Part shown: positions 1 through 60,976 of the stretch, in pieces
Layout: the number at the start of each line of letters is the position of its first letter
How positions within the stretch are numbered: position 1 is the first letter of the stretch
From: a virus
Lineage: Duplodnaviria > Heunggongvirae > Uroviricota > Caudoviricetes
Reading direction: 5' to 3' (one strand)
IMG/VR virus record: IMGVR_UViG_3300042922_000323
Location: 1-60,976 of that record
DNA: 60,976 nucleotides
Translations under genes and position numbers: made by a program
The notes under the pieces: generated by a model
The model's database searches: none
The model's input: the letters and a program-made list of their open reading frames with translations, nothing else
What the model was told of the DNA's origin: nothing

Positions 1-59
1 TTGGTAGTTGGGTTTCTCACCTTTGCTACCACACAGAACTTATAAGAGATGCGTCAGCA

Positions 60-329
60 GTGGACGCGCAAAAAATAAAAGTTAAAAAAGTCGGAAGGTT
101 GGCAGATTGTACATTATGGCTTGGGGTATGCCCTGTATGTTCTAAGTACGTAATCGGTGTACAAAAGGCTGAACCTTATGTATCTAAGAAATCCGCAGGA
201 ATGTTACTACATAGAGACTTGTCCCACTATGAAGCTGTTCGTAAAAAAGCGGATTATGAAGCAAGCGGACGTAGAGTAAGATGTGTCCGTGCTACAGACG
301 GGTCATATAAATTATATCTTATTGAATAG
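60..329 (+). CDS. hypothetical protein (CxxC)
   Basis: ORF track, 89 aa, CPVC motif. Confidence 0.6.
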   Translation: MDAQKIKVKKVGRLADCTLWLGVCPVCSKYVIGVQKAEPYVSKKSAGMLLHRDLSHYEAVRKKADYEASGRRVRCVRATDGSYKLYLIE

Positions 330-348
330 TGTGAGGAGGTAAAGTAAA

Positions 349-774
349 ATGGTTGATATTAGGGAATCACTTAAAAAAATAATTACTGAATGTGGCGGGG
401 TTAAGATTATTGACAAAGGTAATGACAACGCTTTCTCAGTGCTCTTCGGCGTAGGTGCTTGTAACAAAAAGCCTGTAGCTGATGATGATTCGTTCGGAAA
501 GCATGTGCTACTTGAAAGATTCTACAAAAAAGGTAAAGAATCAGATGCAAAGGCTAAGCTGTACCCTATGCCATCAGAAAGATATGAGAGTGCTTATTTA
601 CACTACTCTAAGACAGCTAAATCAATGTTAGAGTTCTTCTACAGAAACGGTTATCATGATGCGTTTGGTGTGAGTGATGGTCTGGTAAGCCCTAGACTGG
701 CAATAGTCGAAACTGATGACTATTATGACCTGTACGCCTACTATGCATACATTTCTAAGGAGGGGATAGCATGA
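349..774 (+). CDS. hypothetical protein
   Basis: 141 aa, RBS GAGGAGG, stop overlaps next start. Confidence 0.7.
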   Translation: MVDIRESLKKIITECGGVKIIDKGNDNAFSVLFGVGACNKKPVADDDSFGKHVLLERFYKKGKESDAKAKLYPMPSERYESAYLHYSKTAKSMLEFFYRNGYHDAFGVSDGLVSPRLAIVETDDYYDLYAYYAYISKEGIA

Positions 775-1196
775 GTAGCTGCGTGATTAGAAATAAAAGG
801 TGTTTTGGTGATTTCAAAGATGATAGAGTCTGCGATATGTGTGAACTTGTTAGACCAGAAGCATATGTAGGGTGCAAAGAACTCCATGAAGTGGCAAAGA
901 AAATGGACACATTCCTGGCAAGTGTAGAGAGCCAGTGTCCACATAGAGTTCTAGGTAAGATAGGTAATGAATCTTACTGCAATTGTACCCTTAACAATAA
1001 AAATACAGGTAAACTTGGGGTCACCTGTGATTCAGCTTTGAAGTGCTATAAATATAGTCGCTTTAAAGGAAAACTTGAAAAGGTAATCTGCCCGACATGT
1101 AAACAAGTGGCTGTTTGGAATCCAGAAGGCAGGAATTTTGTATGCCCTGAGTGTGGGTTTGAAAGTAAGAACTTTAAAGTACTTAATCAGGATTAG
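771..1196 (+). CDS. Cys-rich protein with C-terminal zinc ribbon
   Basis: CxxC pairs (CDMC, CPTC...CPEC); RBS GGAGGG. Confidence 0.7.
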   Translation: MSSCVIRNKRCFGDFKDDRVCDMCELVRPEAYVGCKELHEVAKKMDTFLASVESQCPHRVLGKIGNESYCNCTLNNKNTGKLGVTCDSALKCYKYSRFKGKLEKVICPTCKQVAVWNPEGRNFVCPECGFESKNFKVLNQD

Positions 1197-1210
1197 GGGG
1201 GTGAGGTACA

Positions 1211-1681
1211 ATGCCAAGTGCGTCACGAGCACCGTTACCAAACGAATCATTTTATGAGTATACACAGAGAATGAATAGGACATCAAGAACACCTGTAGGT
1301 ATGGTAAGTAATGTTCAGATATTTTCAATAGACCCTGAAACTAATACACACATACCGTTAGGTTCAGTGGAGAAAGGATTTATGACTATGGGTTACTTTG
1401 ATGAAATGCCAGAGGAAGAAGAGCCGTCAGGAGATATACCTATACATCTTCGTGATTCTGACCCGTTCCCGCCATCTGTGGCTAAAATAACACAAGGTTT
1501 CGGAACTAGACAGCGTGAATTTAAAGAAGGTTATAAGGTAGAAATAGTACAAACATTCTATGACCCGACTAAGGAGGATAAACGCTCTATTGTAATCCGT
1601 GTAATAGATGAACGAGCACCTGACAACGTCAAAGGAGCAGTGGCTTGTGTATCTTCTCACAGATTAAAGTTGGTAGGGTGA
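1211..1681 (+). CDS. hypothetical protein
   Basis: 156 aa, RBS GAGG. Confidence 0.65.
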   Translation: MPSASRAPLPNESFYEYTQRMNRTSRTPVGMVSNVQIFSIDPETNTHIPLGSVEKGFMTMGYFDEMPEEEEPSGDIPIHLRDSDPFPPSVAKITQGFGTRQREFKEGYKVEIVQTFYDPTKEDKRSIVIRVIDERAPDNVKGAVACVSSHRLKLVG

Positions 1682-1686
1682 TAATT

Positions 1687-1875
1687 ATGAGAGCCACAGG
1701 AATTGTAAGAAGGGTTGAGGATATGGGTAGGATAGTTATACCAAGAATGATAAGAGAGCAACTAGATATAAACGAAGGAGACCCTATGGAGTTGTTTATT
1801 GAAGGAAATAGTGTTATATTTAAGAAGTACAATTCCTCGGAACTGTCCCCTCCGTCTGCTGATGAGTATGAATAA
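1687..1875 (+). CDS. abrB: AbrB/SpoVT-family transition-state regulator
   Basis: MRATGIVRRVEDMGRIVIP..IREQLDINEGDPMELFIEG matches the AbrB N-domain; start moved to ATG 1687. Confidence 0.9.
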   Translation: MRATGIVRRVEDMGRIVIPRMIREQLDINEGDPMELFIEGNSVIFKKYNSSELSPPSADEYE

Positions 1876-1920
1876 CTTATCAGGGAGTAATGCTCTAGGA
1901 TAAGAAAGGGTGGAAACTAA

Positions 1921-2091
1921 GTGGAAAGTCAGGATAGATTAATTATATGCCCATGCTGTAAAAAAGAATTCTGTGTGGATTCCGATGGACTTTGGCTTTG
2001 CCCTTTTTGTGAGGGGGCTGTGGAAGTAAACCAAGAAAACATAATCGACCATTTTAAAAAACTTAGGGAAGAATTAGGAAAGGAACTTTAA
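1921..2091 (+). CDS. small zinc-ribbon protein (56 aa, not in ORF track)
   Basis: Own translation VESQDRLIICPCCKKEFCVDSDGLWLCPFCEG...; RBS AAAGGGTGG. Confidence 0.65.
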   Translation: MESQDRLIICPCCKKEFCVDSDGLWLCPFCEGAVEVNQENIIDHFKKLREELGKEL

Positions 2092-2112
2092 AGAGTCCAT
2101 TATTATGTTTAT

Positions 2113-2141
2113 TTGACTTTTTATAGGGTATACTATATAAT
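2113..2141 (+). promoter_or_regulatory. SigA-type promoter of putative antitoxin sRNA
   Basis: TTGACT-N17-TATAAT with no downstream plus-strand ORF before the terminator. Confidence 0.8.
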
Positions 2142-2147
2142 GTAAAT

Positions 2148-2235
2148 AAATTAATTAAACTTTTGTGTTGACATGTTTGCCACTATGTCACAATAAAAAC
2201 CCTTGAGAGATTCTAGTCCACTCAAGGGTTTTTTG
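2148..2235 (+). ncRNA. putative antisense antitoxin sRNA (~88 nt)
   Basis: Promoter plus terminator, no ORF; three segments (2158-2166, 2175-2183, 2185-2191) identical to + strand over the start region of the opposite peptide gene. Confidence 0.65.
2195..2235. terminator. bidirectional intrinsic terminator
   Basis: AAAAACCCTTGAG-loop-CTCAAGGGTTTTTT. Confidence 0.85.
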
Positions 2236-2240
2236 ATTGG

Positions 2241-2363
2241 TTAAAGCTTTTTCATCAGTTCAACAAGTAAATAAATAATCGCTGTTACCAGTGGAACTAG
2301 ACTTTTCCAATCACGTTGCTTTGGTGCTTTTAAATTTTTTAACTTTTGTTTTCCGTTTGCCAC
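2241..2363 (-). CDS. 40-aa basic/hydrophobic peptide, candidate type I toxin (not in ORF track)
   Basis: MANGKQKLKNLKAPKQRDWKSLVPLVTAIIYLLVELMKKL; RBS AAGGAGGTGA 7 nt before GTG. Confidence 0.8.
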   Translation of the reverse strand: MANGKQKLKNLKAPKQRDWKSLVPLVTAIIYLLVELMKKL

Positions 2364-2416
2364 AAAAATGTCACCTCCTTCCAGTTAAGAAGGCAGACAC
2401 ACCAAGCAACATAAAT

Positions 2417-2445
2417 ATTATACCATATTTTGGTTTTACTGTATA
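2417..2445 (-). promoter_or_regulatory. SigA-type promoter of the peptide gene
   Basis: TATACA-N17-TATAAT with extended -10 TG. Confidence 0.7.
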
Positions 2446-2511
2446 TGAGTTAGTACAAGATTATGGTAGCTGATACTGCATGAGGTTGAAGCCACCAATA
2501 CGTAAGAAGGG

Positions 2512-2934
2512 GTGATTACCCTGACACTATTTGCAGTACAAATTAATTTCTCTTATGGTTCGCAGACAATATACTTCGTTGCCGGTGATAAGGAGGAAGC
2601 TCTAAAACGAGCAAAATTGCTAAAGTTTAACCCCTTCCACCCTCTAGGCTTTGAAGTAAAGCCCTTGGATTTTGTTGACGGACATTGGATAACCTGCAAG
2701 TCAGAGTTTGATATTAATGTCAATCGGCTAATCCTTACAGAGCTTTTTGATTCTCCCAACCATGAGTACTACTACAATAACGGTATATCTTACGATAGCT
2801 TACACGAGATAATCCAAAATAAGCTACCAACCATACTAACCTATGACCAGTTTGAGGAGGGTTTGTCTAACAACCCAAGAATATTCTGGAATAGAAACAG
2901 AGGGATGATATACCCTGACCCAGGAGGTTGTTAA
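2512..2934 (+). CDS. hypothetical protein
   Basis: 140 aa, RBS AAGGGG. Confidence 0.6.
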   Translation: MITLTLFAVQINFSYGSQTIYFVAGDKEEALKRAKLLKFNPFHPLGFEVKPLDFVDGHWITCKSEFDINVNRLILTELFDSPNHEYYYNNGISYDSLHEIIQNKLPTILTYDQFEEGLSNNPRIFWNRNRGMIYPDPGGC

Positions 2935-3231
2935 ATGGCAAGAGTGAAGAGAGTGAAGGCTAGAGTCTTCACAATCCATTGTGAAAGGAATGATGCTTAT
3001 GAACACGAGCTAGAAACAAGATTTGTAGCCCATAAGTACCACGGGTTTGATTTTTTCGTGCCTGTTGAACTTGATACGCAGACCGTAACCACACATATAA
3101 TGGGTTGTTTGAAAAAATGCGGGTTGCCACTCATAAGCATAGACTGCTCAAAATTCTTTAAGCCCTTATCAAACAATGCCTGGGGGCTTGCTGAAATAGA
3201 GCATAGCATTGAATTAGGTTACCATAGGTAG
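2935..3231 (+). CDS. hypothetical protein
   Basis: 98 aa, RBS GGAGG, abuts previous stop. Confidence 0.6.
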   Translation: MARVKRVKARVFTIHCERNDAYEHELETRFVAHKYHGFDFFVPVELDTQTVTTHIMGCLKKCGLPLISIDCSKFFKPLSNNAWGLAEIEHSIELGYHR

Positions 3232-3239
3232 GTGATATT

Positions 3240-3572
3240 ATGTCGGAAATGAGTAGGGAGGAAGAACTTCTTGTAATAATTGAGCGGAGAAGAAGACAAC
3301 TTCTAGTACATTCGTGTATTTATTATCACATGGATAGAAACCTTATTAGCGATAAACAGTGGGATATGTGGGCTTACGAATTGGCAGAGTTGCAAGCTAC
3401 TTACCTCGAACTGGCTAAGAAAGGTGTATTCGCAGAAGCATTTGAAGGATTTGATGGTACTACAGGTTTTGACTTACCAATCACTGACCCGTGGGTTGTG
3501 CGGAAAGCTACATACCTATTGAGTATAAGCAAAGGTAAACCTAAAAACCTAAAGAAAGGGGAGAACACATGA
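3240..3572 (+). CDS. stand-alone NAD-dependent ligase domain Ia-like protein
   Basis: H..IYY..D..LISD.QWD....EL..LQ resembles LigA subdomain Ia (YY..D.P.ISD.EYD.L..EL..LE). Confidence 0.65.
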   Translation: MSEMSREEELLVIIERRRRQLLVHSCIYYHMDRNLISDKQWDMWAYELAELQATYLELAKKGVFAEAFEGFDGTTGFDLPITDPWVVRKATYLLSISKGKPKNLKKGENT

Positions 3573-3823
3573 TAAGACAGATGAAAGAGTTTTCGACCAA
3601 TGACGATGTTCATGGGGAGATAATATCGGTTGATACCTTTATGTACGTTCTCAGAGAGGAGTTCCATAAGTTCGGGATTATAGTTGAGCGAGATGAACTG
3701 CCAGGTAAAGAATATTTGCCTACGGATGAAGCTATAATGATGGCGGCTGACATATTGCAAAGTTCCGCCCTGGTACGGATGAATAAGCATGGGCTTGCGG
3801 CTATGCTTGTTAATCACGCATAG
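3569..3823 (+). CDS. hypothetical protein
   Basis: 84 aa, RBS, coupled start. Confidence 0.6.
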   Translation: MIRQMKEFSTNDDVHGEIISVDTFMYVLREEFHKFGIIVERDELPGKEYLPTDEAIMMAADILQSSALVRMNKHGLAAMLVNHA

Positions 3824-3833
3824 GAGGGGTTCT

Positions 3834-4004
3834 ATGGCAAAGGTTGATTGCGCCTACTATGTCTGGTACAACGGAGACAAAATTCTCACAGACCGTTTCT
3901 GTGAGCAATGCCCTGAATATGACCGTTGTTCAGGGTTTCTCGAAGAAATTGAAATGAAACGGTTATTATTAGAGGATGGTTGGAAACTTCAACCTATCTC
4001 TTAA
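3834..4004 (+). CDS. small Cys-containing hypothetical protein
   Basis: MAKVDCAYY..FCEQCPEYDRC; RBS AGGAGG, start moved to 3834. Confidence 0.6.
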   Translation: MAKVDCAYYVWYNGDKILTDRFCEQCPEYDRCSGFLEEIEMKRLLLEDGWKLQPIS

Positions 4005-4030
4005 CTTTCAATGCCCCGTTCCGTATAAGT
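4001..4030 (+). promoter_or_regulatory. phage-specific (middle) promoter motif
   Basis: TTAACT-N15-CGTATAAGT. Confidence 0.8.
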
Positions 4031-4064
4031 ATTACGTAAGACAGAGAGGAGTTAACTACGAATC

Positions 4065-4093
4065 TTGACATCTTTCACGATGCCATGTATTAT
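4065..4093 (+). promoter_or_regulatory. SigA-type promoter
   Basis: TTGACA-N17-TATTAT. Confidence 0.65.
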
Positions 4094-4118
4094 TTTAAAT
4101 ACAGAACGGGGGTATAAT

Positions 4119-4532
4119 ATGCAATATTTACCACTCTTTGTCTACGGAACACTTAGACGGGGTTTCGGAAATTATAATAACTACCTTAGAGGTAAGGTTG
4201 CTGATATTGTTCCAGGCACAATAAAAGGAGAAATGTTCGACGTAGGGGCTTTCCCTGCTGTGGTTTGTGGAGAATACACAGTTGTCGGAGAACTGATGTA
4301 TATTGATCTCGCTGACTATGTGGACACTATGAAAAACTGTGATATACTTGAAGGTTATAACCCTGATGCCGACTTCAATATGTATGAACGGCAGATTATA
4401 GAGGTGAACACAGAAGATGGTATAAAACACGCATGGGTCTACATTTGGGAAATGACCCCTCCAAGTAACTATCGAAAGGTAGCAAATGGAGACTGGGCAG
4501 CATACTACCGTAATAGACAGTATGTTGGTTAG
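4119..4532 (+). CDS. gamma-glutamylcyclotransferase (GGCT/AIG2-like)
   Basis: LFVYGTLRRG, V.GELM, D.LEGY, MYER, AWVY motifs. Confidence 0.9.
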   Translation: MQYLPLFVYGTLRRGFGNYNNYLRGKVADIVPGTIKGEMFDVGAFPAVVCGEYTVVGELMYIDLADYVDTMKNCDILEGYNPDADFNMYERQIIEVNTEDGIKHAWVYIWEMTPPSNYRKVANGDWAAYYRNRQYVG

Positions 4533-4564
4533 ATATATGTGTGGGAGACTATGGAGGATGAAAT

Positions 4565-4831
4565 ATGTATACTGAAAAACAAGTCCAAGCTGTCGCACAT
4601 GAACTCCGAGACAGATTTATTAAGCTAAGTGTTAAGGACTATGAGATAGTAATTACCCTGCTATCAATGGAGAAGGCGGGTAAAATCACAGCAGACAATA
4701 TAGCACAAATTTTACTTTACGTCTACTTTGGAAACAAAGGCGGAGTGCTAAAAGCATTGGAGAGAGCAAAACCGCTAGTAAGTGACGCTCTAATTGATGC
4801 GGTTATAGCCGAAGTCAAGGGTAAAGATTGA
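4565..4831 (+). CDS. hypothetical protein
   Basis: 88 aa, RBS GGAGG. Confidence 0.65.
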   Translation: MYTEKQVQAVAHELRDRFIKLSVKDYEIVITLLSMEKAGKITADNIAQILLYVYFGNKGGVLKALERAKPLVSDALIDAVIAEVKGKD

Positions 4832-4934
4832 GAAGAGAAGAGCTGAGACTAGATGAACTTTATGGGTGAACCCACGTTCAAAGCACCTTAACGGCGATTA
4901 AGAATATCTATTACCATTTAAGGAGGTATGATGA

Positions 4935-6797
4935 TTGGTAAACGCCGAAAAAGTTGTCACACCCAATGGGAAACAGTGGATTAAGGTTAGCCTGACCCCA
5001 CACCCCATTGTAATTGACGCTATGAGCAAAGTTAAGGGTGCTTTGTTTAACACCAAGACCAATTTTTGGGCTGTACCATATGAGTATGTCAACGATTTTG
5101 TTAGCAAGATGGCTGACTACCTTATTGTATGGAAAGGTGAAGACGAACCGCTGATTTACACACAAGGGATTACGGAAGATGATATTCCCTCCTCCCCTGT
5201 AGTGCCAGGTTACACTGTCCAATATGACAGTGAAGGTAATATCACAGGTTCAACAGGTTTTAAGACCACCCCGTGGGGCGAGTTCCAGGTCAAGGGCTTT
5301 AACTTGATGGTTAGTAGAGACTTCTTAATCCTAGCTGATGATGCGGGTCTTGGAAAGAGTTGGCAGGTTGCCAATGCAATGGAAGCAAAAAAGAGACTAG
5401 GAGCTGTTAAGCGAGGTGTTGTAGTATGCAAAGCTTCACTGCTATTTAACTGGCGTGATGAAATACATATGCATACCCACCAAAAGGCTGTTGTAGTCGC
5501 AGGTTCTCAAACACAACGAAATGCCGCATATAATCAACTGACTTACTCAGATGATTGGACGTTTATTGTTGTGTCCTATGAAACTTTCCGTTCTGACATA
5601 AATAACTTCCAACTACTTGACAATATGAAACCGCTAGATTTTTGTATTCTGGACGAAGCACATAAGATAAAGAACCCGCAGAGCAAGATAGGGGCTTATA
5701 TCCACAGAATACCTTTTAGGTGCAGATACGTTCTTACAGCTACACCGTTGCCTAATAGTCCCCTTGAATCGTACAATTATTTGTACTGGGGCAATGTAAT
5801 ACAGTCCAACTGGTGGAGTTTTAGGAACAGATATGCTATTATGGGCGGGTACAACAAAAGAGAGATTATAGCCTACCAGAACATTAGAGAGCTACGCTCT
5901 TGGATTCAATACAACATGCTTAGACGACTCAAAAAGGACAAGCTTAAAGAGTTGCCTGATGTTGCTTTCAAGAGAGTAACAATACCCATGTCGGCTAAAC
6001 AAGCTTATTATTATAAGGCTGTTAAGCAGGAGATTATGGAAGACTTGAAAGACACTTCACTTGAACGTGTTCCGACTGCTCTTACTAAGTTGCTGAGACT
6101 ACAACAGGTTACTGACTCACCTGAGTTAATCGGTGTTGAGGATGGAAAGCCCGCCAAGATTACAGCATTAGAAGAAATGTTGGAAAACATAATAGATGAA
6201 AGTGGAAATAAGGTTATAGTGTTCTCTAGGTTTAGGGGAATGGTTGAACTTATTACAAAGAAATTTGAGAAGTACAACCCCGCAATTATTCATGGTGATG
6301 TAGATGCTAACGGTATGTCTATTCTATCGGCTTCAAAGGTACTGCGAGACCGATTGGGTGCTGATAAATGGGCACTCCTTACTCAGGAAGAGCGAGAGAA
6401 GTTACTAGAAGAAGCAATGACTTCCGAGAGACAGCGGGAGGTCTACAAATTCCAAAATGATGACACATGTAAACTCTTTATTGGGTGTACCCCTGCATGT
6501 AGAGAAGGACTTACACTAACCGCCGCCACCCACGTAATCTTTTTAGATTGCGAGTGGTCGCCCGCTTATGTGGAACAAGCTTACAGCCGTGCCCATCGTA
6601 TTGGTCAAAAAGACGCTGTAACTGTGTATTACTTGGTATGCGAAAATACCATAGATGAATATGTTCAAGATGTCCTTGAAAGAAAGGACGAAATGGCTCA
6701 AACAATGCTTGATAATGGTGTAAAAGCCTTTGGAGAGCAGAGAGCTAGAAATTTAATAGCACAGATGATTGGTATGGCATTGGAGGAGGTCGCATAG
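4935..6797 (+). CDS. SNF2-family (SF2) helicase/ATPase
   Basis: LADDAGLGKS (I), LDEAHKIKN (II), LTATP (III), QAYSRAHRIGQ (VI). Confidence 0.95.
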   Translation: MVNAEKVVTPNGKQWIKVSLTPHPIVIDAMSKVKGALFNTKTNFWAVPYEYVNDFVSKMADYLIVWKGEDEPLIYTQGITEDDIPSSPVVPGYTVQYDSEGNITGSTGFKTTPWGEFQVKGFNLMVSRDFLILADDAGLGKSWQVANAMEAKKRLGAVKRGVVVCKASLLFNWRDEIHMHTHQKAVVVAGSQTQRNAAYNQLTYSDDWTFIVVSYETFRSDINNFQLLDNMKPLDFCILDEAHKIKNPQSKIGAYIHRIPFRCRYVLTATPLPNSPLESYNYLYWGNVIQSNWWSFRNRYAIMGGYNKREIIAYQNIRELRSWIQYNMLRRLKKDKLKELPDVAFKRVTIPMSAKQAYYYKAVKQEIMEDLKDTSLERVPTALTKLLRLQQVTDSPELIGVEDGKPAKITALEEMLENIIDESGNKVIVFSRFRGMVELITKKFEKYNPAIIHGDVDANGMSILSASKVLRDRLGADKWALLTQEEREKLLEEAMTSERQREVYKFQNDDTCKLFIGCTPACREGLTLTAATHVIFLDCEWSPAYVEQAYSRAHRIGQKDAVTVYYLVCENTIDEYVQDVLERKDEMAQTMLDNGVKAFGEQRARNLIAQMIGMALEEVA

Positions 6798-6808
6798 ACC
6801 TCCTTTTT
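6784..6808 (+). terminator. intrinsic terminator
   Basis: AGGAGGTC-GCATA-GACCTCCT then TTTT. Confidence 0.7.
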
Positions 6809-6896
6809 AATGCTATCAGGAGGTGGAATAGTATTAAGATATTAAATGAGATATGGGAGCACATGCCAAAAGAGCACAAAGGGGGAAATAACACTA

Positions 6897-7334
6897 ATGC
6901 AATGGAATAAAATGACACGAGACCACCAACACATAAGACACCTTGGGGGTAGAACTTTTGAGGTAATTGATATTCAACAAGGACTAACTCGTAATAATGA
7001 CGAAGTGTATTTCTTGACGGATATTCAATATGACCTTGATAGCTACTCCACAGACTGTCTATTCGACTACGTCAGACTTTTCGGGTATTCTTCACTGGAA
7101 GATTTAAAGGAACAGCACCACGACGACCCTGACATGTACATTGTGGAAGCTATAGCAACAGTTACAGCAAGCTTTAATAGGGACTCTGACCCTGGTTTTG
7201 ACTCCATTGATGAAGCCGTAGACCACATGAGCAGAAGATGGTTGGGTAAAGCTAAGAAGATAAAACGTGAGACAACACTCTCAGATATGTTTTCTTCTTC
7301 GGTACAACCATCTTGGATGGTTGAATCCGATTAA
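6897..7334 (+). CDS. hypothetical protein
   Basis: RBS AGGGGG before ATG 6897. Confidence 0.65.
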   Translation: MQWNKMTRDHQHIRHLGGRTFEVIDIQQGLTRNNDEVYFLTDIQYDLDSYSTDCLFDYVRLFGYSSLEDLKEQHHDDPDMYIVEAIATVTASFNRDSDPGFDSIDEAVDHMSRRWLGKAKKIKRETTLSDMFSSSVQPSWMVESD

Positions 7335-7338
7335 TAAT

Positions 7339-7368
7339 TTAACTATTGGTTAATCACTTCGTATAAGT
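7339..7368 (+). promoter_or_regulatory. phage-specific (middle) promoter motif
   Basis: TTAACT-N15-CGTATAAGT. Confidence 0.8.
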
Positions 7369-7389
7369 ATATCGGAAGGGGTGATTAAC

Positions 7390-7833
7390 ATGAGTTTAGC
7401 GGATTACGCAAACAACAAAGAAGTAGTTAAAGCCATAGATGTTTTCGACGAGACAAAGGATATTGACAAAGAACTCGTTGAACAGTACTACGAGATTAAC
7501 GAGAGGAAGAAGGCTGACGAGAAATGGTTAAAAGCAAACAAACCTGCTATCGAGAAAGCTCTCGATCTCCTTAACAGGGACAAACTAGATGTGGGCAGTC
7601 TACGTGTGTCTGTAGCAGTACCTGATACCTCCCATTTTGATATGGACAAAGTGCTTGAATACCTTATAACCAGTGATGTTGAATGTACAAAAGTGGTTGT
7701 AGATGAACAGGCACTTGAAAAAGCCCTTGAAGATGGGCTTATTGATATTGATAAGTTGAAAGAAGTTGCATGGGTTGAGTCAAAGGGTACTCCTAGATTA
7801 ACTATAAACAAGGTGAAGTCTAGTGAGATTTAA
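7390..7833 (+). CDS. hypothetical protein (N-terminal coiled coil)
   Basis: RBS GGAAGGG; first gene after the motif. Confidence 0.7.
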   Translation: MSLADYANNKEVVKAIDVFDETKDIDKELVEQYYEINERKKADEKWLKANKPAIEKALDLLNRDKLDVGSLRVSVAVPDTSHFDMDKVLEYLITSDVECTKVVVDEQALEKALEDGLIDIDKLKEVAWVESKGTPRLTINKVKSSEI

Positions 7834-8116
7834 TATTGGTGACTGGGTGGTTATCCACCCTCGTTACTCCCTTAGATTTGCCCTACGTCTTGGGAGGATA
7901 ATTGATATTGCTGAGTCAGACGATGCTCTGCCATTTAAAATAGCTTTTCATAAGGAAGGTAGTTTGTACGGCTTTTCTTATCAAGAGTTAATAAGTAAAA
8001 CAGAATTTGAACGTGAAGTTATAAAGCCTGTTTCCTGTTACTATTGTGGTAAGGATATAACAGGGCAGTTTTCACTCTACTGTGAAGAGTGTGAATATCC
8101 TATTGAGGGGGAATAG
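7823..8116 (+). CDS. hypothetical protein, SH3/KOW-like N-part and CxxC pairs
   Basis: FNIGDWVVI..LGRII; CYYC..CEEC. Confidence 0.6.
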   Translation: MRFNIGDWVVIHPRYSLRFALRLGRIIDIAESDDALPFKIAFHKEGSLYGFSYQELISKTEFEREVIKPVSCYYCGKDITGQFSLYCEECEYPIEGE

Positions 8117-8117
8117 T

Positions 8118-8387
8118 ATGCCATACGAGAGTGAAAGAGCTAGGAGAGATCGCACCACAGTCGATGAACAGCTTAAAATTGCTTATGAATATTTACTAGC
8201 CTGTATAATGGCAAATGGCGGTTCTATTACTATTAGTGATTTGACAATGAGAAAACTATTGCGTGGAAACGTGCAAATTTGTGCAGAAGAAGACGTATAT
8301 AGTCATTCCACTCGATTGTTTTTAACAGGGCACGAAGGTATAAAAGCAGAGGAGAACTCGTATGAGAGACAAATACTCAACGAATAG
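8118..8387 (+). CDS. hypothetical protein
   Basis: RBS GAGGGGG. Confidence 0.6.
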   Translation: MPYESERARRDRTTVDEQLKIAYEYLLACIMANGGSITISDLTMRKLLRGNVQICAEEDVYSHSTRLFLTGHEGIKAEENSYERQILNE

Positions 8388-8556
8388 TCGTGGTACTCCT
8401 GACTCTATACTGATTAAGAAATACATGGATAACAAAATGCGTCGAGACCTGATTGACCCTAAGATTGAGGACGGCACAGCCACCGATGCAGAACGAAAAG
8501 AATATCGTGAATTAGTCCACGAACAACTTGCACTATCAGAAAAGATAGTCCAATAA
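8362..8556 (+). CDS. hypothetical protein
   Basis: 64 aa, RBS GAGGAG. Confidence 0.5.
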   Translation: MRDKYSTNSRGTPDSILIKKYMDNKMRRDLIDPKIEDGTATDAERKEYRELVHEQLALSEKIVQ

Positions 8557-8572
8557 TAAGGGGGAAACCGTA

Positions 8573-9172
8573 TTGCTATACACATTCATTGATTTTGAGA
8601 CCACGGGTTTAGACCACGAAAGAGACCAGATAATTGAAGTTGGGATGGTCAAGTCAGACCTTACTGACGAGAACGTGTTCATGAAACAATTCTTCGTTAA
8701 ACTCGAAGATGGAAGAACATTGTCTGACTTCATTCAGCAACACACTGGACTTTCAGACTCTGACCTGATTGGCGGTCTGAGTAATAAAGAAGCAGAACAA
8801 GAAATTAGGGAGTTTATTAATGGCACTACCATTGTAGCTCACAACGCTTCATTTGACCTTGGATTTATTAAAAATATTGAAGTACCCAGGTTCTACTGTA
8901 CTCGCTCGATATGTAAGGTAATCGAGCCTGACAAAAAGGCGAACCTTGAATTTATTTGTAAAAGGTATGACATACCTCTCGATAGAGAAAAGGGTCACAG
9001 GGCTGTTGATGATGCCTTTGCGTGTATGAAAGTATTCGACCAATACAGACGCATGTTAGGAGGATATAACGGATTACGAATGTTTATGAACAAAATGGTC
9101 GGAAGTCCCGATAGACCTCTAACGTACATTCCAAGCAACGCCACAGTTCTTAACTTCTCACCCACAACATAA
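8573..9172 (+). CDS. DEDDh 3'-5' exonuclease (DNA pol III epsilon-like)
   Basis: FIDFETTGL, AHNASFD, HRAVDDA. Confidence 0.92.
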   Translation: MLYTFIDFETTGLDHERDQIIEVGMVKSDLTDENVFMKQFFVKLEDGRTLSDFIQQHTGLSDSDLIGGLSNKEAEQEIREFINGTTIVAHNASFDLGFIKNIEVPRFYCTRSICKVIEPDKKANLEFICKRYDIPLDREKGHRAVDDAFACMKVFDQYRRMLGGYNGLRMFMNKMVGSPDRPLTYIPSNATVLNFSPTT

Positions 9173-9243
9173 TAACCCCGCCCTGCGGCGGGTAGGCTTT
9201 ACGTAAATCTTTGCATCATTCTGACCTATAAGGAGGGATAGAG

Positions 9244-9456
9244 ATGGCAAAAGTAAAGGAGATTTACGTAGAAGCTTCGTTCACAAAAAACCTTGGTAAC
9301 TACCAAAGTTTCAAGCCTACCGCAGGTGTTACTATAACACTTGAACCAGGTGATGATGAAGCAGAAGTATACAAAAAAGCATGGGATTTAGTAGGAGACC
9401 AAGTTGAAGAGCAATTGAAATTGTTCGAGGAAGACCTGAGAGCCACTAAAAGGTAG
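9244..9456 (+). CDS. conserved phage hypothetical protein
   Basis: SFTKNLGNYQSFK motif typical of Firmicute phage proteins; RBS GGAGG. Confidence 0.7.
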   Translation: MAKVKEIYVEASFTKNLGNYQSFKPTAGVTITLEPGDDEAEVYKKAWDLVGDQVEEQLKLFEEDLRATKR

Positions 9457-9464
9457 GTGATAAT

Positions 9465-9773
9465 ATGTCTACAGATGTCGGTTCATTCTACATGAAGGAT
9501 GACCCAAAGATTGCCCACCAAGTTGCAAAACTTGTAAGTGATGAAATGGTCAAAATAGGATTTGGTGAAAGTATTAAATTCAGAATACGCCTAGAGACCA
9601 CGGTAGAAGTCCGTGAACGAATATTTTTCATGGACTTAGACAGGAATTTATTCATTGAATTGGAAGCTTGGATTAAGGATAACACATTTAACAAAGAGAA
9701 CGAAGTAATGAAGATTACAGTATTTAAAGAAGGTGTAATACCTAATCCTAAAGCTTTTGCAGGAGTCCAATAA
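9465..9773 (+). CDS. hypothetical protein
   Basis: 102 aa, RBS AGGTG. Confidence 0.65.
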   Translation: MSTDVGSFYMKDDPKIAHQVAKLVSDEMVKIGFGESIKFRIRLETTVEVRERIFFMDLDRNLFIELEAWIKDNTFNKENEVMKITVFKEGVIPNPKAFAGVQ

Positions 9774-9790
9774 TTTGGACTCCTGTTTTG
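9760..9790 (+). terminator. intrinsic terminator
   Basis: CAGGAGTCCAA-TAAT-TTGGACTCCTG then TTTT. Confidence 0.8.
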
Positions 9791-9807
9791 TATTACAGTG
9801 TATATAC

Positions 9808-9836
9808 TTGACGCAAGTTTATAATACTTGTATGTT
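9808..9836 (+). promoter_or_regulatory. possible SigA-type promoter
   Basis: TTGACG-N17-TATGTT; an alternative TATAAT at 9820-9825 makes the register ambiguous. Confidence 0.45.
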
Positions 9837-9850
9837 AGGAGGTTAGTGTG

Positions 9851-9973
9851 GTGAGTAAAGTTGATGAAGAACGTATGCGTGCGGTTCTTAGAGATTTGGA
9901 TTGTCAAAGGTTGTCAGTAGATAGAGCTTTCGCAATAATACGAAACTTATTAGAAGACAATGAGGAGGATTAG
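9851..9973 (+). CDS. 40-aa hypothetical protein (not in ORF track)
   Basis: MSKVDEERMRAVLRDLDCQRLSVDRAFAIIRNLLEDNEED; RBS AGGAGG. Confidence 0.55.
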   Translation: MSKVDEERMRAVLRDLDCQRLSVDRAFAIIRNLLEDNEED

Positions 9974-9979
9974 CTGATT

Positions 9980-10219
9980 ATGATAGTACGGTTAGGTGAT
10001 AAGGAATTTGAAGTAAGCAACGAAAAACTCGAAACAACTATGAAGATACAGAAATCACAATTCAATGACATTATAGTACATCATAGAAGTACAAACAATC
10101 TGCAGGGACTTATTTTCACACTATTTTGCATGAAGCAACTATCCGAGGGTATAATCGAGGACATGCTCGCAGAAATAGGTGTAGATAAGATGGGAGAAAT
10201 AGTAACAAAAACTAATTAA
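9980..10219 (+). CDS. hypothetical protein
   Basis: 79 aa, RBS GAGGAGG. Confidence 0.6.
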   Translation: MIVRLGDKEFEVSNEKLETTMKIQKSQFNDIIVHHRSTNNLQGLIFTLFCMKQLSEGIIEDMLAEIGVDKMGEIVTKTN

Positions 10220-10244
10220 TTTGATAATTATAGGAGGTATAATT

Positions 10245-10502
10245 ATGCCAGATTTTACAATGTGTGCGTCAGATAACTGCCCTAATAAGGCTAATTGCTA
10301 TAGGAAAAATGCAAAACCAAGTAAATCACAGAGTTTTGCATTGTACGAAAGTGTTTGTAATGAAGTTGTGGGTTTTGTTCATTTTATTGAGCAACCTGCA
10401 CCTAAATCATTCTTAGAGAGGAGGGCTGAGAAACATGCCATCAATGCAACTAACAGAAGGGAGCGTGGCGGCGGACGAGTCGGTTACACTCCAAGACGGT
10501 AA
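10245..10502 (+). CDS. small Cys-motif phage protein
   Basis: MPDFTMC...CP....CYR; RBS AGGAGG. Confidence 0.6.
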   Translation: MPDFTMCASDNCPNKANCYRKNAKPSKSQSFALYESVCNEVVGFVHFIEQPAPKSFLERRAEKHAINATNRRERGGGRVGYTPRR

Positions 10503-11004
10503 TTTTTCAGGCGGTACTGTGATACCTTTTATCACCCGTGTCTTTAATGAAGCTACTAAGAGACACGAAAGTATTTATAACTGGACTGTGCCTGTGAGTG
10601 AATTGGGTCTCAAACTTTTAGATGTGAAACTTAAAGAGTATCATAAGGTAGTTGAGAACAAGATAGGTCATAAGTTAATTGCCATAGACCCTCGGGTGAT
10701 AACAGAACTTCTTATAGAGAGTGGTTACATACCTATAAAAAGACAGTGGTGGGGAAGACATTCAGTAGTTCCTTTTAAAGAGTTGGAAAAACTTGCAATA
10801 GCAGGTACTAACGAACTCGCAAAGTTACTGTACTTACACTACAGTACTAAGAGAGAATCGTACTATTTAAAGAGTACATTAGACAAGCAGAAGATGGAGG
10901 ATGGGGAGTTATGGCGTAAGTTAAAGAAAAAGGCGAAAGATCAGCCCGCCTTAACCGCCATTATTCAAGGTATAGAGGAAGAAGCACTTGTGGGCGGAGG
11001 ATAG
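10435..11004 (+). CDS. hypothetical protein
   Basis: 189 aa, RBS GAGGAGG. Confidence 0.65.
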   Translation: MPSMQLTEGSVAADESVTLQDGNFSGGTVIPFITRVFNEATKRHESIYNWTVPVSELGLKLLDVKLKEYHKVVENKIGHKLIAIDPRVITELLIESGYIPIKRQWWGRHSVVPFKELEKLAIAGTNELAKLLYLHYSTKRESYYLKSTLDKQKMEDGELWRKLKKKAKDQPALTAIIQGIEEEALVGGG

Positions 11005-11007
11005 CAT

Positions 11008-11667
11008 ATGGCTGCTAAGATAACAACTCTTGAAGTCGAAAAAGTGTTTAATGAAGATGTTAGAGAGAAGAAGATTTCTGGTCGTGGAATACACAATAGG
11101 GCTTTACGGAAGAAGGGATTCCGAGGGGGAGTTCGCTTTCCTTCGGATTCTCTAAAGCCGAGTCAGATAAAGAAACTAAGTGGGGAGGTGAGGATATACA
11201 ATATGTATGATAAAGTACCGCCGTATTCAGAGTTTAAATCTATGGCTGATGAAGAGCGTGTTGTAGCTATGAACCATTGGATTAATGAAATGCACCTAAC
11301 AAAGGAAGATATTTTGGAAGGGTGGGGGTTTACTGGTAAACAGCACATACATTATTATTTTGATAATGTAAGACGCTTAAAGCTTTATGGCTTAAAAGTT
11401 AACACCAAAAATAGTAAACCTAAAAAGCAAAAAAGCAATCAGCCTAAAACTCCTAAGAGTCAGGCTGTAGATTTAACACAAACTTTTCAGGTACAACCGC
11501 TCAAATACCAAGAACCAAAACCATCAACAGTATTCAATATTTCTTGGAATGACACAGCGGGAATTATAGGAGAAGAAGTTTCTGCTAGACTTGTAGATAT
11601 AGGTTCAATCATCAACAAGGGTAAGAAATATATTATTACTGTTGAAATCGGTGAACTTAGGGAGTGA
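11008..11667 (+). CDS. basic hypothetical protein, possible DNA binder
   Basis: 219 aa, Lys-rich. Confidence 0.65.
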   Translation: MAAKITTLEVEKVFNEDVREKKISGRGIHNRALRKKGFRGGVRFPSDSLKPSQIKKLSGEVRIYNMYDKVPPYSEFKSMADEERVVAMNHWINEMHLTKEDILEGWGFTGKQHIHYYFDNVRRLKLYGLKVNTKNSKPKKQKSNQPKTPKSQAVDLTQTFQVQPLKYQEPKPSTVFNISWNDTAGIIGEEVSARLVDIGSIINKGKKYIITVEIGELRE

Positions 11668-11894
11668 TTGTTATTGGTACAACCCTCTATAGGGACGTGT
11701 TGTTAGATGATAGTGAGTGTATGGATATGCTAATCTTATTAGACCTTGAAATTATCCGTATACGCTCTGCACTTGCAAACACAAATAACCGGGGAGCTAA
11801 GCAGATGTATATGCAGAAGCTAAAGAGCTATGGTGGCATAGCTGACCGAATTAGGTTCTCCCATGAAACAACAACGGTGGGGCTAGATGTTTAG
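11664..11894 (+). CDS. hypothetical protein
   Basis: 76 aa, coupled GTGA overlap. Confidence 0.55.
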   Translation: MIVIGTTLYRDVLLDDSECMDMLILLDLEIIRIRSALANTNNRGAKQMYMQKLKSYGGIADRIRFSHETTTVGLDV

Positions 11895-11927
11895 CCCCGC
11901 CACTTTTTATTATTAGGAGGAATACTG

Positions 11928-12302
11928 ATGGAGAAACAATACATGTTATGCGTTAATAACACAGACTATGAAGACTGTATGACTATAGGTTGGCATTACT
12001 GGGTAGAAATTGAAAATATCGAGGGCGGTCATAAGATGTACAAGTTCCACGATGACTATGACGAGCCACTACAATCTATGGTTGAGCGATTCATCCCTAT
12101 TGAAATAAAGAAGAATGATGTTATTCAAACAAATCCCAATATAGAAGGGTGCGGCGGTTGTCTATGTCAGGTTACAGATGTGAGCTATTGGGGAGTGACG
12201 GTGTTACTTAAAATACCTTATAGAGGTGACACTTTCATGCGGGTGCATAACGGAGATTTTGAACTTGTAGGTGATGCACCTTTTAATCTAAAGGAGGATT
12301 AA
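11928..12302 (+). CDS. hypothetical protein
   Basis: 124 aa, RBS AGGAGG. Confidence 0.7.
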   Translation: MEKQYMLCVNNTDYEDCMTIGWHYWVEIENIEGGHKMYKFHDDYDEPLQSMVERFIPIEIKKNDVIQTNPNIEGCGGCLCQVTDVSYWGVTVLLKIPYRGDTFMRVHNGDFELVGDAPFNLKED

Positions 12303-12304
12303 AT

Positions 12305-12514
12305 ATGAAGAAGTTATACATTAACGATAAGCCCGCTGTAAAGGGGCAGGAAGTAACTACATTTAGGGGTGAGAAATTAACCCTCACGGGATGGAGAGAA
12401 CCTCACAAGCCCTCTAGCACTGGTAGAGTGTTTGTCACGGGAAATTATGTCGGTGAGTTCTTTCCAAGTGTAATTGGTGGAGAATTTAGAGAGGAGAATG
12501 AAAATGAAGTTTAA
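12305..12514 (+). CDS. hypothetical protein
   Basis: 69 aa, RBS AGGAGG. Confidence 0.65.
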   Translation: MKKLYINDKPAVKGQEVTTFRGEKLTLTGWREPHKPSSTGRVFVTGNYVGEFFPSVIGGEFREENENEV

Positions 12515-13082
12515 AGGTGATATAATCATTACAGACCCTTGTTATCTTATGAAGGATAAGGAAAATAACCCTAATAATCCTAGACCTAAAATGGGTGATT
12601 ACCCAATTCTAGCAGGAAAGGGAAGTAAGAAATTTTCCGACTTTACAGAAGAAGAAAATAAAGCGTATGCTGAATATGAAAAAGCACAAAAGAAGTGGGA
12701 TAGGGAAAATCCTGATGATTGGGACGTTTGCGGAAATGGTGAAAACTTGCAAGCACTTGGATTTAATACCTACTTATGTAGGGATACTTTATATGGGGAC
12801 TGGTCATGTACTACATACAACGCCGACACCAAGGCAGTTTTAGGTAAATTCTGTGCTGATGCAGGTATGGTAATAGTATGTCTGTTAGACGAAGTTTTGA
12901 AGTACAATCCTGACTTTAGTTACCATATCAAAAGACCGTGGACTACTACTTGGATTAAAGATTTTGATGGGGATATAACACTTTCAGAAGTTGATGTACA
13001 TGACGATGAAGGTAATGATTGGGAAGTCAGAGCCATAGGAAAAGGCAATATTAACTTCTTTACTACTCAGACAGGACTATAG
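12504..13082 (+). CDS. conserved hypothetical protein
   Basis: GDIIITDPCY, TLYGDWSC, GKFCADAGMV motifs. Confidence 0.75.
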   Translation: MKFKGDIIITDPCYLMKDKENNPNNPRPKMGDYPILAGKGSKKFSDFTEEENKAYAEYEKAQKKWDRENPDDWDVCGNGENLQALGFNTYLCRDTLYGDWSCTTYNADTKAVLGKFCADAGMVIVCLLDEVLKYNPDFSYHIKRPWTTTWIKDFDGDITLSEVDVHDDEGNDWEVRAIGKGNINFFTTQTGL

Positions 13083-13171
13083 AATAAAGCAAATAACTCC
13101 ACTAAATTATGTGAAAAATATTTTTAAAAACATTTTTAAATGATAAAACAGTTTTCTACCTCTATATTTCG

Positions 13172-13217
13172 TTCACGTTTCCGTGATATAATTATATAAT
13201 AATTCACGTTTGCGGGA
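13172..13217 (+). promoter_or_regulatory. SigA-type promoter with two TCACG-N4-CG(T/G)GA operators
   Basis: TTCACG-N17-TATAAT; palindrome TCACGTTTCCGTGA 13173-13186, near-copy at 13204-13217. Confidence 0.65.
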
Positions 13218-13232
13218 AAAGAGGACAAAACA

Positions 13233-13619
13233 ATGGGGAAGAAAATTAAGATAGCAGAAATAACTATCAAGAAGGGCGATAAGCTAACGATTCGTAACAT
13301 AAATGGAAAAAGTCTGTCAGGAGAGATAATAAACATAAATGAAGAAACAGCTGAAGCGATGTTGTTTGAAACATATACTGATTCAAATATCAGGGTTCAT
13401 CACATTGAAATTATGGCTCAAGCCAGTCTTCCCTCTTTCTATAGCATTTCAGAGGTGCTGACTTTCTCGGAGGCGGCAGAAATTTGGGATATAGACCCCA
13501 GTACACTGCGACATCGGGTTACGAGTGAAGAACTCCAAGAAGGGGTAGATTACAGAAAAAGCAGCAAAGTATGGCTAATCACGAAAAACGCTATGGAAAG
13601 GTTGTATGGAATGAAATAA
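13233..13619 (+). CDS. C-terminal helix-turn-helix DNA-binding protein
   Basis: VLTFSEAAEIWDIDPSTLRH...DYRKS.KVWLIT..AMERLYG. Confidence 0.85.
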   Translation: MGKKIKIAEITIKKGDKLTIRNINGKSLSGEIININEETAEAMLFETYTDSNIRVHHIEIMAQASLPSFYSISEVLTFSEAAEIWDIDPSTLRHRVTSEELQEGVDYRKSSKVWLITKNAMERLYGMK

Positions 13620-13636
13620 CTATATTATTTGAAGAT

Positions 13637-13674
13637 AAAAAACCACACTCCATAAATGGCTGTGTGGTTTTTTT
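13637..13674. terminator. bidirectional terminator at the strand switch
   Basis: AAAAAACCACAC...GTGTGGTTTTTTT. Confidence 0.85.
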
Positions 13675-13703
13675 ATTTAGTTTGCGTGTCGGCAGGTGTA
13701 TTA

Positions 13704-13943
13704 TTATTCCGCCTTTTCGTAGTGAGTAGATGTAGAAGTAATATTAGCTTCTGCCGCCTTACCATCCACATATGCTTCACCCAGTATATACACTGCTACA
13801 GAGCCGATAGCTCCGATGATACCAACCACTTGTGCGGTATCGTTGCCAGAAAGTCCTACAATCGCCCCTATAGAGGTGGCTACACCTGCTATAAGTGCCC
13901 AAAACTTTCTACTTCCTAACTTGCTTGCCCAATCAATTTTCAT
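13704..13943 (-). CDS. putative holin (2 TM)
   Basis: MKIDWASKLGSRKFW...YILGEAYVD, typical clostridial phage holin pattern. Confidence 0.75.
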   Translation of the reverse strand: MKIDWASKLGSRKFWALIAGVATSIGAIVGLSGNDTAQVVGIIGAIGSVAVYILGEAYVDGKAAEANITSTSTHYEKAE

Positions 13944-13956
13944 AATTAACACTCCT

Positions 13957-14136
13957 TTACTTTCCAAGGTATTTAAGCATACTACAGACTATACCTGCCG
14001 CCTGTTCCCTAGTGAGTTCATCCTTCGGATTAAACTCTCCATTACTACCTACCATAATACCTAGCTCTTTACATTTGAGGACTGCGTCTTTAGCCCAGTT
14101 TGCTACTTCATTCCAGTCTACATAAGGTTCTGCCAT
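13957..14136 (-). CDS. stand-alone single SLH (S-layer homology) domain protein, 59 aa (not in ORF track)
   Basis: MAEPYVDWNEVANWAKDAVLKCKELGIMVGSNGEFNPKDELTREQAAGIVCSMLKYLGK; RBS AAAGGGGG. Confidence 0.85.
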   Translation of the reverse strand: MAEPYVDWNEVANWAKDAVLKCKELGIMVGSNGEFNPKDELTREQAAGIVCSMLKYLGK

Positions 14137-14153
14137 CTGATTCGCCCCCTTTC

Positions 14154-14681
14154 TTAACCTGCTACATTACTATCGTCCTTTGGTGCACCTTCAACTGTAC
14201 CGCCTTCATCTTCAATAATCTTTTTCTGTCTTCTTCTAAGGACTGGTAATAACCAACTTAGTTCATCATGCCCTGCATCTAACAAATTCTCTACACAGCT
14301 TTGTGCTTCTCTTAAAAACATTACTGAGTAGGCTAATGTTGATAGGAATACAGCCGCCCCTGCTACTGGTGCTACCCTCACGGATAAGCCACACAAAATC
14401 ATAAGTACTAAAAAGCTAATTAACTTTTTCCTAGTTCCTCTATAAAAATTATCAGAACTAATACTACCTGCCGCTATTGCTTTCTTTATTGAGCCATGTG
14501 GTTTACGTAGAGCATAATACTTGGTTAGAATATCAAGTATCATAGCCCCGCCTAATCCTATTGCGGCGGTATAATACGCATCACTGGGGAATAAAATGTA
14601 ACTAATAACTGACCATAGTAAGGCGAGAAATGGTTTCATTCCCGAGCATACTTTGCCCAAATACTCTAAAATCTCATTCAT
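14154..14681 (-). CDS. holin, toxin secretion/phage lysis holin family
   Basis: TM helices, LDILTK, G.RKKL, EAQSCVEN. Confidence 0.8.
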   Translation of the reverse strand: MNEILEYLGKVCSGMKPFLALLWSVISYILFPSDAYYTAAIGLGGAMILDILTKYYALRKPHGSIKKAIAAGSISSDNFYRGTRKKLISFLVLMILCGLSVRVAPVAGAAVFLSTLAYSVMFLREAQSCVENLLDAGHDELSWLLPVLRRRQKKIIEDEGGTVEGAPKDDSNVAG

Positions 14682-14714
14682 CTTATTGTCCTCCTCATTA
14701 CTCGTCTACTCTAT

Positions 14715-14724
14715 TAGAATAGAC
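14715..14724 (-). promoter_or_regulatory. candidate late promoter motif GTCTATTCTA
   Basis: 34 nt before holin start; identical 10-mer before starts at 49243 and 53604. Confidence 0.5.
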
Positions 14725-14758
14725 TAAAATGAGGAGAGCACTATGTACTCCCGTCATT

Positions 14759-15571
14759 TTATACATCTGTGTACTTATCAATTAATTTAGCTATCTTCTT
14801 AATAATTCGGCTTACCCTCATTTGTGAGATGTTGTATTCCCTGGCGGTCTGTGTCTGTGAATTACCTTCCATCTGAGAGTTTAGTACATTAACCTCAGTG
14901 TCGGTCAACTTAGCCCTTATAGAATCTATTATTGAATCTACATACACCTTATCAACCACATCTATTTCAACATTTTCATCAGCGTGTAATAAATCCATAA
15001 GACAGGTGTCTGGTACATATCGCTGTTTCTCAACTAGTGGGTATGTTACCTTCCCCTCTAATGACTTTACAGGTTGTCCAATCTGTAGCACCTTTGTAAT
15101 CTTTTCTTCCTTCTCGTCAAGCAGCATTGCTAAATCTTCAACAGAAGGCATATATCCGAAATCGTTCTCGACTTTTCTAATATCCATTAGAAGTGAGTGA
15201 GCCGTTCTTGTAAGTCGAATTATATTCGCTGTGTCCCTCAGAAAACATCTAATTTCTCTCACAATAGCAGTAACTGCAAAGGAAGAGAACTTTATACCTC
15301 TTGTAGTATCGAAGGCTTTAATTGCCTTTATATAACCCATACGTCCCAGTTGTAATATATCTTCTTTTTCAAGACCGTTGTTGTCAGCTATTGTTTCGGG
15401 TTTTCCAATGTACTTATGAACGGAGTGCCAAATCAAATTCTCGTTAACTAATAGAACATCGCCCAAATAAGCGGGGTCTTCTTTACAGCGTTCAATGTTA
15501 TCCATTCGGTACATAGAGTAGTAGGTTTTGTCTTTACTGAGGTTTTCCTTTATGTGTTTTGGGAAATCCAT
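14759..15571 (-). CDS. SigB/F/G-like RNA polymerase sigma factor
   Basis: NENLIW..., EDILQLG.MG.IKA...FD..RG.KFSSFA...I..EIR.FLRD, SQM.VSRI. Confidence 0.92.
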   Translation of the reverse strand: MDFPKHIKENLSKDKTYYSMYRMDNIERCKEDPAYLGDVLLVNENLIWHSVHKYIGKPETIADNNGLEKEDILQLGRMGYIKAIKAFDTTRGIKFSSFAVTAIVREIRCFLRDTANIIRLTRTAHSLLMDIRKVENDFGYMPSVEDLAMLLDEKEEKITKVLQIGQPVKSLEGKVTYPLVEKQRYVPDTCLMDLLHADENVEIDVVDKVYVDSIIDSIRAKLTDTEVNVLNSQMEGNSQTQTAREYNISQMRVSRIIKKIAKLIDKYTDV

Positions 15572-15615
15572 TTTAACCCCTCCATATGAGGAGAGCGGGG
15601 TTTAACCCGCCCTCG

Positions 15616-15717
15616 TTAGAAAATAAGCTTTATCAAGTACTCTACAGCATCTGCAAGCATATACCCAAGGAATATGCACAATCCCATCACAACAGGTTCT
15701 TTTACCTCTTTTTTCAT
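15616..15717 (-). CDS. 33-aa hydrophobic peptide (not in ORF track)
   Basis: MKKEVKEPVVMGLCIFLGYMLADAVEYLIKLIF; RBS GAGG. Confidence 0.5.
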   Translation of the reverse strand: MKKEVKEPVVMGLCIFLGYMLADAVEYLIKLIF

Positions 15718-15723
15718 ACACTA

Positions 15724-16011
15724 TTACCTCTTTCCCTGTATTCTATCCTTCAAAGGCTTAGTCATTCTTGCAACTACTGTAGTAACTGCGGGAATGGTCA
15801 TAGGCTCTTTTGTTATTGGGTTCTTACCATCTTTAGCATCACGGTGTTTCACGAAGAAGTTAAAGAAGTTATTAACCTTCACATCATCACCTGCTACTAA
15901 GTAGCCTGTAATCAATCCAAGTATATCTTCTAATCTCTTCTCGGCTTCAACCTTGGTAATACCTTCTTGTACAGCATAGTCAGCAATAATCTCGTTCTTA
16001 AATTTTGTCAT
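15724..16011 (-). CDS. HU/IHF-family DNA-binding protein
   Basis: MTK.., G.F..K.R.A..GKNP.T.E.MTIPA. Confidence 0.92.
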   Translation of the reverse strand: MTKFKNEIIADYAVQEGITKVEAEKRLEDILGLITGYLVAGDDVKVNNFFNFFVKHRDAKDGKNPITKEPMTIPAVTTVVARMTKPLKDRIQGKR

Positions 16012-16035
16012 GTAAAATATCCTCCAAATAAGTAT

Positions 16036-16689
16036 TTATACTAATTCTCTGCTCATGTTACCGTTAGTGTCATACACTGTCTTAAAAAAGCCAAGGCTAA
16101 CCAAATCAAACACTTCTTCATGAACAGCATCAGGGTCTCTATTAGCGTCAACAACATAAATTAGTTCATCATCTTTATCTATCCTGCGGTATATATCAGC
16201 AAGCACGTTATACGCCATCCTTGCTCTATTAAGTAAGTCTGTGTCTAACTCATGCATATCATCACGCACAGCTTTACGTTTCATTGACGTTTCGGCTGAA
16301 ATATCAAGAACCACAGTCATATCAGGTTTTCTAATCTTATCTTGAAGACCTTTAACCCACTCAACATCTATCCCTTTCGCCATACAATATGCATGGTTTG
16401 AGAGTGTATATCTATCACAAACCAAAAAGTCTATCCCACATTGTTCCAGAACTTCTATATCTTTTTGGTAGTCTTGAACATCAACCTGCATCAGCATGTG
16501 TAATGCTTCTTTTGAAAGGTTAACATCACCCTTTAATACTGACTTTATCCACTGTCCTGTAGACCTGTTATATCTTGGGAAAGCCACCATCGCTACTTTG
16601 TAACCTCTAATAGCTAATGCTTGTGTGAGCATTGTGACTTGGGTCTCTTTACCCGAAGCATCAATACCTTCAAATGCAATTATCCTCAC
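16036..16689 (-). CDS. tmk: thymidylate (dTMP) kinase
   Basis: IAFEGIDASGKETQ, CDRY..S..AY, KPD. Confidence 0.93.
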   Translation of the reverse strand: MRIIAFEGIDASGKETQVTMLTQALAIRGYKVAMVAFPRYNRSTGQWIKSVLKGDVNLSKEALHMLMQVDVQDYQKDIEVLEQCGIDFLVCDRYTLSNHAYCMAKGIDVEWVKGLQDKIRKPDMTVVLDISAETSMKRKAVRDDMHELDTDLLNRARMAYNVLADIYRRIDKDDELIYVVDANRDPDAVHEEVFDLVSLGFFKTVYDTNGNMSRELV

Positions 16690-16868
16690 ACTGTCGCCCC
16701 CTCTAAAGGAACGCCAACTTCTTCAAAGCCCACTAAGTCATATCCTTTGAAGTGCTGAGTAGCCACAGCTATAGCAGTACCTTCATCTTTAGCCTGTACA
16801 ACTACTTTTCTTTCACCAGTGTTTTTATACTTCGACAAGTCCTTTAAAGTAATCTCAAACTTCCTCAT
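16686..16868 (-). CDS. hypothetical protein
   Basis: 60 aa, coupled. Confidence 0.55.
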   Translation of the reverse strand: MRKFEITLKDLSKYKNTGERKVVVQAKDEGTAIAVATQHFKGYDLVGFEEVGVPLEGATV

Positions 16869-17088
16869 TAAAATCTACCCCCTCGGTATCTAAAATCCAA
16901 TTACCATCACTTCCGTATGGTTTTGGTTCTGTCATTGCTTTGAATACTGTGCTACCATCTGAATCCCTAACAGGAGTCATTTCTGGTGGGTCGAACATAC
17001 GAAATAGTTCGCCCACCTTAATTTCATTCATATGAGCATCGACCCATTTACCATCACGGTAAATTTCAAGCTTTCTAAAAATCGCCAT
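16855..17088 (-). CDS. hypothetical protein
   Basis: MAIFRKLEI..., RBS GGGGG. Confidence 0.6.
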   Translation of the reverse strand: MAIFRKLEIYRDGKWVDAHMNEIKVGELFRMFDPPEMTPVRDSDGSTVFKAMTEPKPYGSDGNWILDTEGVDFNEEV

Positions 17089-17092
17089 ATAA

Positions 17093-17374
17093 TTACCCCC
17101 TAACAGGAATGAACTCATTAAGTTTTGTCAGAAGTGCTCCGTTCTGTTCTACGGCGGACTGAGCCTTGTTCTTGGTCTGCTTTGCTTTTGCAATGCTTTC
17201 CATGTACTTGTTAATCTTGCTATCGCTATCAGCAATAGCCTTTGACAGTTCTGCGTTGGCAAGTTCAACATCTTTTGCCGCTTTAGCAAACACGTTCATA
17301 GTTCTGTAGACCTTTTTCTCAGCCTTTGCTATCCTTGCTTCTGCATCTTTTACGTCATCAAATAATTTAGACAT
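17093..17374 (-). CDS. coiled-coil hypothetical protein
   Basis: Ala/Lys heptads, RBS AGGGGG. Confidence 0.65.
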   Translation of the reverse strand: MSKLFDDVKDAEARIAKAEKKVYRTMNVFAKAAKDVELANAELSKAIADSDSKINKYMESIAKAKQTKNKAQSAVEQNGALLTKLNEFIPVRG

Positions 17375-17424
17375 ATTAAATTCCCCCTAATCTTTCTGTA
17401 GGATATTACCTACTCACATCATTT

Positions 17425-17586
17425 TTAATCTATTTCGACGGGCATTGGAATCCCTAATAACCCGCTAATAACATTAACCCCGTCATAGGTTATCTCGACC
17501 CTACAATGAGGATCAAAATTAACTATTAACCAATCCTGTAAAGGCTTTGCAAGTTCCTCTAACTCGTTGAAACGTTTAGTATCCAT
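17425..17586 (-). CDS. 53-aa hypothetical protein (not in ORF track)
   Basis: MDTKRFNELEELAKPLQDWL...; RBS GGAG. Confidence 0.55.
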   Translation of the reverse strand: MDTKRFNELEELAKPLQDWLIVNFDPHCRVEITYDGVNVISGLLGIPMPVEID

Positions 17587-17587
17587 G

Positions 17588-17767
17588 TTACTCCATCTCC
17601 TCAACTTCTACACATTTACCAACATCACCAAAAGGCACGACTTTTCTAGCTGTAAATACACATGAACCATCATTTGCAGTAATAACATTACCGTCACTGT
17701 CTACGATTCTGAACTTAGCACCTTTTACTACTTCACTACCATTCAAAACTTCTATAAAAAATTTCAC
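17588..17767 (-). CDS. 59-aa hypothetical protein (not in ORF track)
   Basis: MKFFIEVLNGSEVVKGAKFRIVDSDG...; RBS GAGGTG. Confidence 0.55.
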   Translation of the reverse strand: MKFFIEVLNGSEVVKGAKFRIVDSDGNVITANDGSCVFTARKVVPFGDVGKCVEVEEME

Positions 17768-18226
17768 TTATTTCACCTCGGTTGCATTGTCATAGGAAGT
17801 TCCAAATCCTCCCCTGTCTTCATTTCCAAGTTCGTCTTTTTCTACCAAACCCAACGCTAAAAGTGGGACGAATACTGCCTGACACAGCTTGTCCCCAGGC
17901 TTAATAGTAATGGGCTGTTTTGTTTCATTCTTGAACTCTGCTTGCCACTCGTCACCATCACCACAGTAAAGACAATCTATAACTCCTACACCGTTAGTAA
18001 GTTTAATGCCCCACTTCTTGTATGTAGAAGACCTTTGAAACACAAGCCCCACGCCATATACAGGAATTTCTGTTGCTACATTGAGTGCTATTCTTGCGAC
18101 TTCCCCAGGGTATAGCTGAAAAGGTTTCTCCAATCTTGCGAATAAATCGAACCCTGCGTTTCGTTCATCATCTTTAGACAGTGCGGGTATGTTCTTGTCA
18201 AATCTTCTATAGTTCATATCAACCAT
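17768..18226 (-). CDS. dut: trimeric dUTPase
   Basis: AGFDL, RSS, NGVGVIDCLY.G, QAVF, RGGFGTS. Confidence 0.93.
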   Translation of the reverse strand: MVDMNYRRFDKNIPALSKDDERNAGFDLFARLEKPFQLYPGEVARIALNVATEIPVYGVGLVFQRSSTYKKWGIKLTNGVGVIDCLYCGDGDEWQAEFKNETKQPITIKPGDKLCQAVFVPLLALGLVEKDELGNEDRGGFGTSYDNATEVK

Positions 18227-18663
18227 TAGAAATCCCTCCCAGGAAGTATAATCTTCTTTTCTTTTTTCTCAGGTAGTATAATATCGCTAGTAACCTGTGC
18301 GGCAGTAAATTCTGCTACCAGAGCGGCAAATTCATCCTCAGTAAGCTCTTTAATTTCAAGGTCACTACAAGATAGTGTGTATGCCATTCCATCTGTCAGT
18401 AACATTTGGAACTGTACATTTGCCACATCAAGTACCTTATCTCCAATGTAGTCATAAGCTAACACTGCTTTTTGGTATCCCGCCACAACCCCTGCGAACC
18501 ACACATTGTGCTCATTTCCTTCCCTGTCTACTAACTTATTAGTTGTAGCATGAATTGTTTTTCCTACCAGACCTAACAAGACTTCCTCCGCTATCGGATA
18601 AACCTCGTCCTTGCTATTCCATACTGAACCATCCAATTCTTTAACAGTTTTCATTTTATTCAT
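18226..18663 (-). CDS. hypothetical protein
   Basis: 145 aa. Confidence 0.65.
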   Translation of the reverse strand: MNKMKTVKELDGSVWNSKDEVYPIAEEVLLGLVGKTIHATTNKLVDREGNEHNVWFAGVVAGYQKAVLAYDYIGDKVLDVANVQFQMLLTDGMAYTLSCSDLEIKELTEDEFAALVAEFTAAQVTSDIILPEKKEKKIILPGRDF

Positions 18664-19136
18664 CCTTTCGTTTTTGTTTTATTAGCTCTTACAGTGTACT
18701 TATACGTTGAGGTCTTACCAGAGTTAAATGAACTTTTAACTTTTTCTAAAACATTTAATGTTGCATCGTAATCACTCATGTCTGAGTTCGGGTGGTTATT
18801 TAAGTAGTAGTTCTTGTAAGCGGTTACCACGATATTGTTATTAATATCAACTACTACACAAGTTACTCTATCCCTAAATGGAACTCTACCTCTCAGAAGT
18901 ACTCTACTTTCTTCGCCATTAATTAAATGGTACTCGATAATATTCCCATCATTAATGGTCTGATTAACTTCCTCGACAGTTATCCTTCTCTCTTTCATTC
19001 TTTGAAGACTGTGTTGTGTCACTTGGAATTTACCTCGAATCAACATCTTCAAGACATTCTTTTCCTCGGCAGTCATCTGAGTATGGTGCTTTCTTATTCC
19101 CCTAACTTCATCTATTGCCTTTAGCACTTCCGCCAT
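18660..19136 (-). CDS. DUF4258-like (RelE/BrnT-fold) putative RNase
   Basis: TQHSLQRM.ER.I....V...I..G.IIE...RVLLRG...VVV...VVTAY; start moved to 19136. Confidence 0.75.
   Translation of the reverse strand: MAEVLKAIDEVRGIRKHHTQMTAEEKNVLKMLIRGKFQVTQHSLQRMKERRITVEEVNQTINDGNIIEYHLINGEESRVLLRGRVPFRDRVTCVVVDINNNIVVTAYKNYYLNNHPNSDMSDYDATLNVLEKVKSSFNSGKTSTYKYTVRANKTKTKG
18698..18727 (-). promoter_or_regulatory. phage-specific (middle) promoter motif
   Basis: TTAACT-N15-CGTATAAGT, inside the 3' end of the DUF4258 gene. Confidence 0.75.
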
Positions 19137-19157
19137 GCTATCACCTCTTTTCGTAAT

Positions 19158-19187
19158 ACTTGTACGTGGAGGTGTATTCTCAGTTAA
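19158..19187 (-). promoter_or_regulatory. middle promoter motif variant
   Basis: TTAACT-N15-CGTACAAGT. Confidence 0.7.
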
Positions 19188-19188
19188 A

Positions 19189-19217
19189 TAAAAAAGGCAA
19201 CTTTTTTCAAAGTTGCC
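19189..19217 (-). terminator. terminator after nrdD
   Basis: GGCAACTT-loop-AAGTTGCC then T-run on minus strand. Confidence 0.7.
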
Positions 19218-19229
19218 CAAACTTGCTTA

Positions 19230-21137
19230 TTATTCAACTATCTTGAACTTCCTTCGTGGGTATTCGTAGTTCTTACGTACATCACCCCAACTAGAAATCT
19301 TAGTAAAATATCCTATAATTCTCGTGAGCCAGTCCTCAATCTTACCACCACATATCGGACATGTTGTACCATTACCGACTACGCATGTATGACCATGCTC
19401 ACAAGTTCCAAATCCATAGTTAATGGCAAAGTGTGGAACGCCCGCCTTTAGGGTCATTCTAATAAGCTTCTCCATCACTTCTTCATTTTTAATTTGGTCT
19501 TGAACATTCAAGTGAACAATACCACCACCTGAAACAATGTTCATGAATCTACCTGACAGCTTCACTCTTTCAACAGGACTAACATCAGCTATTACAGGGA
19601 GGTACTGGTTACTATAGAGTTTAAACGGCTGTTCCTTACCATACTTCATGCGGTCTTTGTTAGCAAAAATAACGGCTGTAGACTCCCCAGGAATCTCCTC
19701 AGTATTAAAGCTATAACCACATTCTTTTGTGAACTGTAACGCCATTTTCTCAGTAAACAGCAATACATCTTCTACAAGTTCTGCTCCATCATCTTCTGTA
19801 ATTTCTGTTCCCATGAAATGACACATTTCATAAAGACCATTAATTCCAATAGTGGAGAACAGCATCTTCATATCGAACCAGTGTAATGGTTTAAAAAATT
19901 TCAAGAATCCTGCGTTAACTCTTCTTTGGAGAATTTCTTCTCTATGTACAATCAGAAGGTCTCTACACAATTCAAGTCTCTCTTTAAGTAAATCCCAAAA
20001 CTCTGTCATGTTGTTAGAATCTAAAGCGAGTCGAGCATAATTTATAGTGACAATTCTATGTGAGCCAATATTAAGTCCGCCATTACCGAATGAGTCTGCT
20101 CTGTAGCCCATACGTTCCATGTCATTAATGAAACGGCAACACATAGCAATCTTATTGCCCTCATTAGCGTATATATTATAAACACCTTTGGTAATATTCG
20201 TCTTTGCTACAAACTTCAAAAAGTCTTCATCAAGCGGGTTTCTATTCTCGTCAACTGACATATTAGTTGTCATGACAGGAAATCTATAAGGTAAATTAGT
20301 CGAAGGGTCTCCATTACTAAAGAAACCTGCTACTAACTTCTGAACCTTCATTGTGTACTCAGTATCTACCTGTGTTCCATCAGGAAAATAGGTATGTTCA
20401 AAAATCTTACTTATATTTGCCCTGTCAAATACAGAAATATTGGTGAATGGTGACTGACCTGACACTCTAAATTTGTTATTCATAACGTGAACAAATTTCT
20501 GCCACTGGTTAATAATATAATCAGCACCTTCCTCACTATCAGGGTCTATTCCTTCTTTCTTCAAGTAATAACAAAGGTTTACAAGGAAGTCAGACGGTGC
20601 TACTGCTCCTACAAATTCCTGCGACAAGTCCATAGTAGTTTCTATAACTTGTGCCACAAAACTATCTGAGCGTTTAGGTGGGGCACTGTGTAATTGTCCA
20701 TATGGTCTACCTTCAAGCATAATAGGAGTAGTGCTGTAGGCAAAACAATAAGGCACTTGTATACCGTGACCCGAAGCATCATGGAAATAGAGTATTCCAT
20801 CCCATATTGCTTTCATTGCTCTATTGGCTCTTGCTAATCCAAATCTTTTCTTTGTGTACTTCCATAAGAGGTAGTACCCTTCTAATTTGAGTAATCCCTT
20901 CGTAACTTCTGCTTGGTAATTATTAGCACTCAATTCCTCGTTAGCATTTGCGTTCATATCTACGCTTGTGTCTGCCAATCGTTGAGTGAAATACTTATGG
21001 CTCATTGCCCCCACATCTATCTTCTCGGGGCTAATACCCTCTAACTCCAACAATTTAAGTCCATTAGGGTCGCTCGAATAGTTTGTGTAAAGTTCATCAA
21101 AACCTTTTTCAAAAGTGACATTATACTGCATAATCAA
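19230..21137 (-). CDS. nrdD: anaerobic (class III) ribonucleoside-triphosphate reductase
   Basis: YFHD, MCCR finger loop, C-terminal C..GH...CPICG and RIIGY glycyl-radical loop. Confidence 0.95.
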   Translation of the reverse strand: MIMQYNVTFEKGFDELYTNYSSDPNGLKLLELEGISPEKIDVGAMSHKYFTQRLADTSVDMNANANEELSANNYQAEVTKGLLKLEGYYLLWKYTKKRFGLARANRAMKAIWDGILYFHDASGHGIQVPYCFAYSTTPIMLEGRPYGQLHSAPPKRSDSFVAQVIETTMDLSQEFVGAVAPSDFLVNLCYYLKKEGIDPDSEEGADYIINQWQKFVHVMNNKFRVSGQSPFTNISVFDRANISKIFEHTYFPDGTQVDTEYTMKVQKLVAGFFSNGDPSTNLPYRFPVMTTNMSVDENRNPLDEDFLKFVAKTNITKGVYNIYANEGNKIAMCCRFINDMERMGYRADSFGNGGLNIGSHRIVTINYARLALDSNNMTEFWDLLKERLELCRDLLIVHREEILQRRVNAGFLKFFKPLHWFDMKMLFSTIGINGLYEMCHFMGTEITEDDGAELVEDVLLFTEKMALQFTKECGYSFNTEEIPGESTAVIFANKDRMKYGKEQPFKLYSNQYLPVIADVSPVERVKLSGRFMNIVSGGGIVHLNVQDQIKNEEVMEKLIRMTLKAGVPHFAINYGFGTCEHGHTCVVGNGTTCPICGGKIEDWLTRIIGYFTKISSWGDVRKNYEYPRRKFKIVE

Positions 21138-21601
21138 ATCCTCCTATTGTCTATAACTACTTGGTTGGAACTAGCGGGGAAACCACCTGTCTTTAATTCG
21201 TCTATATACGCTCCTGCTACGACCACAGTGCATAAATTCTTTATCTCTGAAGGAATCTTATCCTCTGCGTAGCCTGTATACAGCCATACGCCAAGTCCTA
21301 ACTTCTTTACCTCGTTAACCAACATGAGTAAAGGAAGTATTGGTTGGTCTAAAGGTTCACCGCCGAGAAGTACTACATTGTCGTACCAGTCTCTGGACTC
21401 CGCAATCTTGTCAATTAAATCCTTCGGGTTGTAAAGTTCTCCACCTTCAAAGGATTGTAACTCTGGATTATGACACCCTTTACAGTGAATACTACAGCCT
21501 TGAAAGTATATAGCGAAACCTACCCCATCAGAATCAATAGTGGATAGCTCGTTAAAGCCACCCACTCTTAATCTGCACTCTATATAACCTGTATAATCCA
21601 T
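21134..21601 (-). CDS. nrdG: class III RNR activase (radical SAM)
   Basis: FQGCSIHCKGCHN, LGGEPL, WLYTGY, SSNQ. Confidence 0.95.
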   Translation of the reverse strand: MDYTGYIECRLRVGGFNELSTIDSDGVGFAIYFQGCSIHCKGCHNPELQSFEGGELYNPKDLIDKIAESRDWYDNVVLLGGEPLDQPILPLLMLVNEVKKLGLGVWLYTGYAEDKIPSEIKNLCTVVVAGAYIDELKTGGFPASSNQVVIDNRRI

Positions 21602-21602
21602 A

Positions 21603-21989
21603 CTACAACCCCCTATAGTTAGCCCTTATGTGGTCTAACGCTTCCACAAAGGAGTCAAATCTATTTAGAACGACATCTGTAAGAAACTGGTTTCCATCCA
21701 CTTTTCCCACCCCGAAAATTGGGGTACTAATAGTATAGGCAATCTGAATAAAAAGAGCTTCTTCAACACTCAATTCATCCTTATGTAAACCTGTATTAAC
21801 TAAGATAGCATCAGCATTTTTGGCTATCCTTTTTATGGCAAAAATTATTTCTCGAAGTTCAATGTCTTTTGGTAATCTATCAAGAAATAACACTGTTTCA
21901 ACATCATCATCAAATTCATAAAATGGTTCAAACCCTATACAAATGAGCCTTAATTTAGCCATTATTTTCAACCTTCTTTCTGAGTTCAA
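21603..21989 (-). CDS. hypothetical protein
   Basis: 128 aa; start uncertain. Confidence 0.6.
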   Translation of the reverse strand: MNSERRLKIMAKLRLICIGFEPFYEFDDDVETVLFLDRLPKDIELREIIFAIKRIAKNADAILVNTGLHKDELSVEEALFIQIAYTISTPIFGVGKVDGNQFLTDVVLNRFDSFVEALDHIRANYRGL

Positions 21990-22323
21990 TTAATTCTCCG
22001 ACCATTGCTAAGAAGTCTCTTTCTTCTAGTGAATAGTAGTTTTTTCCATCACAGAATGAGTAAACAAGTATCCCTATCTTATTAGTTTCCAAGGCTTCTT
22101 CAAGAATTTTGTCATGCCACTCTTTATGTACTGTCATTGTTTTTGAAGGCTTCACTTTAGTCTTTGCTTCTACTCTGAACATCTGTGATACCACATCGGA
22201 CTTGGCATACCACATAGCCCCCGAAGCTATTTGGCGTTTAGCGGCATCACCGATGTCACTCAAACTCTTTGTAATTCGTTTCTCTTGCAGTTTAGAGACC
22301 CTTTGGTTAATCGTGGACATCAA
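21955..22323 (-). CDS. PD-(D/E)xK nuclease, Holliday-junction resolvase-like
   Basis: ASGA...KSDV...VEAKT..K..K.W..KI..EA. Confidence 0.7.
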   Translation of the reverse strand: MMSTINQRVSKLQEKRITKSLSDIGDAAKRQIASGAMWYAKSDVVSQMFRVEAKTKVKPSKTMTVHKEWHDKILEEALETNKIGILVYSFCDGKNYYSLEERDFLAMVGELIELRKKVENNG

Positions 22324-22495
22324 TATCTACCTCCTTTGCAACTAACTCACTCACTCTATTTTCTACTGCTCTCTCAACTGCTATCTCTATAGCCTTGCTA
22401 TAGGTTTTGTGTATCTTGTATTTCACATATGAGTGGTAAGAAATAGCAAGCGAGATAACCACGCTTGCTATAACCACACTATTCCCCCCGGTCAT
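22307..22495 (-). CDS. small membrane protein
   Basis: N-terminal hydrophobic helix. Confidence 0.55.
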   Translation of the reverse strand: MTGGNSVVIASVVISLAISYHSYVKYKIHKTYSKAIEIAVERAVENRVSELVAKEVDIDVHD

Positions 22496-22499
22496 ATAA

Positions 22500-23651
22500 T
22501 CATCCTCTCAAAGCGGTCTGTACTAACTCCATCATCTTGCAGTACAAATCACCATTGCCGTTAGTAATGTCATCATTCAGTGCTTCAACTGTCTTGCCCG
22601 CCCCATTATACTTAATAGGACTTCCATCAGCATTGGCTTGGTATTCTCCTGTAGTAGGGTCTACTAACGTAAGCCATGAAGTTCCTTGTAGCACTCCTAC
22701 TGCTTTTGCTACATTTACAAGTTCTACAATCTTATCAAGTCCAGTGTCATAGTATAAGTCAAGTGTAGCTTTCTTGTGAGGTGCGGCTATCTTATTTTTA
22801 GCTATTTTTACCTTTATCTGTTGACCAAGAACATTTCTCGAATCACCTGTACCTTTAGCAAACTGTTCGCCTACAGCTACATCTAACTGGTGTGTGTAAG
22901 CAAATTTTAAAGCCCTACCACCAGGAGTGTCTGTGGGAGTACCAAACGGTGAGAACGCTCCTATCTTATCCCTCAACTGGTTAACACATATCAGTGTAGT
23001 ACCTGAATTGGTAAGCAGACCTGTGTTAATAATTTTACGTACAGCCTTGGCATTAATCTGAGAATTACCACCGACTCTACTCGCTTTATCCCAATCAGTC
23101 TGTTCAAACTCGTCCTTACTTACAAGAGCCGCTACAGAGTCAATACCTATAATACTGAACCTTCCCGTAGCTACTAAGTACTCAACCATGTCAAATACTT
23201 TTTCTGCATATGTATCGGGCTGAGAGAAGAATAGTCTGTCAGTATCAACACCTAATGTTCTTGCCCATTCAGGGTTATAGGTGTATTCAAGGTCTAAAAT
23301 TGCACATTCTTTGTCAGGTTCATTTCTCTGTGCTTCGGCTATAGCCATATTAAGCAGAGTAGTTTTACCAGACCGCTCTACGCCCCTCAACTCTACAAGT
23401 CTTCCGTGCGGGTAACCACCACCAAGAGCCAAGTCAAGTTGTAATGAACCAGAGCCACGAACTTTTATATCCATCAGCTTCTCATTGCTACCAAGCCTAC
23501 ATATCTTTCCTGCCCCGAACTCTCTAGCAAAGTCTTCTTCCAAAGAGCCACTTACTTTACCTTTTGGTTTAGGCTTCGTAACCTTGACTTCTACTTCCTC
23601 GAAATCTTCGTCGGGCAATCCATCACCCATGTATTCAGCGTCTAAACTCAT
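22500..23651 (-). CDS. recA: RecA/UvsX-like recombinase
   Basis: LDLALG.GYP.GRLVEL.G..SGKTT, DSVAAL, NQLR.KIG, TPGGRALKF, KNKIA.P. Confidence 0.96.
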   Translation of the reverse strand: MSLDAEYMGDGLPDEDFEEVEVKVTKPKPKGKVSGSLEEDFAREFGAGKICRLGSNEKLMDIKVRGSGSLQLDLALGGGYPHGRLVELRGVERSGKTTLLNMAIAEAQRNEPDKECAILDLEYTYNPEWARTLGVDTDRLFFSQPDTYAEKVFDMVEYLVATGRFSIIGIDSVAALVSKDEFEQTDWDKASRVGGNSQINAKAVRKIINTGLLTNSGTTLICVNQLRDKIGAFSPFGTPTDTPGGRALKFAYTHQLDVAVGEQFAKGTGDSRNVLGQQIKVKIAKNKIAAPHKKATLDLYYDTGLDKIVELVNVAKAVGVLQGTSWLTLVDPTTGEYQANADGSPIKYNGAGKTVEALNDDITNGNGDLYCKMMELVQTALRG

Positions 23652-23815
23652 TTACCATTCTCCCTTGTACACGTTATTTTAACCTTATAAAATCCGTGCT
23701 TATCCTTGGTCACGCTAACCGAGTTTCCGCACCCATCAGATGCGGATAGAGTGGCTAACTCTTCGGCTTTCATGAAATCGCCCATCTTGTCTGCAAGTGC
23801 TTCAAACTTATCCAT
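23648..23815 (-). CDS. 55-aa hypothetical protein (not in ORF track)
   Basis: MDKFEALADKMGDF...; TAATG and ATGA coupling on both sides. Confidence 0.6.
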   Translation of the reverse strand: MDKFEALADKMGDFMKAEELATLSASDGCGNSVSVTKDKHGFYKVKITCTRENGK

Positions 23816-24210
23816 TAGTCACGACCTTTCTTCTGCTTTTTAATTACAGAACGTACTGTAATAAATTCGCAAGGGTTTCTTTTAAGGTACTTCGCTACAT
23901 CATAAGCATGTAGTTTGCCCTTCTCTGTAAACTCTGCAATGCCTGGGTAATCAAGCTTATCAAGTTCCAAGTCAAAGTCTGTTGAAAGACTGCTCTTATC
24001 AAATGCTTTTGTAGTTCTCTTATTGTTCTTAAATATTAATAGTTGTTCTTCGCCAAGTTCTACATAAGCTATGTCTTGATTGAGGTCTTTGAGAATACCT
24101 GCAATCTCGTCCTTAGTCTCTAATTTCTTCTCCTCAATATCCCTTGCCTGTTCATTAAGCTCAACTAAAGTAACCCCCAGTGTCGCCAGTCGCATCATCT
24201 TATCTTCCAT
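23815..24210 (-). CDS. hypothetical protein (N-terminal coiled coil)
   Basis: RBS GAGGGAG before MEDK. Confidence 0.65.
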   Translation of the reverse strand: MEDKMMRLATLGVTLVELNEQARDIEEKKLETKDEIAGILKDLNQDIAYVELGEEQLLIFKNNKRTTKAFDKSSLSTDFDLELDKLDYPGIAEFTEKGKLHAYDVAKYLKRNPCEFITVRSVIKKQKKGRD

Positions 24211-24376
24211 CTTCGTTTTCTCCCTCATAGAAATTCAAAACTGTAGTAAGTACTACATCAGCTAATACCTTTAAGTAATTCAGAAAGTCTAGTTTCTCAA
24301 TATCAGTAAGACTATCATCTTCTATAACTTCTTGAATAAAGTCCTTGGCTTTTTTAGCCATCTCTTGCTCTCCCAT
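24200..24376 (-). CDS. 58-aa hypothetical protein (not in ORF track)
   Basis: MGEQEMAKKAKDFIQEV...; RBS GGAGGGG. Confidence 0.6.
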   Translation of the reverse strand: MGEQEMAKKAKDFIQEVIEDDSLTDIEKLDFLNYLKVLADVVLTTVLNFYEGENEDGR

Positions 24377-24386
24377 TTAACCCCTC

Positions 24387-24953
24387 CTATGCTTGGTTAC
24401 CTCTATTTACAGTTCGCCTTGTATCTAAGTTATCATTGCCACGTCTAGTTATCTCCCTAGAGATTGCATTGACACGCATTTCATAACCTTCCCTTAGTTG
24501 TCTAACTGCTTTGTAGTTCATAAATGCGGTAGTATATTTTAAGTTCCATTCAATGTACAAGGGTTCTGCATATACCGCCGCATCACGCATTTCTCTATTA
24601 GTTCCTGTTTGTACAAGGTATAGCTGTTTCTTTATATGGTCTCTTATTTCAAGAGATAAAGTTGACTCTATATCAGCTTCGGCTTCTAACCATCTAGCAA
24701 AAGAAACAACTCCTGTCCATCTATCGAGGAAATCACCAAGCATAGCGAATGGAACATTACATATTCCACCTGCTCTTCTTACAAGTGAATCCCATTCATC
24801 TTGAATGTAATTCATTTCAGGTGGGGCGGTAGGTATGGGAAGACCTGCCCGCCTAACAAATGCTAATGCCTGCTCCTTGGTTGTAAAATCATGTATCCCA
24901 TTTTCAATTTGGTCTCTTGTTATCGAGACTGTAGTTGGCTCACTTCTAGGCAT
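24387..24953 (-). CDS. helical protein, possibly UvsY-like recombination mediator
   Basis: Long helices ending AISREITRR, near recA. Confidence 0.45.
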   Translation of the reverse strand: MPRSEPTTVSITRDQIENGIHDFTTKEQALAFVRRAGLPIPTAPPEMNYIQDEWDSLVRRAGGICNVPFAMLGDFLDRWTGVVSFARWLEAEADIESTLSLEIRDHIKKQLYLVQTGTNREMRDAAVYAEPLYIEWNLKYTTAFMNYKAVRQLREGYEMRVNAISREITRRGNDNLDTRRTVNRGNQA

Positions 24954-25519
24954 TATCCATTCACCACCTTATTACGAAGTTCATAATATCTGTAAATAAA
25001 TGCATTACCAACTTCAATATGGTCTTCTACTTCGACTACTTTTTCTCGTGTTATCGGTTCGTACTCAATCCAACAGTGTTCTCTTGTTAAAGTGAGTGCT
25101 TCTGCATATAATGCATCTTTGTCACACCCTTTTACAACTGCCCATTCAAGTTCTGTAGGAAGTTTACCTAACAAAGCCTTGTATACAGTATCTTGTAATT
25201 TAGACTCCATTTTTTGGTATTCAGGTAACATCAATTTAACAGGTGTTGGAATATCACATATGTAAGCTTCCGACCCGTCATGTAGCAGACCTATCAAACA
25301 AATAGATGGTGAATACCCTTTGTGCTCTAACTCCTTACTCACAAATAACGAGTGCTGTGCCACACTATAAAAGTTTTTTGTATGCCCATTAAATCTACAT
25401 ATGTTAGAAAGTGCTTGTGCTACGTCTATAAGGAGAACTTCATCTTCCCGAGGGTCTAGTGGGTAGAAATGAATACCTGAGAATGTGACAACCCAATTAC
25501 CCTCCCTTTGTTCAACCAT
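24953..25519 (-). CDS. HD-domain 5'-deoxynucleotidase (YfbR-like)
   Basis: ALSNICRFNGH..FYSVAQHS, LLHDGSEAYICDIPTPVK. Confidence 0.9.
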   Translation of the reverse strand: MVEQREGNWVVTFSGIHFYPLDPREDEVLLIDVAQALSNICRFNGHTKNFYSVAQHSLFVSKELEHKGYSPSICLIGLLHDGSEAYICDIPTPVKLMLPEYQKMESKLQDTVYKALLGKLPTELEWAVVKGCDKDALYAEALTLTREHCWIEYEPITREKVVEVEDHIEVGNAFIYRYYELRNKVVNG

Positions 25520-25540
25520 AATATTTCCCCCTTGAATAAC

Positions 25541-26032
25541 TTACGCTTCGGCTGAGAAGGCCACCTGTAAAGCTGTGCTTTCGGTTTCCCCTGCACCTGT
25601 TCTTGTAACGAAAATACTTCCTGCTGTTGCCCCAAGGTCTCCCACAATTAAATCGAGTTCGGTCTTACCTGGAACTACAGTACCAATAGCAATTTCTGAG
25701 GTAAGAGCACTATCTGTATAAACTTTGACGGTGTCGCCTTCTTTAAGAGTTTCAACTGTCACAATGTCAGGTACTATAGCAACATTGTTTGTTACAATAA
25801 CATCACCTACTGCTATCGGTGTGGACTGTTGAGCTACTTCTGTAACAAGTCCAACAGTTAATCCAGTCACCGCCCCTCCGAGTATCTGCGAAGTTAATAT
25901 GCTCAACTTCGGTAGTTTCGGTGAAATTACACCTACAGAAGCACTTTCAAGTAACCCTTTTAGAAGTAATCTTTCTTCTGCGTCATCTGTAGTAAAGCTA
26001 ATGGTGTTCAAATCATTAAATAAAGCCTTCAT
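25541..26032 (-). CDS. protein with C-terminal Ig-like surface-protein module
   Basis: IVVTNN..DIVTV..L..GD.VKVY...G....IV..LG.TAGSIFVT.T..GETES. Confidence 0.55.
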   Translation of the reverse strand: MKALFNDLNTISFTTDDAEERLLLKGLLESASVGVISPKLPKLSILTSQILGGAVTGLTVGLVTEVAQQSTPIAVGDVIVTNNVAIVPDIVTVETLKEGDTVKVYTDSALTSEIAIGTVVPGKTELDLIVGDLGATAGSIFVTRTGAGETESTALQVAFSAEA

Positions 26033-26556
26033 ATCTTTCCTCCTCTAAACTTAGTAAGAATGTCAGTTACTACTTCTCCTAAAGTTGCGTTAGCATCTAT
26101 GACGAAGTCAACTTCTTGTTCTATATCTTTAAAAACAATCCTGTCCTTACGAATCCTGTCCATAGCATAATCCATGCTATCATTTCGTCCACTTGTCATT
26201 CTCTTGAATCTCTCAGCTTCATCAGCCTTTAAGTAGAACGACATTGTTTTAAGGTCAGGGTTCTCTTGTAGCTGTTTCAAACCTTCAGGTTCTACTACTA
26301 TAACAGCATCATCAACACAGTCTCTTTTGGAAGTGCCATAGTAATTACCGTTATACTCAACCCATTCAGCAAAATAGTTATCATATATAAGTCTTTTGAA
26401 TATGCTCTTTGAAATGTAGCGGTAGTTTACACCTTCTATTTCTCCACCCCTTTTGGGTCTCGTAGTATAACTAATAACTCTATTGAAACCCATCATTTCA
26501 AGAATCTTCTCAGCACTTGTCTTACCGCTTCCTGACTCCCCCACAAGTATAATCAT
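26029..26556 (-). CDS. gmk: guanylate kinase
   Basis: GESGSGKT, ISYTTRPKRGGE.EGVNY, YNGNYYGT. Confidence 0.93.
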   Translation of the reverse strand: MIILVGESGSGKTSAEKILEMMGFNRVISYTTRPKRGGEIEGVNYRYISKSIFKRLIYDNYFAEWVEYNGNYYGTSKRDCVDDAVIVVEPEGLKQLQENPDLKTMSFYLKADEAERFKRMTSGRNDSMDYAMDRIRKDRIVFKDIEQEVDFVIDANATLGEVVTDILTKFRGGKI

Positions 26557-26558
26557 CT

Positions 26559-26777
26559 CTATACCTCCTGTGCTCCAATAGCATCAAGCGACTGTTTAAA
26601 AATGAACTTAGCCTGTGCTTCCATCAAAAATGCCATAAATAACATTTTCCCTGAATCACCGTAGGTATCTTGCTTAGCATTAAGAAAGTCTGCAAGGTCT
26701 TTACCTACTGCTTCTAATTCCTCATTGCTATACTCTTCACGTATAGCTTGCATAAACATTAACTTAAATTCGTCCAT
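26559..26777 (-). CDS. hypothetical protein
   Basis: 72 aa. Confidence 0.6.
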   Translation of the reverse strand: MDEFKLMFMQAIREEYSNEELEAVGKDLADFLNAKQDTYGDSGKMLFMAFLMEAQAKFIFKQSLDAIGAQEV

Positions 26778-27106
26778 TATAATCCCGCCTTTTCTTTCAT
26801 ATCAACGAAATCCTTCCAGTGCATACAGACTAGAGTATCTTGGGTATCTCCTACTTCCTTCATAATCAACACTGGTATCTTGTTTGCATCTTTGGCTTCT
26901 TCTTTGAGCTTATCCCACCAACGGAAGATGGCTATTGCCTTATAGCACTTACACTCGATAGTGAACTTATCGTGTATAACATCTCCCGCTCTTGGTGTTC
27001 CGTCATCACAAGAATTAATCTTTCCAGAGCCTATGTTCCGCTTAGCTCCTCCAAATATGTTCTTGCCTACCCAACGCTCAAATGCTTTCCAGGTCTTATC
27101 ACCCAT
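26777..27106 (-). CDS. Hjc-like Holliday junction resolvase
   Basis: WK.FER.V...., GDV.H..FTIECK, IPVLI. Confidence 0.8.
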   Translation of the reverse strand: MGDKTWKAFERWVGKNIFGGAKRNIGSGKINSCDDGTPRAGDVIHDKFTIECKCYKAIAIFRWWDKLKEEAKDANKIPVLIMKEVGDTQDTLVCMHWKDFVDMKEKAGL

Positions 27107-27281
27107 TTATTGACCCCACCTTTTCCCATATAACGAGGTTTGGTGAAAATCGTGCTCTACGTAGTCTTTCAGGTTCGTTATCAAAAACGAAAGTCCAATT
27201 ATCGAAACTATTGTATGCTACAACAGTGCCATAGTCTTTGTGCTTTGCTGAATAAAACCTATCACCTGACATAATGTTCAT
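27099..27281 (-). CDS. hypothetical protein
   Basis: 60 aa. Confidence 0.5.
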   Translation of the reverse strand: MNIMSGDRFYSAKHKDYGTVVAYNSFDNWTFVFDNEPERLRRARFSPNLVIWEKVGSING

Positions 27282-27296
27282 AATTGAACTCCTCCC

Positions 27297-27575
27297 TTAC
27301 ACAAGAGCCTTAAATTCGCTCTTATACTCTCTCACTTTTTCCTGTCTTGCTTTTAATGTTCTTTCAGGTACTTTCACCATTCCAAGTTCAACCAACTTAC
27401 GGAAGTTTCTTGTAATTGTCTCTGCGGAGGTTGCCGCCGAAACTGCTTCGACCGAGGTAGCATTGTCATACACTACCCAGTAGTGAGCACACAAGTCATT
27501 ATAGTTCTCAGCTAAGCTTGGAAAAGCTTTCAACATGTCCAATAAATTCCTTTTTACATTTTTGTGGTCTGTCAT
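27297..27575 (-). CDS. hypothetical protein, possible winged helix
   Basis: SAETITRNFRKL motif. Confidence 0.6.
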   Translation of the reverse strand: MTDHKNVKRNLLDMLKAFPSLAENYNDLCAHYWVVYDNATSVEAVSAATSAETITRNFRKLVELGMVKVPERTLKARQEKVREYKSEFKALV

Positions 27576-27612
27576 TATTAATCCCCCTTATCGGTTATCA
27601 TCTTTACATAGT

Positions 27613-27642
27613 ACTTATACGCAACCGTGTATCCCCAGTTAA
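27613..27642 (-). promoter_or_regulatory. phage-specific (middle) promoter motif
   Basis: TTAACT-N15-CGTATAAGT. Confidence 0.8.
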
Positions 27643-27650
27643 ATGAAATT

Positions 27651-28481
27651 TTAATCTTTTTTATCTTGGTCTTTCTTACAGTACTTCTTATAAGCACAGA
27701 ACCTACAATTTTCCTCAGACTCCTCTTTTGGAGGTAACTCTCCTCTGAGGTAGTAATCCTCAATCGAGTTAATTCTCCTAACTACCCAATCAAGTTGTTC
27801 CTGTGTATATTCAATGAAGAAAGTCTTCCAGTGTTGCGTATTCTTGTCTATGTAGTGGAACATAACTGGAAGTCCCCCCAAGCATAGTGAGTATATTGCT
27901 CCCTGCTTAATGTGGTCTTTCATTGGGTATATCAATGGGTCATATTTCTCATGTTTAGCTGTCTTAAACTCATATAGGAAGTCTCTTCCCATAAAATTCA
28001 TACAGCCATCTATCATAGCTGAAATTGGAATTTCTTTAGTCCACCGTCTATCAACAAACTTAATTTCTATCGGTGAGTTTTGGTGTTCTGTAATAAACTC
28101 AATACCATCTTTACCATATACCGATAGTTCTTCTTTAGGGACAAGAGAAAGCTTGTATCTCTTATCTTTACTCATTGGAGTCAGTATATCGTCTTGAATC
28201 CAACTATGTGTGTTAGAACCAATCTCTGTCCACCGCTCACTTATAGGTGTTGGGTTATCCGTGAACGAAAACTGGTTTAAAAAATACCATACATTTCTCT
28301 GACAGTGGTAATAGGAGGAGGGCTGAAATGCAACCCTCTTTTTCCTATTCTTCTCTGTCCTAGCTTCTACCCTTGACTTAACTAGGTAGCTATCTATCTC
28401 TGAAAGGAATTGCAGGTTAAAAGGTTCATCAGCCTTCGCCTGTTCCTTCTTAACTTGTTTAGCTAGGTTCTTTAAACTCAC
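27651..28481 (-). CDS. Cas4-like / PD-(D/E)xK exonuclease with 4-Cys motif
   Basis: PSS..CQR, G...H, IDG..EFKT, QG.IY, C.FC.YK.YC. Confidence 0.85.
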   Translation of the reverse strand: MSLKNLAKQVKKEQAKADEPFNLQFLSEIDSYLVKSRVEARTEKNRKKRVAFQPSSYYHCQRNVWYFLNQFSFTDNPTPISERWTEIGSNTHSWIQDDILTPMSKDKRYKLSLVPKEELSVYGKDGIEFITEHQNSPIEIKFVDRRWTKEIPISAMIDGCMNFMGRDFLYEFKTAKHEKYDPLIYPMKDHIKQGAIYSLCLGGLPVMFHYIDKNTQHWKTFFIEYTQEQLDWVVRRINSIEDYYLRGELPPKEESEENCRFCAYKKYCKKDQDKKD

Positions 28482-30787
28482 GCTACATTCTCCTCTTCTT
28501 CATCATCTGTTTCCTCGTCACCGAGAACCATGAGTCTTGCGAGGTCATCTTCTGACATTTTCTGACCCCACTTAACGCCAACTTCAATATCAGACTTCAA
28601 CCCACAATCAAGTGGCAATGCAGTACACATAATATTTGAAAGTTTACGTAAGTTGTCAATGCCAATGTTCTCAGGAACATCAAAAATAATTTCATCATGC
28701 ACCCAAAGAACTATATGGCAGTCCATTTCTGCAAGTAGTGGTTGTAACTTAATGGAAGCCAGTTTTACCATATCTGCGGAAGAGCCTTGTATAACGGCAT
28801 TTATACCCATTCTCCAACCACTTTCCATCATCCAACGCTTGCCAGAATCCATTTCGTTATACACTCTGCGCTTACGTCCTAGCATAGTTTCGGTGTACTT
28901 AACTTTCAGCATTTTTTCCCTCTGCTCTTGCATCCACTTTTTAACACCTGGGTAACTATCGAAGTACCCTGCTACGTATAACTCAGCTTCTTCCAAGGAA
29001 ATTTCAAGGGTATCCGCCAACCTTGGAGCTTGCATACCGTATATAATACCGAAGTTAACAACTTTAGCGTTCTTACGTGTCTTTTCAAAGTCATGACCTA
29101 CATCAGCCCATCTTTGCAGTCCGCATATGCCTTCTTTAGAGACAAATTCTGCATCAAGTTTACCCTGTTCTACAAGGTGAGCTACGTACTCGTCTGTAAA
29201 CCGCTCTTTTAGGAGGTTTCCGTCTGCATCTCTAAATAAGTCGCTTACTTCTCTACCCAACTGGAATTGCTCATAAGTTACAACAAACTCAGGGTTCTTT
29301 CTGTTCCACATACCGGTAGCTGTCATGGAGTGAATATCCCCGCCGCTACGGTAAATGTTAAGCATAGTTTCGTCCTGAGAAACATGAGCTAGTACTCTTA
29401 ACTCTTGCTGAGAGAAGTCACAGCTTGCCAGTAGTCTTCCAGGTCTAGCAACAAAGGCATTTCTTATTAAGCCACCTACCTTCGCAGGTATCTGTTGAAG
29501 GTTAGGGTTATTACAAGACATACGACCTGTCTTTGTGCCTACTGGGTTAAACGAGGTATGAATCAGCCCATTTACAATCATTTCAGGCAACTTATCAGCA
29601 AAGGCAGTTTTAAGCTTAACCTTTTCTCTGAAAGCAAGGAGCATACCCGCTACAGGGTGTTCCTTTTTAAGTTTCTTCAAAGTTTTCTTATCAGTGCTGC
29701 TAGGCTTGTCTTTATTAACCCTTGGAAGTTTCAACTTAATATACAGTGCATCAGACAACTGTGCAGGAGAGTTAATATTAATCTCGCCTGTGTAAGCCCA
29801 AATCTTCTGCCTTAACTCCTCAACATCTTTCTTCAACTGAGTAGCTACAGCATCTTTAAGATAAGGAGCATCAAGCGGAACACCTCTCGCTTCTGCGTTA
29901 TGAACCACCTTCACAAAAGGCATTTCAATGTTGAACATGAGGTTATTAATTTTTTCAAGTTGTGTCTTCTGCAAGAACTTAATTTGGAACTCGTACATTC
30001 TATAAGTAAGTTCTGTATCTTTAGTCGCATAATATGTTGCAAGGTTTCCTGTGTTGGTAAACTTATTCAATAATATAGGTACTTTATTGAATGTAACCTT
30101 ACCAAACAATGCTCCGAACTTATCAGCTTCAACCTTTAGATAGTATGGTGCTATGTCTTTTAGGGCTTTACTTTGGTTTTCATCAAGTAAAGCTTGTGCA
30201 ATCATAGTATCGTAATAAGGGATAACCATAATGCCCATCCATAATCTAAGAACATGCATATCGAACTTGGCATTATGAAACAGGTACTTCTTGCCCCCAT
30301 CTTCTAATAAGGGTTTTAAAACTTCGGCAACTATATCTCTAGGCAGACAACTTACAAAATCAATACCTACTACCTTGTCAGCTATGTCCCCTATACCAGG
30401 TAACTTCTCAACAAGACCGTACTCATGATTACGAATATCCTCGTCATGCTTCAAAGGTATGTAGTAACCTTGATGTGGGGCGTAGAATGAGATACCAACT
30501 ATTTCATGTATCCAAGGGTTTACACCCATTGTTTCGGTATCTACTGCCACCATATCTTGTTTAGAAAGCCATTGAGTTAACTCAGCAAGGTCTTCCATTG
30601 TCCATACTGTTTTATAATGGTCAGGCAAGATTGTATTATTTGCCATTTCTTTTATCTGTTGTTCTTTCTTTGTAAGCTTGTGTACAGCTTTGGTCTGTAC
30701 ACCTTCTTTAGCCTTACGCTTTTTCTTTTGAGCTTTCTCCTCCCTACTATCAAGGAGACCACTAATATCAGCGAGTACTTCCGCCAC
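28478..30787 (-). CDS. polA: family A DNA polymerase with 3'-5' exonuclease
   Basis: VDTET, HNAKFD, TGRMS..NPNLQQIP, DFSQQELRVLAH, RKNAKVVNFGIIYG, VHDE. Confidence 0.97.
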   Translation of the reverse strand: MAEVLADISGLLDSREEKAQKKKRKAKEGVQTKAVHKLTKKEQQIKEMANNTILPDHYKTVWTMEDLAELTQWLSKQDMVAVDTETMGVNPWIHEIVGISFYAPHQGYYIPLKHDEDIRNHEYGLVEKLPGIGDIADKVVGIDFVSCLPRDIVAEVLKPLLEDGGKKYLFHNAKFDMHVLRLWMGIMVIPYYDTMIAQALLDENQSKALKDIAPYYLKVEADKFGALFGKVTFNKVPILLNKFTNTGNLATYYATKDTELTYRMYEFQIKFLQKTQLEKINNLMFNIEMPFVKVVHNAEARGVPLDAPYLKDAVATQLKKDVEELRQKIWAYTGEININSPAQLSDALYIKLKLPRVNKDKPSSTDKKTLKKLKKEHPVAGMLLAFREKVKLKTAFADKLPEMIVNGLIHTSFNPVGTKTGRMSCNNPNLQQIPAKVGGLIRNAFVARPGRLLASCDFSQQELRVLAHVSQDETMLNIYRSGGDIHSMTATGMWNRKNPEFVVTYEQFQLGREVSDLFRDADGNLLKERFTDEYVAHLVEQGKLDAEFVSKEGICGLQRWADVGHDFEKTRKNAKVVNFGIIYGMQAPRLADTLEISLEEAELYVAGYFDSYPGVKKWMQEQREKMLKVKYTETMLGRKRRVYNEMDSGKRWMMESGWRMGINAVIQGSSADMVKLASIKLQPLLAEMDCHIVLWVHDEIIFDVPENIGIDNLRKLSNIMCTALPLDCGLKSDIEVGVKWGQKMSEDDLARLMVLGDEETDDEEEENVA

Positions 30788-30804
30788 AATACCACCCCCA
30801 TGAA

Positions 30805-30834
30805 ACTTATACGTTTCAACCTGTTATGAGTTAA
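30805..30834 (-). promoter_or_regulatory. phage-specific (middle) promoter motif
   Basis: TTAACT-N15-CGTATAAGT. Confidence 0.8.
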
Positions 30835-30865
30835 AAAGTCCCCCAAGTATCACAAGGGGGACTTT
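30835..30865 (-). terminator. terminator after ssb
   Basis: AAAGTCCCCC-loop-GGGGGACTTT. Confidence 0.8.
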
Positions 30866-30886
30866 AGGTGTACTGCTAATTAAAGC

Positions 30887-31432
30887 TTAGAACGGTGGCT
30901 CGTCATCTTCGTTATTACTAGTTCCACCAGTAATTCCTGAGTTCATAAGAGCCAAAATAGACTCTTTAGTTGAAGGTGTTACCATTGCTTCAATATCAGG
31001 AAGTTCAACTTCTTCAAAGTCAAATGCTTCAATATCTCTAGCAAAGAACTCATATGTAGTATCGAGTTTCTCACCACTACGAACAATTTTGAAATCTCTC
31101 TTTGTTACATCACCATACTCTTCAACCTGAGTAAGTAGTCTCTTAAAGGTCTTCTTAGAAGCCTTAAAAATCTTGACCTTTCCATCTGCTCTATCGAGCA
31201 CTGGAATGTATGCTTTAAATGAAGGGTACTTACCTGCTGCACATATAGGGCAGTTGTTTTTACCTGGGCAACATACTGTCTTCCAATTTCCTGCGAACTG
31301 TTCCGTGTGTTCATAAGCCGCCATCACTTCATCAATGGGCACAAGTATTCTTACCACAACACTTTTGTTGTTCTCCAATTTCAGAAAGTTTGCACTGTTT
31401 TTAAGTGCTTCGGTCATTGCGTTAAAAGCCAT
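30887..31432 (-). CDS. phage single-stranded DNA-binding protein (gp32-like)
   Basis: FLKL..VRIL, C.CPIC, acidic aromatic tail DDEPPF. Confidence 0.8.
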   Translation of the reverse strand: MAFNAMTEALKNSANFLKLENNKSVVVRILVPIDEVMAAYEHTEQFAGNWKTVCCPGKNNCPICAAGKYPSFKAYIPVLDRADGKVKIFKASKKTFKRLLTQVEEYGDVTKRDFKIVRSGEKLDTTYEFFARDIEAFDFEEVELPDIEAMVTPSTKESILALMNSGITGGTSNNEDDEPPF

Positions 31433-31489
31433 AGTCTCATTCTCCTTTTAATTTGTTATTCGTATTTGGGTTATCTTCCCTTACAAAGT

Positions 31490-31598
31490 ACTTATACGTG
31501 CAAACCAGTCCCCAGTTAAATGCTTTTTAAAATGTTTTTCGACAAATTCTGCACAGTATTTTCATAGTACTTATACGCAACAAAAAAGCCAGAGTTAA
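31490..31598 (-). promoter_or_regulatory. tandem middle promoters with a Spo0A box between
   Basis: Motif at 31490-31519 and 31569-31598; TGTCGAA (minus) at 31538-31544. Confidence 0.75.
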
Positions 31599-31626
31599 GT
31601 GCACTCTGGCTTGTTATATGTAAAAT

Positions 31627-32199
31627 TTAAGCGTCTTCATATTTCTTAATAACACCTTTCCATAACTGACTAATGCGAGCCTTGGTTAGTCCAAGCATTG
31701 TAGCTATTTCGGTAAACTCATACCCCGCACAACGGAGTTTGAATATCTGTTTCTCCCTGTCATTGAGACCAATGTTCTCCATAAAATCTATCTCATACTC
31801 AGAACAACCATAATCTCCGTCAACGCTTTTTAATACAGCATTGCTTTTATGGGTACTGCCACTATCATTACTAATATCTTCGGGAGATTCAACTAGCTCA
31901 ACAGCTAAACAAAGTGGCATGTTGGTCTTTGCTTTCCTAAGACAATCCCTTATTCTATTATTAATAACATTCTCAAAGAATGTACTGGCTTTAGCCCTTG
32001 AACTGTCATATGCATCTACTGCTCTATATACAGAGAGTAGTACTTCTTGAACTACGTCTTCCTTTTCCATACCTACGAAGTCTGTAGCATGTATTTTAAC
32101 CTCGCACATTTCCTTTGCTTTAGTTAAAAATTTGTCCATATCACCGACTGCAAGTAATTCATCATAACCCATCGACACAGTATAACTCACAAAATACAC
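31627..32199 (-). CDS. ECF/SigH-like RNA polymerase sigma factor
   Basis: EDVVQEV.L..Y.A...YD....STF...I.NRI.D.LR; L.DREK.IF.L...GY...EIA.MLG. Confidence 0.85.
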   Translation of the reverse strand: MYFVSYTVSMGYDELLAVGDMDKFLTKAKEMCEVKIHATDFVGMEKEDVVQEVLLSVYRAVDAYDSSRAKASTFFENVINNRIRDCLRKAKTNMPLCLAVELVESPEDISNDSGSTHKSNAVLKSVDGDYGCSEYEIDFMENIGLNDREKQIFKLRCAGYEFTEIATMLGLTKARISQLWKGVIKKYEDA

Positions 32200-32209
32200 T
32201 CTCCTTTAA

Positions 32210-33277
32210 TTATTTAATATTATATAAAAATTCCTTATTAAGCTCACTTCTATATTCTTCAAATGTTATCTTTTCAACTTGTTTTAGTAAGCCCGCTTTT
32301 AATAAGTCATTTGCATCTTTGAACTGGATTTCTTCCTCGTCCAGTGTGTCAATACCATACCTGGCACATGGATACTTAATTACATTCACCCTTATTGGAG
32401 AATGTGTAGTAATCATGTTGTATGCTTGTAGGTTTGCTCTAACACCCCAGTAATCATTATCTAGGAACAGGTTAACAGTCTTTATATCTGCTTTCATAAG
32501 TTCTTGTACTTGCTCTTTAAATACTATCCTTCCAAGGATAGCCCCCGCAGGTATTCCTCCTTGGTAGCAAGCCATTGTGTCTGTTTCTGACTCATTTAAT
32601 GCAATCTCGGTAATATGTATGTTTGCCTGTTTAATATAGTATAGACCGTATACTATATCTTTCTTATCAAGGTTCTTCTCATTTAAAAAACCTTTTCTAC
32701 CGACAAACCTTCTTTTAACAAATCTTATTCTGCCATCAGAGGTTCTTATAGGAATTACCATAGATTGAGTTTGTTCATCAAACCCTATCTCGTACTTATC
32801 AAGTACCCTATCCTTAAATCCTCTGCTGTACATATAAGGGTGTCTCTTTCCTATATATTGTGCTATTTCTTCTTCTAAGTGGGAGCACCTTCTATCTTGA
32901 CTCTTCTTATCCAGTATAGCTTCAAGGTCAAGCTTGGGTCTCTGCTCTGCTGATAAAACTACGAAGTTTTTAAGGAGGAATTGCTCTCCCACAACTTCAT
33001 TTTTAAACCCACAGCAATGGGCTACTAATTGGGGCAAATTTCCAGTTTTTCCACAACTGAAACATTGGAATGTGTAAGGATAACTTGTCAGTATTCCAAA
33101 AGAAGGAGTACTCTCTTCTTCATAAGGACAACAACACATTAAGTTATCTCCGCTTGCTTTTACTTTGGTAAGAGCCGTTGTATTGCATTTGGCTTGACCA
33201 GACTCTTCATAATAAAGTCTTAACTCTTGTATTACTTCATCGATGTCTAAATATATTGTTGATAATATTGTGCCCAT
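32210..33277 (-). CDS. dnaG: DNA primase (CHC2 Zn finger + TOPRIM)
   Basis: CCPY...PSF...CFSCG, ESETD, FLDND. Confidence 0.9.
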   Translation of the reverse strand: MGTILSTIYLDIDEVIQELRLYYEESGQAKCNTTALTKVKASGDNLMCCCPYEEESTPSFGILTSYPYTFQCFSCGKTGNLPQLVAHCCGFKNEVVGEQFLLKNFVVLSAEQRPKLDLEAILDKKSQDRRCSHLEEEIAQYIGKRHPYMYSRGFKDRVLDKYEIGFDEQTQSMVIPIRTSDGRIRFVKRRFVGRKGFLNEKNLDKKDIVYGLYYIKQANIHITEIALNESETDTMACYQGGIPAGAILGRIVFKEQVQELMKADIKTVNLFLDNDYWGVRANLQAYNMITTHSPIRVNVIKYPCARYGIDTLDEEEIQFKDANDLLKAGLLKQVEKITFEEYRSELNKEFLYNIK

Positions 33278-33298
33278 TTTTTTCCACCTCTCGCCATT

Positions 33299-33344
33299 AT
33301 ATTACAACTTTCGACAAATAGTGTCAACCCTTTTTCGACAAATT
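33299..33344 (-). promoter_or_regulatory. SigA-type promoter flanked by two Spo0A boxes
   Basis: TTGACA 33323-33328, TAATAAT -10 region ~33299-33305; ATTTGTCGAAA at 33310-33320 and 33334-33344. Confidence 0.75.
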
Positions 33345-33490
33345 ATGGAATATTTTTTCTAAAGATTGGAAATATAGGAATATGGGAAGCCCCAAACGCA
33401 GTGGGCTTCCCTGTAGACAAGTAATAAGAAATTTTTTTTATCTTTCTCACCTACTAGAATACCCTGCCGTAATAGGTAAACCAATGTCAG

Positions 33491-34051
33491 TTATTGGTTT
33501 ATCAAATAGCGGTAAGCATCTAGCTGTCTTTGGTATTCTTCTGTCTTATGAAACCCGCACGACTTATACTCAAAACAGTGACCCCTGTATATGCAGTCAG
33601 GTACACTTACGCTGTATAATTCGGGTTGTTCTTCCTTTATACTTTCAAGTACTTCCTTCCATGCTTCCCGTGTCTCAGGTGAAGCCAGAAAGCATAATCT
33701 CTTCCTTGAAATATTTATAAATGCCTGCGGGTTCGCTGCAAACTCATGTTCAACAGGAGCACCCTGTGGTATTACATCTCTATTCTCACCCGTTCGGTCA
33801 GTTCTCTGAGTTCGCACCCAATGGATAATACCAAGCCAGTGTCTGACAAAATGAACACTTACCCAATAAGGTATTTCATACCATTTACACTTTAAATTTA
33901 ACTGCCTTATAGGAGAATGTTCACATAATAACATTCTTCTTTTCCACTCAGAGGAAGGTTCACCTTCCCCTGCTTCTTTATGTATAGTAGTTCTGGCAGA
34001 ATCAGCAACGTCCCGCCATGTTCCATTCATACCAAGAAATTTAACCCGCAT
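33491..34051 (-). CDS. thyX: flavin-dependent thymidylate synthase
   Basis: EHSPIR, H..RH..., TQR.DR, SRKRLC, C.YRG.C.E. Confidence 0.88.
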   Translation of the reverse strand: MRVKFLGMNGTWRDVADSARTTIHKEAGEGEPSSEWKRRMLLCEHSPIRQLNLKCKWYEIPYWVSVHFVRHWLGIIHWVRTQRTDRTGENRDVIPQGAPVEHEFAANPQAFINISRKRLCFLASPETREAWKEVLESIKEEQPELYSVSVPDCIYRGHCFEYKSCGFHKTEEYQRQLDAYRYLINQ

Positions 34052-34229
34052 TTACTTTAGCCCCCTTGTTTAAGAAGCTAAAAGCAATCATTTTCTTCCA
34101 TGACCCAACACCGTGCTGTTCAGTAACATACTTCTTAGCAATGTACATCAAGTCCTTATTATCAATAGCTTCTAATAAGGTTGTAAAAACATCGTCCCTG
34201 TCAAATGCATAAGTAATCCTATAGGTCAT
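34041..34229 (-). CDS. hypothetical protein
   Basis: 62 aa. Confidence 0.5.
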   Translation of the reverse strand: MTYRITYAFDRDDVFTTLLEAIDNKDLMYIAKKYVTEQHGVGSWKKMIAFSFLNKGAKVNAG

Positions 34230-34573
34230 AATAAATTTCCTCCGCTTATATTAAGTATGTACCTTGACATGTATGCTACAGGCTTGTCTGTCTTTTCAGC
34301 ATAGGCAATCTCACGTTTAGTGCTTTCGCCAATATAACCATCCTTATCAATAACAAATATACCATCTGAAAGGTCAATCTTTCTAAGGTGTAATTCGTCA
34401 AGCATTTCTTTTACAGAATCATCAATAGTTACTCCGTATTCACCATCAGCGTGACCAAACAATCCCACGCTAATAATTATGTGCCCCATCAATGTAAGCA
34501 ATTTCTGCCACTGCATAAACTCTTCTTTAAACTTAGTAGAACCACACAAGGTAACAACCTTTGGCTTATCCAT
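34226..34573 (-). CDS. Rossmann-like protein, nucleoside deoxyribosyltransferase-like (DUF4406-type)
   Basis: TLCGS.KF, H.RKIDLSD.IFVI...GYIGEST.REI.YA. Confidence 0.6.
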   Translation of the reverse strand: MDKPKVVTLCGSTKFKEEFMQWQKLLTLMGHIIISVGLFGHADGEYGVTIDDSVKEMLDELHLRKIDLSDGIFVIDKDGYIGESTKREIAYAEKTDKPVAYMSRYILNISGGNLL

Positions 34574-34585
34574 TATATTTCCCCC

Positions 34586-35839
34586 TTAAAATACCAGTGT
34601 CTCAGGGAAATTTTCTTCCCATACACCTGTGTCTAAATTAGCTTTCATAAATATATCTTGGTCTTTCTTTCCGCCCCTGTTCTTCTTTAGAGACATCTTG
34701 AAAGTGTCAGTAAGTAATCTCAGAGTCAGTACCCTTGTAGCTTTCTGAGCAGGGTTGTCAGACTCTTGTATATCAAACAGTTCAGGAGTAGCATTTGGGT
34801 CTTTCTTAGCTTCCTTCGCCGCATTTCTTCCCGCCTGTGCTATGAGCATCATAGGTGTTTGTGTATAAAGGTTGGTATCTCTAACACCATTGGTAACCCT
34901 GACTATTCTCTTACGAATGTCACTTTCGCTCGTACCATCGGACAGGTCATACAACTGGTCAATCACTATGAAACCAGGTCTCTCAGACTCTATGACTGCT
35001 CTTATATCCAATGGAGTAAATGGCTTACCCCCATTAGCTTCCTGAGAAAGGATTAGGAAACTTGTGTCCTTCTTCTTTAGCTCATTTAGATATTCAAGAT
35101 ACAGCTCATGGTCTGGTAACTTACCATCATTCAGTGCTCTGTTGGAGAAATGTGCTCTCAGTGTGTCCAAACGGAACGATACTTCTAACTCGGGCATTTC
35201 TGTGGTTATGTATATAACAGGAGCATTTACATTTGCTATCTGTAAAGCTCTCCATGCGTGGTATGCAAAATACCCGCCCACCATAGATTTACCTTCATTA
35301 GTTCTAGCCGCTAACAGTACAAGGTCATCGTTTCTCCATCCACCTGTTAAATCATCAAGGGTTCGTATACCTGTAGGTAACCCCCACAGTCCTGTGTGCC
35401 CATGACGTTTCATGTACTCTGTGTATCTGTCATCTGCGTTCTTAACCCAGTCATACCTTGACGTTTTACCTGTGAAGTTCTTTAGCATACCATCAAGGTC
35501 AGTCTTCATTTTCATCATGGCTTCAATGGTCTTGCCATCTGAAACCAATCCTGCGTTCTCCGTGAGCAGTGGTCTATACTCCATGTACGCCTTTTGCTCT
35601 TTTAACACATTAACTAAGTAGCTTATAGGTTCAAGACTAGTTAATGGTTGGAAATCATCAAACTCTAACGCTACGGTGTTCGATGTTGGTAACTGCCCGT
35701 GCTGTTTATGGAATCTATCAATCCATTCATACTCGTCTTTAAGGACTATGAAGTATGAATTGTCAATCCCATTTTTCATAAGGAAGCCGTAATCTTGCGA
35801 ATTTAACCAATGGTTAAGTAATTGTAATTCCTCTATCAA
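34586..35839 (-). CDS. dnaB: replicative DnaB-like helicase
   Basis: LPTG..LD..TGG, AARTNEGKS, ITTEM, IDQL, QAGR, IQESD. Confidence 0.92.
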   Translation of the reverse strand: MIEELQLLNHWLNSQDYGFLMKNGIDNSYFIVLKDEYEWIDRFHKQHGQLPTSNTVALEFDDFQPLTSLEPISYLVNVLKEQKAYMEYRPLLTENAGLVSDGKTIEAMMKMKTDLDGMLKNFTGKTSRYDWVKNADDRYTEYMKRHGHTGLWGLPTGIRTLDDLTGGWRNDDLVLLAARTNEGKSMVGGYFAYHAWRALQIANVNAPVIYITTEMPELEVSFRLDTLRAHFSNRALNDGKLPDHELYLEYLNELKKKDTSFLILSQEANGGKPFTPLDIRAVIESERPGFIVIDQLYDLSDGTSESDIRKRIVRVTNGVRDTNLYTQTPMMLIAQAGRNAAKEAKKDPNATPELFDIQESDNPAQKATRVLTLRLLTDTFKMSLKKNRGGKKDQDIFMKANLDTGVWEENFPETLVF

Positions 35840-36555
35840 GTTCTCAACTCCTTACTCCGCCTGTCTGAGCCGTTCACTTCTATCACCATACCATTGCTTA
35901 GCAGACGAGATACGTTTCGTTTCCCTAGATTACCCCCATCTGCTAAATCCTTTAGGCTCAGATTGGACGTAGTCACGGTGGATAATACGTTATTGAACCT
36001 ATGGTTGAGTAATAAGAATGTCTGTTCTCTTGCAAAGTCTGACATTGTTCCCGCACCTAAATCATCAAGCATCAGGAGTGGAACATTCATTATATTGTTG
36101 AAACGCTCTTGTGTTCCTGTATCATCTTCCAAGTATCTTAAATCATCAATCAACCTGGCATAGTCTACATACATTGCTAGTGGGTGCTCAAAGTCAAACC
36201 TTGTTCCGCATGTTCTATAAATGTAGTGGTTTACAAATAAAGCCGCCGCATGTGTCTTTCCTGTTCCAGTATTACTGCCCTGAAAGAATACATTCAGCCC
36301 ACCATCAACTTCTTCAACTATGTTGTCTAGCAATGGCTTTATCTTTTCAAACACTTCCCTGTTCTTATCATCTACTTTGTAGTTGTAAAGGTTTGCTTGG
36401 AGATACCTTTTGGGTATCTCCGAAAACGCAAGAGCCTTATACATTCTAGCGTGCATACGGCAAAAGGAACTGTCTGTCTTCTCCACCTCGCCTTTGTATC
36501 GTGGACAAAATGCTTGTGCTAGGCACTTTGTACATTCCTCATAAGGTGCTGTCAT
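35836..36555 (-). CDS. DnaC/IstB-like AAA+ helicase loader
   Basis: G.NTGTGKT, LMLDDLG, HRFNN.LST..TSN. Confidence 0.88.
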   Translation of the reverse strand: MTAPYEECTKCLAQAFCPRYKGEVEKTDSSFCRMHARMYKALAFSEIPKRYLQANLYNYKVDDKNREVFEKIKPLLDNIVEEVDGGLNVFFQGSNTGTGKTHAAALFVNHYIYRTCGTRFDFEHPLAMYVDYARLIDDLRYLEDDTGTQERFNNIMNVPLLMLDDLGAGTMSDFAREQTFLLLNHRFNNVLSTVTTSNLSLKDLADGGNLGKRNVSRLLSNGMVIEVNGSDRRSKELRT

Positions 36556-37607
36556 TACAATCCCCTCTTTCTTAAAAAGTTCATTAAATCATCATCTTCA
36601 TCACTCTGTACTGGTTCATCAGGTTCTTCCCCTTTATCATCAAACCTAGTATAGAACTTACCAGTTGTCATGAAAGCTGTAATGGAGTTCTGAACATAAG
36701 TTCCGCAGAATCCACTAACGTAGTGTTTGGAGAACGCTTCGCCATGCTCAAAATAAATATCCATCATTGCTTTCAGTAACTCGTTGTTTCCCCTTTTCTC
36801 AATCGCTACACTAAGAGAACGTAAATCCCACCGTTCAGTGAAGTAAGGTGTTTTATACTTAGCTACATATAACTGCTCAAAGTACTTCATAAAATAATGA
36901 CAGTTCCATGTAAGCACAGGGTCATTCAAGTCAACCTTCTTTTTCTTCGGCTTGCTTACCTTATCTACATCTGCAACCTTATCAACTTCTTGACTCTTGC
37001 TTGGCTTAACATTTAGCTGTCGTCTTGGTGGTTCAGCAGGTAATGGTTCTTCTACTAGTTCCTCAGATTCCATCTGTTCACTACTTGCAAAATCCGAAAA
37101 CCATTGAGCTAATGTAGTCATGTAATGTTCGGGCTTAGTACAGCTATTTAAAGACTTGTACAAATCCGTTTTTTCATACTCAGCTACAGCCCTGTAAAAT
37201 TCATCCACTTGCTCTGTCCCTACAGGTTTAAGTGAATGAACCATTTCTGAATGTCTCAGCATTGGTATCCTATGTAATTCAATTAAGTGGTAAGTGTCTA
37301 CCGAATTTGCTGACCCCTTCTCAATGATTATGAAACCCTTATCCACAAGCTCCTTTAAATAGTTAAGCAACGTCTGCCTACTACATCGGAGTTTCCCCCT
37401 AAGAGTAGCCTGACTTGGGTGACACTCTTGTTTCTCCCAAGCATAAGCTTTTAAGCAGGTGTATAATTGCTTTGCCCCTAATGAAAGGAACATACAATCT
37501 GTTACCTTATTAGGAATCATTGAAAAGCCCTTATTTTCACCGTAATGCATCATAAAGCTTTCTTGTTGGTCACAAAGTTCAACCCTAAATTCCCCCAATA
37601 GCATCAC
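36555..37607 (-). CDS. replication initiator with N-terminal winged HTH
   Basis: LS.GAK.LY..L..YA...CHPSQATL...L.EL..KGFI; directly upstream of dnaC/dnaB. Confidence 0.75.
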   Translation of the reverse strand: MMLLGEFRVELCDQQESFMMHYGENKGFSMIPNKVTDCMFLSLGAKQLYTCLKAYAWEKQECHPSQATLRGKLRCSRQTLLNYLKELVDKGFIIIEKGSANSVDTYHLIELHRIPMLRHSEMVHSLKPVGTEQVDEFYRAVAEYEKTDLYKSLNSCTKPEHYMTTLAQWFSDFASSEQMESEELVEEPLPAEPPRRQLNVKPSKSQEVDKVADVDKVSKPKKKKVDLNDPVLTWNCHYFMKYFEQLYVAKYKTPYFTERWDLRSLSVAIEKRGNNELLKAMMDIYFEHGEAFSKHYVSGFCGTYVQNSITAFMTTGKFYTRFDDKGEEPDEPVQSDEDDDLMNFLRKRGL

Positions 37608-37629
37608 TCCCGTTTTACTTTTTCAAGAG

Positions 37630-37659
37630 ACTTATACGCACGGTCACGTACACAGTTAA
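37630..37659 (-). promoter_or_regulatory. phage-specific (middle) promoter motif
   Basis: TTAACT-N15-CGTATAAGT. Confidence 0.8.
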
Positions 37660-37682
37660 ATAAAATTTTAAAAAATTATTTA

Positions 37683-37712
37683 TTGACAATATTATCCTGG
37701 TGGGTTTATAAT
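37683..37712 (+). promoter_or_regulatory. SigA-type promoter of the recombinase
   Basis: TTGACA-N18-TATAAT. Confidence 0.8.
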
Positions 37713-37739
37713 ACGCTCATAATATAAATTATGGGCGGT
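37712..37739. other. dif-like tyrosine-recombinase site (11-6-11)
   Basis: TACGCTCATAA TATAAA TTATGGGCGGT; arms 8/11 inverted. Confidence 0.7.
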
Positions 37740-37745
37740 GATATT

Positions 37746-38588
37746 ATGAGTGCTGTGGATGACTTCAAACGCTACTTAGAAGTGGAACGCAGGGCATCGG
37801 CACATACTGTTGAAGGGTATATGACTGACCTAGTGCAGTTTTTCGACATTGTTAAGAAGGATATTGATAAGGTTGAGTCTGACGATATAACCCTATTTTT
37901 GGAGAAACTTGTAGAAAAAGGTCTGATAGTTTCTACTACTAATAGAAAGTTATCTTCGGTCAAAACTTTCTATAAATATCTTGTATTACATAAAGTATTG
38001 AAGTATGACCCCTCCTCACTGATACAGAGCGGCAAGCTAGAACAAAGACTTCCAAAACCTGTAGACTTAGAGGATATTAACTTAATTATTAACATAGTAG
38101 ATAATCTACGAGACAAGCTAATGTTTGAATTGCTGATCGGGTTGGGTGTAAGACGTGAGGAACTGGCGGGAATAAGGAAGAGTAACATTAATTATAGACG
38201 TGGGTATGTACGTGTGTTTGGTAAAGGAAACAAAGAGCGTATTGTTCCTGCCTATAAGAAAGCTCTGGACTTAGCACTAGAATATGGGAGTTCCCATAAT
38301 AGTCCGTGGTTGTTCTCAGGGCGTGACCCTTCTAATCATATCTCGGTAAGAAGGGTGAATGAACTGGTATCCTACTGGGTAGATAAAGCAGGGCTTTCAG
38401 GTAAGGGGATAACCCCTCATAAGTTTCGTCACTCATTTGGAACTTACCTATATGAAAATGGTGCTGATATAAGGGCAATACAGGACATGATGGGGCACGC
38501 TTCGATAGATACAACTAACAGGTACACCAAAGTATCCCTAAAACGTAATATAGAAGAATACAAAAAGTACCATCCAATGGCAAAATAA
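37746..38588 (+). CDS. XerC/XerD-like tyrosine recombinase
   Basis: S..T..GY, G.RREE, GKG.KER, TPHKFRHSF, GH....TT..Y; all catalytic residues present. Confidence 0.95.
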   Translation: MSAVDDFKRYLEVERRASAHTVEGYMTDLVQFFDIVKKDIDKVESDDITLFLEKLVEKGLIVSTTNRKLSSVKTFYKYLVLHKVLKYDPSSLIQSGKLEQRLPKPVDLEDINLIINIVDNLRDKLMFELLIGLGVRREELAGIRKSNINYRRGYVRVFGKGNKERIVPAYKKALDLALEYGSSHNSPWLFSGRDPSNHISVRRVNELVSYWVDKAGLSGKGITPHKFRHSFGTYLYENGADIRAIQDMMGHASIDTTNRYTKVSLKRNIEEYKKYHPMAK

Positions 38589-38620
38589 AAGAGAGGAGTC
38601 ACGCCCCTCTCTTTTATTTT
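38587..38620. terminator. bidirectional terminator
   Basis: AAAAGAGAGG-loop-CCTCTCTTTT. Confidence 0.8.
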
Positions 38621-40716
38621 GGAATGAAATTTGACCTTATCCAAACTCTTGGTAACTTTCTATCTTCGTAATCAAGTTCACCTTCATAATTAGGTCTCCA
38701 CCATCTTGCCCCCGTCTTAACTGTAGCACCACAGGAGAAGTGTGACCACTTAGCTTGTATAAATGCCGAAGACACTTTGTGGCTTCTGTAAAAACCATTT
38801 GCTACAAATGCTTGCCAATAACTATAGCTTGCATCAAACTGTCTTAAGTAAACTGAGCTTACCAGTGAACGGTTTTGGTAAACGTTAGCTTCACCGTAAA
38901 TATTTCTAGTTCTGGCTATCTGTGCTGAACCGTAATTCCCAGTAACATCACTACGTCTTCTAGTGACATACGCTTTTATGTCTTTATAATCCGAACGTCT
39001 TATAATACCGTTACCATATAGACCGAAGTAAGAACTAGCTACATCAATGCTACCAATCGTATCCTTTATATCTCCACGTCTTACTGTTGCTCTATCTTTA
39101 AAGTCTTTATCTCCGAACTGTCTTATTACCGCCGAAGCATAGTTCCAAGATGCCTGAGTCAAATCAGCAGTACCTGTAATGTTATTATTTACTCTCAGTG
39201 AGTAGTGACCAGGCAACCAAGCTTTCTGAGCCTCCGCACGTGAAGCAATATCTTTTGGAATGTATGCTCGTTTAAATGCCGTTGACACCATATCCACTGA
39301 CTTTCGGAGACTGTACTTGCTGTACACCCAAGGTTTATCTAAATAAGCCTTTGAACTTTTGTCTTCTTTAAAGCTATCTCTTACTATAACGCTACCTATT
39401 AGGTGGTCATCATGCAATCTAAGCGTAGCCTTACCTCGTAATGAAGGGTTAATGTAACCTTTACCACTCTCGTCTGAGTTGTCCAACCTTCTAATGACAA
39501 CACTGTTGAATGTGTAATTAGAGAATACTTTTTCTGCGTATGAAATCCAGTTATATCTAAGTACATAAGCACTACCATTCTTATCGTCAGTACCTTGGTC
39601 TGGTGGTATTATTGCAATACCAAACATATCTCTTCTAGCTAATATGTTGGCTGAACTGTTTCCTAAAGAAGTATTTTTAAAACCTGAACCCTGTAAATCA
39701 CTTCTCGCTTTGATGAAAGCACTACCAGTAGTATAGCTACTTACAACAGTTTCAGCTATACCAGTCATGAATGGTCTGTTTTTCCAAACCGCCGACTCTA
39801 CCAGTGAAGGGTCTCTCTTTAGAGCATAACCACTCAAATAGGACTTTTCACGTAAGCGGTAGCTGTTATAGAAATCCTTATATTGTCCTGCCACGATTGT
39901 AGCATGACCTGCTAGGAAAGATTCACTAGTGTAACCTGTCCAAGAAGGGTCAGTATACCTAGCTATTACTCTTGGTGAAGTTCCAGACTCTTTGGAATTA
40001 AGAAGTATAAAGTCATCACTCTTAATAACTATATTAAACTTGGTTATACCCTTAACGACTAGCTCCCTTATGTAATCAACTACATCTATTTCTACCTGGC
40101 TACCTGTAACTTGCTGAGTAAACACTGGTTGGGTAGAAAGTGACGTTGAATTTATCCACATAAGGTAATTTTCATGCCATGTAGTGTAGCACTCATAGAT
40201 TTTAATTGTTCCATTGGTTGTTGCCTGTTTTCCTATTAGGAACTTTATAGAAAGTACATTCATATCAGTCGTAAGTAGCTCTGCAATATCAGCTATGTCA
40301 ATCTCAATGAATGTATTATAAGTCCCGTCCGCCGCCTGTCCCGCAACTAGAGTTTGAGAACTGCCGTAGTTAAGTGTTGGTTTCGCCTGTCTTGTATAAG
40401 TATCTTTCAGAGCACTTTCAACTATTTCTAATACGGGTGGTTGGATAAGCGACAGCTTAATGTCCATCTGGTTGCTGTCGGAAACTTTAGCAATACCCCG
40501 ATGTGCTTGGTCTATATAAGGGTTATAGGCATTACCGAAGAACCTGTCATAATGAACAGGTTCAACGAAGGCAGTGCCTATTACATCTCTAAATCCTAAT
40601 TTGTATGCTTCTGCTGTAATAACATTTTCTGCTAAACCATAGGGGACATTAAACTGTATGTCCATGGTATTAACTTCTCGTATTACAGCAGAACACACAA
40701 AGTTCTTATCCGCCAT
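38614..40716 (-). CDS. virion protein with DNRLRE-like domain and repetitive beta-rich tail
   Basis: KDTY...PTLNYGSS..L..G...TFI.ID; periodic G.A.V/I segments. Confidence 0.65.
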   Translation of the reverse strand: MADKNFVCSAVIREVNTMDIQFNVPYGLAENVITAEAYKLGFRDVIGTAFVEPVHYDRFFGNAYNPYIDQAHRGIAKVSDSNQMDIKLSLIQPPVLEIVESALKDTYTRQAKPTLNYGSSQTLVAGQAADGTYNTFIEIDIADIAELLTTDMNVLSIKFLIGKQATTNGTIKIYECYTTWHENYLMWINSTSLSTQPVFTQQVTGSQVEIDVVDYIRELVVKGITKFNIVIKSDDFILLNSKESGTSPRVIARYTDPSWTGYTSESFLAGHATIVAGQYKDFYNSYRLREKSYLSGYALKRDPSLVESAVWKNRPFMTGIAETVVSSYTTGSAFIKARSDLQGSGFKNTSLGNSSANILARRDMFGIAIIPPDQGTDDKNGSAYVLRYNWISYAEKVFSNYTFNSVVIRRLDNSDESGKGYINPSLRGKATLRLHDDHLIGSVIVRDSFKEDKSSKAYLDKPWVYSKYSLRKSVDMVSTAFKRAYIPKDIASRAEAQKAWLPGHYSLRVNNNITGTADLTQASWNYASAVIRQFGDKDFKDRATVRRGDIKDTIGSIDVASSYFGLYGNGIIRRSDYKDIKAYVTRRRSDVTGNYGSAQIARTRNIYGEANVYQNRSLVSSVYLRQFDASYSYWQAFVANGFYRSHKVSSAFIQAKWSHFSCGATVKTGARWWRPNYEGELDYEDRKLPRVWIRSNFIPK

Positions 40717-40730
40717 TACTTATCTCTCCT

Positions 40731-42560
40731 TTACACAGGTCGCCCCGATAGGGTAATCTGGAAAGTATCGTTACCTACAGTAGTTAGAGTAGGCTTCACT
40801 CTTATATAGATTAGCCTTTTTTCACTAGGTCTTAACCTAAATGAGAGTGGGTAAACAGGGCTAAAATGTTCATCTGGTGTTAAGCTCATTTCAACTATGG
40901 TCTTTTCATTATCTACTGGCGCATCTGGTAGAAGGGCGTATGTAGATAATTCTTTTGCGGGAGCACCATTTTTAGTAGCCCTAAGTGCTACATCGAAGGT
41001 TTCGTTTTCGTATGAGTTTATAACCTCAAAACCATATATAGGGGAAGTCTTACCACCTATACAAGTACCCATTGTAAGCGGCTTTAACTTTATACGATCT
41101 GGCGTTGTGTAAAAGTCGTAGTCTACAACTTCACTATCGTAAGATAGTCCTTCTGCCAATTTTAAAGTGTACGTATCATTAACTAATACATTTCTATACC
41201 CTAAATCTGGTACTGGTATGTTTATACTTGTTGTATCAGTGGACTCCACAATAGCTGTGTAATCAATGTTTATATGGTCAACACTTGGAGAAGAATCTAA
41301 GTTTGTGTTCATCAAATAAATAATCACATCTAAAGTATTCGAGGAATTTTCCCATATCATTAAGTCCCATTGCCCCGAAATTATTGATTGTACTTGGGTT
41401 CTAGTCATCCCTCTCGTGGCTAATTCGTCCAGGGTGATATAAGTCCAACCATCTTCATATACTTCCCACGAAGTCTTACCATCCCGTGAAAAAGCGTATC
41501 GTATATCAGCCCCCACAGGCACAGTTTGCTGAATAGTTACACTATTTATTCTTATCCAGTCCCTAGTATCATAATGGTTAGCGTAAGTTTGTATATAGTA
41601 ATTCCCCAACTGGAATGTTTCGGGGAGCGTAACACTAATGGAATCCACATATGAAGTATTTAAATAGTAATTTGACTTTAAAGCAATCTTAATATGCAGT
41701 GTCCCCGCTACAAATACTTCTCTAAATTGTGCCAGTGAAATTGCTTCTAATTGGCTTTTAGTCATTCCTTGATTATATACATCAGTTACTGGAAGCCATC
41801 CGCCAGAAGCTCTTGACATAAATGTTACCCCACCATCAAAAGATACGGCATAAAATACCTCATTTGTATATACAGTAGTATTAATTTGTCTAGTATTACT
41901 ATCTGCCATAACCAAAATCTGTGGTGAAGATAACAAATTCACATATGACATAGCTGGTATTTCTAACATACCATAACTATCAAACATAACTTTAGTAACG
42001 GGGGCGTTTCCTGCGTCTGCCCAAGTAGTACCGTTTAAATACTTTATCTTAGTTCCTTCCTGGAGTAGACACAAAAAAGCTAACTCTTTAGTGTAAACGG
42101 TTTTAATGCTTGTGTCAGCAGCCTGTCCCGAAACTGTATATGATTTTAACAAGGCGTTATTTTCATCATAGACTTCCATTACAAAACCACTAACACCACC
42201 ATAGCCACTAGCATAGTTACTAAACTCTACTTTAGCGAGGGCTTTTAACGGAGTAGTAAATGTAACTGTAATTACCCCAGTCCCCGCCGCACCTTGCGTC
42301 AACCAGTGGTTATATATTCTAATATCTGAACCAACAGTATGCGTAAAGGCATGTCCCAAGAAACCATATGAAGCGTAATATGCCGCAACACTGGAAGTAG
42401 CAGTAATATTAGGAGAGACATATGTGGAATTATTAATGGTCTCAGTACCACCAGGCACTACAACGGATGTTGGTGTAGTATAAAATTTACATTGTCCAAA
42501 TGCAATCATATTACTATAATTTATTATCCAAGATTTTAGAACTATTTTCTTTATAGCCAT
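40731..42560 (-). CDS. tail/baseplate-associated protein
   Basis: Duplicated YAVSFDGG.T/YAFSRDGKTSW...GMT..Q units; structural module. Confidence 0.6.
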   Translation of the reverse strand: MAIKKIVLKSWIINYSNMIAFGQCKFYTTPTSVVVPGGTETINNSTYVSPNITATSSVAAYYASYGFLGHAFTHTVGSDIRIYNHWLTQGAAGTGVITVTFTTPLKALAKVEFSNYASGYGGVSGFVMEVYDENNALLKSYTVSGQAADTSIKTVYTKELAFLCLLQEGTKIKYLNGTTWADAGNAPVTKVMFDSYGMLEIPAMSYVNLLSSPQILVMADSNTRQINTTVYTNEVFYAVSFDGGVTFMSRASGGWLPVTDVYNQGMTKSQLEAISLAQFREVFVAGTLHIKIALKSNYYLNTSYVDSISVTLPETFQLGNYYIQTYANHYDTRDWIRINSVTIQQTVPVGADIRYAFSRDGKTSWEVYEDGWTYITLDELATRGMTRTQVQSIISGQWDLMIWENSSNTLDVIIYLMNTNLDSSPSVDHINIDYTAIVESTDTTSINIPVPDLGYRNVLVNDTYTLKLAEGLSYDSEVVDYDFYTTPDRIKLKPLTMGTCIGGKTSPIYGFEVINSYENETFDVALRATKNGAPAKELSTYALLPDAPVDNEKTIVEMSLTPDEHFSPVYPLSFRLRPSEKRLIYIRVKPTLTTVGNDTFQITLSGRPV

Positions 42561-42561
42561 A

Positions 42562-43305
42562 CTATATTACCTCCATCTTTGTAGCATGTTTATTAACAGG
42601 AAAAGTCCATAGCTGTTTTGTACCTAACACCCCGCCATCATTCATATTATCATTTAAAACTATTGAGTTTGTTGTAGTACTATCCACAATTGTGATACTT
42701 GTTATTGTATATTTACCCGAAGTATTTACTGGCAGCGTTACTATCTCCTGAATATCAAGGGGGTAAGTATAGCTTAAATCTGGCGTGCTTAATGTCTTTA
42801 CATCTGTAACTTCTGTTAGCCCTGTTAGCCTTTCAGACTTTAACAATATATTATATTCATCATAAAATTCTATTGTAACGGCAGTAAACCCTCCGTAAGT
42901 TCGTGTATATGCAAAATTACAAAACTCTACTTTAAATAGTAAAGGTATCGGGTTTGTAAACGTTACAGTGTGGGTTGTTGCTCCCGACCATGTACACCAT
43001 GCTCCCCATCCAGGTTCAAAATCTGGACTACCCTGGGGTGCTTGAGGCTCATTAGTATTAAATCCTTTAAGTACACTCCATCTGGCATCCGAAGTATCTG
43101 TGTTAGCGTAGTAAATATTTGTACTTGTAATACTCATATTACTCGCAACACCAGAAAGTCTGGTATCAGATGAAATAGTACCTATTGGCAAGAATGAGGT
43201 AGGGCTGTTATAAAACCTTACCCCATTCAAATAACCAAAGTCTCCTTTACCATTATAGTTACCAACATTAGTAAAGTTTTTAAAAATGACCTTTTTAACA
43301 CTCAT
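42562..43305 (-). CDS. tail-associated protein
   Basis: N-terminus parallels the 40731 gene (M..KK......N...; VTFT.P..L.KVEF.N). Confidence 0.6.
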   Translation of the reverse strand: MSVKKVIFKNFTNVGNYNGKGDFGYLNGVRFYNSPTSFLPIGTISSDTRLSGVASNMSITSTNIYYANTDTSDARWSVLKGFNTNEPQAPQGSPDFEPGWGAWCTWSGATTHTVTFTNPIPLLFKVEFCNFAYTRTYGGFTAVTIEFYDEYNILLKSERLTGLTEVTDVKTLSTPDLSYTYPLDIQEIVTLPVNTSGKYTITSITIVDSTTTNSIVLNDNMNDGGVLGTKQLWTFPVNKHATKMEVI

Positions 43306-43306
43306 C

Positions 43307-46300
43307 TTATATGACCTCCATTGGTTTCACAGCTAATTTTCCATCTTTTAACCAAACTAGACTTGTTGTTGTATAGCCATCCATTGTTGAGAAGTCCAAT
43401 GAGGTATCAGTCATGTAGGGTGATGAAGCAAGCTTAACAACACCACTAACGAATACTGTCTTACTATCATCTTGTTGTGTAAACAATGGTTCATCAACTG
43501 TATCAAAGTCTAGCAAATCGCTCTGGTCTTCAATCTGTATATAGTGTATAACTACTTTATAGTAGTAAGTACCTTTAGTTACCGTGTTATCTACAAAGGA
43601 AGTAACATTCCTATTTGTGGTACTGAACACCTCGGTAGCATTTGAGAAATTTGCTGTAGTTGACCTTAATACAACTGTTTTACTATATGCATGTGTCTTA
43701 ATTAGTATAAGCGGTCTCCACTCAATAATAACCCTATTACCAAATACTTGTGCTGGCTGACTTAATATTGTTGACTGGTATTCAACGTCAAGCTTGTTGT
43801 TAAATAGGTCAATATCTAAAGAGAATCCCGCTGAGTAAATTGCTATCCCAAAAATCTCACTGCCTAAAATTTTACTTATTAATGCTGTTGCATCAATATC
43901 TGTTAGCCCTGTGTTATTTGTAACATTGACTGTAACTGCATTATTTATATCAATATTAGGTAATGAATTCATAGTTACGGTATTTGAAGACCAATTAGTA
44001 ATAATTGGTGCAACTTTCATACTTCCTGTTGTACCATTACCATTTATTAAATTGAGCATCAGGGATGAACCCCTAATATAGCCTTTAGACAAATCAGCAT
44101 TTTCAACTTTAATATAAGCTACATACTCCCCGCCAGCCTTTAAGGAAGTGGTGTTATTAAAACACTGTGCATTGGAAATATAAAAGCTATCCATATCCTT
44201 ACGAATAACTTTTATTGTTGTCCAGTTTTTGATTCCAGACGTAACATCTTTACATTCCACTTTAATTGTATTACTGCCTATATTAAATACTTCTTTAGGT
44301 ATTTGCTTGTTAATTAAAGCAGGTGTAGGTATAGAATCTGACCAATTGTACACTATAGAACCATTGATTAAAATTCTATACATTATATCATCGTTTTCAG
44401 TATCCGTTATTGTTCCTGTAACAGTAACATCATCATAGAAAGCTGAGTTGTCTACTACTAAAGATAACTTTGGCAGGGCATTTAGCATTTCTACAACAAG
44501 CATTGGTCTTAAACCATATGCCGAAGATAATGAAGTTGTAACAGCTTCAACTCTATAAGATGCTGTTGAATTTCCTCTAGCGGCTCTATAATTAGTATTG
44601 GTGGAAGAAGTTGTCGAAGTCCATGAATATAATCCACTCCAATTCCATACTGTATTGTCACCTGCGGGAATCTTACCATCTAAAGTTGATTCAACAATTA
44701 TTTTATCCCATTCGTTGCTTTTATCCGTTGCTGAAATTCCCCCAGACAGTAACCTCGTAGTGAACTTATACCGTGGAGTATCTTTGTACATAATTAATTC
44801 ACCTACAATTAAATCAACTGTGCCATCATATCCTCCGTTAGCTGTTATATTTAATCTATATTTTGAGTAGTCCGAAGGGTTTGAAATTTCAAATTCTTTT
44901 TTCGCTCCTACTGTCCAAGTAATACCTACTCTTGTGTCTAATACAACCCACTGGCTACCATCCCATCCTTCAAATGTCCAGTCTTTTGGAGATGCTGTCG
45001 GATAGTTTGTGTTATCCCATATTTCATAAGAGGTTACTTCTGTTGGAATCTTAAAATCATAACCTATGTACCCACTTTTATTTACAGATGCCCACGTATC
45101 GTTGTTTGAATAAACACTTCCACCATTGAAGGCTCTCCATCCTGCCGTATTAGCCGAATAAGCATCACTCACTATAACATTACCATCATCTGCTGTCAGT
45201 ATGGGGTTTACTCGAAACTTAGTAGGTAATCCGCTTATTATTCCAACAGAATTCAATGTATCCCAATTAATTGAATGTTGTAAGTTTCTATCAGCAACAA
45301 ATAACTTCCTACCTAAATGGTCATATCCAACAAATACCCAATAAAAAGCGCCATTAGGTGTGGCAGTAGGAGTAAGGGGAAGAACTGGCTTTAATCCATC
45401 ACCAATCAATTCTAGCTCAGTTATACCGACATGATTATAACCACCATTTGCGGTAATATATATTCTATAATACTCAAATGTTTGAGGTGAAGCGATATTG
45501 AATGTTTTTGTTTCCCCAGCCACAGTGCTCGAACCAAAACTACTATAAGTTATATCTGTTCTAACATCTAAATCTATCCAGTCTACATCATTGTTCGAGC
45601 CTTGCAATTTAAAGTCCTTCGGGCCACTTCCAGTACCCCAATAAGGCGTTATCTTATAGGAATTTATAGTTCTTGGTTTAGTAAATGCTACTTTTAACCA
45701 ATGATACCTGGCGGCAGCCATGCCACCACCAACCCAAGCACTTTCACCTACATTATTTCTGTTAAAAGCTAAATAAGCCATATAACCTGTGTACTCGTTA
45801 CTTGCGGACACTACTACCTCTGGACTTGAAGTATTTGAAGTCAGGACAGGAACACAGCTAGAATTCGGTGCTATACCCATCCCTGTCCCTAATTCTCCAA
45901 AACTTCCAAAAGCTCCTGAAGATGCGGCATAGTGGCATGAAATCAAATCACCAATATCAGTAACTTCTTCTAAAGAATTTTTTACTGGTAGCATATCCGT
46001 AATCAATCTTACGAGTTTACCATTATCATCTATGTCGATACAGTCAAAATACAAAGGATTGAATGACCCATTAGTACCTTGGTTAATAGTGACTGTATGA
46101 AGTCCAAAAGATAGGTTGAGCTTCTCATATGCTATTCCAAAATTTGTAAGAGCATACTGACAAGTAAATTTCTCTGTTGCCCCGTCTATTACAATAGTAC
46201 CATTATCAAAATAACCAGGGTGTAAATAAGAGTAAACCCTTAATTTTGAACCTATAAATTTGAAAGAAACACTTGACGTAGAGTAATTATTAGAGCCACT

Positions 46301-46441
46301 ATAATGCACAGTTCCACCAGAAGGTGTTCCAGATGTAGGCGTAAACAATGACATAGTAACAAATGTAAATCCAGATGCATTATTTTCTACTCTTCTCCAT
46401 CCTACTTCTGGTGTAAGTAATGCTTGTCCTACTATAGCCAT
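43307..46441 (-). CDS. adhesin/receptor-binding protein with two discoidin (F5/8 C)-like modules
   Basis: PKDFKLQGSNND.DW.DLD, PKDWTFEGWDG..W..LD; GLRPML scaffold end. Confidence 0.75.
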   Translation of the reverse strand: MAIVGQALLTPEVGWRRVENNASGFTFVTMSLFTPTSGTPSGGTVHYSGSNNYSTSSVSFKFIGSKLRVYSYLHPGYFDNGTIVIDGATEKFTCQYALTNFGIAYEKLNLSFGLHTVTINQGTNGSFNPLYFDCIDIDDNGKLVRLITDMLPVKNSLEEVTDIGDLISCHYAASSGAFGSFGELGTGMGIAPNSSCVPVLTSNTSSPEVVVSASNEYTGYMAYLAFNRNNVGESAWVGGGMAAARYHWLKVAFTKPRTINSYKITPYWGTGSGPKDFKLQGSNNDVDWIDLDVRTDITYSSFGSSTVAGETKTFNIASPQTFEYYRIYITANGGYNHVGITELELIGDGLKPVLPLTPTATPNGAFYWVFVGYDHLGRKLFVADRNLQHSINWDTLNSVGIISGLPTKFRVNPILTADDGNVIVSDAYSANTAGWRAFNGGSVYSNNDTWASVNKSGYIGYDFKIPTEVTSYEIWDNTNYPTASPKDWTFEGWDGSQWVVLDTRVGITWTVGAKKEFEISNPSDYSKYRLNITANGGYDGTVDLIVGELIMYKDTPRYKFTTRLLSGGISATDKSNEWDKIIVESTLDGKIPAGDNTVWNWSGLYSWTSTTSSTNTNYRAARGNSTASYRVEAVTTSLSSAYGLRPMLVVEMLNALPKLSLVVDNSAFYDDVTVTGTITDTENDDIMYRILINGSIVYNWSDSIPTPALINKQIPKEVFNIGSNTIKVECKDVTSGIKNWTTIKVIRKDMDSFYISNAQCFNNTTSLKAGGEYVAYIKVENADLSKGYIRGSSLMLNLINGNGTTGSMKVAPIITNWSSNTVTMNSLPNIDINNAVTVNVTNNTGLTDIDATALISKILGSEIFGIAIYSAGFSLDIDLFNNKLDVEYQSTILSQPAQVFGNRVIIEWRPLILIKTHAYSKTVVLRSTTANFSNATEVFSTTNRNVTSFVDNTVTKGTYYYKVVIHYIQIEDQSDLLDFDTVDEPLFTQQDDSKTVFVSGVVKLASSPYMTDTSLDFSTMDGYTTTSLVWLKDGKLAVKPMEVI

Positions 46442-46454
46442 CTATATCTCTCCT

Positions 46455-48485
46455 TTAATACCAGAAATTTGTTTGGTGAGTGCTGCCATCTGGTTCTACA
46501 TACTGCAATACAGGTCTGAATCCCAAGTAAGTCCCATTTGTAGATGATGCTGTAAAGAAGAACTTGGTTAAGCTCAGGTTAGTAGTTAACTCTAATGACC
46601 TTGCTGCCCTATATCCACTTGTAGCAGTAGTTGTATCTGTATTTCTCGCTGTTCCATTAATAGGAGTGTCCTTGCACCATGAAGCGACTTTACTCCAATT
46701 CCAAATTGAATCATTACCTGATGTTATTTTTAAATCTAAGTTACTGTTCACTATATATCTATCCCATTCGTTGGAGTCTGGATAAACACCTAACCCTTTA
46801 TCGAGTGTTGATATGCCATCTCTAAAACACAAACCAGATTCATAAAACTCAATTGAACCTAATGTGACTAATCCAGAAGAATAACCATTATTAGCAGTAA
46901 CATAAACTCTGTACATCTTGTATGCTGTGGTATTTGAGAACATAAAATATCTTTTATGATTAGAATATGTAAAAGACATATTATTACGCTCGTCTAAGTC
47001 TACCCAGTCAGAACCATTATTACTTCCTTGGAACTTCCAATTTCTTGGTGCTGTTGGTACATCGTTTACATTAGCTGTTCTTGTTTCCAACATATATCCT
47101 GATATTACAACGGGAGTGGGAAATTCATAACCTATATATTGGGGTGTTGTCGCATCAGTACCATACCAAGAAGTAGCCGAAGACTGGTCAAAACAAGTGT
47201 AAGCATCTGTTTCTGTTCCTACTGCATCACTGCTGAATACTCTCCCAAAAGGTGCTGTATTGCTCGTCATCTTTGGTACTGCTGTAACAAGTGGTGCATT
47301 GTAGTAGCCACACCCGCCAGTCATGGAGCGAATAAACATAAACGACTTATAATACCTTATTGTTTTAATAGCCATATCGTTAGAACCAGAATTTGTTGCT
47401 GTGACATTAATACGGTATTTTTTGTACTCTTTGGAATTAGCGACTGAGAAGGTTTTTACTTCGGCAGCTGTCCATGTTACATTTGTCTGTACGTTTAAAT
47501 CGTACCATGTTGTCCCATCATTACTAGCTTGGAATATCCAAGCTTTTGGACTTCTTGTAGCAGTTGTTAAATGCCCTTGAATAGAGTATATATCAACGCA
47601 TTTTGGTGTATCAAATTCGTACTGAATCCATTGTGGTAAAGGTTTAGCTTGGTCATTAAGCCAATAATCTCCATCACTAGCGGTGACCCCTCTAAAAGCC
47701 AACCATGGATAATAACCTGTCGAATATGCACTAGCAGTTACTACATCTCCTTCGGTATTATCACTAGTCATATTTTTATTTATAGTATCTGCGACAAGTT
47801 TTCCATCAATAAATCCTGCACTATTTAAAACATCCCATGTAATTGAGTGTTGTATAACCCTATCAGCTATTAATAATCCACTAGCTACCTTGATAAAATT
47901 AAATTTTCCGTCAGGAGTAGCTGAACCTGTAAAAGGAATGTCATCAGCAGTGCAAGTACCAAACTCACTAAACTCGCCAACAGTGTTCGAGGTTGTTGTT
48001 TTATATCTACAAGGAATGTAATCACCTATTTCCATATCCGCAAGAGATGTTTTTGGGTTTCCTAATATTAAAGCGATAGGACTTACTAAATACCCATCAA
48101 TATCCAAGGCATCAAATATCATCGGATTATCATTTTTCCAAGTTATAATCACACTATGAATATCATCTGGTAGACCTAATTTCTCAAAGATTAAACACTG
48201 ATATGTATTTCCAGTAGTAGGTCGAGATACAGTAGATGTTTCACTATCTATTTTGACATACACTTCACTCGTATAACCGCCCCCACCATAACTGATAAGT
48301 CTAAATTTTGTTCCTTTAAAAAGTAAATTTATAGAACCGTTACTTGAAGAAGCGTAATATGAGCCATAACAATTGGCATTGCTAGTTAAACCCCAAGTCC
48401 CTGCCAAGTTAATATTTACTGCATTATTATCATATCTTCTCCATCCAGTCTCAGGGGCTGTCAACGCTTGTCCTATCGTAGCCAT
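46455..48485 (-). CDS. adhesin/receptor-binding protein, paralog, two discoidin-like modules
   Basis: PKAWIFQASNDG.TW.DL, PRNWKFQGSNNG.DW.DLD; GFRPVL end. Confidence 0.75.
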   Translation of the reverse strand: MATIGQALTAPETGWRRYDNNAVNINLAGTWGLTSNANCYGSYYASSSNGSINLLFKGTKFRLISYGGGGYTSEVYVKIDSETSTVSRPTTGNTYQCLIFEKLGLPDDIHSVIITWKNDNPMIFDALDIDGYLVSPIALILGNPKTSLADMEIGDYIPCRYKTTTSNTVGEFSEFGTCTADDIPFTGSATPDGKFNFIKVASGLLIADRVIQHSITWDVLNSAGFIDGKLVADTINKNMTSDNTEGDVVTASAYSTGYYPWLAFRGVTASDGDYWLNDQAKPLPQWIQYEFDTPKCVDIYSIQGHLTTATRSPKAWIFQASNDGTTWYDLNVQTNVTWTAAEVKTFSVANSKEYKKYRINVTATNSGSNDMAIKTIRYYKSFMFIRSMTGGCGYYNAPLVTAVPKMTSNTAPFGRVFSSDAVGTETDAYTCFDQSSATSWYGTDATTPQYIGYEFPTPVVISGYMLETRTANVNDVPTAPRNWKFQGSNNGSDWVDLDERNNMSFTYSNHKRYFMFSNTTAYKMYRVYVTANNGYSSGLVTLGSIEFYESGLCFRDGISTLDKGLGVYPDSNEWDRYIVNSNLDLKITSGNDSIWNWSKVASWCKDTPINGTARNTDTTTATSGYRAARSLELTTNLSLTKFFFTASSTNGTYLGFRPVLQYVEPDGSTHQTNFWY

Positions 48486-48496
48486 CTATATCACCT

Positions 48497-49243
48497 CTAT
48501 ACTAAAGTTAACATCTTGGGTATGAACTTCTGTTCTCCTGGATAAAACTCTATCGGGTTAGCCATTCTCTGCCCACCAAACACTATATACAAATTACCGT
48601 TCATATGTTGGTCTGCCGAGATTATTGTATTCAATAGTACACAACCCTTCATAACATCAAATATAATATTATGAGAAATCTTGAAAGTTACAAGCTCATG
48701 TACATGCTCTTTTTCATAACCGAGAGCATAGCTAGTTACATAGTTCAACTTTTTAGTAGGGCTTCCAGAGTTCATAAAAAAATCTTCGTTATTTGTTACT
48801 ATATATTTAAAATCGTTATATGGTGGTTGGTTTACAAACGGAATATCTACATCGTCATGTGTCACAAATCCCATATAAAAAGGCTGTCCACTTATGTAAA
48901 ACTGACCTGTCTGGTCTAGTTCCATATAAAAGTAATCTCTTTCATCATTGAGTATAAGGTCTGACATCAACTCACGTGACTTTTCACCCAGTTTAAATGT
49001 CTCAGACTCCTTATCGTAAACAAAAACTAACTTCTCCCCACCATTTAAATCCATAAGCTTTTGGTAATCTAAGTTAGCAAACTTAATAACGCCACTGTCA
49101 GAACTAAACTGTGCTACCGTATCCCCGCTAGTTTCTGTTACTTTGAATTTAACTACTTTGCTTTTATCCAGTTCGGCAGATGAAGAAAACTTTTCATACT
49201 GTCTTATTACTGAACCGTCTTTCATTGTTGCAACCCAAATCAT
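48497..49243 (-). CDS. hypothetical structural-module protein
   Basis: 248 aa, RBS AGGGGG. Confidence 0.7.
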   Translation of the reverse strand: MIWVATMKDGSVIRQYEKFSSSAELDKSKVVKFKVTETSGDTVAQFSSDSGVIKFANLDYQKLMDLNGGEKLVFVYDKESETFKLGEKSRELMSDLILNDERDYFYMELDQTGQFYISGQPFYMGFVTHDDVDIPFVNQPPYNDFKYIVTNNEDFFMNSGSPTKKLNYVTSYALGYEKEHVHELVTFKISHNIIFDVMKGCVLLNTIISADQHMNGNLYIVFGGQRMANPIEFYPGEQKFIPKMLTLV

Positions 49244-49273
49244 AATACAATCCCCCTTTATATCTCATAACCA

Positions 49274-49283
49274 TAGAATAGAC
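49274..49283 (-). promoter_or_regulatory. candidate late promoter motif GTCTATTCTA
   Basis: Just after a terminator, 31 nt before start. Confidence 0.5.
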
Positions 49284-49322
49284 AAAAATAATAACACTCC
49301 CACATAAGAAGTGTTATTATTT
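49284..49322 (-). terminator. intrinsic terminator
   Basis: ATAATAACAC...GTGTTATTAT with T-run. Confidence 0.7.
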
Positions 49323-49329
49323 AAGGTTG

Positions 49330-49962
49330 TTAGCCTTGGTACTGGTAAGAGACTCTGGTTATCCACTCTACCTTACCTGCCGTTGCATTAGGTTTAACAT
49401 ATAACCTCATTTTTATCTTAGCGTAATTAGCTTTATCTGTAGCTAAGTTAGCAGTATTAGCTAATCCCTGTATAGTGCCTTTAGCACCTGACATTGAAAC
49501 GACTGGTGACTTATCATTACCACCTACTTCTCTCCAAGTAGTCGGCTTCCACGTTGTATTTGTAGAATCGTAAGTACCCCATTGTCCCGCCCCGCTATTC
49601 TTGGAACTATCAAAGAATACAACCTGTACAACTGCTTCTGTCTTACCTGCAACCGCCCCACTTGGCTGATAGGACAGGTTAGGGTCAATATTACCATTAA
49701 CGTCACGTACTAATGATAGTGTTGTAATTGTAACATTGGTCATATCACTTACAGCAGTGGTATTTCCTGTCGGGTTAGACGTTGCATCATATCTGTTATT
49801 CCAAACTAAGAAAGTTGAAGGAAATGTTGCATCATCAGGGGTGGTCGGGTCGTCAGGTCTACTGTAACTACCTGCATCAACAACACCTGCGTTCCATTCT
49901 GTTGCTTCTATTGTTGGAGTAAGCTCTGAATACCATTTAACCTTTGGTGGTTCTAGTGCCAT
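49330..49962 (-). CDS. virion structural protein
   Basis: P.V.WY...GVVDAGS..F.VWNNR pattern; beta-rich. Confidence 0.65.
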   Translation of the reverse strand: MALEPPKVKWYSELTPTIEATEWNAGVVDAGSYSRPDDPTTPDDATFPSTFLVWNNRYDATSNPTGNTTAVSDMTNVTITTLSLVRDVNGNIDPNLSYQPSGAVAGKTEAVVQVVFFDSSKNSGAGQWGTYDSTNTTWKPTTWREVGGNDKSPVVSMSGAKGTIQGLANTANLATDKANYAKIKMRLYVKPNATAGKVEWITRVSYQYQG

Positions 49963-49968
49963 ACATTA

Positions 49969-50433
49969 TCATCCTTTCGTTATGTATAATTGAAGTAAGA
50001 AGCTACTTGCCGCCCCTTTGTTTTCTATAGTGACATAGACTTGTCTTTCGCCACTTTCGTCGGTAAAAGGAATGTCCATAATGTCCCACAATACATTTAC
50101 AACTTTACCTGAGTAGTAGACGTAGTAGCCGCCATTCTCTGGATATTTAGTATATATTTTTAAATTAAATTCGCCAGTAAACTGGTTACCAGTACATTTA
50201 ATACCTCTAATAAAGCAGCTACCTGTGAACGGAAGCCAGAACGCCCTCACTTCATCGGTATCAACATTGAGGATAGTTGTTTCAATGACCTCTGGTGCTG
50301 AACCAGTAACCATCCCATTTTTAATCTCATTTATAGCTTCAACTGTATTGTCTTTGGCATCTGTTTGAAGTTTAGTTAAGTCACCGACAGCTTTTTTCGC
50401 TTTCTTTGCTTCTTGAACCGATATAGCGTCCAC
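49969..50433 (-). CDS. hypothetical structural-module protein
   Basis: 154 aa. Confidence 0.7.
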   Translation of the reverse strand: MDAISVQEAKKAKKAVGDLTKLQTDAKDNTVEAINEIKNGMVTGSAPEVIETTILNVDTDEVRAFWLPFTGSCFIRGIKCTGNQFTGEFNLKIYTKYPENGGYYVYYSGKVVNVLWDIMDIPFTDESGERQVYVTIENKGAASSFLLQLYITKG

Positions 50434-50487
50434 TTAAATCCCCCCATTCATACGTAGTGTAGACACCTAAAAGTAAATAGTAACACC

Positions 50488-50523
50488 AAACAAATAAACC
50501 CACCTGTGTTAGGTGGGTTTATA
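50488..50523. terminator. intrinsic terminator
   Basis: TAAACCCACCT-GTGTT-AGGTGGGTTTA. Confidence 0.8.
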
Positions 50524-50533
50524 ATAACTATGG

Positions 50534-51238
50534 TTAAGCTACGACAGCCGCTACTCCTGTCAGCTTGCCAGAAGTTCCATTGTAGGTGAAAGTCTTGGTA
50601 GTTGTCTTACCATCTTCCTGAACTGCTTCTGTATCAATCTTACCATTGGGGTTGTAAGTGTAGGTAATTACCCTTGCAATATCGCCAGTATATGTTACAG
50701 TCTGAATCCTGCCCAAATCATCACCTGCACCATAGTAAGTAATTACTGTGTTATAGTTGAGCTTAGTTGCATTACCGATAATAAAGGTAATAACATCACC
50801 TACCTCTAAAACATCGGCAGTATACTGAATGGTAGTTGGTGAAGCTTCAGTATAGTCACCGTTAGCTAAAATCTGAGGTACACCTTGTCTCAGTACTAAA
50901 AGGTTACCTTTACCTACTTTATATGACTTACCATTAGGTACTGTTACAACAGTGGGTTGCCCTGCTGTAATATCGGCTAACAGTATAGTATAAGTCTCAA
51001 CATCATTAAAGATAGGTGTAGTTACAGGAGCACTAGCCATAGCCATAACAGCTTCATTAACTCTCAAAATTTCGACTTCTTTAGCCACCAATTCGCCAGT
51101 AATGTCAGAGTTCATGTTTGTAATGCTAGTGTTTAAATTACTTATTGCAGTATCTGTGTTATCAAGTCTAGTTCCGAGGTTAATAACACCTTCTTTCCCA
51201 GACCCGACCTGCTTTACACTTATAGGTTTTTGAGCCAT
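50534..51238 (-). CDS. tail-fibre/baseplate protein: coiled coil, beta module, YD-like end
   Basis: G.GNLLV.RQG..Q...DYTE....IQY; YTYNPNGKI. Confidence 0.6.
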   Translation of the reverse strand: MAQKPISVKQVGSGKEGVINLGTRLDNTDTAISNLNTSITNMNSDITGELVAKEVEILRVNEAVMAMASAPVTTPIFNDVETYTILLADITAGQPTVVTVPNGKSYKVGKGNLLVLRQGVPQILANGDYTEASPTTIQYTADVLEVGDVITFIIGNATKLNYNTVITYYGAGDDLGRIQTVTYTGDIARVITYTYNPNGKIDTEAVQEDGKTTTKTFTYNGTSGKLTGVAAVVA

Positions 51239-51301
51239 TAGTCAACATCTCCTTTCAAAATCTACATGTCATATCAACCTTAGTATAGGGAAGTTCCATC
51301 T

Positions 51302-52195
51302 TTATCTAACTACGATTACAGTAATTTTCTCTATGTTACCTGCCGTATCGTATTGGTAGTCCTTGATAATAGTCTTAGACCCCTTTACCACAGTCTCCTT
51401 GGAAATATTACCTGCACTATCATAATCATATGTGGTCTCTTTAACTACACTACTATTTATAGAAACAATTTCTTGCTTTATATTACTTTGAGAATCGTAT
51501 ACATAATCTACAACATGACTAAAGCAATCCTCCCAAGAATCTGTATCTGCCGCTAAAAACTCAATTTCCTGAGTACCAACAGGTTGCGGGTCATTAAATA
51601 CTATAGTGTGACTATCCACCTCAATATACTCGGAAGGGTCAACCTTCTTACCATCTCTAAATACTAGCAGGTTCTGCATACCAGGCTGATAACTAATATC
51701 AGTCAGACTGTAGGATACCTGTGTAATATCTGTAACTGAAATAACCTCAGACTGGAATAATACTCCTATATTCTGAGTAGTAAATGGAATTACAAAGCTT
51801 TCCCAACCACTATCTTTATGTATGTAGAATGTCTTACTACCTGTAACTATGGCTATCTCATTAAATATGGGATTAGCCACCGCTAACAGTTGAGCGTATG
51901 TTGGAACAACTCTAATATTCCCAAGGCTCACATTCGTAGGTCTATACCTAATAGATATTACAGTATCTTTTTCAAGTGGGTGTTCAGTATCTAAATACTC
52001 TATTGAGTAGGGAGTTAATTCTCTAAATGCATTCTTTTGTGCAAAGACACCATTTATATACACATCTAACATTCCAAGTCCCATTATATATGGGGTGTCC
52101 CATGTTATTTGAGTTTGACCATCTACAAGTATTGGTATATCTATTCCGTACAGGGAGGCAGAATCGGTATTACCACTTAACCATTTAAGAGCCAA
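51302..52195 (-). CDS. tail-associated protein with two beta modules and YD-like end
   Basis: G.GMLDVYING, GMQNLLVFRDG; YDYDSAGNI, YQYDTAGNI. Confidence 0.6.
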   Translation of the reverse strand: MALKWLSGNTDSASLYGIDIPILVDGQTQITWDTPYIMGLGMLDVYINGVFAQKNAFRELTPYSIEYLDTEHPLEKDTVISIRYRPTNVSLGNIRVVPTYAQLLAVANPIFNEIAIVTGSKTFYIHKDSGWESFVIPFTTQNIGVLFQSEVISVTDITQVSYSLTDISYQPGMQNLLVFRDGKKVDPSEYIEVDSHTIVFNDPQPVGTQEIEFLAADTDSWEDCFSHVVDYVYDSQSNIKQEIVSINSSVVKETTYDYDSAGNISKETVVKGSKTIIKDYQYDTAGNIEKITVIVVR

Positions 52196-53239
52196 TTATA
52201 CCACCTCCAAGAAAAAGCTACATTCATCTTTCCTGAAATTAAAATCCCCGAGGTTGAAACTCGCAGGTCTTTCAATCCTTAACCAAAATAGTGTTTCACC
52301 TAAAGATTCTAGGTCAACTGTAATCGAGCTACTATACTCACCAGGGGCATATCCGAAATCATTAGATAGAGAAGCCCAGTCAGCAAATACACTATACTCA
52401 GCTACTTTTATGGTGACAGTCACAGCACCATTACCCATGTTTTTTGCTTTAAAACATTTCTCAATAACGGAATTCTGTAGGTTTCCTAAATGAGAAACTT
52501 CATCGTCTGTTAAAGGTATGTTATCTAAAGTAAATAACTCCACATTAGTAGCACAAACATATTCATCTCCGCCCCACACTCCATCAGAGCTATCCAGTAC
52601 TGTTACTAGTTCCTCTGCATCATTATAAATTTCTACGTTGCCTACAAATGGGTATAGCGGTAACACTGCATACATAGTTTCAGATGTTGCCACAGTACTC
52701 GCAAATAATGAGCTACCATTTTTAAAATCAGCACGCCATCCAGGTTGAACCGAGTATATGGTTACGGTTTCGCTCTTATATAGTCTGAGACTGTTAATAG
52801 GGTAAGGACTATCACCTTTGAGAGATATTCCTATAGTCTCTGCATTGGGAAAATGTACATAACCTTTATCACTCCACGCTCCACCATTTTCAGAACCATA
52901 CCCTGTATAGACATCCCCGTGTTTGGTAAGCTTAACAAATGGTACTTGCGAGTGGTCATTCTGCTGATAATATTCGTATAACTCTTTTTTATCAGTACCT
53001 CTAACTAAGCAAATTCCACCCATATCATATGAATATGTGGGTATGTAGGAGTTCTCAACAACTAGAATACAGTCATTAAAAGAGAAAGCGTCGAACACGA
53101 CGCTCCCTCCATTAATTATGAATTGTCCACCATCTAGCATGTAGTTGGCGTTAATTCTGAAAGGCTCGGTCAGAGTTCCCCCGCTCGTAAAGTTATTATA
53201 AGCTATACAACCACTGCTAATCCTCTTTAAAGCCTTCAT
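52196..53239 (-). CDS. virion protein, concanavalin-like beta sandwich
   Basis: Beta-rich, structural module. Confidence 0.55.
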   Translation of the reverse strand: MKALKRISSGCIAYNNFTSGGTLTEPFRINANYMLDGGQFIINGGSVVFDAFSFNDCILVVENSYIPTYSYDMGGICLVRGTDKKELYEYYQQNDHSQVPFVKLTKHGDVYTGYGSENGGAWSDKGYVHFPNAETIGISLKGDSPYPINSLRLYKSETVTIYSVQPGWRADFKNGSSLFASTVATSETMYAVLPLYPFVGNVEIYNDAEELVTVLDSSDGVWGGDEYVCATNVELFTLDNIPLTDDEVSHLGNLQNSVIEKCFKAKNMGNGAVTVTIKVAEYSVFADWASLSNDFGYAPGEYSSSITVDLESLGETLFWLRIERPASFNLGDFNFRKDECSFFLEVV

Positions 53240-53253
53240 TATACCACCACCTC

Positions 53254-53604
53254 TTACTGATTAGGCAGTACTTCGTAGTCGATAGGTACATAAATCGAGC
53301 ACCTAACATTATCAGTACCGTATACTGCAATAACCGATTTAAGGTTGGCTCTAAATTCATTATAACTGGAATATACGCTGTGTAAGAACCACGGGTCGCT
53401 ATCAAACTTACCGTTCTTATTTATCTTATTCGGGGAGGTATCAGTACTCCCGCTGTTATTAGTAACAAGTTCATAGCGAGTTCCATTACCACTAACAACT
53501 AAATCTCCATATACTTTTCCACTGTAAAACGTCTTATTACCTGTAGAGTTAATGTAATAAGGTCTTACATGAATCTGAAACATCTTTTGAAGTAAGTCAG
53601 CCAT
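53254..53604 (-). CDS. hypothetical protein
   Basis: 116 aa, RBS AAGGGAG. Confidence 0.65.
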   Translation of the reverse strand: MADLLQKMFQIHVRPYYINSTGNKTFYSGKVYGDLVVSGNGTRYELVTNNSGSTDTSPNKINKNGKFDSDPWFLHSVYSSYNEFRANLKSVIAVYGTDNVRCSIYVPIDYEVLPNQ

Positions 53605-53641
53605 CTTATTTACTCCCTTCGTAAATTAATCCTTCAACAAA

Positions 53642-53651
53642 TAGAATAGAC
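53642..53651 (-). promoter_or_regulatory. candidate late promoter motif GTCTATTCTA
   Basis: Intergenic, 38 nt before start. Confidence 0.5.
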
Positions 53652-53653
53652 CA

Positions 53654-54439
53654 TTATGGTATGTTCTCCTCAGTTTCAATAAGGAATTTCAGGTCTGTTT
53701 CGTCTAATCCATATTCTTCTTTCATCTGCCGACGCTCAACTGGTCTATGAGCATAACCATGTTTCTTGGTACGAACCCTATCTAGGTAGCTCCTGTCCTT
53801 AGAATAAGAGAACATTCCATCAGCCCCGTACTCAACAATGCGTTTACCCCAACGACTTTCAAAGTAATTAACCATGTTATCTCTTATAGTGTAGAGTACT
53901 TGAAGTCCGTTAAGCTCCATATCCTCGTTGTGCTTTGCTCTTTCACCTTCCGCCCACCATTTAAACCACCTAACAAGGTACTCATACTCCTGGGGTATTT
54001 CCTCGGTAGGTCTGCCCTCAATTAGCCATTCATCCAGAAGCCTAATCATATCATTTATAGCTGTAACTGCTCTGCTTGCCGCATAGAACCCACGGTTAAT
54101 ATGGTATAGCTGTTCAACGAACAGGATAAAGTCAAGCATAGCCTTAAATGAAATCTTCGCTTCCACGGTTAGCTCACCTTTATCATGTTCATAAGGTAAT
54201 AAATACTTAGGACGTAACTCAGCTATAGTCTCACTAAGTATACCTTGCAGACTATCTATCAAGGCTCGTTCCTCGAACTCTTCCCCTGCATGGTCATAAG
54301 AGAAGAGTTCAAGTTTAGACAAAAATAGCTTAACAACTTCATCAAGTCTTCCACGGTCTGAGCAATTACTCATGAGCCAATGTTGTATTTCATATGTTAG
54401 GGGGCTGTACAAAGTATCTAATAACATTACCATCATCAT
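53654..54439 (-). CDS. hypothetical helical protein
   Basis: 261 aa; exact start uncertain. Confidence 0.65.
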   Translation of the reverse strand: MMMVMLLDTLYSPLTYEIQHWLMSNCSDRGRLDEVVKLFLSKLELFSYDHAGEEFEERALIDSLQGILSETIAELRPKYLLPYEHDKGELTVEAKISFKAMLDFILFVEQLYHINRGFYAASRAVTAINDMIRLLDEWLIEGRPTEEIPQEYEYLVRWFKWWAEGERAKHNEDMELNGLQVLYTIRDNMVNYFESRWGKRIVEYGADGMFSYSKDRSYLDRVRTKKHGYAHRPVERRQMKEEYGLDETDLKFLIETEENIP

Positions 54440-57353
54440 CCTTTGCCCATACTTTTATATCTATATAACTAATATAGAATGTGTACTCGTAATCTCTGCT
54501 TGGTTCACCTACAGGGTAATTCCAAGGCTGTTCCATATAGCTAGTTCTACCGCTGTAACCCGTAGCTAAATAGGTAGGAACAACTGAATTATCCACACCA
54601 TCTATCACGAAGTGTGCTGTAATAGGTTCTTCATCCAGAACGTCTTCAATGTACACTATTTGAGAATCAAGTAAAGGTTCGTACTGAGAATAGCCCCATG
54701 CCCACAAATTGTTTAATTTGAAAGGTGCTACGGTAGGAACTACAGTTACAGTCTCTGTTTTGCTCTGTCTATTTTCAGGTGTACCATATTCAAACCTAAC
54801 TGTACCTGTACCTACCTGCTTAAATTTTAACTTATTAGTGCCCACTGACTGTGCAATTAAAGGTATCGAGGTAAAGTGTACTGTATCAGAAATATCTTTA
54901 GTAAACCCGCTATTGAATGTAGCCATTACTTGGTATTCTCTTGTATCGGTAATAAATCTCTTTGCGTTACGCCTTGGAAAGTCAGTATAATTAACCGTAT
55001 AACTTACTGCTATAAGTTGGTATATCCACAAGTACTTTTCAATAGTCCCACCATCATATGTAGCTGAAACCTTTTCCATCCCTGTAGTATTAGCAGTAAT
55101 CATATTGCCATTACAAGTAGCAAAATCTCCTGTGGTAAAGAACGTAGTATCAGATGATACATCTACCTCTGTATCATCATCCCAAACCTGTATGAGGGAC
55201 ACATACAATACATCTCCCGTGTATACACTGCTTTGGGAATATCTTATTTCGTAAGCCTTAACTTTTGGGGGTTGTGGTGGCATCAACACATTGACTGTAA
55301 CTACAGTTGTAAAATCCCCGTACATTACCCCGATAGAACCTGAACCGACAGCTACGCCCTTGACTGTATTATCTTCTAAATTAAAGGTGTTAGTGCTAAT
55401 AACATTAAATGTGCAACCATCAGTGACCTCACTAATTGTACCGTCTGAGTAAGTACCCATTACAATTAAATCTATTGAGTCACCTCTGTAAATATCATCC
55501 ACTGGTTGAACCCATATGGAAACAAGAGTTGGTTTCGGCTTGTCTTCCTTACCTACAGGAACTATTGGGACGTATATTCTGTGAACAATAGAAGGTACTG
55601 CTCTTCTAAATTCATCCAGTAATTTGACCCTAATATCATACTCTTCGGTTAACTCACCTTTTCTTGGGTTTAACCAAATTTTATCGTAAGCACTTCCAGT
55701 CTTAAACCTCCAACGTCTACCCATTCTTAACTGTCTATATCTTAATTTTGAAGTATCAATTCTTGGTGTAGCTCCTTTATGAGACTGCTTTGCAGTAGTA
55801 ACTAAGGCATCTACGAACTTCTCTTTGTCTCTGTCCACATTAACAATCGGTTCTACATCTCGTCCTTTACTACGACCTAGCTCTTTGGCGGACTCCGTAT
55901 GTTCCTGACCTACAGAATCAATACCAACACCATTAAGCTCTGTACCGTTCGGTGTTCTGGACTCACCTTCGACTATTGGTGGCATAGCCCCGCCCTTAAT
56001 GTAGTTAGACATTATATCTAATACAGGGGCGTTAGCTCCATTCTTTAAGAAATCAGACTGTGCTTCAATCCTTAGTGTGTCTGCTCCTGTTCTGTTTTGT
56101 AGCTTAGAACCAATCTCAATCTTATCATTCTTTGACAATTCCTTCTCAGAAGGGTTCTTGTCAATAATTAATCCGCCCGTCTGTATCTGTTTTTTATGCA
56201 AATCAGAAAATACTTCTGCAAGCAATCCTGAAACCCCAGGTCGCTGACTTCTTATACTGGTGTCCCGTTTGTTATCCGTTTCCATTTGTTCAGAACCACT
56301 TCTGGTTATATCATTATTAACCAGTTCTACCATTGGTCTAAAATATTCAAGAACTTCTACTAACGGTGTAATAATCCTCGGGCTTTCTTTACTTGTTTCT
56401 ACAACTGGTGTAACAATTCTTGGTCTCTCTACTGTTGTTTCTACAACCGGTGTCGCAATACGTTCTTTCTCGAAGTCAGCTTCTCTTTTAATATCAGCAT
56501 CTACCGCCGCCAAGTTGTGTCTGGTTAAACCAATAACGGCAGTAGCGACTCTTCTAGCAAATTTACCTATACGCTTAATCATACTTTTATCTGTTGACTT
56601 TTGAGTTAAAGGTTTATTTAGCCCTGTGGCATTGGACGTATCTACCAACTTATGACGTTTAACGTTAACATCACTGGAAACTAAGAGGTGCTTCTGTTCC
56701 TCTGTGTATCCTATTTCCCTCTGGTTTACTCTCTCCACCTGACTGTAACTACGATACAAAATCTCACGCTCAGTAATAGGTTCTACAAAGAATCCATCGT
56801 AACTACCAATGAACTTAACCATTTCAGTATACTTGGCGTTGGGTTGTTTATGTACTTCGTCATTATAACCATCATACTCAATGCTAAGAGATGCTGTACG
56901 AGAACCGCCGCTTGTAATGCTCTGTACATTTTTCCATAACCTCTTTATATTCGAGGTCACAAAAAGCCCCTCGACATACTTTGTAATCCTGCTCTTATTG
57001 TTATTATCAATAGCACCAAGGCTCTCAACAAGAATCTTTGCAAGGGTATCGACAGGCACAGTTAGGCTAGATATTAAACTGAGGTCATTTGTGGTGACCT
57101 CAGTATATGCATCTGCTAACTTCTTAGCTTTCTTCAAATATTCATTTGTTATTTCATCTGAAATTAAAAGCTTATAGACAATAGCTTCACGTTCTTTATC
57201 AGTAAACTCTGCATACCTTACTGTGTACCTAACTACCTCCAACAGGTTAAACCCGAAGAAGAATAGTTGGTACACATTAGTATTTGGTGTATTAAATGTA
57301 AATCTGTAAGCTATCCCGTCACTAATAAGCTTGAAAGTAAAAGCATATGCCAT
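54390..57353 (-). CDS. large virion protein with Ig-like (BIG2-type) domains and internal repeats
   Basis: LVSI.V.P..G....L.V.GTYSDGT..VT; Q.WDDDTE.DVS; ATFNSG...DIS. Confidence 0.7.
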   Translation of the reverse strand: MAYAFTFKLISDGIAYRFTFNTPNTNVYQLFFFGFNLLEVVRYTVRYAEFTDKEREAIVYKLLISDEITNEYLKKAKKLADAYTEVTTNDLSLISSLTVPVDTLAKILVESLGAIDNNNKSRITKYVEGLFVTSNIKRLWKNVQSITSGGSRTASLSIEYDGYNDEVHKQPNAKYTEMVKFIGSYDGFFVEPITEREILYRSYSQVERVNQREIGYTEEQKHLLVSSDVNVKRHKLVDTSNATGLNKPLTQKSTDKSMIKRIGKFARRVATAVIGLTRHNLAAVDADIKREADFEKERIATPVVETTVERPRIVTPVVETSKESPRIITPLVEVLEYFRPMVELVNNDITRSGSEQMETDNKRDTSIRSQRPGVSGLLAEVFSDLHKKQIQTGGLIIDKNPSEKELSKNDKIEIGSKLQNRTGADTLRIEAQSDFLKNGANAPVLDIMSNYIKGGAMPPIVEGESRTPNGTELNGVGIDSVGQEHTESAKELGRSKGRDVEPIVNVDRDKEKFVDALVTTAKQSHKGATPRIDTSKLRYRQLRMGRRWRFKTGSAYDKIWLNPRKGELTEEYDIRVKLLDEFRRAVPSIVHRIYVPIVPVGKEDKPKPTLVSIWVQPVDDIYRGDSIDLIVMGTYSDGTISEVTDGCTFNVISTNTFNLEDNTVKGVAVGSGSIGVMYGDFTTVVTVNVLMPPQPPKVKAYEIRYSQSSVYTGDVLYVSLIQVWDDDTEVDVSSDTTFFTTGDFATCNGNMITANTTGMEKVSATYDGGTIEKYLWIYQLIAVSYTVNYTDFPRRNAKRFITDTREYQVMATFNSGFTKDISDTVHFTSIPLIAQSVGTNKLKFKQVGTGTVRFEYGTPENRQSKTETVTVVPTVAPFKLNNLWAWGYSQYEPLLDSQIVYIEDVLDEEPITAHFVIDGVDNSVVPTYLATGYSGRTSYMEQPWNYPVGEPSRDYEYTFYISYIDIKVWAKDDDGNVIRYFVQPPNI

Positions 57354-58609
57354 TAAATATCAGTCCTTATCGCAAAGCCTAATAATACGTCTGACGAGGT
57401 ATTGAACGGTGTGTACGGAGCATTTATATTTAAGAAAATATAAGTTTCTTCCTCACCTGAAATATACCTGTTGTAAATCAACTCTGTTCCATGTTCCTTT
57501 GCAACTCTTGGTACTGCTAAGCAGTGGTTTAAAATACCTCTGTCATTTTCATGAACGTCTGAGAGAACAATATCACTAACTGCATGTTTATCAGTATGCG
57601 AAGACTGTCCATTGAAGGTCTTCTCTCTAAATTCATCGAATCCGAAAGTACCCACCTTGTGAGCTTGGAATGGTCTTCCTGACTTGGAAGCCGCCAGTAT
57701 AACGTCAGTTACACCAGTTCCTGTATAGTCACCATAAGTTTTTGCCAATGTAGGTTCAGTGTAAGAACCTGCAAACCCTGCAAAGTTACCTGTTAAGTCG
57801 GTTTCCAAAGCACCCTCAATCTGTTTTAACTGACCGAAGTAGAATGGCGAACTCAGCCATTCTGAAACTGAAAGTCCAGGGTCTCCCATAACTACACCAG
57901 TGCAAGCATTGTTATCAAAGCTCAACCAATATTCTATAGGTAACCAACCATGAGCAATAGCCTGTGCCGCAGTTCCCTCTTTGAACCAGTTACATTTACC
58001 AGACATACTCTCATGGTCAGCAGGGTACGTATCTGTTGTCCCATTATAGTTAGTACCCATTGTCCAATTAAAGAAATAATGGTTTGTAACCCCCGCAGCT
58101 ACTGTGGCAGGTTTGTCAAAACTTACGTAATACTCAGTTGTAATATCCACAACCTTTTCGTAGTCCACAAGAACCTGCTTACCATTTAAGGCTACATTTA
58201 CCTCAATCTCTGTGGCAGTATTTACCTTATACTCCATAAGGTCAAGACTCGCTACTGTGCTATCTTTCTGTAAATACAGAAAATACTTTTTATCTCTTAC
58301 GTAGACTCTAGTTCCGCCACCTGCAGCTATCGAATCGGAAAGAGTAATTTTTCCGTTAGTAACTATGAAAGGGGCTTTCTTTACCCACTGTTTCTTAATA
58401 GTTGGGCTTGCCTTTACAGTTGCCTTAGTTGTTATACTAGCTAAAGCGTTAGCCAATTTAGCCGCCGCATCAGCACCTGTCGCAGTAGTTGGGTCAGGGT
58501 TTACAAGAGTCCAGTTATTTGTATTAACCAACTTATCCCCTGTACACATCTGAGTCACTAAATCTTTGACTATATTATCCGCAGTCGTAAAACCATGAAT
58601 GTATGCCAT
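57353..58609 (-). CDS. virion structural protein
   Basis: 418 aa, IEYW, MGDP, ININAPY..F; structural module. Confidence 0.65.
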   Translation of the reverse strand: MAYIHGFTTADNIVKDLVTQMCTGDKLVNTNNWTLVNPDPTTATGADAAAKLANALASITTKATVKASPTIKKQWVKKAPFIVTNGKITLSDSIAAGGGTRVYVRDKKYFLYLQKDSTVASLDLMEYKVNTATEIEVNVALNGKQVLVDYEKVVDITTEYYVSFDKPATVAAGVTNHYFFNWTMGTNYNGTTDTYPADHESMSGKCNWFKEGTAAQAIAHGWLPIEYWLSFDNNACTGVVMGDPGLSVSEWLSSPFYFGQLKQIEGALETDLTGNFAGFAGSYTEPTLAKTYGDYTGTGVTDVILAASKSGRPFQAHKVGTFGFDEFREKTFNGQSSHTDKHAVSDIVLSDVHENDRGILNHCLAVPRVAKEHGTELIYNRYISGEEETYIFLNINAPYTPFNTSSDVLLGFAIRTDI

Positions 58610-58624
58610 CTTTATATCCCTCCA

Positions 58625-59593
58625 TTAATTTTGTACTCTATTATTGACTACCCCTTTTATGCCCATCTCTATTGAGTGTGGCACTGTAGTTCCAGTCTGG
58701 TTTATATTCTTAAACACAATCTGAATGTTTTTATCAAATCGTGTCACAGAAACTATTGCTACACCACCTGTTCTTGCTAATAGCCCCATTGAAGCATACG
58801 AAGGTTCATGTTCAATATAATCAGAAGTCACAACCCCCGCCGAATTACATTCGATACGAGCTATTACACTTTGTAAATTCAAATCAGTTACTTCTAAAGT
58901 AAATGACTCTATTGTTGAATCCATGTTAACGTAGTTAGGTTGGTTGATAACCAAGTTGCACGTATCCTGTTCTGCCACCTGTTGCGTAGGGTCTTGCCAA
59001 TCAAATGACCAACTAAGCATATCTGAGGTATTCATATTAGTTACGTCAACTAGTGTAACAAACTCATATAGCAGGTACTTCTCTAGCCCACTATTGTTAT
59101 AGTACTGAACAACTATAGGCGTATTAGCTATAACGTCTTCATACACCTCTAACATTCTATACTCTGACATCTCCTTAACATGTGAACCTTGGCATATGTA
59201 CCTTGAACCTATCATAACGTCATAAGTGTCTTCTATGTTGTAACTTGTAAAACAAAGGTGAATACCTTTAAATTCACAATCAAATGGAGGTATGAAAACT
59301 GCTTGGTACATATTCTGAGTTGTAGTAATATGAACCATTCCGCCTGGTTGGAAGTTATATTTCTTTAGTGGGAAGTATGGGTGAGGAAGTTTACGAACAT
59401 CATGAACAGTATTCACATTGTCCACTGTCTCAACCCATGTAACGTTATCTACTTGCTTAACATCATTAACGGTGTCTACGACAACAACTTCATCCACTTT
59501 AGTAACTTCATCTACAGAGTTAACCTTTTTAAGAAGCTCAATGTTGTCAACATTCTCAACATTAGGCACATATGAAATTACAAATCCTGGCAT
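58625..59593 (-). CDS. virion protein with V-x-x periodic repeat
   Basis: VNSVDEVTKVDEVVVVDTVNDVKQVDNVTWVETVDNVNTVHDV. Confidence 0.65.
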   Translation of the reverse strand: MPGFVISYVPNVENVDNIELLKKVNSVDEVTKVDEVVVVDTVNDVKQVDNVTWVETVDNVNTVHDVRKLPHPYFPLKKYNFQPGGMVHITTTQNMYQAVFIPPFDCEFKGIHLCFTSYNIEDTYDVMIGSRYICQGSHVKEMSEYRMLEVYEDVIANTPIVVQYYNNSGLEKYLLYEFVTLVDVTNMNTSDMLSWSFDWQDPTQQVAEQDTCNLVINQPNYVNMDSTIESFTLEVTDLNLQSVIARIECNSAGVVTSDYIEHEPSYASMGLLARTGGVAIVSVTRFDKNIQIVFKNINQTGTTVPHSIEMGIKGVVNNRVQN

Positions 59594-60795
59594 TAATTCA
59601 CCCCCGTTACCGATGTTACTTTATCTAACTTGCCATTACTATCATAGATTAGACTTATTAGAATATTAAATAACACTTTCTCGCTATATACATCAGCGGG
59701 TTTAGGCAGGTAAGGTTTCAACTTATCAAGGCTATCATCCCACCCTGTCGTTGGACTATCAATGAGTGCAAAATTATCATTCCTCAGTCCAACATTCTCT
59801 TCCACTATTTGTTGCATTTGAGCTTTAGCCGCATCAAGTTCTTTCTGTAAATCCACTAACTTAACGGGGTCGGTTTCTGCGGCAATCTTAGCTTCAAGGT
59901 CTGGTACTGTGACGGTATTAAGCTTTATATAATTTTCTTTATTAGTTACATATGTAACAAAATCTTCATCTGTAAAGCCGGGAGGGTTAGGTAAGAACTT
60001 CTTTAGCTCTTTGTATGTATAGGTATTATCATCTTCCTCAATAAAGTACCTTGCCCTAAGTTTCTTGTTATCATCTGAAGCTTTTGTAACCATTGCAGTG
60101 GTTACGTCAGGGTGCTCTTTCAGAGCTATACGCAAGTTTCTCATGTATAGAACAAAATCAGTTTTATCCATAGCAAGTGGATTTTGCAAGTACTTTAAGA
60201 GTTCGTCATATGGCAAATCGGATAGCGGGTCTATCATGTAAACATTTCTTAACTCTTCATTCCTTATTTCTGCATAGTTCATCTGCTGTTTAGCGTTATC
60301 TCTGACTTCCTGTGAGTTCGAGGTATCCGCCTGAATATGCATATAGTACTCCCACTTACGTTTATTCCTTACATATTCAGCAAAATCAAGCCCACTCATT
60401 CCGTAAGGGTTAGGAGTAATTTCAGAAATAGGCTCAATCTTCATAACTACAATCTTAACAGAAGTAAGTTTTGAACCAGTTCTTATAAGGTTAACCTTTT
60501 CCTTCAAAAACTGCCCAAACATAAGTACAACCGCAGTAAGTAACTTTGGGTTTGAAGGGTCTTTATGTTCAAAGGTAACCTCGTAGTCATTGGACTCTAA
60601 GGCATTGAGTACGTTTTTATCGTACACAATATTGTTATTTCCTTCACCAGGGTCGGATATATAACCCGACCCCGTTGAATTGTTTACAGACTCTATAAGT
60701 TTTGCAAGCTGAGTACCGTTAAGTGCTTTCTGAACCTCTTTATTAACTATCTCCAATATTGGAAATATAAGCATTTCACTGGTAGACCCTAACAT
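59593..60795 (-). CDS. structural-module protein with helical repeats
   Basis: 400 aa, RBS AGGGAGTG. Confidence 0.7.
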   Translation of the reverse strand: MLGSTSEMLIFPILEIVNKEVQKALNGTQLAKLIESVNNSTGSGYISDPGEGNNNIVYDKNVLNALESNDYEVTFEHKDPSNPKLLTAVVLMFGQFLKEKVNLIRTGSKLTSVKIVVMKIEPISEITPNPYGMSGLDFAEYVRNKRKWEYYMHIQADTSNSQEVRDNAKQQMNYAEIRNEELRNVYMIDPLSDLPYDELLKYLQNPLAMDKTDFVLYMRNLRIALKEHPDVTTAMVTKASDDNKKLRARYFIEEDDNTYTYKELKKFLPNPPGFTDEDFVTYVTNKENYIKLNTVTVPDLEAKIAAETDPVKLVDLQKELDAAKAQMQQIVEENVGLRNDNFALIDSPTTGWDDSLDKLKPYLPKPADVYSEKVLFNILISLIYDSNGKLDKVTSVTGVN

Positions 60796-60799
60796 TAAA

Positions 60800-60976
60800 T
60801 CACTCCCTATACCAGAATAAATCTAGGAACGTCAAGTATCCTTGGTCAACATTGTATGTATCTCGAATACCTTTAATAACGTAATTATCTTTAGTTGCTG
60901 TCTGCATGTCCTCTATAGCAACAGTGTCGAGAAGTTCTACAAATGGGTTACCCTCAACACATACCTGTAAAGTTCT
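60800..60976 (-). CDS. partial C-terminus, baseplate hub/tail protein-like
   Basis: Open frame to the window edge: ..VEGNPFVELLDTV.IED..T...YVIKGIRDTY...GYLTFLDLFWYRE*. Confidence 0.5.
   Translation of the reverse strand, partial: RTLQVCVEGNPFVELLDTVAIEDMQTATKDNYVIKGIRDTYNVDQGYLTFLDLFWYRE

Follow-up and report, generated by a model that had tools for sequence, protein, structure and literature searches.

A candidate par-type type I toxin-antitoxin cassette with a peptide unlike Fst in a large plasmid-like phage

On balance, an insert of ~330 bases (2113-2445) in the analysed window, the initial 60,976 nt of an IMG/VR virus record (124,976 nt; completeness rating 100%), appears to encode a type I toxin-antitoxin module of the par type. 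Its toxin would not be Fst, and it would serve for maintenance or possibly for abortive infection in a phage-plasmid-like element. The hallmarks of par at the RNA level are all predicted in silico, the 5'-end helix on the basis of a predicted transcription start. The genes around the cassette all lie on the + strand and those upstream stop at 2091, just ahead of it; the peptide gene runs in the opposite direction, which argues for a self-contained unit. Further upstream, an AbrB/SpoVT-domain protein of 76 aa (1645-1875, + strand; Pfam MazE_antitoxin, E = 7e-9; PHROG 'antitoxin') is encoded outside the cassette and without an adjacent toxin gene. Directly downstream lies an ORF of 140 aa (2512-2934, + strand) for which no homologues were found in the libraries. 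Its listed GTG start falls within its own SD-like sequence, and no good sigma-A promoter was found between the cassette's terminator and this ORF.

The peptide gene (2241-2363, - strand) consists of 40 codons with a GTG start and a TAA stop. An earlier note on this DNA had described such a minus-strand gene, with a C-terminal helix, a perfect ribosome binding site and a promoter of its own, and its placement proved exact. The net charge of residues 1-20 is +6; residues 21-37 (SLVPLVTAIIYLLVELM) make up a single hydrophobic C-terminal helix, followed by KKL; the C-terminus thus reads ELMKKL. The mRNA promoter (2417-2445, - strand) is composed of a -35 element TATACA (2445-2440), a 17-nt spacer and an extended -10 element TGG-TATAAT (2425-2417), with a 10/12 match plus the TG, and the predicted mRNA is ~215 nt long. 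After a leader of 30 nt, the Shine-Dalgarno sequence AAGGAGGTGA (2380-2371) precedes the GTG start by 7 nt. This 10-mer is found only twice in the 125-kb genome, and seven of the ten GGAGGTGA sites in the phage genome precede ORFs; the ribosome binding site of the peptide is among the strongest in the phage.

The mRNA leader was predicted to be structured. The earlier note had seen a leader stem partly occluding the SD; the stem is present, but 'partly' is too weak a word, as GCCUUCUU (2394-2387) pairs with AAGGAGGU (2380-2373) in a predicted 8-bp stem that covers the whole SD (stem-loop 2373-2394, - strand). In the predicted fold of the mRNA alone, the SD is unpaired with a probability of 0.01. 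A long-range helix of 11 bp, which rests on the predicted transcription start, joins GUUGCUUGGUG (2410-2400) at the predicted 5' end with CACCAAAGCAAC in codons 13-17 (2327-2315). A local hairpin with arms at 2369-2362 and 2349-2342 was predicted to expose GGCAAAC in a 12-nt loop, and its 3' arm is the target of block 1, the first of three repeated sequence blocks described below. The fold of the first 100 nt has a z-score of -3.9 and is better than all 200 shuffles.

Convergent to this gene, the + strand carries a putative small RNA. Its promoter (2113-2141), with a -35 element TTGACT (2113-2118), a 17-nt spacer and a -10 element TATAAT (2136-2141), matches at 11 of 12 positions and is the best sigma-A match within the first 8 kb. 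With a start predicted near A2148, the RNA would extend over ~88 nt (2148-2236) and comprise a single-stranded 5' end of 18 nt, a hairpin (2166-2192) and a terminator hairpin. In the predicted fold the free 5' end bears block 1, while the loop of the hairpin displays block 2 (GUUUGCCAC), as the earlier note had stated, and its 3' arm contains block 3. The minimum free energy of -24.6 kcal/mol (z = -4.2) is better than that of all 200 shuffles. No ORF with an SD was found in the small-RNA region, and no Rfam family matched the RNA at threshold.

Both transcripts are predicted to end at one bidirectional intrinsic terminator (2195-2236, both strands; stem 2200-2228) with an A-tract on one flank and a T-tract on the other. 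The GC-rich stem of 13 bp lies ~50 nt past the small-RNA start and is followed by six T on the + strand; on the - strand it is followed by five T, and the peptide ORF ends 12 nt before it. The convergence of the gene with a promoter-driven, ORF-less RNA of ~88 nt on a shared terminator, as proposed in the earlier note, is thus borne out in prediction. The transcripts overlap at the terminator only, with a full complementarity of ~36-41 nt, and cofolding yielded an intermolecular duplex of 36 bp. The + strand promoter and terminator might instead form a leader, an attenuator or the end of the upstream operon, with the repeats as a relic of duplication that do not pair and with control exerted by read-through antisense transcription. 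The + strand genes ending at 2091, the lack of a strong sigma-A promoter for the next + strand ORF (2512) and the fact that the terminator would also halt upstream transcripts all fit this explanation. However, the 13-bp stem with six U makes a strong terminator, placed 50 nt downstream of a consensus promoter, and with the evidence from the repeats given below we regard the explanation as quite improbable.

The small RNA and the start region of the mRNA share three sequence blocks. Block 1 (AACTTTTGT, 9 nt) occurs at 2158-2166 and 2341-2349, block 2 (GTTTGCCAC, 9 nt) at 2175-2183 and 2355-2363, and block 3 (ATGTCAC, 7 nt) at 2185-2191 and 2368-2374; the earlier note was right in every string and position. 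The small-RNA copy thus spans 2158-2191 (+ strand). In the mRNA copy (2341-2374, - strand), block 1 corresponds to codons 5-8 (2349-2341), block 2 to the GUG start and codons 2-3 (2363-2355) and block 3 to the 3' edge of the SD with the spacer (2374-2368). The blocks are exact and collinear, and the spacers between them differ across the copies. A local alignment of 2145-2200 with 2320-2400 reached a score of 34, the maximum among 6,234 pairs of the same geometry genome-wide (mean 13.5, sd 2.6, z ~8). That three exact blocks coincide with the SD, the start codon and the early codons while the spacers have diverged argues against a mere relic of duplication in an operon leader.

Repeats flanking terminators were also sought around 94 bidirectional terminators of the phage and four relatives, and the cassette was the only genuine par-like case. 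Besides the cassette, scores above 30 were obtained for two artefacts, both rejected: a match at 32353 in one genome (G003) inside an internally repetitive protein gene, and a match in low-complexity sequence. The second-best direct repeat genome-wide for the cassette geometry (59421-59700, score 32) consists of two copies of ~35 nt, ~175 nt apart, in or beside an open frame of 87 codons (59406-59666, + strand).

Direct repeats transcribed convergently make the two RNAs complementary at the blocks. The first 50 nt of the small RNA and the adjacent start region were predicted to form a duplex of -32.3 kcal/mol, which ranked second among 8,326 90-nt windows covering both strands (mean -15.8, sd 3.9) once the small RNA's own antisense strand had been removed. 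In the plain duplex scan, several unrelated genomic windows came to between -30 and -34 kcal/mol; these competitors are irregular duplexes within coding regions. After subtraction of the opening costs, the net energy amounted to about -12.4 kcal/mol for blocks 1-3 and -13.6 kcal/mol for blocks 1 and 2, and block 3 alone became unfavourable. The predicted unpaired probabilities in the small RNA were 0.74 for block 1, 0.82 for block 2 and 0.06 for block 3. The target of block 2 also sits in a loop of the mRNA, so that block 2 is predicted to be looped in both RNAs, a further point against the leader explanation. RNAcofold of the two 5' parts indicated no gain (-2.6 kcal/mol, similar to shuffles) because this program would have to treat pairing within the 5'-end helix as a pseudoknot; duplex energy plus opening costs was used in its place.

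The blocks could alternatively be DNA operator sites, bound by a regulator of phage or host origin, or have arisen by chance. The AbrB-like protein encoded 300 nt upstream (1645-1875) would be a candidate for such a regulator, and several AT-rich windows reach similar raw duplex energies. Against this, the copies are located at +1 to +45 and at +36 to +80 of two promoters and in opposite orientation to transcription, which is no operator geometry, and the repeat score (z ~8) is the genome maximum. We consider this alternative highly improbable and regard antisense pairing as the preferred reading of the blocks.

In par loci, convergent promoters face a bidirectional terminator whose loops begin the RNA-RNA contact, the direct repeats DRa and DRb sequester the start region of the toxin gene, which in fst is also a GUG, and the toxin mRNA folds into a 5' stem-loop over the SD and an upstream helix over its 5' end (PMC7472228). 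The earlier note had recognized a par architecture, and the RNA-level features on this list are all predicted for the cassette. Like par of the Enterococcus faecalis plasmid pAD1 (RNA I/fst and RNA II), it possesses convergent promoters, one bidirectional terminator that provides complementary 3' stem-loops, and direct repeats that, read oppositely, would bring the small RNA over the SD and the GUG start. The predicted SD-covering stem of the mRNA is the counterpart of the 5'-SL and the 5'-end helix may be that of the 5'-UH, the latter resting on the predicted transcription start. The terminator loops of both RNAs contain CUAG, which is of the YUNR type, although about one loop in five would carry such a 4-nt motif by chance alone; the YUNR U-turn in the terminator loop of the par toxin RNA is not present in every member (PMC7472228). 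The toxin mRNAs are of similar length (~215 nt in the cassette, ~230 nt in par), and both systems reside on mobile carriers, par on plasmid pAD1 and the cassette on a 125-kb phage.

The cassette also differs from par. Its small RNA is longer (~88 nt versus ~40-65 nt) and has an additional hairpin that displays block 2, and the repeat comprises three blocks where par has two. The peptide differs as well. Fst-type peptides consist of an N-terminal transmembrane helix with the motif PXXXG(C) and a charged C-terminal tail (PMC7472228), whereas the cassette peptide has a Lys-rich N-terminus, a C-terminal transmembrane helix with PLVTA in place of PXXXG, and KKL as its only tail. No Fst model or family in Pfam or NCBIfam matched the peptide, in agreement with the earlier view that it is not Fst-like.

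A search for homologues by words among 5.8 billion proteins and by HMMER among 1.84 billion proteins returned the peptide itself and one biased match of 760 aa. With tblastn, a single match of E = 5 was obtained in phages and none in plasmids. The PDB sequences, Pfam, NCBIfam, PHROGs and PADLOC yielded nothing for the peptide, and scores in the ESM Atlas were all below 0.9. A single-peptide search of 401 genomes of the class Bacilli led to chance matches only; one of the Bacilli matches was rejected as it lies out of frame inside a histidine-biosynthesis-like gene. The cassette DNA gave short chance matches in blastn against phages, and the 17-mer GTTTGCCACNATGTCAC occurred 18 times in IMG/VR, with no match extending past the 17-mer. 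The back-translated string LVPLVTAII recovered 4 viral and 44 metagenome stretches, all of them chance occurrences inside other proteins or in wrong frames; a 36-aa frame with a similar string was rejected since it lies inside a tail-fibre-like gene. The earlier note had proposed to look by tblastn for homologues that keep the repeats: a second par-like cassette was found in no collection searched. A family-alignment search for related loci found nothing, its search pattern being ill-suited to the phage peptide.

The peptide is nevertheless quite probably a distant member of an uncharted family of the Paenibacillales. A six-frame search of Paenibacillaceae genomes resulted in one marginal match in a 39-aa gene of the same layout, and iteration over 401 Paenibacillales genomes led to ~15 clean loci (L059-L078, P0004). 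The family peptides have 36-39 aa and consist of a methionine, 6-10 Lys/Arg residues, the motif L-x-L-V/T-T-A-I-I/V-S-L and a terminal IINLII..R. Their genes have a GGAGGTGA SD, a TTGAC(A/T)-17-TATAAT promoter and almost no leader. When an HMM was built from the family with the phage peptide left out, the phage ORF ranked first among 2,426 stop-to-stop ORFs of the phage (E = 1e-4). The match spans ~20 mostly hydrophobic residues, and such similarity can mislead, as illustrated by a chance out-of-frame look-alike in the metagenomes. The peptide, unfamiliar to the earlier note, has no match in the family databases searched but is not a full orphan, given these probable relatives. Between close pairs of family genes, synonymous differences equal or exceed the non-synonymous ones, which fits coding. 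Six of the seven family peptides checked are missing from a collection of 15 billion proteins, and hence the family is essentially unannotated.

All 15 family loci contain an extended -10 element (TGnTATAAT or TGnTATACT) on the antisense strand 58-88 nt past the stop codon, for which the chance expectation is 0.05 per locus; the same element was found on the sense strand in none of them. A convergent antisense RNA is therefore predicted to be a conserved feature of the family. In the phage cassette, 100 nt separate the stop codon from the antisense -10 element. Family and cassette thus have in common a peptide of 36-40 aa, a Lys/Arg-rich N-terminus, the motif L-x-L-V/T-T-A-I-I/V-x-L, the GGAGGTGA SD and an antisense promoter 58-100 nt past the stop. 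In contrast to the phage copy, the relatives lack the long leader, the start-region repeats and a clear bidirectional terminator: no direct repeats were detected in the start regions of the Paenibacillales loci, and the duplex of their predicted antisense RNA with the start region was no better than background. Conversely, the family peptides continue into the longer C-terminal IINLII..R, and their loci adjoin a second small hydrophobic peptide gene downstream; the phage cassette has neither. Several of the loci also adjoin an HTH_17 gene and an integrase, which suggests that they are located at prophage ends.

Type I systems with 3'-overlapping antitoxins are known from prophages of Bacillus subtilis, namely txpA/RatA, bsrG/SR4, bsrE/SR5 and yonT/SR6. 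The cassette resembles them in its small membrane peptide, in its location on a prophage-like element of a spore-forming Firmicute and in its convergent antisense RNA with a 3' overlap, and the Paenibacillales relatives of the peptide resemble this 3'-overlap type. It differs from them in that its overlap is confined to the terminator (~40 nt) and is complemented by a predicted trans-type pairing of the start region through direct repeats, the solution adopted by par, and its peptide shares no sequence similarity with the Bacillus prophage toxins. Taken together, and tentatively, one family of small-peptide toxins may have been combined with two antisense designs, a 3' overlap in the chromosomes and prophages of the Paenibacillales and the full par type in the phage, where it would form an addiction module of a 125-kb phage-plasmid. 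Control of the par type would then be portable, arising by duplication of the start region, and not tied to Fst/Ldr.

The carrier was also recovered in an independent assembly as a contig of 124,814 nt, probably from the source soil metagenome. Its break point differs from that of the IMG/VR record, which is labelled 'linear': position 1200 of the window corresponds to position 86,068 of this Logan contig. The phage genome is hence circular or circularly permuted, and position 1 of the window is no physical end. The phage (39% GC) encodes two tyrosine recombinases. It shares an SNF2 helicase with four viral relatives (58-63% identity), two of which are classed as proviruses, and a helicase of 60% identity is encoded on the Paenibacillus plasmid described next. 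With the 'plasmid' unnamed1 of Paenibacillus sp. S-38 (complete, 120,923 bp), 37 of the 131 phage ORFs of at least 100 aa are shared, among them the structural gene block. The recombinases, the provirus relatives and the sharing with the S-38 plasmid point to a Firmicute host resembling Paenibacillus and to a large phage with a temperate or plasmid-like lifestyle. Judged from gene content, the clade of the phage and the S-38 plasmid probably lives as phage-plasmids. The gap in GC content (39% versus 52%) indicates that the hosts of the two probably differ.

The cassette's peptide was absent from the five relatives searched (the four viruses and the Paenibacillus plasmid), the small genes flanking the cassette are not conserved in any of the five, and a search for related loci via two neighbouring ORFs retrieved nothing. 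Among contigs of other soil runs, the cassette was not covered outside the probable source run, and no natural variants were found. A look for RNA runs containing the locus likewise returned none. The earlier note had left the choice between an addiction and an abortive-infection module. The type I module as such is supported in silico, and since the element appears temperate or plasmid-like, addiction is favoured over abortive infection.

The sequence itself supplies the anatomy, the repeat and pairing statistics and the predicted folds. We infer the transcripts, the relative stabilities of the two RNAs, the toxicity of the peptide and its biological role, and on this basis the cassette might operate as follows. 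The moderately strong, extended -10 promoter would produce the structured mRNA of ~215 nt, which would code for a tail-anchored membrane peptide of 40 aa. On its own, this mRNA would be translationally silent owing to the 8-bp stem over the whole SD, and the helix that buries its 5' end would protect it. The stronger, near-consensus promoter would meanwhile deliver the convergent RNA of ~88 nt. First contact would be made by the complementary terminator hairpins and by a loop-loop interaction of GUUUGCC with GGCAAAC, and the three blocks would then zip up, covering the SD edge together with the GUG start and codons 5-8, and exclude ribosomes. Upon loss of the element or a halt in its transcription, the small RNA would decay first and the stable mRNA would be translated; the peptide would damage the membrane, with post-segregational killing and possibly abortive infection as the outcome.

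Toxicity is not evident from the sequence, and the same cassette anatomy would be compatible with a genuine antisense control of a non-toxic peptide. The small RNA would in that case set only the timing and amount of a regulated small membrane protein, with a function in superinfection exclusion, lysis timing or modulation of a host membrane protein. The Paenibacillales loci, which pair the peptide with a second hydrophobic peptide, could likewise reflect a two-peptide membrane function. Yet the combination of triple silencing, by an SD stem, a buried 5' end and antisense RNA over the start region, with a bidirectional terminator that serves both transcripts is so far on record for toxic peptides (PMC7472228), and the cassette stands alone and opposite to the surrounding early genes. 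A non-toxic peptide is less likely than a toxic one, but it is the foremost of the rival readings.

If confirmed, the par-type module would demonstrate that a toxin with no relation to Fst can come under the complete regulatory design of par, and large phage-plasmids of spore-forming soil bacteria would gain an RNA-controlled maintenance module. The mechanism and its logic would be those of the well-studied par system and represent no new kind of biology. Confirmation would also flag the unannotated Paenibacillales family, with its conserved antisense promoter, as candidate toxins.

The two-peptide locus of this family (L059-L078, L055-L058) was encountered in Paenibacillales genomes and in JGI metagenome contigs, where it is unannotated. 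A strong promoter precedes the gene for the Lys/Arg-rich transmembrane peptide of 36-39 aa. A structured spacer, in which GGTGAAATACAAGG is frequent, separates it from the gene for another hydrophobic peptide, ~30 aa long. The antisense extended -10 element of the 15 family loci lies between the two peptide genes in every case, and we view the locus as a candidate type I toxin-antitoxin family with a 3' overlap. One locus (L070, at ~1972058 of G341:C1) encodes a peptide of 37 aa in the reverse layout, with an N-terminal helix RLVPLLTAIIQLI, a Lys/Arg-rich C-terminal tail and a good SD. The helix motif of this peptide resembles that of the phage peptide, while its layout is Fst-like.

Follow-up and report, generated by a model that had tools for sequence, protein, structure and literature searches.

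In the Bacillus phage SPO1, transcription follows a cascade in which gp28 serves the middle genes and gp33/gp34 serve the late genes, and the same phage encodes the HU-like protein TF1. The ECF promoters of Bacillus subtilis adhere to a near-invariant consensus, in which CGTA is the SigW-selective form of the -10 element (PMC5758882). In the Jenst-cluster Brevibacillus phages, a promoter-like motif precedes DNA-metabolism and replication genes at 19 to 20 copies per genome (Berg et al. 2016, PLoS One 11:e0156838; PMC4909266). These authors proposed a phage sigma as the reader of the motif, assigning no particular sigma, and also stated that Bacillus phage Basilisk carries it (PMC4909266). Our scan of Basilisk detected no CGACCATA, the -10 block of the Jenst motif, and no matching dyad.

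The DNA analyzed here (the window, 60,976 nucleotides) is part of the 124,976-bp (∼125-kb) genome of an unannotated metagenomic soil phage, probably of Paenibacillus, that is a Jenst-like, distant relative of Brevibacillus phage Jenst. The two phages belong to the same family and have in common the gene order initiator, DnaC, DnaB, primase, small sigma, SSB-like, and PolA, with weak but consistent matches for both sigmas and for the SSB-like and HU-like proteins. However, their proteins are just 23 to 30% identical, and Jenst carries three sigma genes to the two of this phage. Their motifs also differ: GCAACT-N16-CGACCATA, with a CGAC core of the SigX type, in Jenst, versus TTAACT-N15-CGTATAAGT here. 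No TTAACT...CGTATAAGT sites were found in Jenst.

Nine exact matches to TTAACT-N15-CGTA(T/C)AAGT were detected in the window, where none were expected, and the motif was absent from all 100 dinucleotide-preserving shuffles. A preliminary description had located these nine copies, and its coordinates and strands, including the CGTAC variant at 19187 on the minus strand, were exact throughout. The sites and the units they head are listed below, with gene identities taken from Pfam or PHROGs matches.

4001..4030, plus strand: P4001, exact motif; heads a GGACT-like gene, a small ORF, and an SNF2 helicase gene (4935-6797) (Pfam GGACT and SNF2)
7339..7368, plus strand: P7339; heads a Gam/Gp157-like gene, small ORFs, and an RNase_T exonuclease gene (8573-9172)
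18698..18727, minus strand: P18727, within the 3' end of the DUF4258 gene; heads genes for dUTPase, thymidylate kinase, an HU/IHF-like protein, and a SigF/G-like sigma
19158..19187, minus strand: P19187, CGTACAAGT variant, directly after a terminator hairpin (19195-19218); heads the DUF4258 gene
27613..27642, minus strand: P27642; heads a long unit with guanylate kinase, HD/YfbR-like nucleotidase, RecA, NrdG-like activase, and NrdD
30805..30834, minus strand: P30834, directly after a hairpin (30840-30858); heads PolA and a Cas4/PD-(D/E)XK nuclease
31490..31519, minus strand: P31519, proximal member of a tandem pair before the SSB gene (30887-31432); kept in relatives
31569..31598, minus strand: P31598, distal member of the tandem pair before the SSB gene
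37630..37659, minus strand: P37659; heads initiator, DnaC-like, and DnaB-like genes, small ORFs, and a weak ThyX-like gene, with read-through to primase and small sigma

When the scan was extended to the whole genome, 12 exact sites were found, the three beyond the original nine being at 85132 (plus), 89724 (minus), and 107584 (plus). In the window, allowing two mismatches added only one site, which was intragenic and on the wrong strand; a genome scan with three mismatches and spacers of 14 to 17 yielded no additional intergenic sites. The structural module (38.6 to 85 kb) was empty, as had been claimed. The other top 9-mer of the genome, TAATAACAT, was rejected as a signal; its copies are located inside genes.

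All 12 sites are co-oriented with the downstream gene, whose start codon follows the end of the motif at a distance of 17 to 136 nt; the 3' end of the preceding gene extends into one of them, and three lie directly 3' of terminator hairpins. This position and orientation, taken together with the geometry of the motif and its conservation among relatives, support well its original interpretation as a promoter on the coding strand upstream of genes. The genes named downstream were recovered in Pfam and PHROGs searches: SNF2, RNase_T, dUTPase, thymidylate kinase, SigF/G-like sigma, DUF4258, guanylate kinase, RecA, NrdD and its activase, PolA, SSB (phrog_14578, E 1.7e-20), initiator, DnaC-like, and DnaB-like. 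The exception was thyX in the P37659 unit, whose match was weak (E 6e-4) and failed the cut-off. The term replication regulon is well supported but somewhat narrow, as the motif also heads an excisionase-like and integrase unit, a small redox-like protein, and an HNH endonuclease.

In each of the 12 intergenic copies, TTAACT stands exactly 15 nt 5' of CGTATAAGT or CGTACAAGT, and the spacer columns carry little information. The 15-bp spacing, described as invariant, is so in this genome but is 16 at some sites in close relatives. The conserved sequence extends downstream to an invariant G six bases past AGT, which is preceded by a pyrimidine. Read as a promoter, TTAACT would be the -35 element and the 15 bp of free sequence the spacer. 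CGTATAAGT would contain the -10 element, readable either as the ECF-type CGTA or as CG followed by TATAAG at -12 to -7, and the invariant pyrimidine-G would be the likely start site. If the conserved G is the start, CGTA lies 1 to 3 nt farther upstream than is usual in ECF promoters. Both TTAACT and CGTA are present in 12 of 12 sites, which therefore contain the AAC (-35 block) and the CGTA (-10 block) that an ECF/SigW-like promoter requires, arranged as AAC-N16-CGTA, the ECF -35/-10 signature. SigW-type promoters of B. subtilis likewise place AAC and CGTA 16 bases apart within a near-invariant consensus, and the previous equation of CGTA with a SigW-type -10 core agrees with the literature (PMC5758882). 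In contrast to the TGAAAC flank of SigW-type promoters, the flank here is TTAACT, and the long invariant -10 block runs into TATAAGT. Also unlike the SigW system, the proposed reader is a phage protein outside the ECF groups, with no anti-sigma partner seen.

Two sigma genes were detected in the genome and none beyond them. These genes and the elements associated with them in the window are as follows.

31627..32199, minus strand: gene for a small two-domain (ECF-like) sigma of 190 aa, proposed reader of the motif; Pfam Sigma70_r2 and r4 present, r3 absent
33299..33344, minus strand: host sigma-A-type promoter TTGACA-N17-TAATAT, upstream of primase and small sigma, with two flanking ATTTGTCGAAA boxes
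14759..15571, minus strand: gene for the SigF/G-like sigma with regions 2, 3, and 4, a candidate to read the late motif; closes the P18727 unit
14715..14724, minus strand: late-class motif GTCTATTCTA, before the holin gene (14154-14681)
49274-49283, minus strand: late motif
53642-53651, minus strand: late motif
59645-59654, minus strand: late motif

The small sigma consists of sigma-2 and sigma-4 only, without region 1.1 or 3. Its AlphaFold model, for which the input excluded the Jenst row, comprises helical domains at residues 12-92 and 134-189 with a disordered linker of ∼40 residues. The earlier label ECF-like is thus apt for the architecture but does not extend to a defined ECF group: no curated ECF family in NCBIfam matched, and only the general sigma-70 superfamily model scored above the cut-off, with FliA/WhiG region 4, SigH, and SigE as the next-best matches. 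The nearest solved relative, by best PDB sequence match, is a sigma-H (3MZY). Only generic sigma folds came back from a fold search, and their TM-scores were low, a consequence of the loose placement of the two domains in the model. No apparent anti-sigma gene adjoins the small sigma gene. Directly 3' of it the window has a terminator, and relatives carry an ORF of 48 to 66 aa that belongs to no known family.

Of the two phage sigma genes, the small sigma gene alone lies behind a sigma-A-type promoter, an arrangement kept in relatives. The layout of this promoter before primase and small sigma is repeated in L087, L089, and G004; the ATTTGTCGAAA boxes around it resemble Spo0A boxes. In the window, motif-type transcription would reach the small sigma gene only via read-through over the 5.4 kb from the upstream promoter P37659. 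The relatives G002 and G004, as well as Jenst, have a middle-type promoter just 5' of either the sigma gene itself or the primase-sigma pair.

Near-identity and protein searches of a phage collection, with the replication block and the small sigma as queries, returned no matches, and the exact motif in viral contigs gave only 74 single matches, the level expected by chance. A related-locus search queried with the small-sigma protein alone came back empty; an alignment query was required. The ∼30 relatives compared are mostly Paenibacillus prophages and plasmid-like elements. Across them, the -10 core CGTATA is retained, and the -35 hexamer and the DNA-reading helix of the small sigma vary by lineage. 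Contigs whose small sigma is 57 to 70% identical retain the motif at the same syntenic places. An unbiased dyad count ranked the same bipartite class first in G000, G002, G004, and Jenst and within the top 12 in G001 and G005. The count missed this class in the AT-rich G003, for which sites were taken from a targeted CGTATA scan.

Over ∼15 lineages, which represent few independent events because they are related, the -35 hexamer changes where the region 4.2 helix of the small sigma changes. Lineages with the helix (S/T)K(A/P/S)(R/N)(I/V/M)S(Q/I)(L/I)W keep TTAAC or TAAAC, and those with other helices have CTTAAAAA, CCTAAAAT, TTCAA, TGGATT, CTGAAAA, or GCAACT. The corresponding helix of the SigF/G-like sigma, SQMRVSRI, shows zero to one core change across the lineages of this comparison; the SigF/G-like sigma itself occurs in ∼110 members of the family. 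L173, L174, and L176, the three lineages whose -35 hexamers deviate most, have one core substitution each in the SigF/G-like helix, and clean discrimination between the two sigmas therefore comes mainly from G001 and G003. A one-residue rule, in which Lys or Arg at the second helix position would go with the C of AAC, was rejected: it fits seven genomes but fails in L173, which has Arg yet TAAAAT.

We consider it likely that the motif represents a class of phage-specific middle promoters, read by the small phage sigma after host sigma A has acted, with the SigF/G-like sigma then serving the late genes. In such a scheme, host sigma-A RNA polymerase would transcribe primase and small sigma from TTGACA-N17-TAATAT. 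The small sigma would then steer the host core polymerase to the 12 motif promoters, turning on the genes for replication, recombination, and nucleotide supply. Finally, the SigF/G-like sigma, encoded by the last gene of one motif-driven unit, would likely read GTCTAnTCTA before the lysis and structural genes. The small sigma appears to be the most likely reader of the twelve promoters. This pairing was a guess when originally put forward, and gene placement and the co-variation of -35 hexamer and helix now lend it indirect support. A divergent sigma or RNA polymerase-binding factor invisible to Pfam could be encoded among the many unannotated early genes.

The proposed order would resemble that of SPO1 in that the first phage sigma is produced under host sigma A and recognizes a middle promoter class of its own, and in that the late-gene factor is in turn encoded by a middle gene, with an HU-like protein encoded nearby. 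The corresponding layout is present here: the first sigma gene behind a host-type promoter, the second in a middle unit, and a separate late motif. In contrast to SPO1, where the sigmas are unrelated in sequence to these and the motifs are different, the first sigma is ECF-like, the second is like the sporulation sigmas F/G, the late motif is without a -35 block, and the cascade is predicted from sequence. The late motif, GTCTAnTCTA, is a -10-only element that heads late genes, with 10 copies in the genome versus 1.2 expected. It is common to G000 to G004, in which the SigF/G-like sigma is conserved, and missing from G005 and Jenst, in which this sigma is divergent.

We regard as unlikely an exchange of roles, in which the SigF/G-like sigma (14759-15571) would read the middle promoters and the small sigma would serve late genes or have another role. 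CGTATAA is loosely similar to CATAnTA, the -10 element of forespore sigmas, and in L173, L174, and L176 the single core change in the SigF/G-like helix accompanies an altered -35 hexamer. However, no promoter of its own was found for the SigF/G-like gene, which lacks a host-type promoter and lies in a motif-driven unit, behind middle promoters, in both this phage and Jenst; it is therefore unable to start the promoter class. In addition, its region 4.2 core is unaltered in G001 and G003 despite their different -35 hexamer, and it is the late motif rather than the middle motif that follows its conservation.

Host sigma A might instead read TATAAG as its -10 element, with a phage protein replacing -35 recognition in the manner of T4 MotA/AsiA appropriation. 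TTAACT-N17-TATAAG has the exact sigma-A geometry, with G at the predicted +1. Nevertheless, this is quite improbable given that sigma A strongly prefers T at -7, where the motif has an invariant G, and that the CG preceding the hexamer is invariant as well. Genuine sigma-A-type promoters in this genome also look different, for example another one, TTGACA-N18-TATAAT, at 37683, and the -35 hexamer co-varies with the small-sigma helix.

It is very unlikely that the promoters are read by a host SigW-type ECF sigma induced by envelope stress in infection, even though AAC-N16-CGTA equals the SigW signature (PMC5758882) and the relative G005 has TGAAAA-N15-CGTATA. Relatives within Paenibacillus have quite different -35 hexamers, all of which could not be read by one shared host sigma; the Jenst motif is without a copy in the host genome, according to Berg et al. 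(PMC4909266); and the phage sigma gene is retained in fixed synteny. That the motif is a regulator binding site or a replication or recombination site rather than a promoter is extremely improbable given its two blocks held at a fixed distance by a spacer of free sequence, strict co-orientation with genes, sites just after terminators, -35/-10/+1 geometry, and family-wide pattern.

Cascades of phage sigmas, like ECF-type promoters, are textbook material, and the reading of the motif as middle promoters served by the small sigma reveals no new principle. It gives this phage a readable transcription map that separates early, middle, and late classes, marks the boundaries of units, and places the two sigma genes, and it offers a candidate sigma assignment for the motif left open in the 2016 Jenst paper. 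A more tentative idea, which we think possible, is that the small-sigma region 4.2 helix and the middle-promoter -35 hexamer diversified together while CGTATA stayed fixed. At least seven hexamer types are seen in this large family of 100- to 125-kb Paenibacillus and Brevibacillus phages and plasmid-like prophages, and they would belong to mutually insulated natural sigma/promoter pairs. If so, related elements in one cell would be unable to activate each other's replication genes. The family contains many natural, probable pairs of small sigma and -35 hexamer, which are candidates for orthogonal expression parts and for studies of DNA reading by sigma region 4.

At P31598, the promoter overlaps the terminator of the sigma gene (31586-31612): the loop and 3' arm of the hairpin contain the -35 hexamer, and the terminator T-run is the spacer. 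Both the hairpin and its TTAACT are conserved in L087, L089, and L090.

Scanning the window for TTAACT-N15-CGTA(T/C)AAGT returned nine matches, agreeing exactly in coordinate and strand with the preliminary description, and none in 100 dinucleotide-preserving shuffles. Tolerating two mismatches in the window added one wrong-strand site within a gene. The window covers the first half of an IMG/VR virus record of 124,976 bp, estimated to be complete; across the whole record we counted 12 exact sites, three of them beyond the window at 85132 (+), 89724 (-), and 107584 (+). CGTATAAGT was the top over-represented 9- to 10-mer of the genome, and TTAACT lay 15 bases upstream of every intergenic copy. 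All 12 sites were oriented toward the downstream gene, with its start codon 17 to 136 nt away. Because a relaxed genome scan (three mismatches, spacers of 14 to 17) detected no additional intergenic site, the class appears to be without weak members. The structural block (38.6 to 85 kb) carried no sites, as had been described for the structural module. Pfam and PHROGs upheld the downstream genes listed previously, with a weak ThyX call, and assigned the targets in the window as follows:

SNF2 helicase; RNase_T exonuclease
dUTPase, thymidylate kinase, HU/IHF-like protein, SigF/G-like sigma
DUF4258; SSB
guanylate kinase, RecA, NrdD and NrdD activase
PolA and Cas4-like nuclease
initiator, DnaC-like and DnaB-like proteins

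The three sites beyond the window precede other types of gene:

one unit of an unknown gene, an HTH_17 gene, and a second tyrosine integrase
small FeThRed_B-like protein; HNH endonuclease

The term "replication regulon" is thus mostly correct but not exclusive, since these latter sites head genes of other kinds.

Across the 12 sites, information lay chiefly in two blocks, with all 15 spacer positions free. Six bases past AGT stood an invariant G with a pyrimidine before it and purines after it (frequently TGTAAG), and the distance from this pyrimidine-G to the CG was identical in Brevibacillus phage Jenst and in three complete related genomes (G002, G004, and G005). This position suits a candidate start site; if the G is numbered +1, TTAACT occupies -35 to -30 and TATAAG -12 to -7, with the invariant CG before TATAAG. 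Parsed alternatively as AAC-N16-CGTA, the sequence reads as an ECF signature: ECF promoters have in common AAC at -35 and CGT at -10, SigW being selected by CGTA and SigX by CGAC, and adhere closely to consensus (PMC5758882). Terminator-like hairpins directly precede three sites. At the site at 31598, the -35 hexamer falls within the loop and 3' arm of the small sigma gene's terminator, whose T-run forms the spacer, and this composite is conserved among relatives. The motif sites are very probably promoters of a phage-specific class.

Only two sigma genes were detectable in the genome:

31627-32199 (-), small sigma, 190 aa, regions 2 and 4 only
14759-15571 (-), SigF/G-like sigma, 270 aa, regions 2, 3, and 4, best matched by SigB/F/G models

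In an AlphaFold model, the small sigma has two helical domains with a disordered linker of ~40 residues between them. Its earlier designation as an ECF-like sigma fits this two-domain build, but the protein lies outside any defined ECF group; because it passed the general sigma-70 model only and, by sequence, the closest relative of solved structure is a sigma-H, it is ECF-like in build only. Just upstream of the SigF/G-like gene lies a 95-aa HU/IHF-family DNA-binding protein (15724-16011, -), the counterpart of Jenst gp115, whose proximity to that sigma brings to mind TF1 of SPO1.

Among deposited phages, we found no close relative (best PolA match, 32% identical). Jenst shares the order initiator, DnaC, DnaB, primase, small sigma, SSB-like, PolA, although protein matches are weak throughout. 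In Jenst and SecTim467, a promoter-like motif was reported upstream of DNA-metabolism genes at 19 to 20 sites per genome; the Jenst motif had no copies in the host genome, and a phage sigma, none named, was suggested as its reader (Berg et al. 2016, PMC4909266). From Jenst we recovered GCAACT-N16-CGACCATA followed by AGTGTAAGG.

We compared five complete relatives (103 to 125 kb) and 29 further loci, mostly Paenibacillus chromosomes plus a plasmid and a single locus each from Priestia and Brevibacillus, which supplied the small sigma with flanking promoters. In an unbiased count of all 5-mer/spacer/6-mer combinations per genome, the middle promoter class (that of the motif) was the highest-ranking combination in four genomes (Jenst, G000, G002, and G004) and placed within the best 12 in another two (G001 and G005); AT-rich G003 did not yield it, and sites there were taken from a scan directed at CGTATA. 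Four metagenome contigs (small sigma 57 to 70% identical) retain TTAACT-N15/16-CGTATAAGT at syntenic sites, and L087 and L089, contigs reaching upstream of primase, also retain a TTGACA promoter and TTGTCGAA boxes. The -10 core, CGTATA, was conserved in all compared lineages but Jenst, and the -35 hexamer was lineage specific: TTAAC(T/A/C) or TAAACT, CTTAAAAA, CCTAAAAT, TTCAA, TGGATT, CTGAAAA, or GCAACT. TTAAC was retained where the DNA-reading helix (region 4.2) of the small sigma was (S/T)K(A/P/S)(R/N)(I/V/M)S(Q/I)(L/I)W, and a different hexamer was accompanied by a different helix in each such lineage, these lineages being related and independent events few. The SigF/G-like helix core, SQMRVSRI, was invariant in G000 to G004; L173, L174, and L176, the lineages that deviate most, each carried a single substitution in it. 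In the Paenibacillus prophage group (L159 to L177), the pre-primase promoter is TTTACC/TTTACG-N15-CGTATATAG, ~300 to 450 nt upstream of primase and unlike the TTAAC...CGTATAGAG sites elsewhere in these loci; this variant may act in autoregulation, with lower strength or separate tuning.

Few good sigma-A-type sites between genes emerged from the scan, two of them prominent:

from 37683 (+), perfect TTGACA-N18-TATAAT, serving an Xer-like integrase
33327-33299 (-), TTGACA-N17-TAATAT, immediately upstream of primase and small sigma, flanked by two ATTTGTCGAAA boxes

The former stands back to back with the motif site at 37659 (-), 23 bp apart (window 37630-37712). A sigma-A-like TTGACA-N17-TATTAT (window 4065-4121) lies between the motif site at 4001 and the likely ATG (4119) of a GGACT-like gene, so this gene may have two promoters, and the TTG listed as its start, at 4065, is questionable. 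ATTTGTCGAAA resembles a Spo0A box, and its three intergenic copies are grouped around the small sigma gene:

31538-31548 (-), between tandem SSB promoters
33310-33320 (-) and 33334-33344 (-), flanking the -35 of the primase/small-sigma promoter

Similar boxes occupy the equivalent place in L087, L089, and G004. An intergenic inverted pair, GGGAATA(C/A)GTATAAGTACCCAC, ~85 bp apart at genome 111097-111230, beyond the window, includes the GTATAAGTA word without a TTAACT partner.

A second phage-specific motif, GTCTA(A/T/C)TCTA, without a conserved -35 block, occurred 30 to 98 nt upstream of holin, terminase-side, capsid, and tail genes, with 10 genome copies versus 1.2 expected (8 of 10 intergenic and on the coding strand):

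14715-14724, 49274-49283, 53642-53651, and 59645-59654 (all -), in the window
genome 72.8, 74.5, 80.1, 82.4, and 85.1 kb, beyond the window

As GTCTAnnCTA, it was common to G000 to G004. It was not found in G005 or Jenst, in both of which the SigF/G-like sigma is divergent; Jenst yielded the late motif CTTATAATG in its place.

SigF/G-like genes lie within middle units in both this phage and Jenst, and conservation of this sigma tracks the late motif (GTCTAnnCTA). Of the two phage sigmas, the small one alone could plausibly be made first by host polymerase. Because gene placement and sequence co-variation agree, we favor a cascade in which host sigma A would yield the small sigma, which would read the middle promoters; these would yield the SigF/G-like sigma, which would in turn read the late promoters. 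Another factor could be hidden among the unannotated early genes; we consider it likely that the sites form a phage-specific promoter class and that the small sigma is its reader. Phage sigma cascades such as that of SPO1 have already been described, and ECF-type promoters and the motif of this phage family (2016) were likewise known. New here is a family member with its own motif sequence; two modest additions, both bench-testable, are the assigned sigma and the way the -35 hexamer has diversified across the family.

Both sigma genes have relatives in many Paenibacillus genomes (L158 to L177; proteins P0036 to P0109), often on contigs or plasmids of 110 to 125 kb, such as the Paenibacillus sp. 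S-38 plasmid of 120,923 bp, and also in Brevibacillus, Priestia, Solibacillus, and Cytobacillus. This family appears to be a widely distributed set of large phages of temperate or plasmid-like habit, and the host here is probably a Paenibacillus.

Follow-up and report, generated by a model that had tools for sequence, protein, structure and literature searches.

In the lysis operon of this phage, the slot that related cassettes give to an endolysin holds a gene for a single stand-alone SLH domain. This mini-protein of 59 aa (13957..14136, minus strand; Pfam SLH, full model) has a close relative in the SLH domain of an NlpC/P60-SLH protein, the likely endolysin of the phage, which is encoded far from the cassette. 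We tentatively propose that the mini-protein is a working, separately encoded, free wall-binding subunit of a multimeric endolysin. The earlier note had listed this role among three; it is the best supported of them, by the paralogy with the P60 SLH domain, by the recurrence and selection of lone SLH genes in other phages, and by a model of the complex. The phage record, which stems from soil metagenomes, comprises 124,976 b, has 39% G+C and is rated complete by CheckV; the window, the 60,976 nucleotides presented here, is bases 1-60976, about the first half of that record.

The cassette is a tight minus-strand operon in the order sigma factor, holin, 59-aa SLH ORF and small membrane protein. 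The phage sigma factor (14759..15571, minus strand; Pfam Sigma70_r2/r3/r4; phrog_351, E 2.5e-38) lies directly upstream of the holin. The first cassette gene (14154..14681, minus strand) encodes a holin of 175 aa with about four membrane helices, recognized both by Pfam (Phage_holin_4_1, PF05105; E 1.8e-6, 28.5 bits vs. a curated cut-off of 22.2) and by PHROG (phrog_199, holin). Its leader (14682..14758, minus strand) is predicted to fold into a hairpin that pairs the ribosome-binding site of the holin gene: CUCCUCAUU would pair with AAUGAGGAG, and the Shine-Dalgarno (SD) sequence lies within AAUGAGGAG. The fold has an energy of -27.4 kcal/mol and a z of -3.9, and none of 200 shuffles was equally stable.

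The last gene of the operon encodes a small two-helix membrane protein, a putative second holin or antiholin (13704..13943, minus strand). The mechanical ORF (13704-13967, minus strand) runs to a TTG at 13967; translation probably begins at the ATG at 13943 instead. An AAGGAG site ahead of this ATG overlaps the SLH stop codon, and the product would have 79 aa. The protein has two hydrophobic helices, and its call as a holin is weak (phrog_297, E 0.0035). Of the two holin-like flanks described in the earlier note, the upstream one is thus firm and the downstream one is a weak match. Its position in the cassette is kept in relatives, with 41% identity to an 85-aa gene that follows the endolysin in L004 and 42% identity to a 78-aa gene of L054. 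A two-way terminator-like hairpin read from the sequence (13637..13675; A run, CCACAC...GTGTGG, T run) closes the cassette against a convergent HTH gene (13233-13619, plus strand); it is absent from the listing of the consensus terminator scan. A canonical cassette has a holin adjoining a gene with a hydrolase domain; in the window, the corresponding slot contains the SLH domain only.

Is the 59-aa ORF a genuine SLH domain? Pfam SLH (PF00395) matches its residues 4-47 with an E of 5.5e-11 (42.7 bits vs. a cut-off of 20.8) and covers model positions 1-44 of 44; a match so far above the cut-off is not due to chance. Among solved structures, the closest to it is SLH repeat 3 of Bacillus anthracis Sap (3PYW; E 8e-10). 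Using published motif definitions (an N-terminal Trp, a GIIxG-type turn and a TRAE-type motif with its Arg; PMC12285257), we located W8 and W14, GIMVG at residues 26-30 and TREQ at 42-45; G30 and R43 are invariant in an alignment of ten SLH domains. An SD-like sequence, AAAGGGGG, stands 8 nt ahead of the ATG. The N-terminus is acidic and has no hydrophobic stretch, and the protein contains no catalytic domain or anything else beyond the SLH domain. Hence, the description in the earlier note of one complete SLH domain with a strong ribosome-binding site, no signal peptide and no catalytic domain was borne out.

The gene begins 17 nt after the holin stop codon, and the ATG of the next gene follows 13 nt on. 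We found no leftovers of a catalytic domain around it, and the mere 17 nt after the holin stop leave no trace of one. A holin-SLH fusion by frameshifting was considered and discarded, as the open SLH frame extends no more than about 10 codons upstream of the ATG (a 69-aa open frame) and inspection revealed no slippery site there. A contig from an independent soil study covers 13870-14082 with one change (G48V) and therefore reaches from the SLH gene into the membrane-protein gene. Among the contigs, which were the material compared, none that comes from a study other than the likely source extends from the holin gene into the SLH gene.

The history of the slot can be read from related cassettes. 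Holin homologues of 40–63% identity head lysis cassettes at about 35 loci in viral contigs, metagenomes and three genomes (Brevibacillus, Sedimentibacter and a Firmicutes MAG); even in the nearest cassette relative, the holin protein is only 63% identical. The window phage and its relatives have the gene order HU, sigma, holin in common, and this shared order anchors the comparison of the slot. In L004, the nearest locus, the order is HU, sigma, holin, a 268-aa Amidase_2-SLH and the 85-aa membrane protein; an amidase-SLH fusion of this kind is what the earlier note had advised seeking at this locus. All 13 related cassettes scanned with Pfam have a full hydrolase in the slot (Amidase_2, Amidase_3 or M23), carrying SLH, SH3 or no recognized binding domain, and several of these enzymes have one C-terminal SLH domain. 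In most of the related loci the hydrolase directly follows the holin, with one small ORF between them in a few; a lone SLH gene occurs in none of the 13 tested. Because every slot is occupied by a full hydrolase, we infer that the mini-gene is the remainder of the cassette endolysin and descends from an enzyme that lost its catalytic domain. As history, then, the earlier idea of a remnant of a deleted amidase appears to be right. The note had counted relatives with a full endolysin here, along with a clean deletion scar and an untranslated mini-ORF, as evidence against its proposal; the part concerning the relatives is what we observed in all 13.

A cassette without an endolysin does not imply a phage without one. 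We searched the whole 124,976-b record with ten hydrolase families. In the window (1-60976), none of the ten was matched; the three hydrolase domains in the record (NlpC/P60, SLT and M23) all lie beyond it. Amidase_2, Amidase_3, GH25, CHAP, glucosaminidase and Phage_lysozyme2 had no match in the entire record. The M23 domain (63692-63973) is embedded in a tail protein of 1159 aa, and the SLT domain (114302-114583) belongs to a protein with a signal peptide (113966-114670, plus strand). [quoted passage not shown] It has no signal peptide and is the only cytoplasmic enzyme of endolysin type in the record. Judged by this domain content, it is most likely the endolysin of the phage, although its best PHROG matches are tail-protein families. 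When it was used as a query, no match was found among viral contigs. The absence of a recognizable endolysin, as stated in the earlier note, therefore holds for the window and its ten families, not for the genome, and the search of the rest of the genome that it had recommended turned up a likely candidate. The gene lies 74 kb from the mini-SLH gene, in a separate unit behind a tRNA.

The SLH domains of the mini-protein and of the P60-SLH protein are evidently related; SLH-like ends are also present on two tail proteins of the phage. Residues 4-59 of the mini-protein align with the P60 SLH domain over 56 ungapped residues with 52% identity and 80% similarity (E 4e-20), and both proteins end in LKYLGK. 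The P60 SLH domain is one of the two closest relatives of the mini-protein that we found, the other being a lone 59-aa SLH protein, P0155, with 57% identity. None of the cassette endolysins of the relatives is closer (best SLH domain, about 40% identity). By codon position, the identities between the two domains are 61/75/37.5%, with a dN of 0.41 and saturated dS; these values indicate divergence as coding sequence, and a long one under protein-level constraint. Such divergence could predate the split of the mini-gene from a full endolysin, so the deletion itself may be recent.

We also asked whether lone SLH genes exist elsewhere. A profile of the SLH domain, run against proteins of similar length, retrieved 83 small SLH proteins; several are in bacterial chromosomes and look like fragments, and others are in phage lysis modules. 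Lone SLH genes of 54–59 residues recur in two other phage lysis-module lineages. In the first, L054 has the order membrane protein, lone SLH (59 aa), 84-aa gene, Amidase_2-SLH (262 aa), the 78-aa membrane-protein homologue and XhlA-like gene, and its lone SLH is 67% identical to the SLH domain of its own lysin; L065 has a membrane protein, a lone SLH gene (57 aa) and a CHAP-SH3-SLH lysin. In the second (L045/L046 and a third contig), the order is tail fibre, 259-aa gene, lone SLH (54 aa), XhlA-like, Phage_holin_1, Amidase_2 and integrase. The Amidase_2 lysin of L045/L046 has no SLH domain, and a heterotrimer thus cannot explain L045. Three further lone SLH proteins, P0203, P0204 and P0181, were rejected as support, their bacterial chromosomal contexts making them look like fragments or split genes; the ORFs P0173, P0205 and P0154 were left out for their ambiguous contexts.

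The lone genes of L054 and L065 have a common start and 76% identity, with a dN of 0.147, a dS of 2.4 and a ratio of about 0.06; by this measure, they diverged under strong purifying selection. As a group, these lone SLH genes are 67–79% conserved, vs. 55–63% for the SLH domains of the partner lysins. From the L054/L065 selection and this conservation, it follows that the stand-alone SLH form can be kept by selection; for the mini-gene of the window, retention by selection would be an argument by analogy with these other phages. Given the recurrence, selection and start positions of lone SLH genes elsewhere, the mini-gene is probably not junk.

Nearer homologues in the same setting were not encountered. 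Viral, metagenome, genome and isolate-phage collections yielded no close relative whose holin cassette contains the same lone gene. In particular, 50,697 isolate-phage records, queried at the DNA and protein levels with the region, the mini-protein and the holin, gave no match. P0155 lies on a contig of 570 b (L044), the flanks of which matched neither the window phage genome nor other loci. With the single mini-SLH sequence as query, a word-indexed search for homologues of similar length returned only the mini-protein itself, and one for longer homologues returned one match of 488 aa. An exhaustive representative search gave 17,860 matches; the best 150 of these were multi-repeat SLH proteins with two to seven stretches each, rendering that search uninformative on lone SLH proteins.

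The start positions of the lone genes link them to fused lysins. At L066/L067, a 236-aa Phage_lysozyme2-SLH protein is encoded in place of the lone gene, followed by an Amidase_2-SH3-SLH protein. The SLH domain of the L066 Phage_lysozyme2-SLH is 79% identical to the lone gene of L065, and this protein contains a further in-frame ATG, at residue 177, which AAGGAGG precedes by 8 nt and from which the reading would be MAEIRKDNTPD. Lone SLH genes start with MAEIKLDNTPD and MANEIIKDNTPD, matching the position of the L066 internal start. Likewise, where the L045 lone gene starts, an S8-SLH protein of L068 has an in-frame ATG preceded by GAGG at a distance of 8 nt. We surveyed 13 SLH lysins, some of them related, for such starts in the 20 codons before the SLH domain. 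An in-frame start with an SD was present in the linker of six of nine unaccompanied SLH lysins and in none of four lysins with a lone SLH or internal-start partner, the window phage's P60-SLH protein among them (Fisher p 0.07 on 13 partly related genes). Over the same 13 partly related genes, linker starts with an SD were 4.4-fold enriched relative to the rest of the genes (p 0.006). The direction of this contrast matches that of the free chains that other binding domains obtain from internal starts.

Why might the endolysin need a partner? Binding of SLH domains to pyruvylated secondary cell-wall polymer takes place only when three of them form a spindle, and the P60-SLH protein, having a single SLH domain, would need two more. 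Oligomerization of single SLH domains has a precedent in the endolysin LysBT1, which trimerizes and whose isolated SLH domain forms dimers and trimers (PMC12285257). When endolysin residues 180-242 were modelled together with two mini-SLH chains, the complex scored 0.86, vs. 0.01 for the highest-scoring of three controls; at least 98% of contacts were shared between runs, and the partner had a pLDDT of 91. The mark applied was reached by 51/78 solved complexes and by 2/108 mismatched pairs, a calibration made on pairs of single chains and thus different from a trimer job. The score of 0.86 does not discriminate between a heterotrimer and homotrimers formed by one or the other protein, and solved SLH pseudo-trimers such as Sap (3PYW) may account for it. 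The model supports the compatibility of the two kinds of SLH domain, and no more.

The following scenario would accommodate these observations. An ancestral cassette would have consisted of a holin, an endolysin with one C-terminal SLH domain and a small membrane protein. The cassette endolysin would then have lost its catalytic domain, while the SLH domain stayed, starting about where internal translation starts tend to lie. If translated, the mini-protein would be made from the holin operon and would supply the P60-SLH protein with the two SLH domains that it lacks, so that the complex would combine a complete SLH trimer with one or two catalytic heads. As neither protein has an export signal, the holin lesion would be the route to the wall for both. 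Two readings that the earlier note had set side by side, a remnant of a deleted amidase and a subunit of a lysin, appear to hold together, the one describing the past of the gene and the other its present.

Could the mini-protein instead act apart from the endolysin? Its homotrimers, released through the holin lesion, might compete for the pyruvylated wall polymer and loosen the S-layer and other SLH-anchored host proteins, such that endolysin and virions could pass; we consider this unlikely. The ability of the isolated LysBT1 domain to oligomerize unaided would suit such a role (PMC12285257). Sites of this kind are indeed contested: the S-layer of Paenibacillus thiaminolyticus masks the ligand to which single-SLH endolysin domains bind (bioRxiv 10.64898/2026.09.23.753664). 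SLH proteins are plentiful in genomes with related holin cassettes (three host-like genomes surveyed), and the lone SLH gene of L045/L046, beside an Amidase_2 lysin without SLH, fits a partner-independent function. However, in three of the four phages with a lone SLH gene (two of the three lineages), the lysin bears a single paralogous SLH domain, and the lone genes coincide with the internal-start positions of fused lysins; these features are the signature of heteromeric endolysins, not of a competitor. A stoichiometric competitor would, moreover, have to exceed a very abundant S-layer protein in number, and free SLH domains would also compete against binding by the endolysin itself. The broader idea, that free SLH mini-proteins form a distinct class of lysis accessory for hosts with SLH-anchored S-layers and are not part of the endolysin, seems to us similarly improbable; they would then serve a lysis function specific to one envelope layer, with a logic like that of spanins or mycobacteriophage LysB, which we again hold to be a minor prospect.

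Two other explanations deny the mini-protein a positive role in lysis. It may be an inert remnant: after the P60-SLH gene was acquired, a recent deletion could have removed the catalytic domain, with the ORF still open merely for lack of time. The full hydrolases of the related cassettes (13/13, against 0/13 with a lone SLH) would agree with this, as would the lack of a homologue in the same context in viral, metagenome, genome and isolate-phage collections and the fact that short SLH ORFs of bacterial chromosomes are often pieces of broken genes. Yet the deletion must then have left, by chance, an ORF of exactly domain size with an ATG, an SD and tight operon spacing, and the same outcome is seen in L054/L065, at a dN/dS of about 0.06, and in L045/L046. 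The mini-protein also keeps all of the consensus residues (the Trp, GIMxG and the Thr-Arg of the TRAE motif), and nearly the same sequence was recovered in the second soil study. On balance, an inert remnant is doubtful. Negative regulation is less probable still: the free SLH domain would cap or poison endolysin trimers, or occupy wall sites, and thereby restrain the P60-SLH protein until holin triggering or, with equally slight probability, spare neighbouring uninfected hosts after the burst. The place of the mini-gene between holin-type genes, where lysis-timing functions usually reside, is consistent with regulation, and so is the model, in which the mini-SLH packs against the endolysin SLH; there is also a precedent in CTP1L, whose free binding-domain product regulates activity (PMC4777826). 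But the free chains of known heteromeric endolysins are needed for activity and are not inhibitory (PMC9430671), and the membrane already holds a cytoplasmic endolysin back.

The tentative proposal of a free SLH subunit rests on a logic already known from heteromeric endolysins and from PlyC. PlyC, of streptococcal phage C1, consists of a PlyCA catalytic chain and eight PlyCB binding chains, encoded by separate genes. The window phage would resemble it in having catalytic and wall-binding subunits from separate genes, which in PlyC are assembled into one lysin. In PlyC, however, PlyCA has no binding domain, the genes are adjacent, and PlyCB has an unrelated fold and forms an octameric ring, whereas the endolysin of the window phage keeps one SLH domain of its own, its gene is 74 kb from that of the mini-protein, and the free subunit would complete a trimer.

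Combinations of full-length and free binding-domain chains are established for Lys170 and LysIME-EF1 (both 1:3), CTP1L and LysP7951 (1:5) (PMC9430671, PMC4777826, PMC7098653). In these heteromeric endolysins, as in CD27L and CS74L, the free binding domain comes from one gene by way of an internal start. The resemblances are these: a free wall-binding copy would stand beside the full-length enzyme and is homologous to its binding domain within the same phage, the binding domains of the known systems oligomerize, and lone SLH genes start at candidate internal-start positions of fused relatives. In contrast to those systems, the mini-SLH does not arise from an in-frame internal start (the P60-SLH linker has none with an SD) but has its own gene, is only 52% identical to the endolysin domain, and is encoded 74 kb away inside the holin operon; its binding domain is SLH, with a trimer as the functional unit, and SLH is unreported for this mechanism.

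Single-SLH endolysins provide another comparison. [quoted passage not shown] LysBT1 and LysPt1/7/9/10 are described as homotrimers of the full enzyme, and a free SLH domain, separately encoded or internally started, is not mentioned for them in those two reports (PMC12285257, bioRxiv 10.64898/2026.09.23.753664). The mini-protein also belongs to the same family as the SLH pseudo-trimers of B. anthracis Sap (3PYW/6BT4) and Paenibacillus alvei SpaA, sharing their Trp, GIxxG and TRAE-like motifs and, in the model, their three-domain packing. In S-layer proteins, however, a single secreted structural polypeptide contains all three domains; in the window phage, two or three separate cytoplasmic chains, released by the holin, would contribute them. 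We found no lone SLH gene in a lysis cassette in the published literature. What is new is thus the SLH domain as the binding domain for this mechanism, a gene of the free subunit's own, and the distance of that gene from the catalytic one.

To our knowledge, the first descriptions of single-SLH endolysins date from only 2025–2026, and they interpret these enzymes as homotrimers. As similar lone SLH genes occur in other lysis cassettes, SLH-type endolysins may be two-part enzymes, and our results suggest that many single-SLH endolysins may consist of two components, one of them a free SLH subunit. Such a subunit would come from an internal start or from a small gene of its own, and genes of this kind usually go unannotated. 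If true, this would change how such lysins are expressed and engineered as antimicrobials or wall probes against S-layer-bearing Firmicutes such as Paenibacillus, Brevibacillus and Clostridia. It would also extend the range of heteromeric endolysins to a binding domain for which the stoichiometry is set by a trimeric unit, and would mean that the loss of a catalytic domain can give rise to a separately encoded binding subunit.

The leader of the holin gene (window positions 14682-14758, minus strand) forms a stable hairpin of -27.4 kcal/mol (z -3.9), within which the holin's Shine-Dalgarno sequence is paired; lysis timing may be subject to translational control by this structure. The word GCTCTCCTCAT, present in the leader, is found again just 5' of the adjacent sigma factor gene (~15577-15600). 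In the mini-SLH, the lone 59-aa SLH gene downstream of the holin, a contig from another soil study carries C>A at window position 13994 (at a low depth of 5.3), which changes G48 to Val. Valine is also the residue at the matching position of the SLH domain in P60-SLH, the phage's likely endolysin.

The P60-SLH gene lies in a small unit of its own on the minus strand (88113-89130 of the whole record; L001:1462-2456), comprising, in order, a terminator-like hairpin, a tRNA-Trp (CCA), a 64-aa ORF, P60-SLH and a second terminator-like hairpin. The genes beside it encode an integrase (85941-87098) and a signal-peptide-bearing protein of 183 aa.

Single-SLH lysins were also found in other loci. In five such endolysins the SLH domain is closely preceded by an SD-like site and a start codon in frame (L004:4570-5376, from the nearest relative's lysis cassette; L036:3488-4165; L058:2898-3650; L025:3500-4258; and L043:3681-4319), and on these sequence features they are candidates for two-polypeptide endolysins. 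Two further loci, L066 and L067, each encode two side-by-side endolysins with one SLH domain apiece (2967-4690 in both): one is a Phage_lysozyme2-SLH protein that has a strong candidate for an internal start, the other an Amidase_2-SH3-SLH protein. Such a pair may form an SLH trimer of mixed make-up bearing two different catalytic heads. A contig of small ORFs (L056:2603-4336) holds three SLH-bearing genes, of 262, 96 and 67 aa. The 67-aa gene runs on the other strand and nearly repeats part of the 96-aa gene.

The 234-aa SLT transglycosylase (plus strand, 113966-114670 of the record; L010:1165-1869) carries a signal peptide or anchor at its N-terminus. It may be one of the phage's lysis functions, because its L004 homologue lies directly 5' of the HU, sigma factor and holin genes. 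A 635-aa anaerobic ribonucleotide reductase (window 19230-21137, minus strand; ~30% identity to Clostridium and Desulfovibrio phage enzymes) gives a hint that the host is anaerobic or facultative.

Finally, SLH-like ends occur in the tail region (64283-66593 of the record; L003), in a 407-aa protein and at the C-terminus of a 360-aa ORF upstream of it; these adjoin a tail protein of 1159 aa that contains an M23 domain. SLH-type modules also serve the phage on its virion.

Follow-up and report, generated by a model that had tools for sequence, protein, structure and literature searches.

The window analysed here is a stretch of 60,976 nucleotides that belongs to the 124,976 bp (~125 kb) genome of a phage from soil, whose cultured relatives infect spore formers; prophage G001, one of its relatives, is flanked by a gene that matches Pfam Spore_YtfJ. 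The phage is probably temperate, since Xis-Int lies behind one of the motif-1 promoters described below and a Xer-like recombinase is also encoded in the genome. No match to its DNA was found among sequencing runs on record as RNA. The genome contains only two sigma factor genes, which lie in the window with the following associated elements:

33334..33340, minus strand: 0A box 1, TGTCGAA inside ATTTGTCGAAA, ending 6 nt upstream of the -35
33299..33327, minus strand: tier-1 SigA-type promoter TTGACA-17-TAATAT (-35 at 33327-33322, -10 at 33304-33299, 17-nt spacer)
33310..33316, minus strand: 0A box 2, TGTCGAA inside ATTTGTCGAAA, within the -35/-10 spacer
32210..33277, minus strand: DNA primase (CHC2 zinc finger and Toprim)
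31627..32199, minus strand: ECF-like sigma with regions 2 and 4 only (187-190 aa; likely start the second GTG, 32190)
31586..31612, minus strand: intrinsic terminator 3' of the ECF-like sigma gene, containing the -35 of the next motif-1 promoter, a layout kept in relatives
31538..31544, minus strand: 0A box 3, core TGTCGAA of the third TTTGTCGAAA (31546), between tandem ssb promoters
15591..15614, minus strand: GC-rich hairpin at the junction of the HU-like gene and the second sigma gene
14759..15571, minus strand: SigB/F/G-like group-3 sigma, 270 aa
14734..14752, minus strand: terminator hairpin 3' of the second sigma gene (z = -5.0)

The primase and ECF-like sigma genes are separated by a 10-nt gap and followed by the terminator, and the ECF-like protein passes the TIGR02937 model (61 bits against a cut-off of 43). 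SigB/F/G is the best family match of the second sigma (1e-32), at a score far under the family cut-off (113 vs 234 bits) and with regions 3 and 4 under the Pfam thresholds; among solved structures it best matches 8x6g_H, an RNA polymerase sigma factor of 256 aa, and the 1l0o sigma factor. Three related viral genomes keep both sigmas (40-59% identical) and both promoter motifs described below; the ECF-like sigma and motif 1 are also present at five additional partial loci. All the elements named in a previous sequence-only reading of this DNA (the SigA-type promoter, the 0A boxes, both sigma genes and both motifs) were recovered in place.

Motif 1, TTTAACT-N15-CGTATAAGT, displays the AAC-N16-CGT signature of ECF promoters. 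Using the pattern TTAACT-N15-CGTATAAGT with one mismatch allowed, nine copies were obtained in the window against 0.02 expected, and the genome holds twelve; the motif-1 PWM gave no genome score between 34 and the 14-bit cut-off. Every one of the twelve is directed at the next gene on its own strand, and 11 sit 47-166 nt before the called start. In the window the motif is found at:

37630..37659, minus strand: promoter of the DnaD-like/DnaC-like/DnaB operon
31569..31598, minus strand: distal ssb promoter
31490..31519, minus strand: proximal ssb promoter
30805..30834, minus strand: promoter of the DNA polymerase I gene
27613..27642, minus strand: promoter of a long operon, 27.6-19.2 kb, with recombinase, ribonucleotide reductase and other genes
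19158..19187, minus strand: variant CGTACAAGT, after a terminator, before the 19187 operon
18698..18727, minus strand: promoter of the dUTPase, thymidylate kinase, HU-like and sigma operon
4001..4030, plus strand: promoter in the plus-strand block
7339..7368, plus strand: promoter in the plus-strand block, before a Gam-like gene

This agrees with the earlier claim of an ECF-type motif before the replication operons, including the one from 18727, the motif being present at each of them in the 14.7-37.7 kb region. The AAC-N16-CGTA arrangement fits the ECF rule and the sigW-type -10 (PMC5758882), a pattern that would also be expected if motif 1 were read by a host sigW-type ECF sigma, induced by envelope stress in infection, instead of the phage sigma. 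We regard this as quite improbable: the -35 is TTTAACT or CTAAACT and not TGAAAC, and the bases following the AAC-N16-CGTATA core, which itself is shared by the three related genomes and the five partial loci, vary among related phages (AAGT, AGAG or AGGT). Besides, six relatives (G001, G003, L120, L124, L128 and L129) have a motif-1 or motif-1-like promoter right in front of the operon that encodes the phage sigma, and Brevibacillus phage Jenst (Jenstvirus), a distant cultured relative (sigma ~27% identical) with a very different sigma-24, has a different motif on the same plan. Self-regulation is typical of ECF sigmas; the window's own genome has no motif-1 promoter directly before the ECF sigma operon. 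Thus, it is highly probable that the phage ECF-like sigma reads motif 1 and switches on the middle genes together with the SigB/F/G-like sigma; acting at 12 promoters, it would turn on replication, nucleotide metabolism and xis-int.

Motif 2, gtCTAWWCTA, is located before late genes. Of the 27 copies in the genome, ten fall 10-100 nt upstream of late genes, an interval that comprises 1.4% of strand positions (P=2e-12), and CTATTCTA has five copies in these upstream intervals, a number reached by none of the other 419 composition-matched permutations (mean 0.06); raw counts of the motif-2 8-mer are not enriched, the signal being positional only. The motif is kept before late genes in all four genomes, and its sites in the window include:

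14715..14722, minus strand: first site, CTATTCTA, upstream of the holin gene 14154-14681 and after the sigma stop codon and terminator hairpin
40807..40814, minus strand: site preceding the 700-aa distal tail gene
49274..49281, minus strand: site after a terminator
51281..51288, minus strand: site CTATACTA
53642..53649, minus strand: motif-2 site
59645..59652, minus strand: site in front of a virion structural gene, within the 3' end of the preceding gene

The first copy lies 37 nt after the sigma gene, as expected from the earlier claim that this motif starts right after the SigF/G gene. The two motifs split the genome into replication genes (motif 1) and structural and lysis genes (motif 2) without overlap, the 38.6-85 kb structural block being devoid of motif 1 and the 15-38 kb replication block devoid of intergenic motif 2.

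Motif 2 does resemble the SigF/G -10, as put forward in the sequence-only reading, although it resembles the SigA -10 (TATACT) about equally, and that reading has to be amended by a weak -35 signal, a G found at -22 in 20 out of the 27 sites, which gives a spacing of 17-18 nt. The invariant TA...CT is in keeping with the -12/-11 and -7 logic of group 1-3 sigmas. A different reader is conceivable, namely the host SigA polymerase with a phage activator, comparable to phi29 A3, or an unrecognised factor; in that case, the SigB/F/G-like sigma would play an auxiliary part, acting on host forespore genes and altering dormancy. The TAWWCT of motif 2 gives 4-5 of 6 matches to TATAAT next to a weak -35, the late-like motif of Jenst, cCTTATAATg, contains a perfect TATAAT, and SigF/G-like phage sigmas expressed in B. 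subtilis turn sporulation genes on and bring spore yield down (PMC9429907), all of which would suit this alternative. Against it, the invariant C before TA and the CTA end depart from the SigA consensus (27/27 sites, four genomes), the sigma gene is found at the middle-to-late boundary in every relative whose gene position was examined and immediately precedes the first late promoter in the window, and the genome has no other late-regulator candidate with sigma homology; we consider this alternative unlikely, but not to be neglected. Gene position and the dedicated late motif point to a role for the second sigma in phage late transcription, and on balance the SigB/F/G-like sigma probably reads motif 2 at the late promoters. 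It would recognise gtCTAWWCTA, with the weak G about 35 nt upstream, at at least ten head, tail and lysis promoters.

Motif 2 is frequently located just 3' of a terminator, once within the terminator loop, and TGTAAG is conserved downstream of motif 1, features that could be expected if one or both motifs were RNA-level processing or stability signals and not promoters. However, the bipartite structure of motif 1, with a 15-nt spacer of fixed length and non-conserved sequence, is typical of a sigma promoter and not of an RNA site, and the middle and late operons have no other candidate promoter; hence such signals are a very improbable explanation.

Regarding the link between both sigmas, the second sigma gene does occupy the end of the operon from 18727, as previously claimed, but the conserved GC-rich hairpin, whose counterpart in G001 and G003 is a true terminator with a U-tail, sets it apart from the genes before it. 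No further promoter-like site was found from 18727 to this gene, and motif-1 transcription would reach it by read-through of the hairpin. Since the first sigma gene lies behind a SigA-type promoter and the second behind motif 1 only, gene order supports ECF sigma, motif 1, SigF/G-like sigma and motif 2 as the only self-consistent succession; the reverse assignment could not start, because the second sigma gene has a motif-1 promoter only. We infer that this soil phage of spore-forming bacteria uses its two own sigma factors and two promoter motifs as an early-middle-late relay.

At the head of the relay, the host SigA RNA polymerase would fire the consensus tier-1 promoter and so express the primase and the small ECF-like sigma. 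Only about six intergenic SigA-like promoters of near-consensus sequence occur in the genome, this one included, and the two perfect extended boxes found at it bear out the proposal of a host-SigA-type promoter with 0A boxes before both genes. An imperfect box, TGTAATA, lies 3 bp after 0A box 2 and overlaps the -10. In the 124,976 bp genome TGTCGAA occurs eight times, three of them at the tier-1 and ssb promoters and none at the other SigA-like promoters, and TTTGTCGAAA three times; TTGTCGAAA has three copies in the window against 0.35 expected. The box geometry was compared with that described in PMC2731898, where Spo0A represses phi29 and Nf promoters. With boxes upstream of the -35 and in the spacer and the imperfect partner over the -10, the most likely effect of Spo0A~P would be to occlude the promoter and halt the programme in cells already in sporulation; the chances that Spo0A represses the tier-1 promoter are, in our judgement, evenly balanced.

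Because the genome looks temperate, the boxes could be phage repressor operators: the ATTTGTCGAAA repeats would be bound by a phage repressor or another host factor, and the cascade would be real and gated by lysogeny control. The three boxes have 11 nt in common (ATTTGTCGAAA), beyond the 7-bp 0A core, and relatives have a repressor site (LexA) at exactly the tier-1 position. Moreover, a probably temperate genome needs its master promoter silenced during growth, and Spo0A alone would not silence it in growing lysogens, which counts against a Spo0A gate. On the other hand, the core is a perfect published 0A box with the 3-bp partner spacing of phi29 and Nf, the other SigA-like promoters lack such boxes, and those of relative G003 lie in different flanks and orientation with only the 7-bp core in common, which fits a host factor better than a phage repressor that co-evolves with its sites. 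We therefore hold operators of this kind to be a minor, if serious, contender.

Only the window and G003 have 0A boxes at the homologous SigA-like promoter, G003 with two TGTCGAA copies; the G001 promoter is without a perfect one. Seven relatives have a LexA (SOS) box there (six perfect, one with one mismatch), the LexA box of G003 lies one gene further upstream, and none was found in the window's own genome. Host signals would enter the circuit at the tier-1 promoter, through 0A boxes in the window and G003 and LexA boxes in most relatives, so that this promoter looks like a swappable host-signal input comparable to that of pBS32 SigN. From this pattern the sporulation gate appears only partly general; the three-tier reading stands as to cascade order, by gene order, whereas its gate does not extend to the seven relatives with LexA boxes. 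A whole two-sigma, three-class programme with a Spo0A-gated tier 1 is our best explanation, proposed tentatively, its chances being slightly short of even.

The SigN (ZpdN) circuit of pBS32 in Bacillus subtilis (PMC6751061) shares with this system a sigma of weakly ECF-like type that is encoded by a prophage-like element, a strong SigA promoter with a host repressor site (LexA, also found in seven relatives of the phage), an auto-activating promoter before the sigma (here in relatives), a bipartite consensus with a T-rich -35 and an ATA-rich -10, and a regulon of replication and nucleotide-metabolism genes. No sequence homology to it was detected (tblastn against plasmids, nothing in Bacillus). 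In contrast to pBS32, the window's genome carries 0A boxes instead of a LexA box, has a further sigma of the SigB/F/G type followed by a late promoter class, and is that of a full tailed phage.

The sigma cascade of SPO1 (background partly from PMC13401047) runs from the host sigA to gp28 and then to gp33/34. Both systems have three promoter classes, a host promoter preceding the first phage sigma gene and the late sigma gene belonging to the middle class, and an HU-like gene (TF1 in SPO1). The sigmas described here are ECF-like and SigB/F/G-like, which sets them apart by type from gp28, gp33 and gp34, and this phage is probably temperate, with host-regulator sites at tier 1.

In this phage as in phi29 and Nf (PMC2731898), a core SigA early promoter has perfect TGTCGAA boxes located at it or overlapping it, with an imperfect partner 3 bp away, and the effect expected from them is a lytic programme blocked in sporulating cells. 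Unlike the present phage, phi29 has no sigma of its own and carries boxes at several promoters and replication origins and five parS sites, whereas here two promoters have boxes and no parS site was found in the genome. SigB/F/G-type sigmas are also present in other phages of spore formers (Eldridge g168/g169, SP10 g120 and Goe3 g157; PMC9429907), at 27-30% identity to the second sigma; work on those has addressed how they affect host sporulation genes. The parts of the programme thus have known counterparts in the SPO1 cascade, the SigN circuit and the Spo0A control of phi29, of which the present wiring is a variant.

The genome's layout and its conservation among relatives give good support to a cascade order that runs from an ECF-like sigma through motif 1, the middle-class ECF-type promoter motif, to a SigF/G-like sigma, and from there to motif 2, the late-gene motif gtCTAWWCTA. 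The sequence-only reading had proposed this order beneath a Spo0A-controlled promoter. Its sequence observations are confirmed, with the tier-1 promoter and its 0A boxes (Spo0A sites, TGTCGAA), motif 1 and motif 2 all standing where it placed them, whereas the pairing of each sigma with its motif and the gating by Spo0A are what we infer from them. The elements at the core of the order are as follows.

Window 33299-33327, minus strand: tier-1 SigA-type promoter (P33327), upstream of the primase start
Window 31627-32199, minus strand: first sigma gene, ECF-like, behind primase
Window 14759-15571, minus strand: second sigma gene, SigB/F/G-like

The viral record, of 124,976 nt with the window as its first 60,976 nt, is complete by CheckV, and the sequencing runs that contain the phage DNA are soil metagenomes only, with no RNA run listed among them. 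Genes lie on the plus strand up to about 14.0 kb and from 85.2 kb onwards; the block between, running from 85.0 kb down to 13.96 kb, is on the minus strand. The minus block carries terminase, portal, major head, tape measure and tail genes from 85 to 38.6 kb, replication and nucleotide-metabolism genes from 37.6 to 15.7 kb, and then the second sigma gene, a holin gene and an SLH mini-protein. Cultured phages are all distant (DNA polymerase identity of 32% or less); megablast of 20 kb of the phage DNA against GenBank phages gave no match, and a DNA polymerase alignment searched against bacterial genome contigs matched nothing but unrelated PolA genes, from Proteobacteria and Cyanobacteria. The same gene order is found in the Jenstvirus group, among whose members Brevibacillus phage Jenst and Bacillus phage EZ-2018a have spore-forming hosts. 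The phage of the window looks temperate. Further features of the record (G000 denotes whole-record coordinates) are:

Window 37683-37712, plus strand: near-perfect SigA-type promoter (TTGACA-18-TATAAT) of an Xer-like recombinase, back to back with the motif-1 promoter of the replication operon (37630-37659, minus strand)
Window 1645-1875, plus strand: 76-aa protein with an AbrB/MazE-type domain (PF04014)
G000 82564-82677, outside the window: operator-like array in which the inverted repeat GTTCTA-N5-TAGAAC occurs three times in tandem, flanked by the terminase gene and a small ORF

Both sigmas are present, at 40-59% identity, in three related viral genomes: G001, a 113-kb prophage in assembly GCA_000374385.1 adjoining a gene with a Pfam Spore_YtfJ match; G002, a 40-kb fragment; and G003, a 124.7-kb record. 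In the host flank of G001 (L109:4124-5860), at the prophage end, the SigF/G-like sigma gene is directly followed by a large serine recombinase. Beyond the recombinase come at least three tandem repeats with a unit of about 65 nt, and an ORF matching Spore_YtfJ.

Only two genes of the sigma-70 family occur in the whole genome. The first encodes a protein of 187-190 aa with Pfam Sigma70_r2 and Sigma70_r4 alone, which fits the small ECF (group 4) layout of regions 2 and 4; it passes the generic ECF-type model TIGR02937 (61.4 bits, cut-off 42.9), and its best and one solved match is 3mzy, a sigma-H factor. Its gene begins about 10-20 nt past primase, with the second GTG (32190) as the likely start codon. 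An ECF-type anti-sigma partner was looked for in this operon and none was found, the neighbours being primase 5' and a terminator directly 3'. The second sigma has its best NCBIfam matches in the SigB/F/G subfamily (1e-32), but it fails TIGR02980 (SigB/SigF/SigG; 113.3 bits against a curated cut-off of 234) and also falls far under the cut-offs of the SigF and SigG equivalog models. Its Pfam region 2 is above threshold, regions 3 and 4 are detected at sub-threshold scores, and the solved structures that match it best are 8x6g_H and the sigma factor of 1l0o. No gene for an anti-sigma factor of the SpoIIAB/RsbW type, the kind that controls this family, was noted in the phage. Given the profile scores and solved matches of both proteins, 'ECF-like' and 'SigF/G-like' are therefore apt labels rather than proof of family membership. 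Relatives of the first sigma were found with an alignment query, which their detection required: tblastn against phages at 1e-5 and a single-sequence scan of viral contigs gave no match, and an exact look-up of the G002 sigma sequence returned no record. The alignment search added five more loci that carry both the first sigma and motif 1.

Motif 1 (TTTAACT-N15-CGTATAAGT) has 12 copies in the genome, with none scored between 34 and the 14-bit PWM cut-off, and nine of them lie in the window against 0.02 expected. Every copy is aimed at the next same-strand gene, 47-166 nt upstream of the start where a start was called. By the rule for ECF promoters the -35 contains AAC and the -10 contains CGT, and a CGTA -10 is of the sigW type (PMC5758882); the 12 sites read AAC-N16-CGTA, an ECF pattern with a sigW-type -10. 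The genes that follow them are:

Inside the range of the proposed cascade: the DnaD/DnaC/DnaB operon, DNA polymerase, ssb (two promoters), the long 27.6-kb operon, and the operons with promoters at 19187 and 18727
Outside that range: a Gam-like gene and the Xis-Int pair
G000 85132-87098, outside the window: Xis-Int block, in which a motif-1 promoter precedes a small gene, an excisionase-type (HTH_17) gene and a tyrosine integrase

Since a motif-1 promoter stands ahead of the HTH_17 and integrase genes, excision and integration appear to be part of the ECF-sigma regulon. The first sigma would be the reader of motif 1, and the best link of this putative pair is the auto-promoter, the usual hallmark of ECF sigmas. 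A motif-1 promoter lies directly ahead of the first sigma's own operon in G001, G003 and locus L120, and a motif-like one in loci L124, L128 and L129; in the window it is absent directly upstream. The AAC-N16-CGTATA core is kept in G001-G003 with lineage-specific tails, as is CTAWWCTA upstream of late genes. Many, not all, copies in the window's phage, G001 and G003 also keep TGTAAG 7 nt past CGTATA (for example at window 31481-31489), which is probably the start-site region. In Jenst a very different sigma-24 follows primase, and a motif has the same plan with a different sequence (GCAACT ... ACCATAGATAGTGTAAGG), including TGTAAG at the same distance, alongside a late-like motif cCTTATAATg. 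AAC-N16-CGTAT gave chance matches only in Jenst and EZ-2018a, more distant phages that use other motifs.

A further element, of about 190 nt, is conserved upstream of the sigma operon in relatives and absent from the window. It comprises a SigA-type promoter (TTGACA-17-TATACT), a structured RNA and a strong terminator, and could be a small RNA or a sigma-regulating leader; an Rfam scan of the loci of three relatives gave no match for it. It was located at:

L124:3480-3720
L128:3450-3690
L129:3460-3700
L120:2410-2620
G001 90210-90410

Between 18727 and the second-sigma gene no promoter-like sites other than motif 1 were found. An assignment in which the two sigmas exchange their motifs was rejected, because the SigF/G-like gene has solely a motif-1 promoter upstream. 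A conserved GC hairpin (window 15591-15614) stands between the HU-like gene and the second-sigma gene, about 20 nt before the latter, and its equivalent in G001 and G003 is a strong terminator with a U-tail. The second sigma is thus probably made by read-through, which would add delay, and the hairpin could time the late sigma in this way.

The raw count of CTAWWCTA shows no enrichment. Its placement does: 10 of the 27 genome copies fall within the 1.4% of strand positions that lie 10-100 nt upstream of late genes (P=2e-12), and CTATTCTA has five copies in late-gene windows, a number reached by none of 419 other composition-matched permutations (mean 0.06). The first copy comes past the terminator of the second-sigma gene, ahead of the holin gene. 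All 27 sites compared in four genomes keep C-TA..CTA, and a G at -22, found in 20 of them, gives a weak -35 at 17-18 nt spacing; TA and CT, which never vary, agree with positions -12/-11 and -7 as used by group 1-3 sigmas. The SigG consensus has a -10 of CATnnTA and a -35 of GnATA spaced by 17-18 nt. Motif 2 matches the SigG -10 no better than that of SigA. We infer the second sigma as its reader. Before the tape-measure gene a terminator hairpin holds CTAWWCTA in its loop (G000 72775-72832, L111:12770-12832), with equivalents in G001, G002 and G003 and compensatory changes in four stem pairs across the four genomes.

Genome-wide, about six intergenic SigA-like promoters come near the consensus, and the tier-1 promoter (TTGACA, 17-nt spacer, TAATAT) is among them. 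Two perfect TGTCGAA boxes, each within ATTTGTCGAAA, lie 6 nt upstream of its -35 and inside its spacer, and an imperfect box, TGTAATA, follows 3 bp past the second one and covers the -10. The dimer geometry of the phi29 and Nf Spo0A boxes is that of this second box and its imperfect partner (PMC2731898). The genome holds eight core and three extended 0A boxes, the third extended box being between the two tandem ssb promoters. Spo0A would then gate the tier-1 promoter. A serious rival is that the 11-nt repeat is the operator of a phage repressor and no Spo0A site. The phage seems to be temperate, and in growing lysogens Spo0A by itself would leave the promoter unsilenced.

0A boxes recur in G003, where two TGTCGAA boxes sit just upstream of a TTGACA-18-TATATT promoter ahead of primase, with the 7-bp core alone in common with the window's boxes. 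LexA (Cheo) boxes, the SOS sites CGAAC-N4-GTTCG, are embedded in the SigA-like promoter that in relatives precedes the ECF-like sigma, or its operon with primase; the promoter of one relative reads TTGCGAAC...GTTCG:

L120:2761, L124:3770, L127:2268, L128:3738, L129:3747 and G002 40251: perfect box at the homologous promoter
G001 90574: box with one mismatch
G003 24998: perfect box one gene further upstream

No perfect CGAAC-N4-GTTCG occurs in the genome of the window. From the G003 0A boxes and the LexA boxes of most lineages, the first-sigma promoter therefore looks like the entry point of a host signal, which, by analogy with the SigN circuit of pBS32, looks to be SOS in most lineages. We hold as rather unlikely the fuller proposal that this promoter is a swappable sensor with LexA or Spo0A boxes, that the window's phage relies on Spo0A alone, and that Spo0A licenses the whole lytic programme, including xis-int, up to a forespore-type sigma; in this proposal the promoters of that sigma may cross-talk either way with the host SigF/SigG regulons.

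With Spo0A boxes at the hub promoter of two lineages and LexA boxes at that of most, phages seem able to alter which host signal sets off or blocks their development by an operator swap at a single promoter. If the wiring holds, one host-read promoter would feed the ECF-like sigma, which would turn on replication, excision and the second sigma, and this in turn the virion and lysis genes. It would be a compact, sequence-defined case of a large temperate phage of spore formers coupling its lytic programme to host cell fate. It supplies two candidate orthogonal sigma-promoter pairs and offers an alternative to the view of SigF/G-like phage sigmas as mainly manipulators of host dormancy.

Three known systems bear comparison. 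In the SigN circuit of pBS32 a LexA box lies in the SigA promoter before the sigma, and SOS input has been shown experimentally (PMC6751061); a perfect copy of this box is absent from the genome of the window and present at the homologous promoter in six relatives, and a tblastn search for homology of the ECF-like sigma to SigN against 72,556 plasmids (E<=0.01) gave no Bacillus match. In phi29-type suppression consensus 0A boxes lie at early core promoters, as they do here (two boxes at P33327, a third at the ssb promoters) and in G003. phi29 also has parS sites, by which Spo0J drives segregation into the spore; the 125 kb gave no match to parS (TGTTNCACGTGAAACA, up to 2 mismatches). The layout agrees with an SPO1-type cascade, with a first sigma behind a host promoter, a late sigma that would belong to the middle class, and distinct middle and late consensus sequences.
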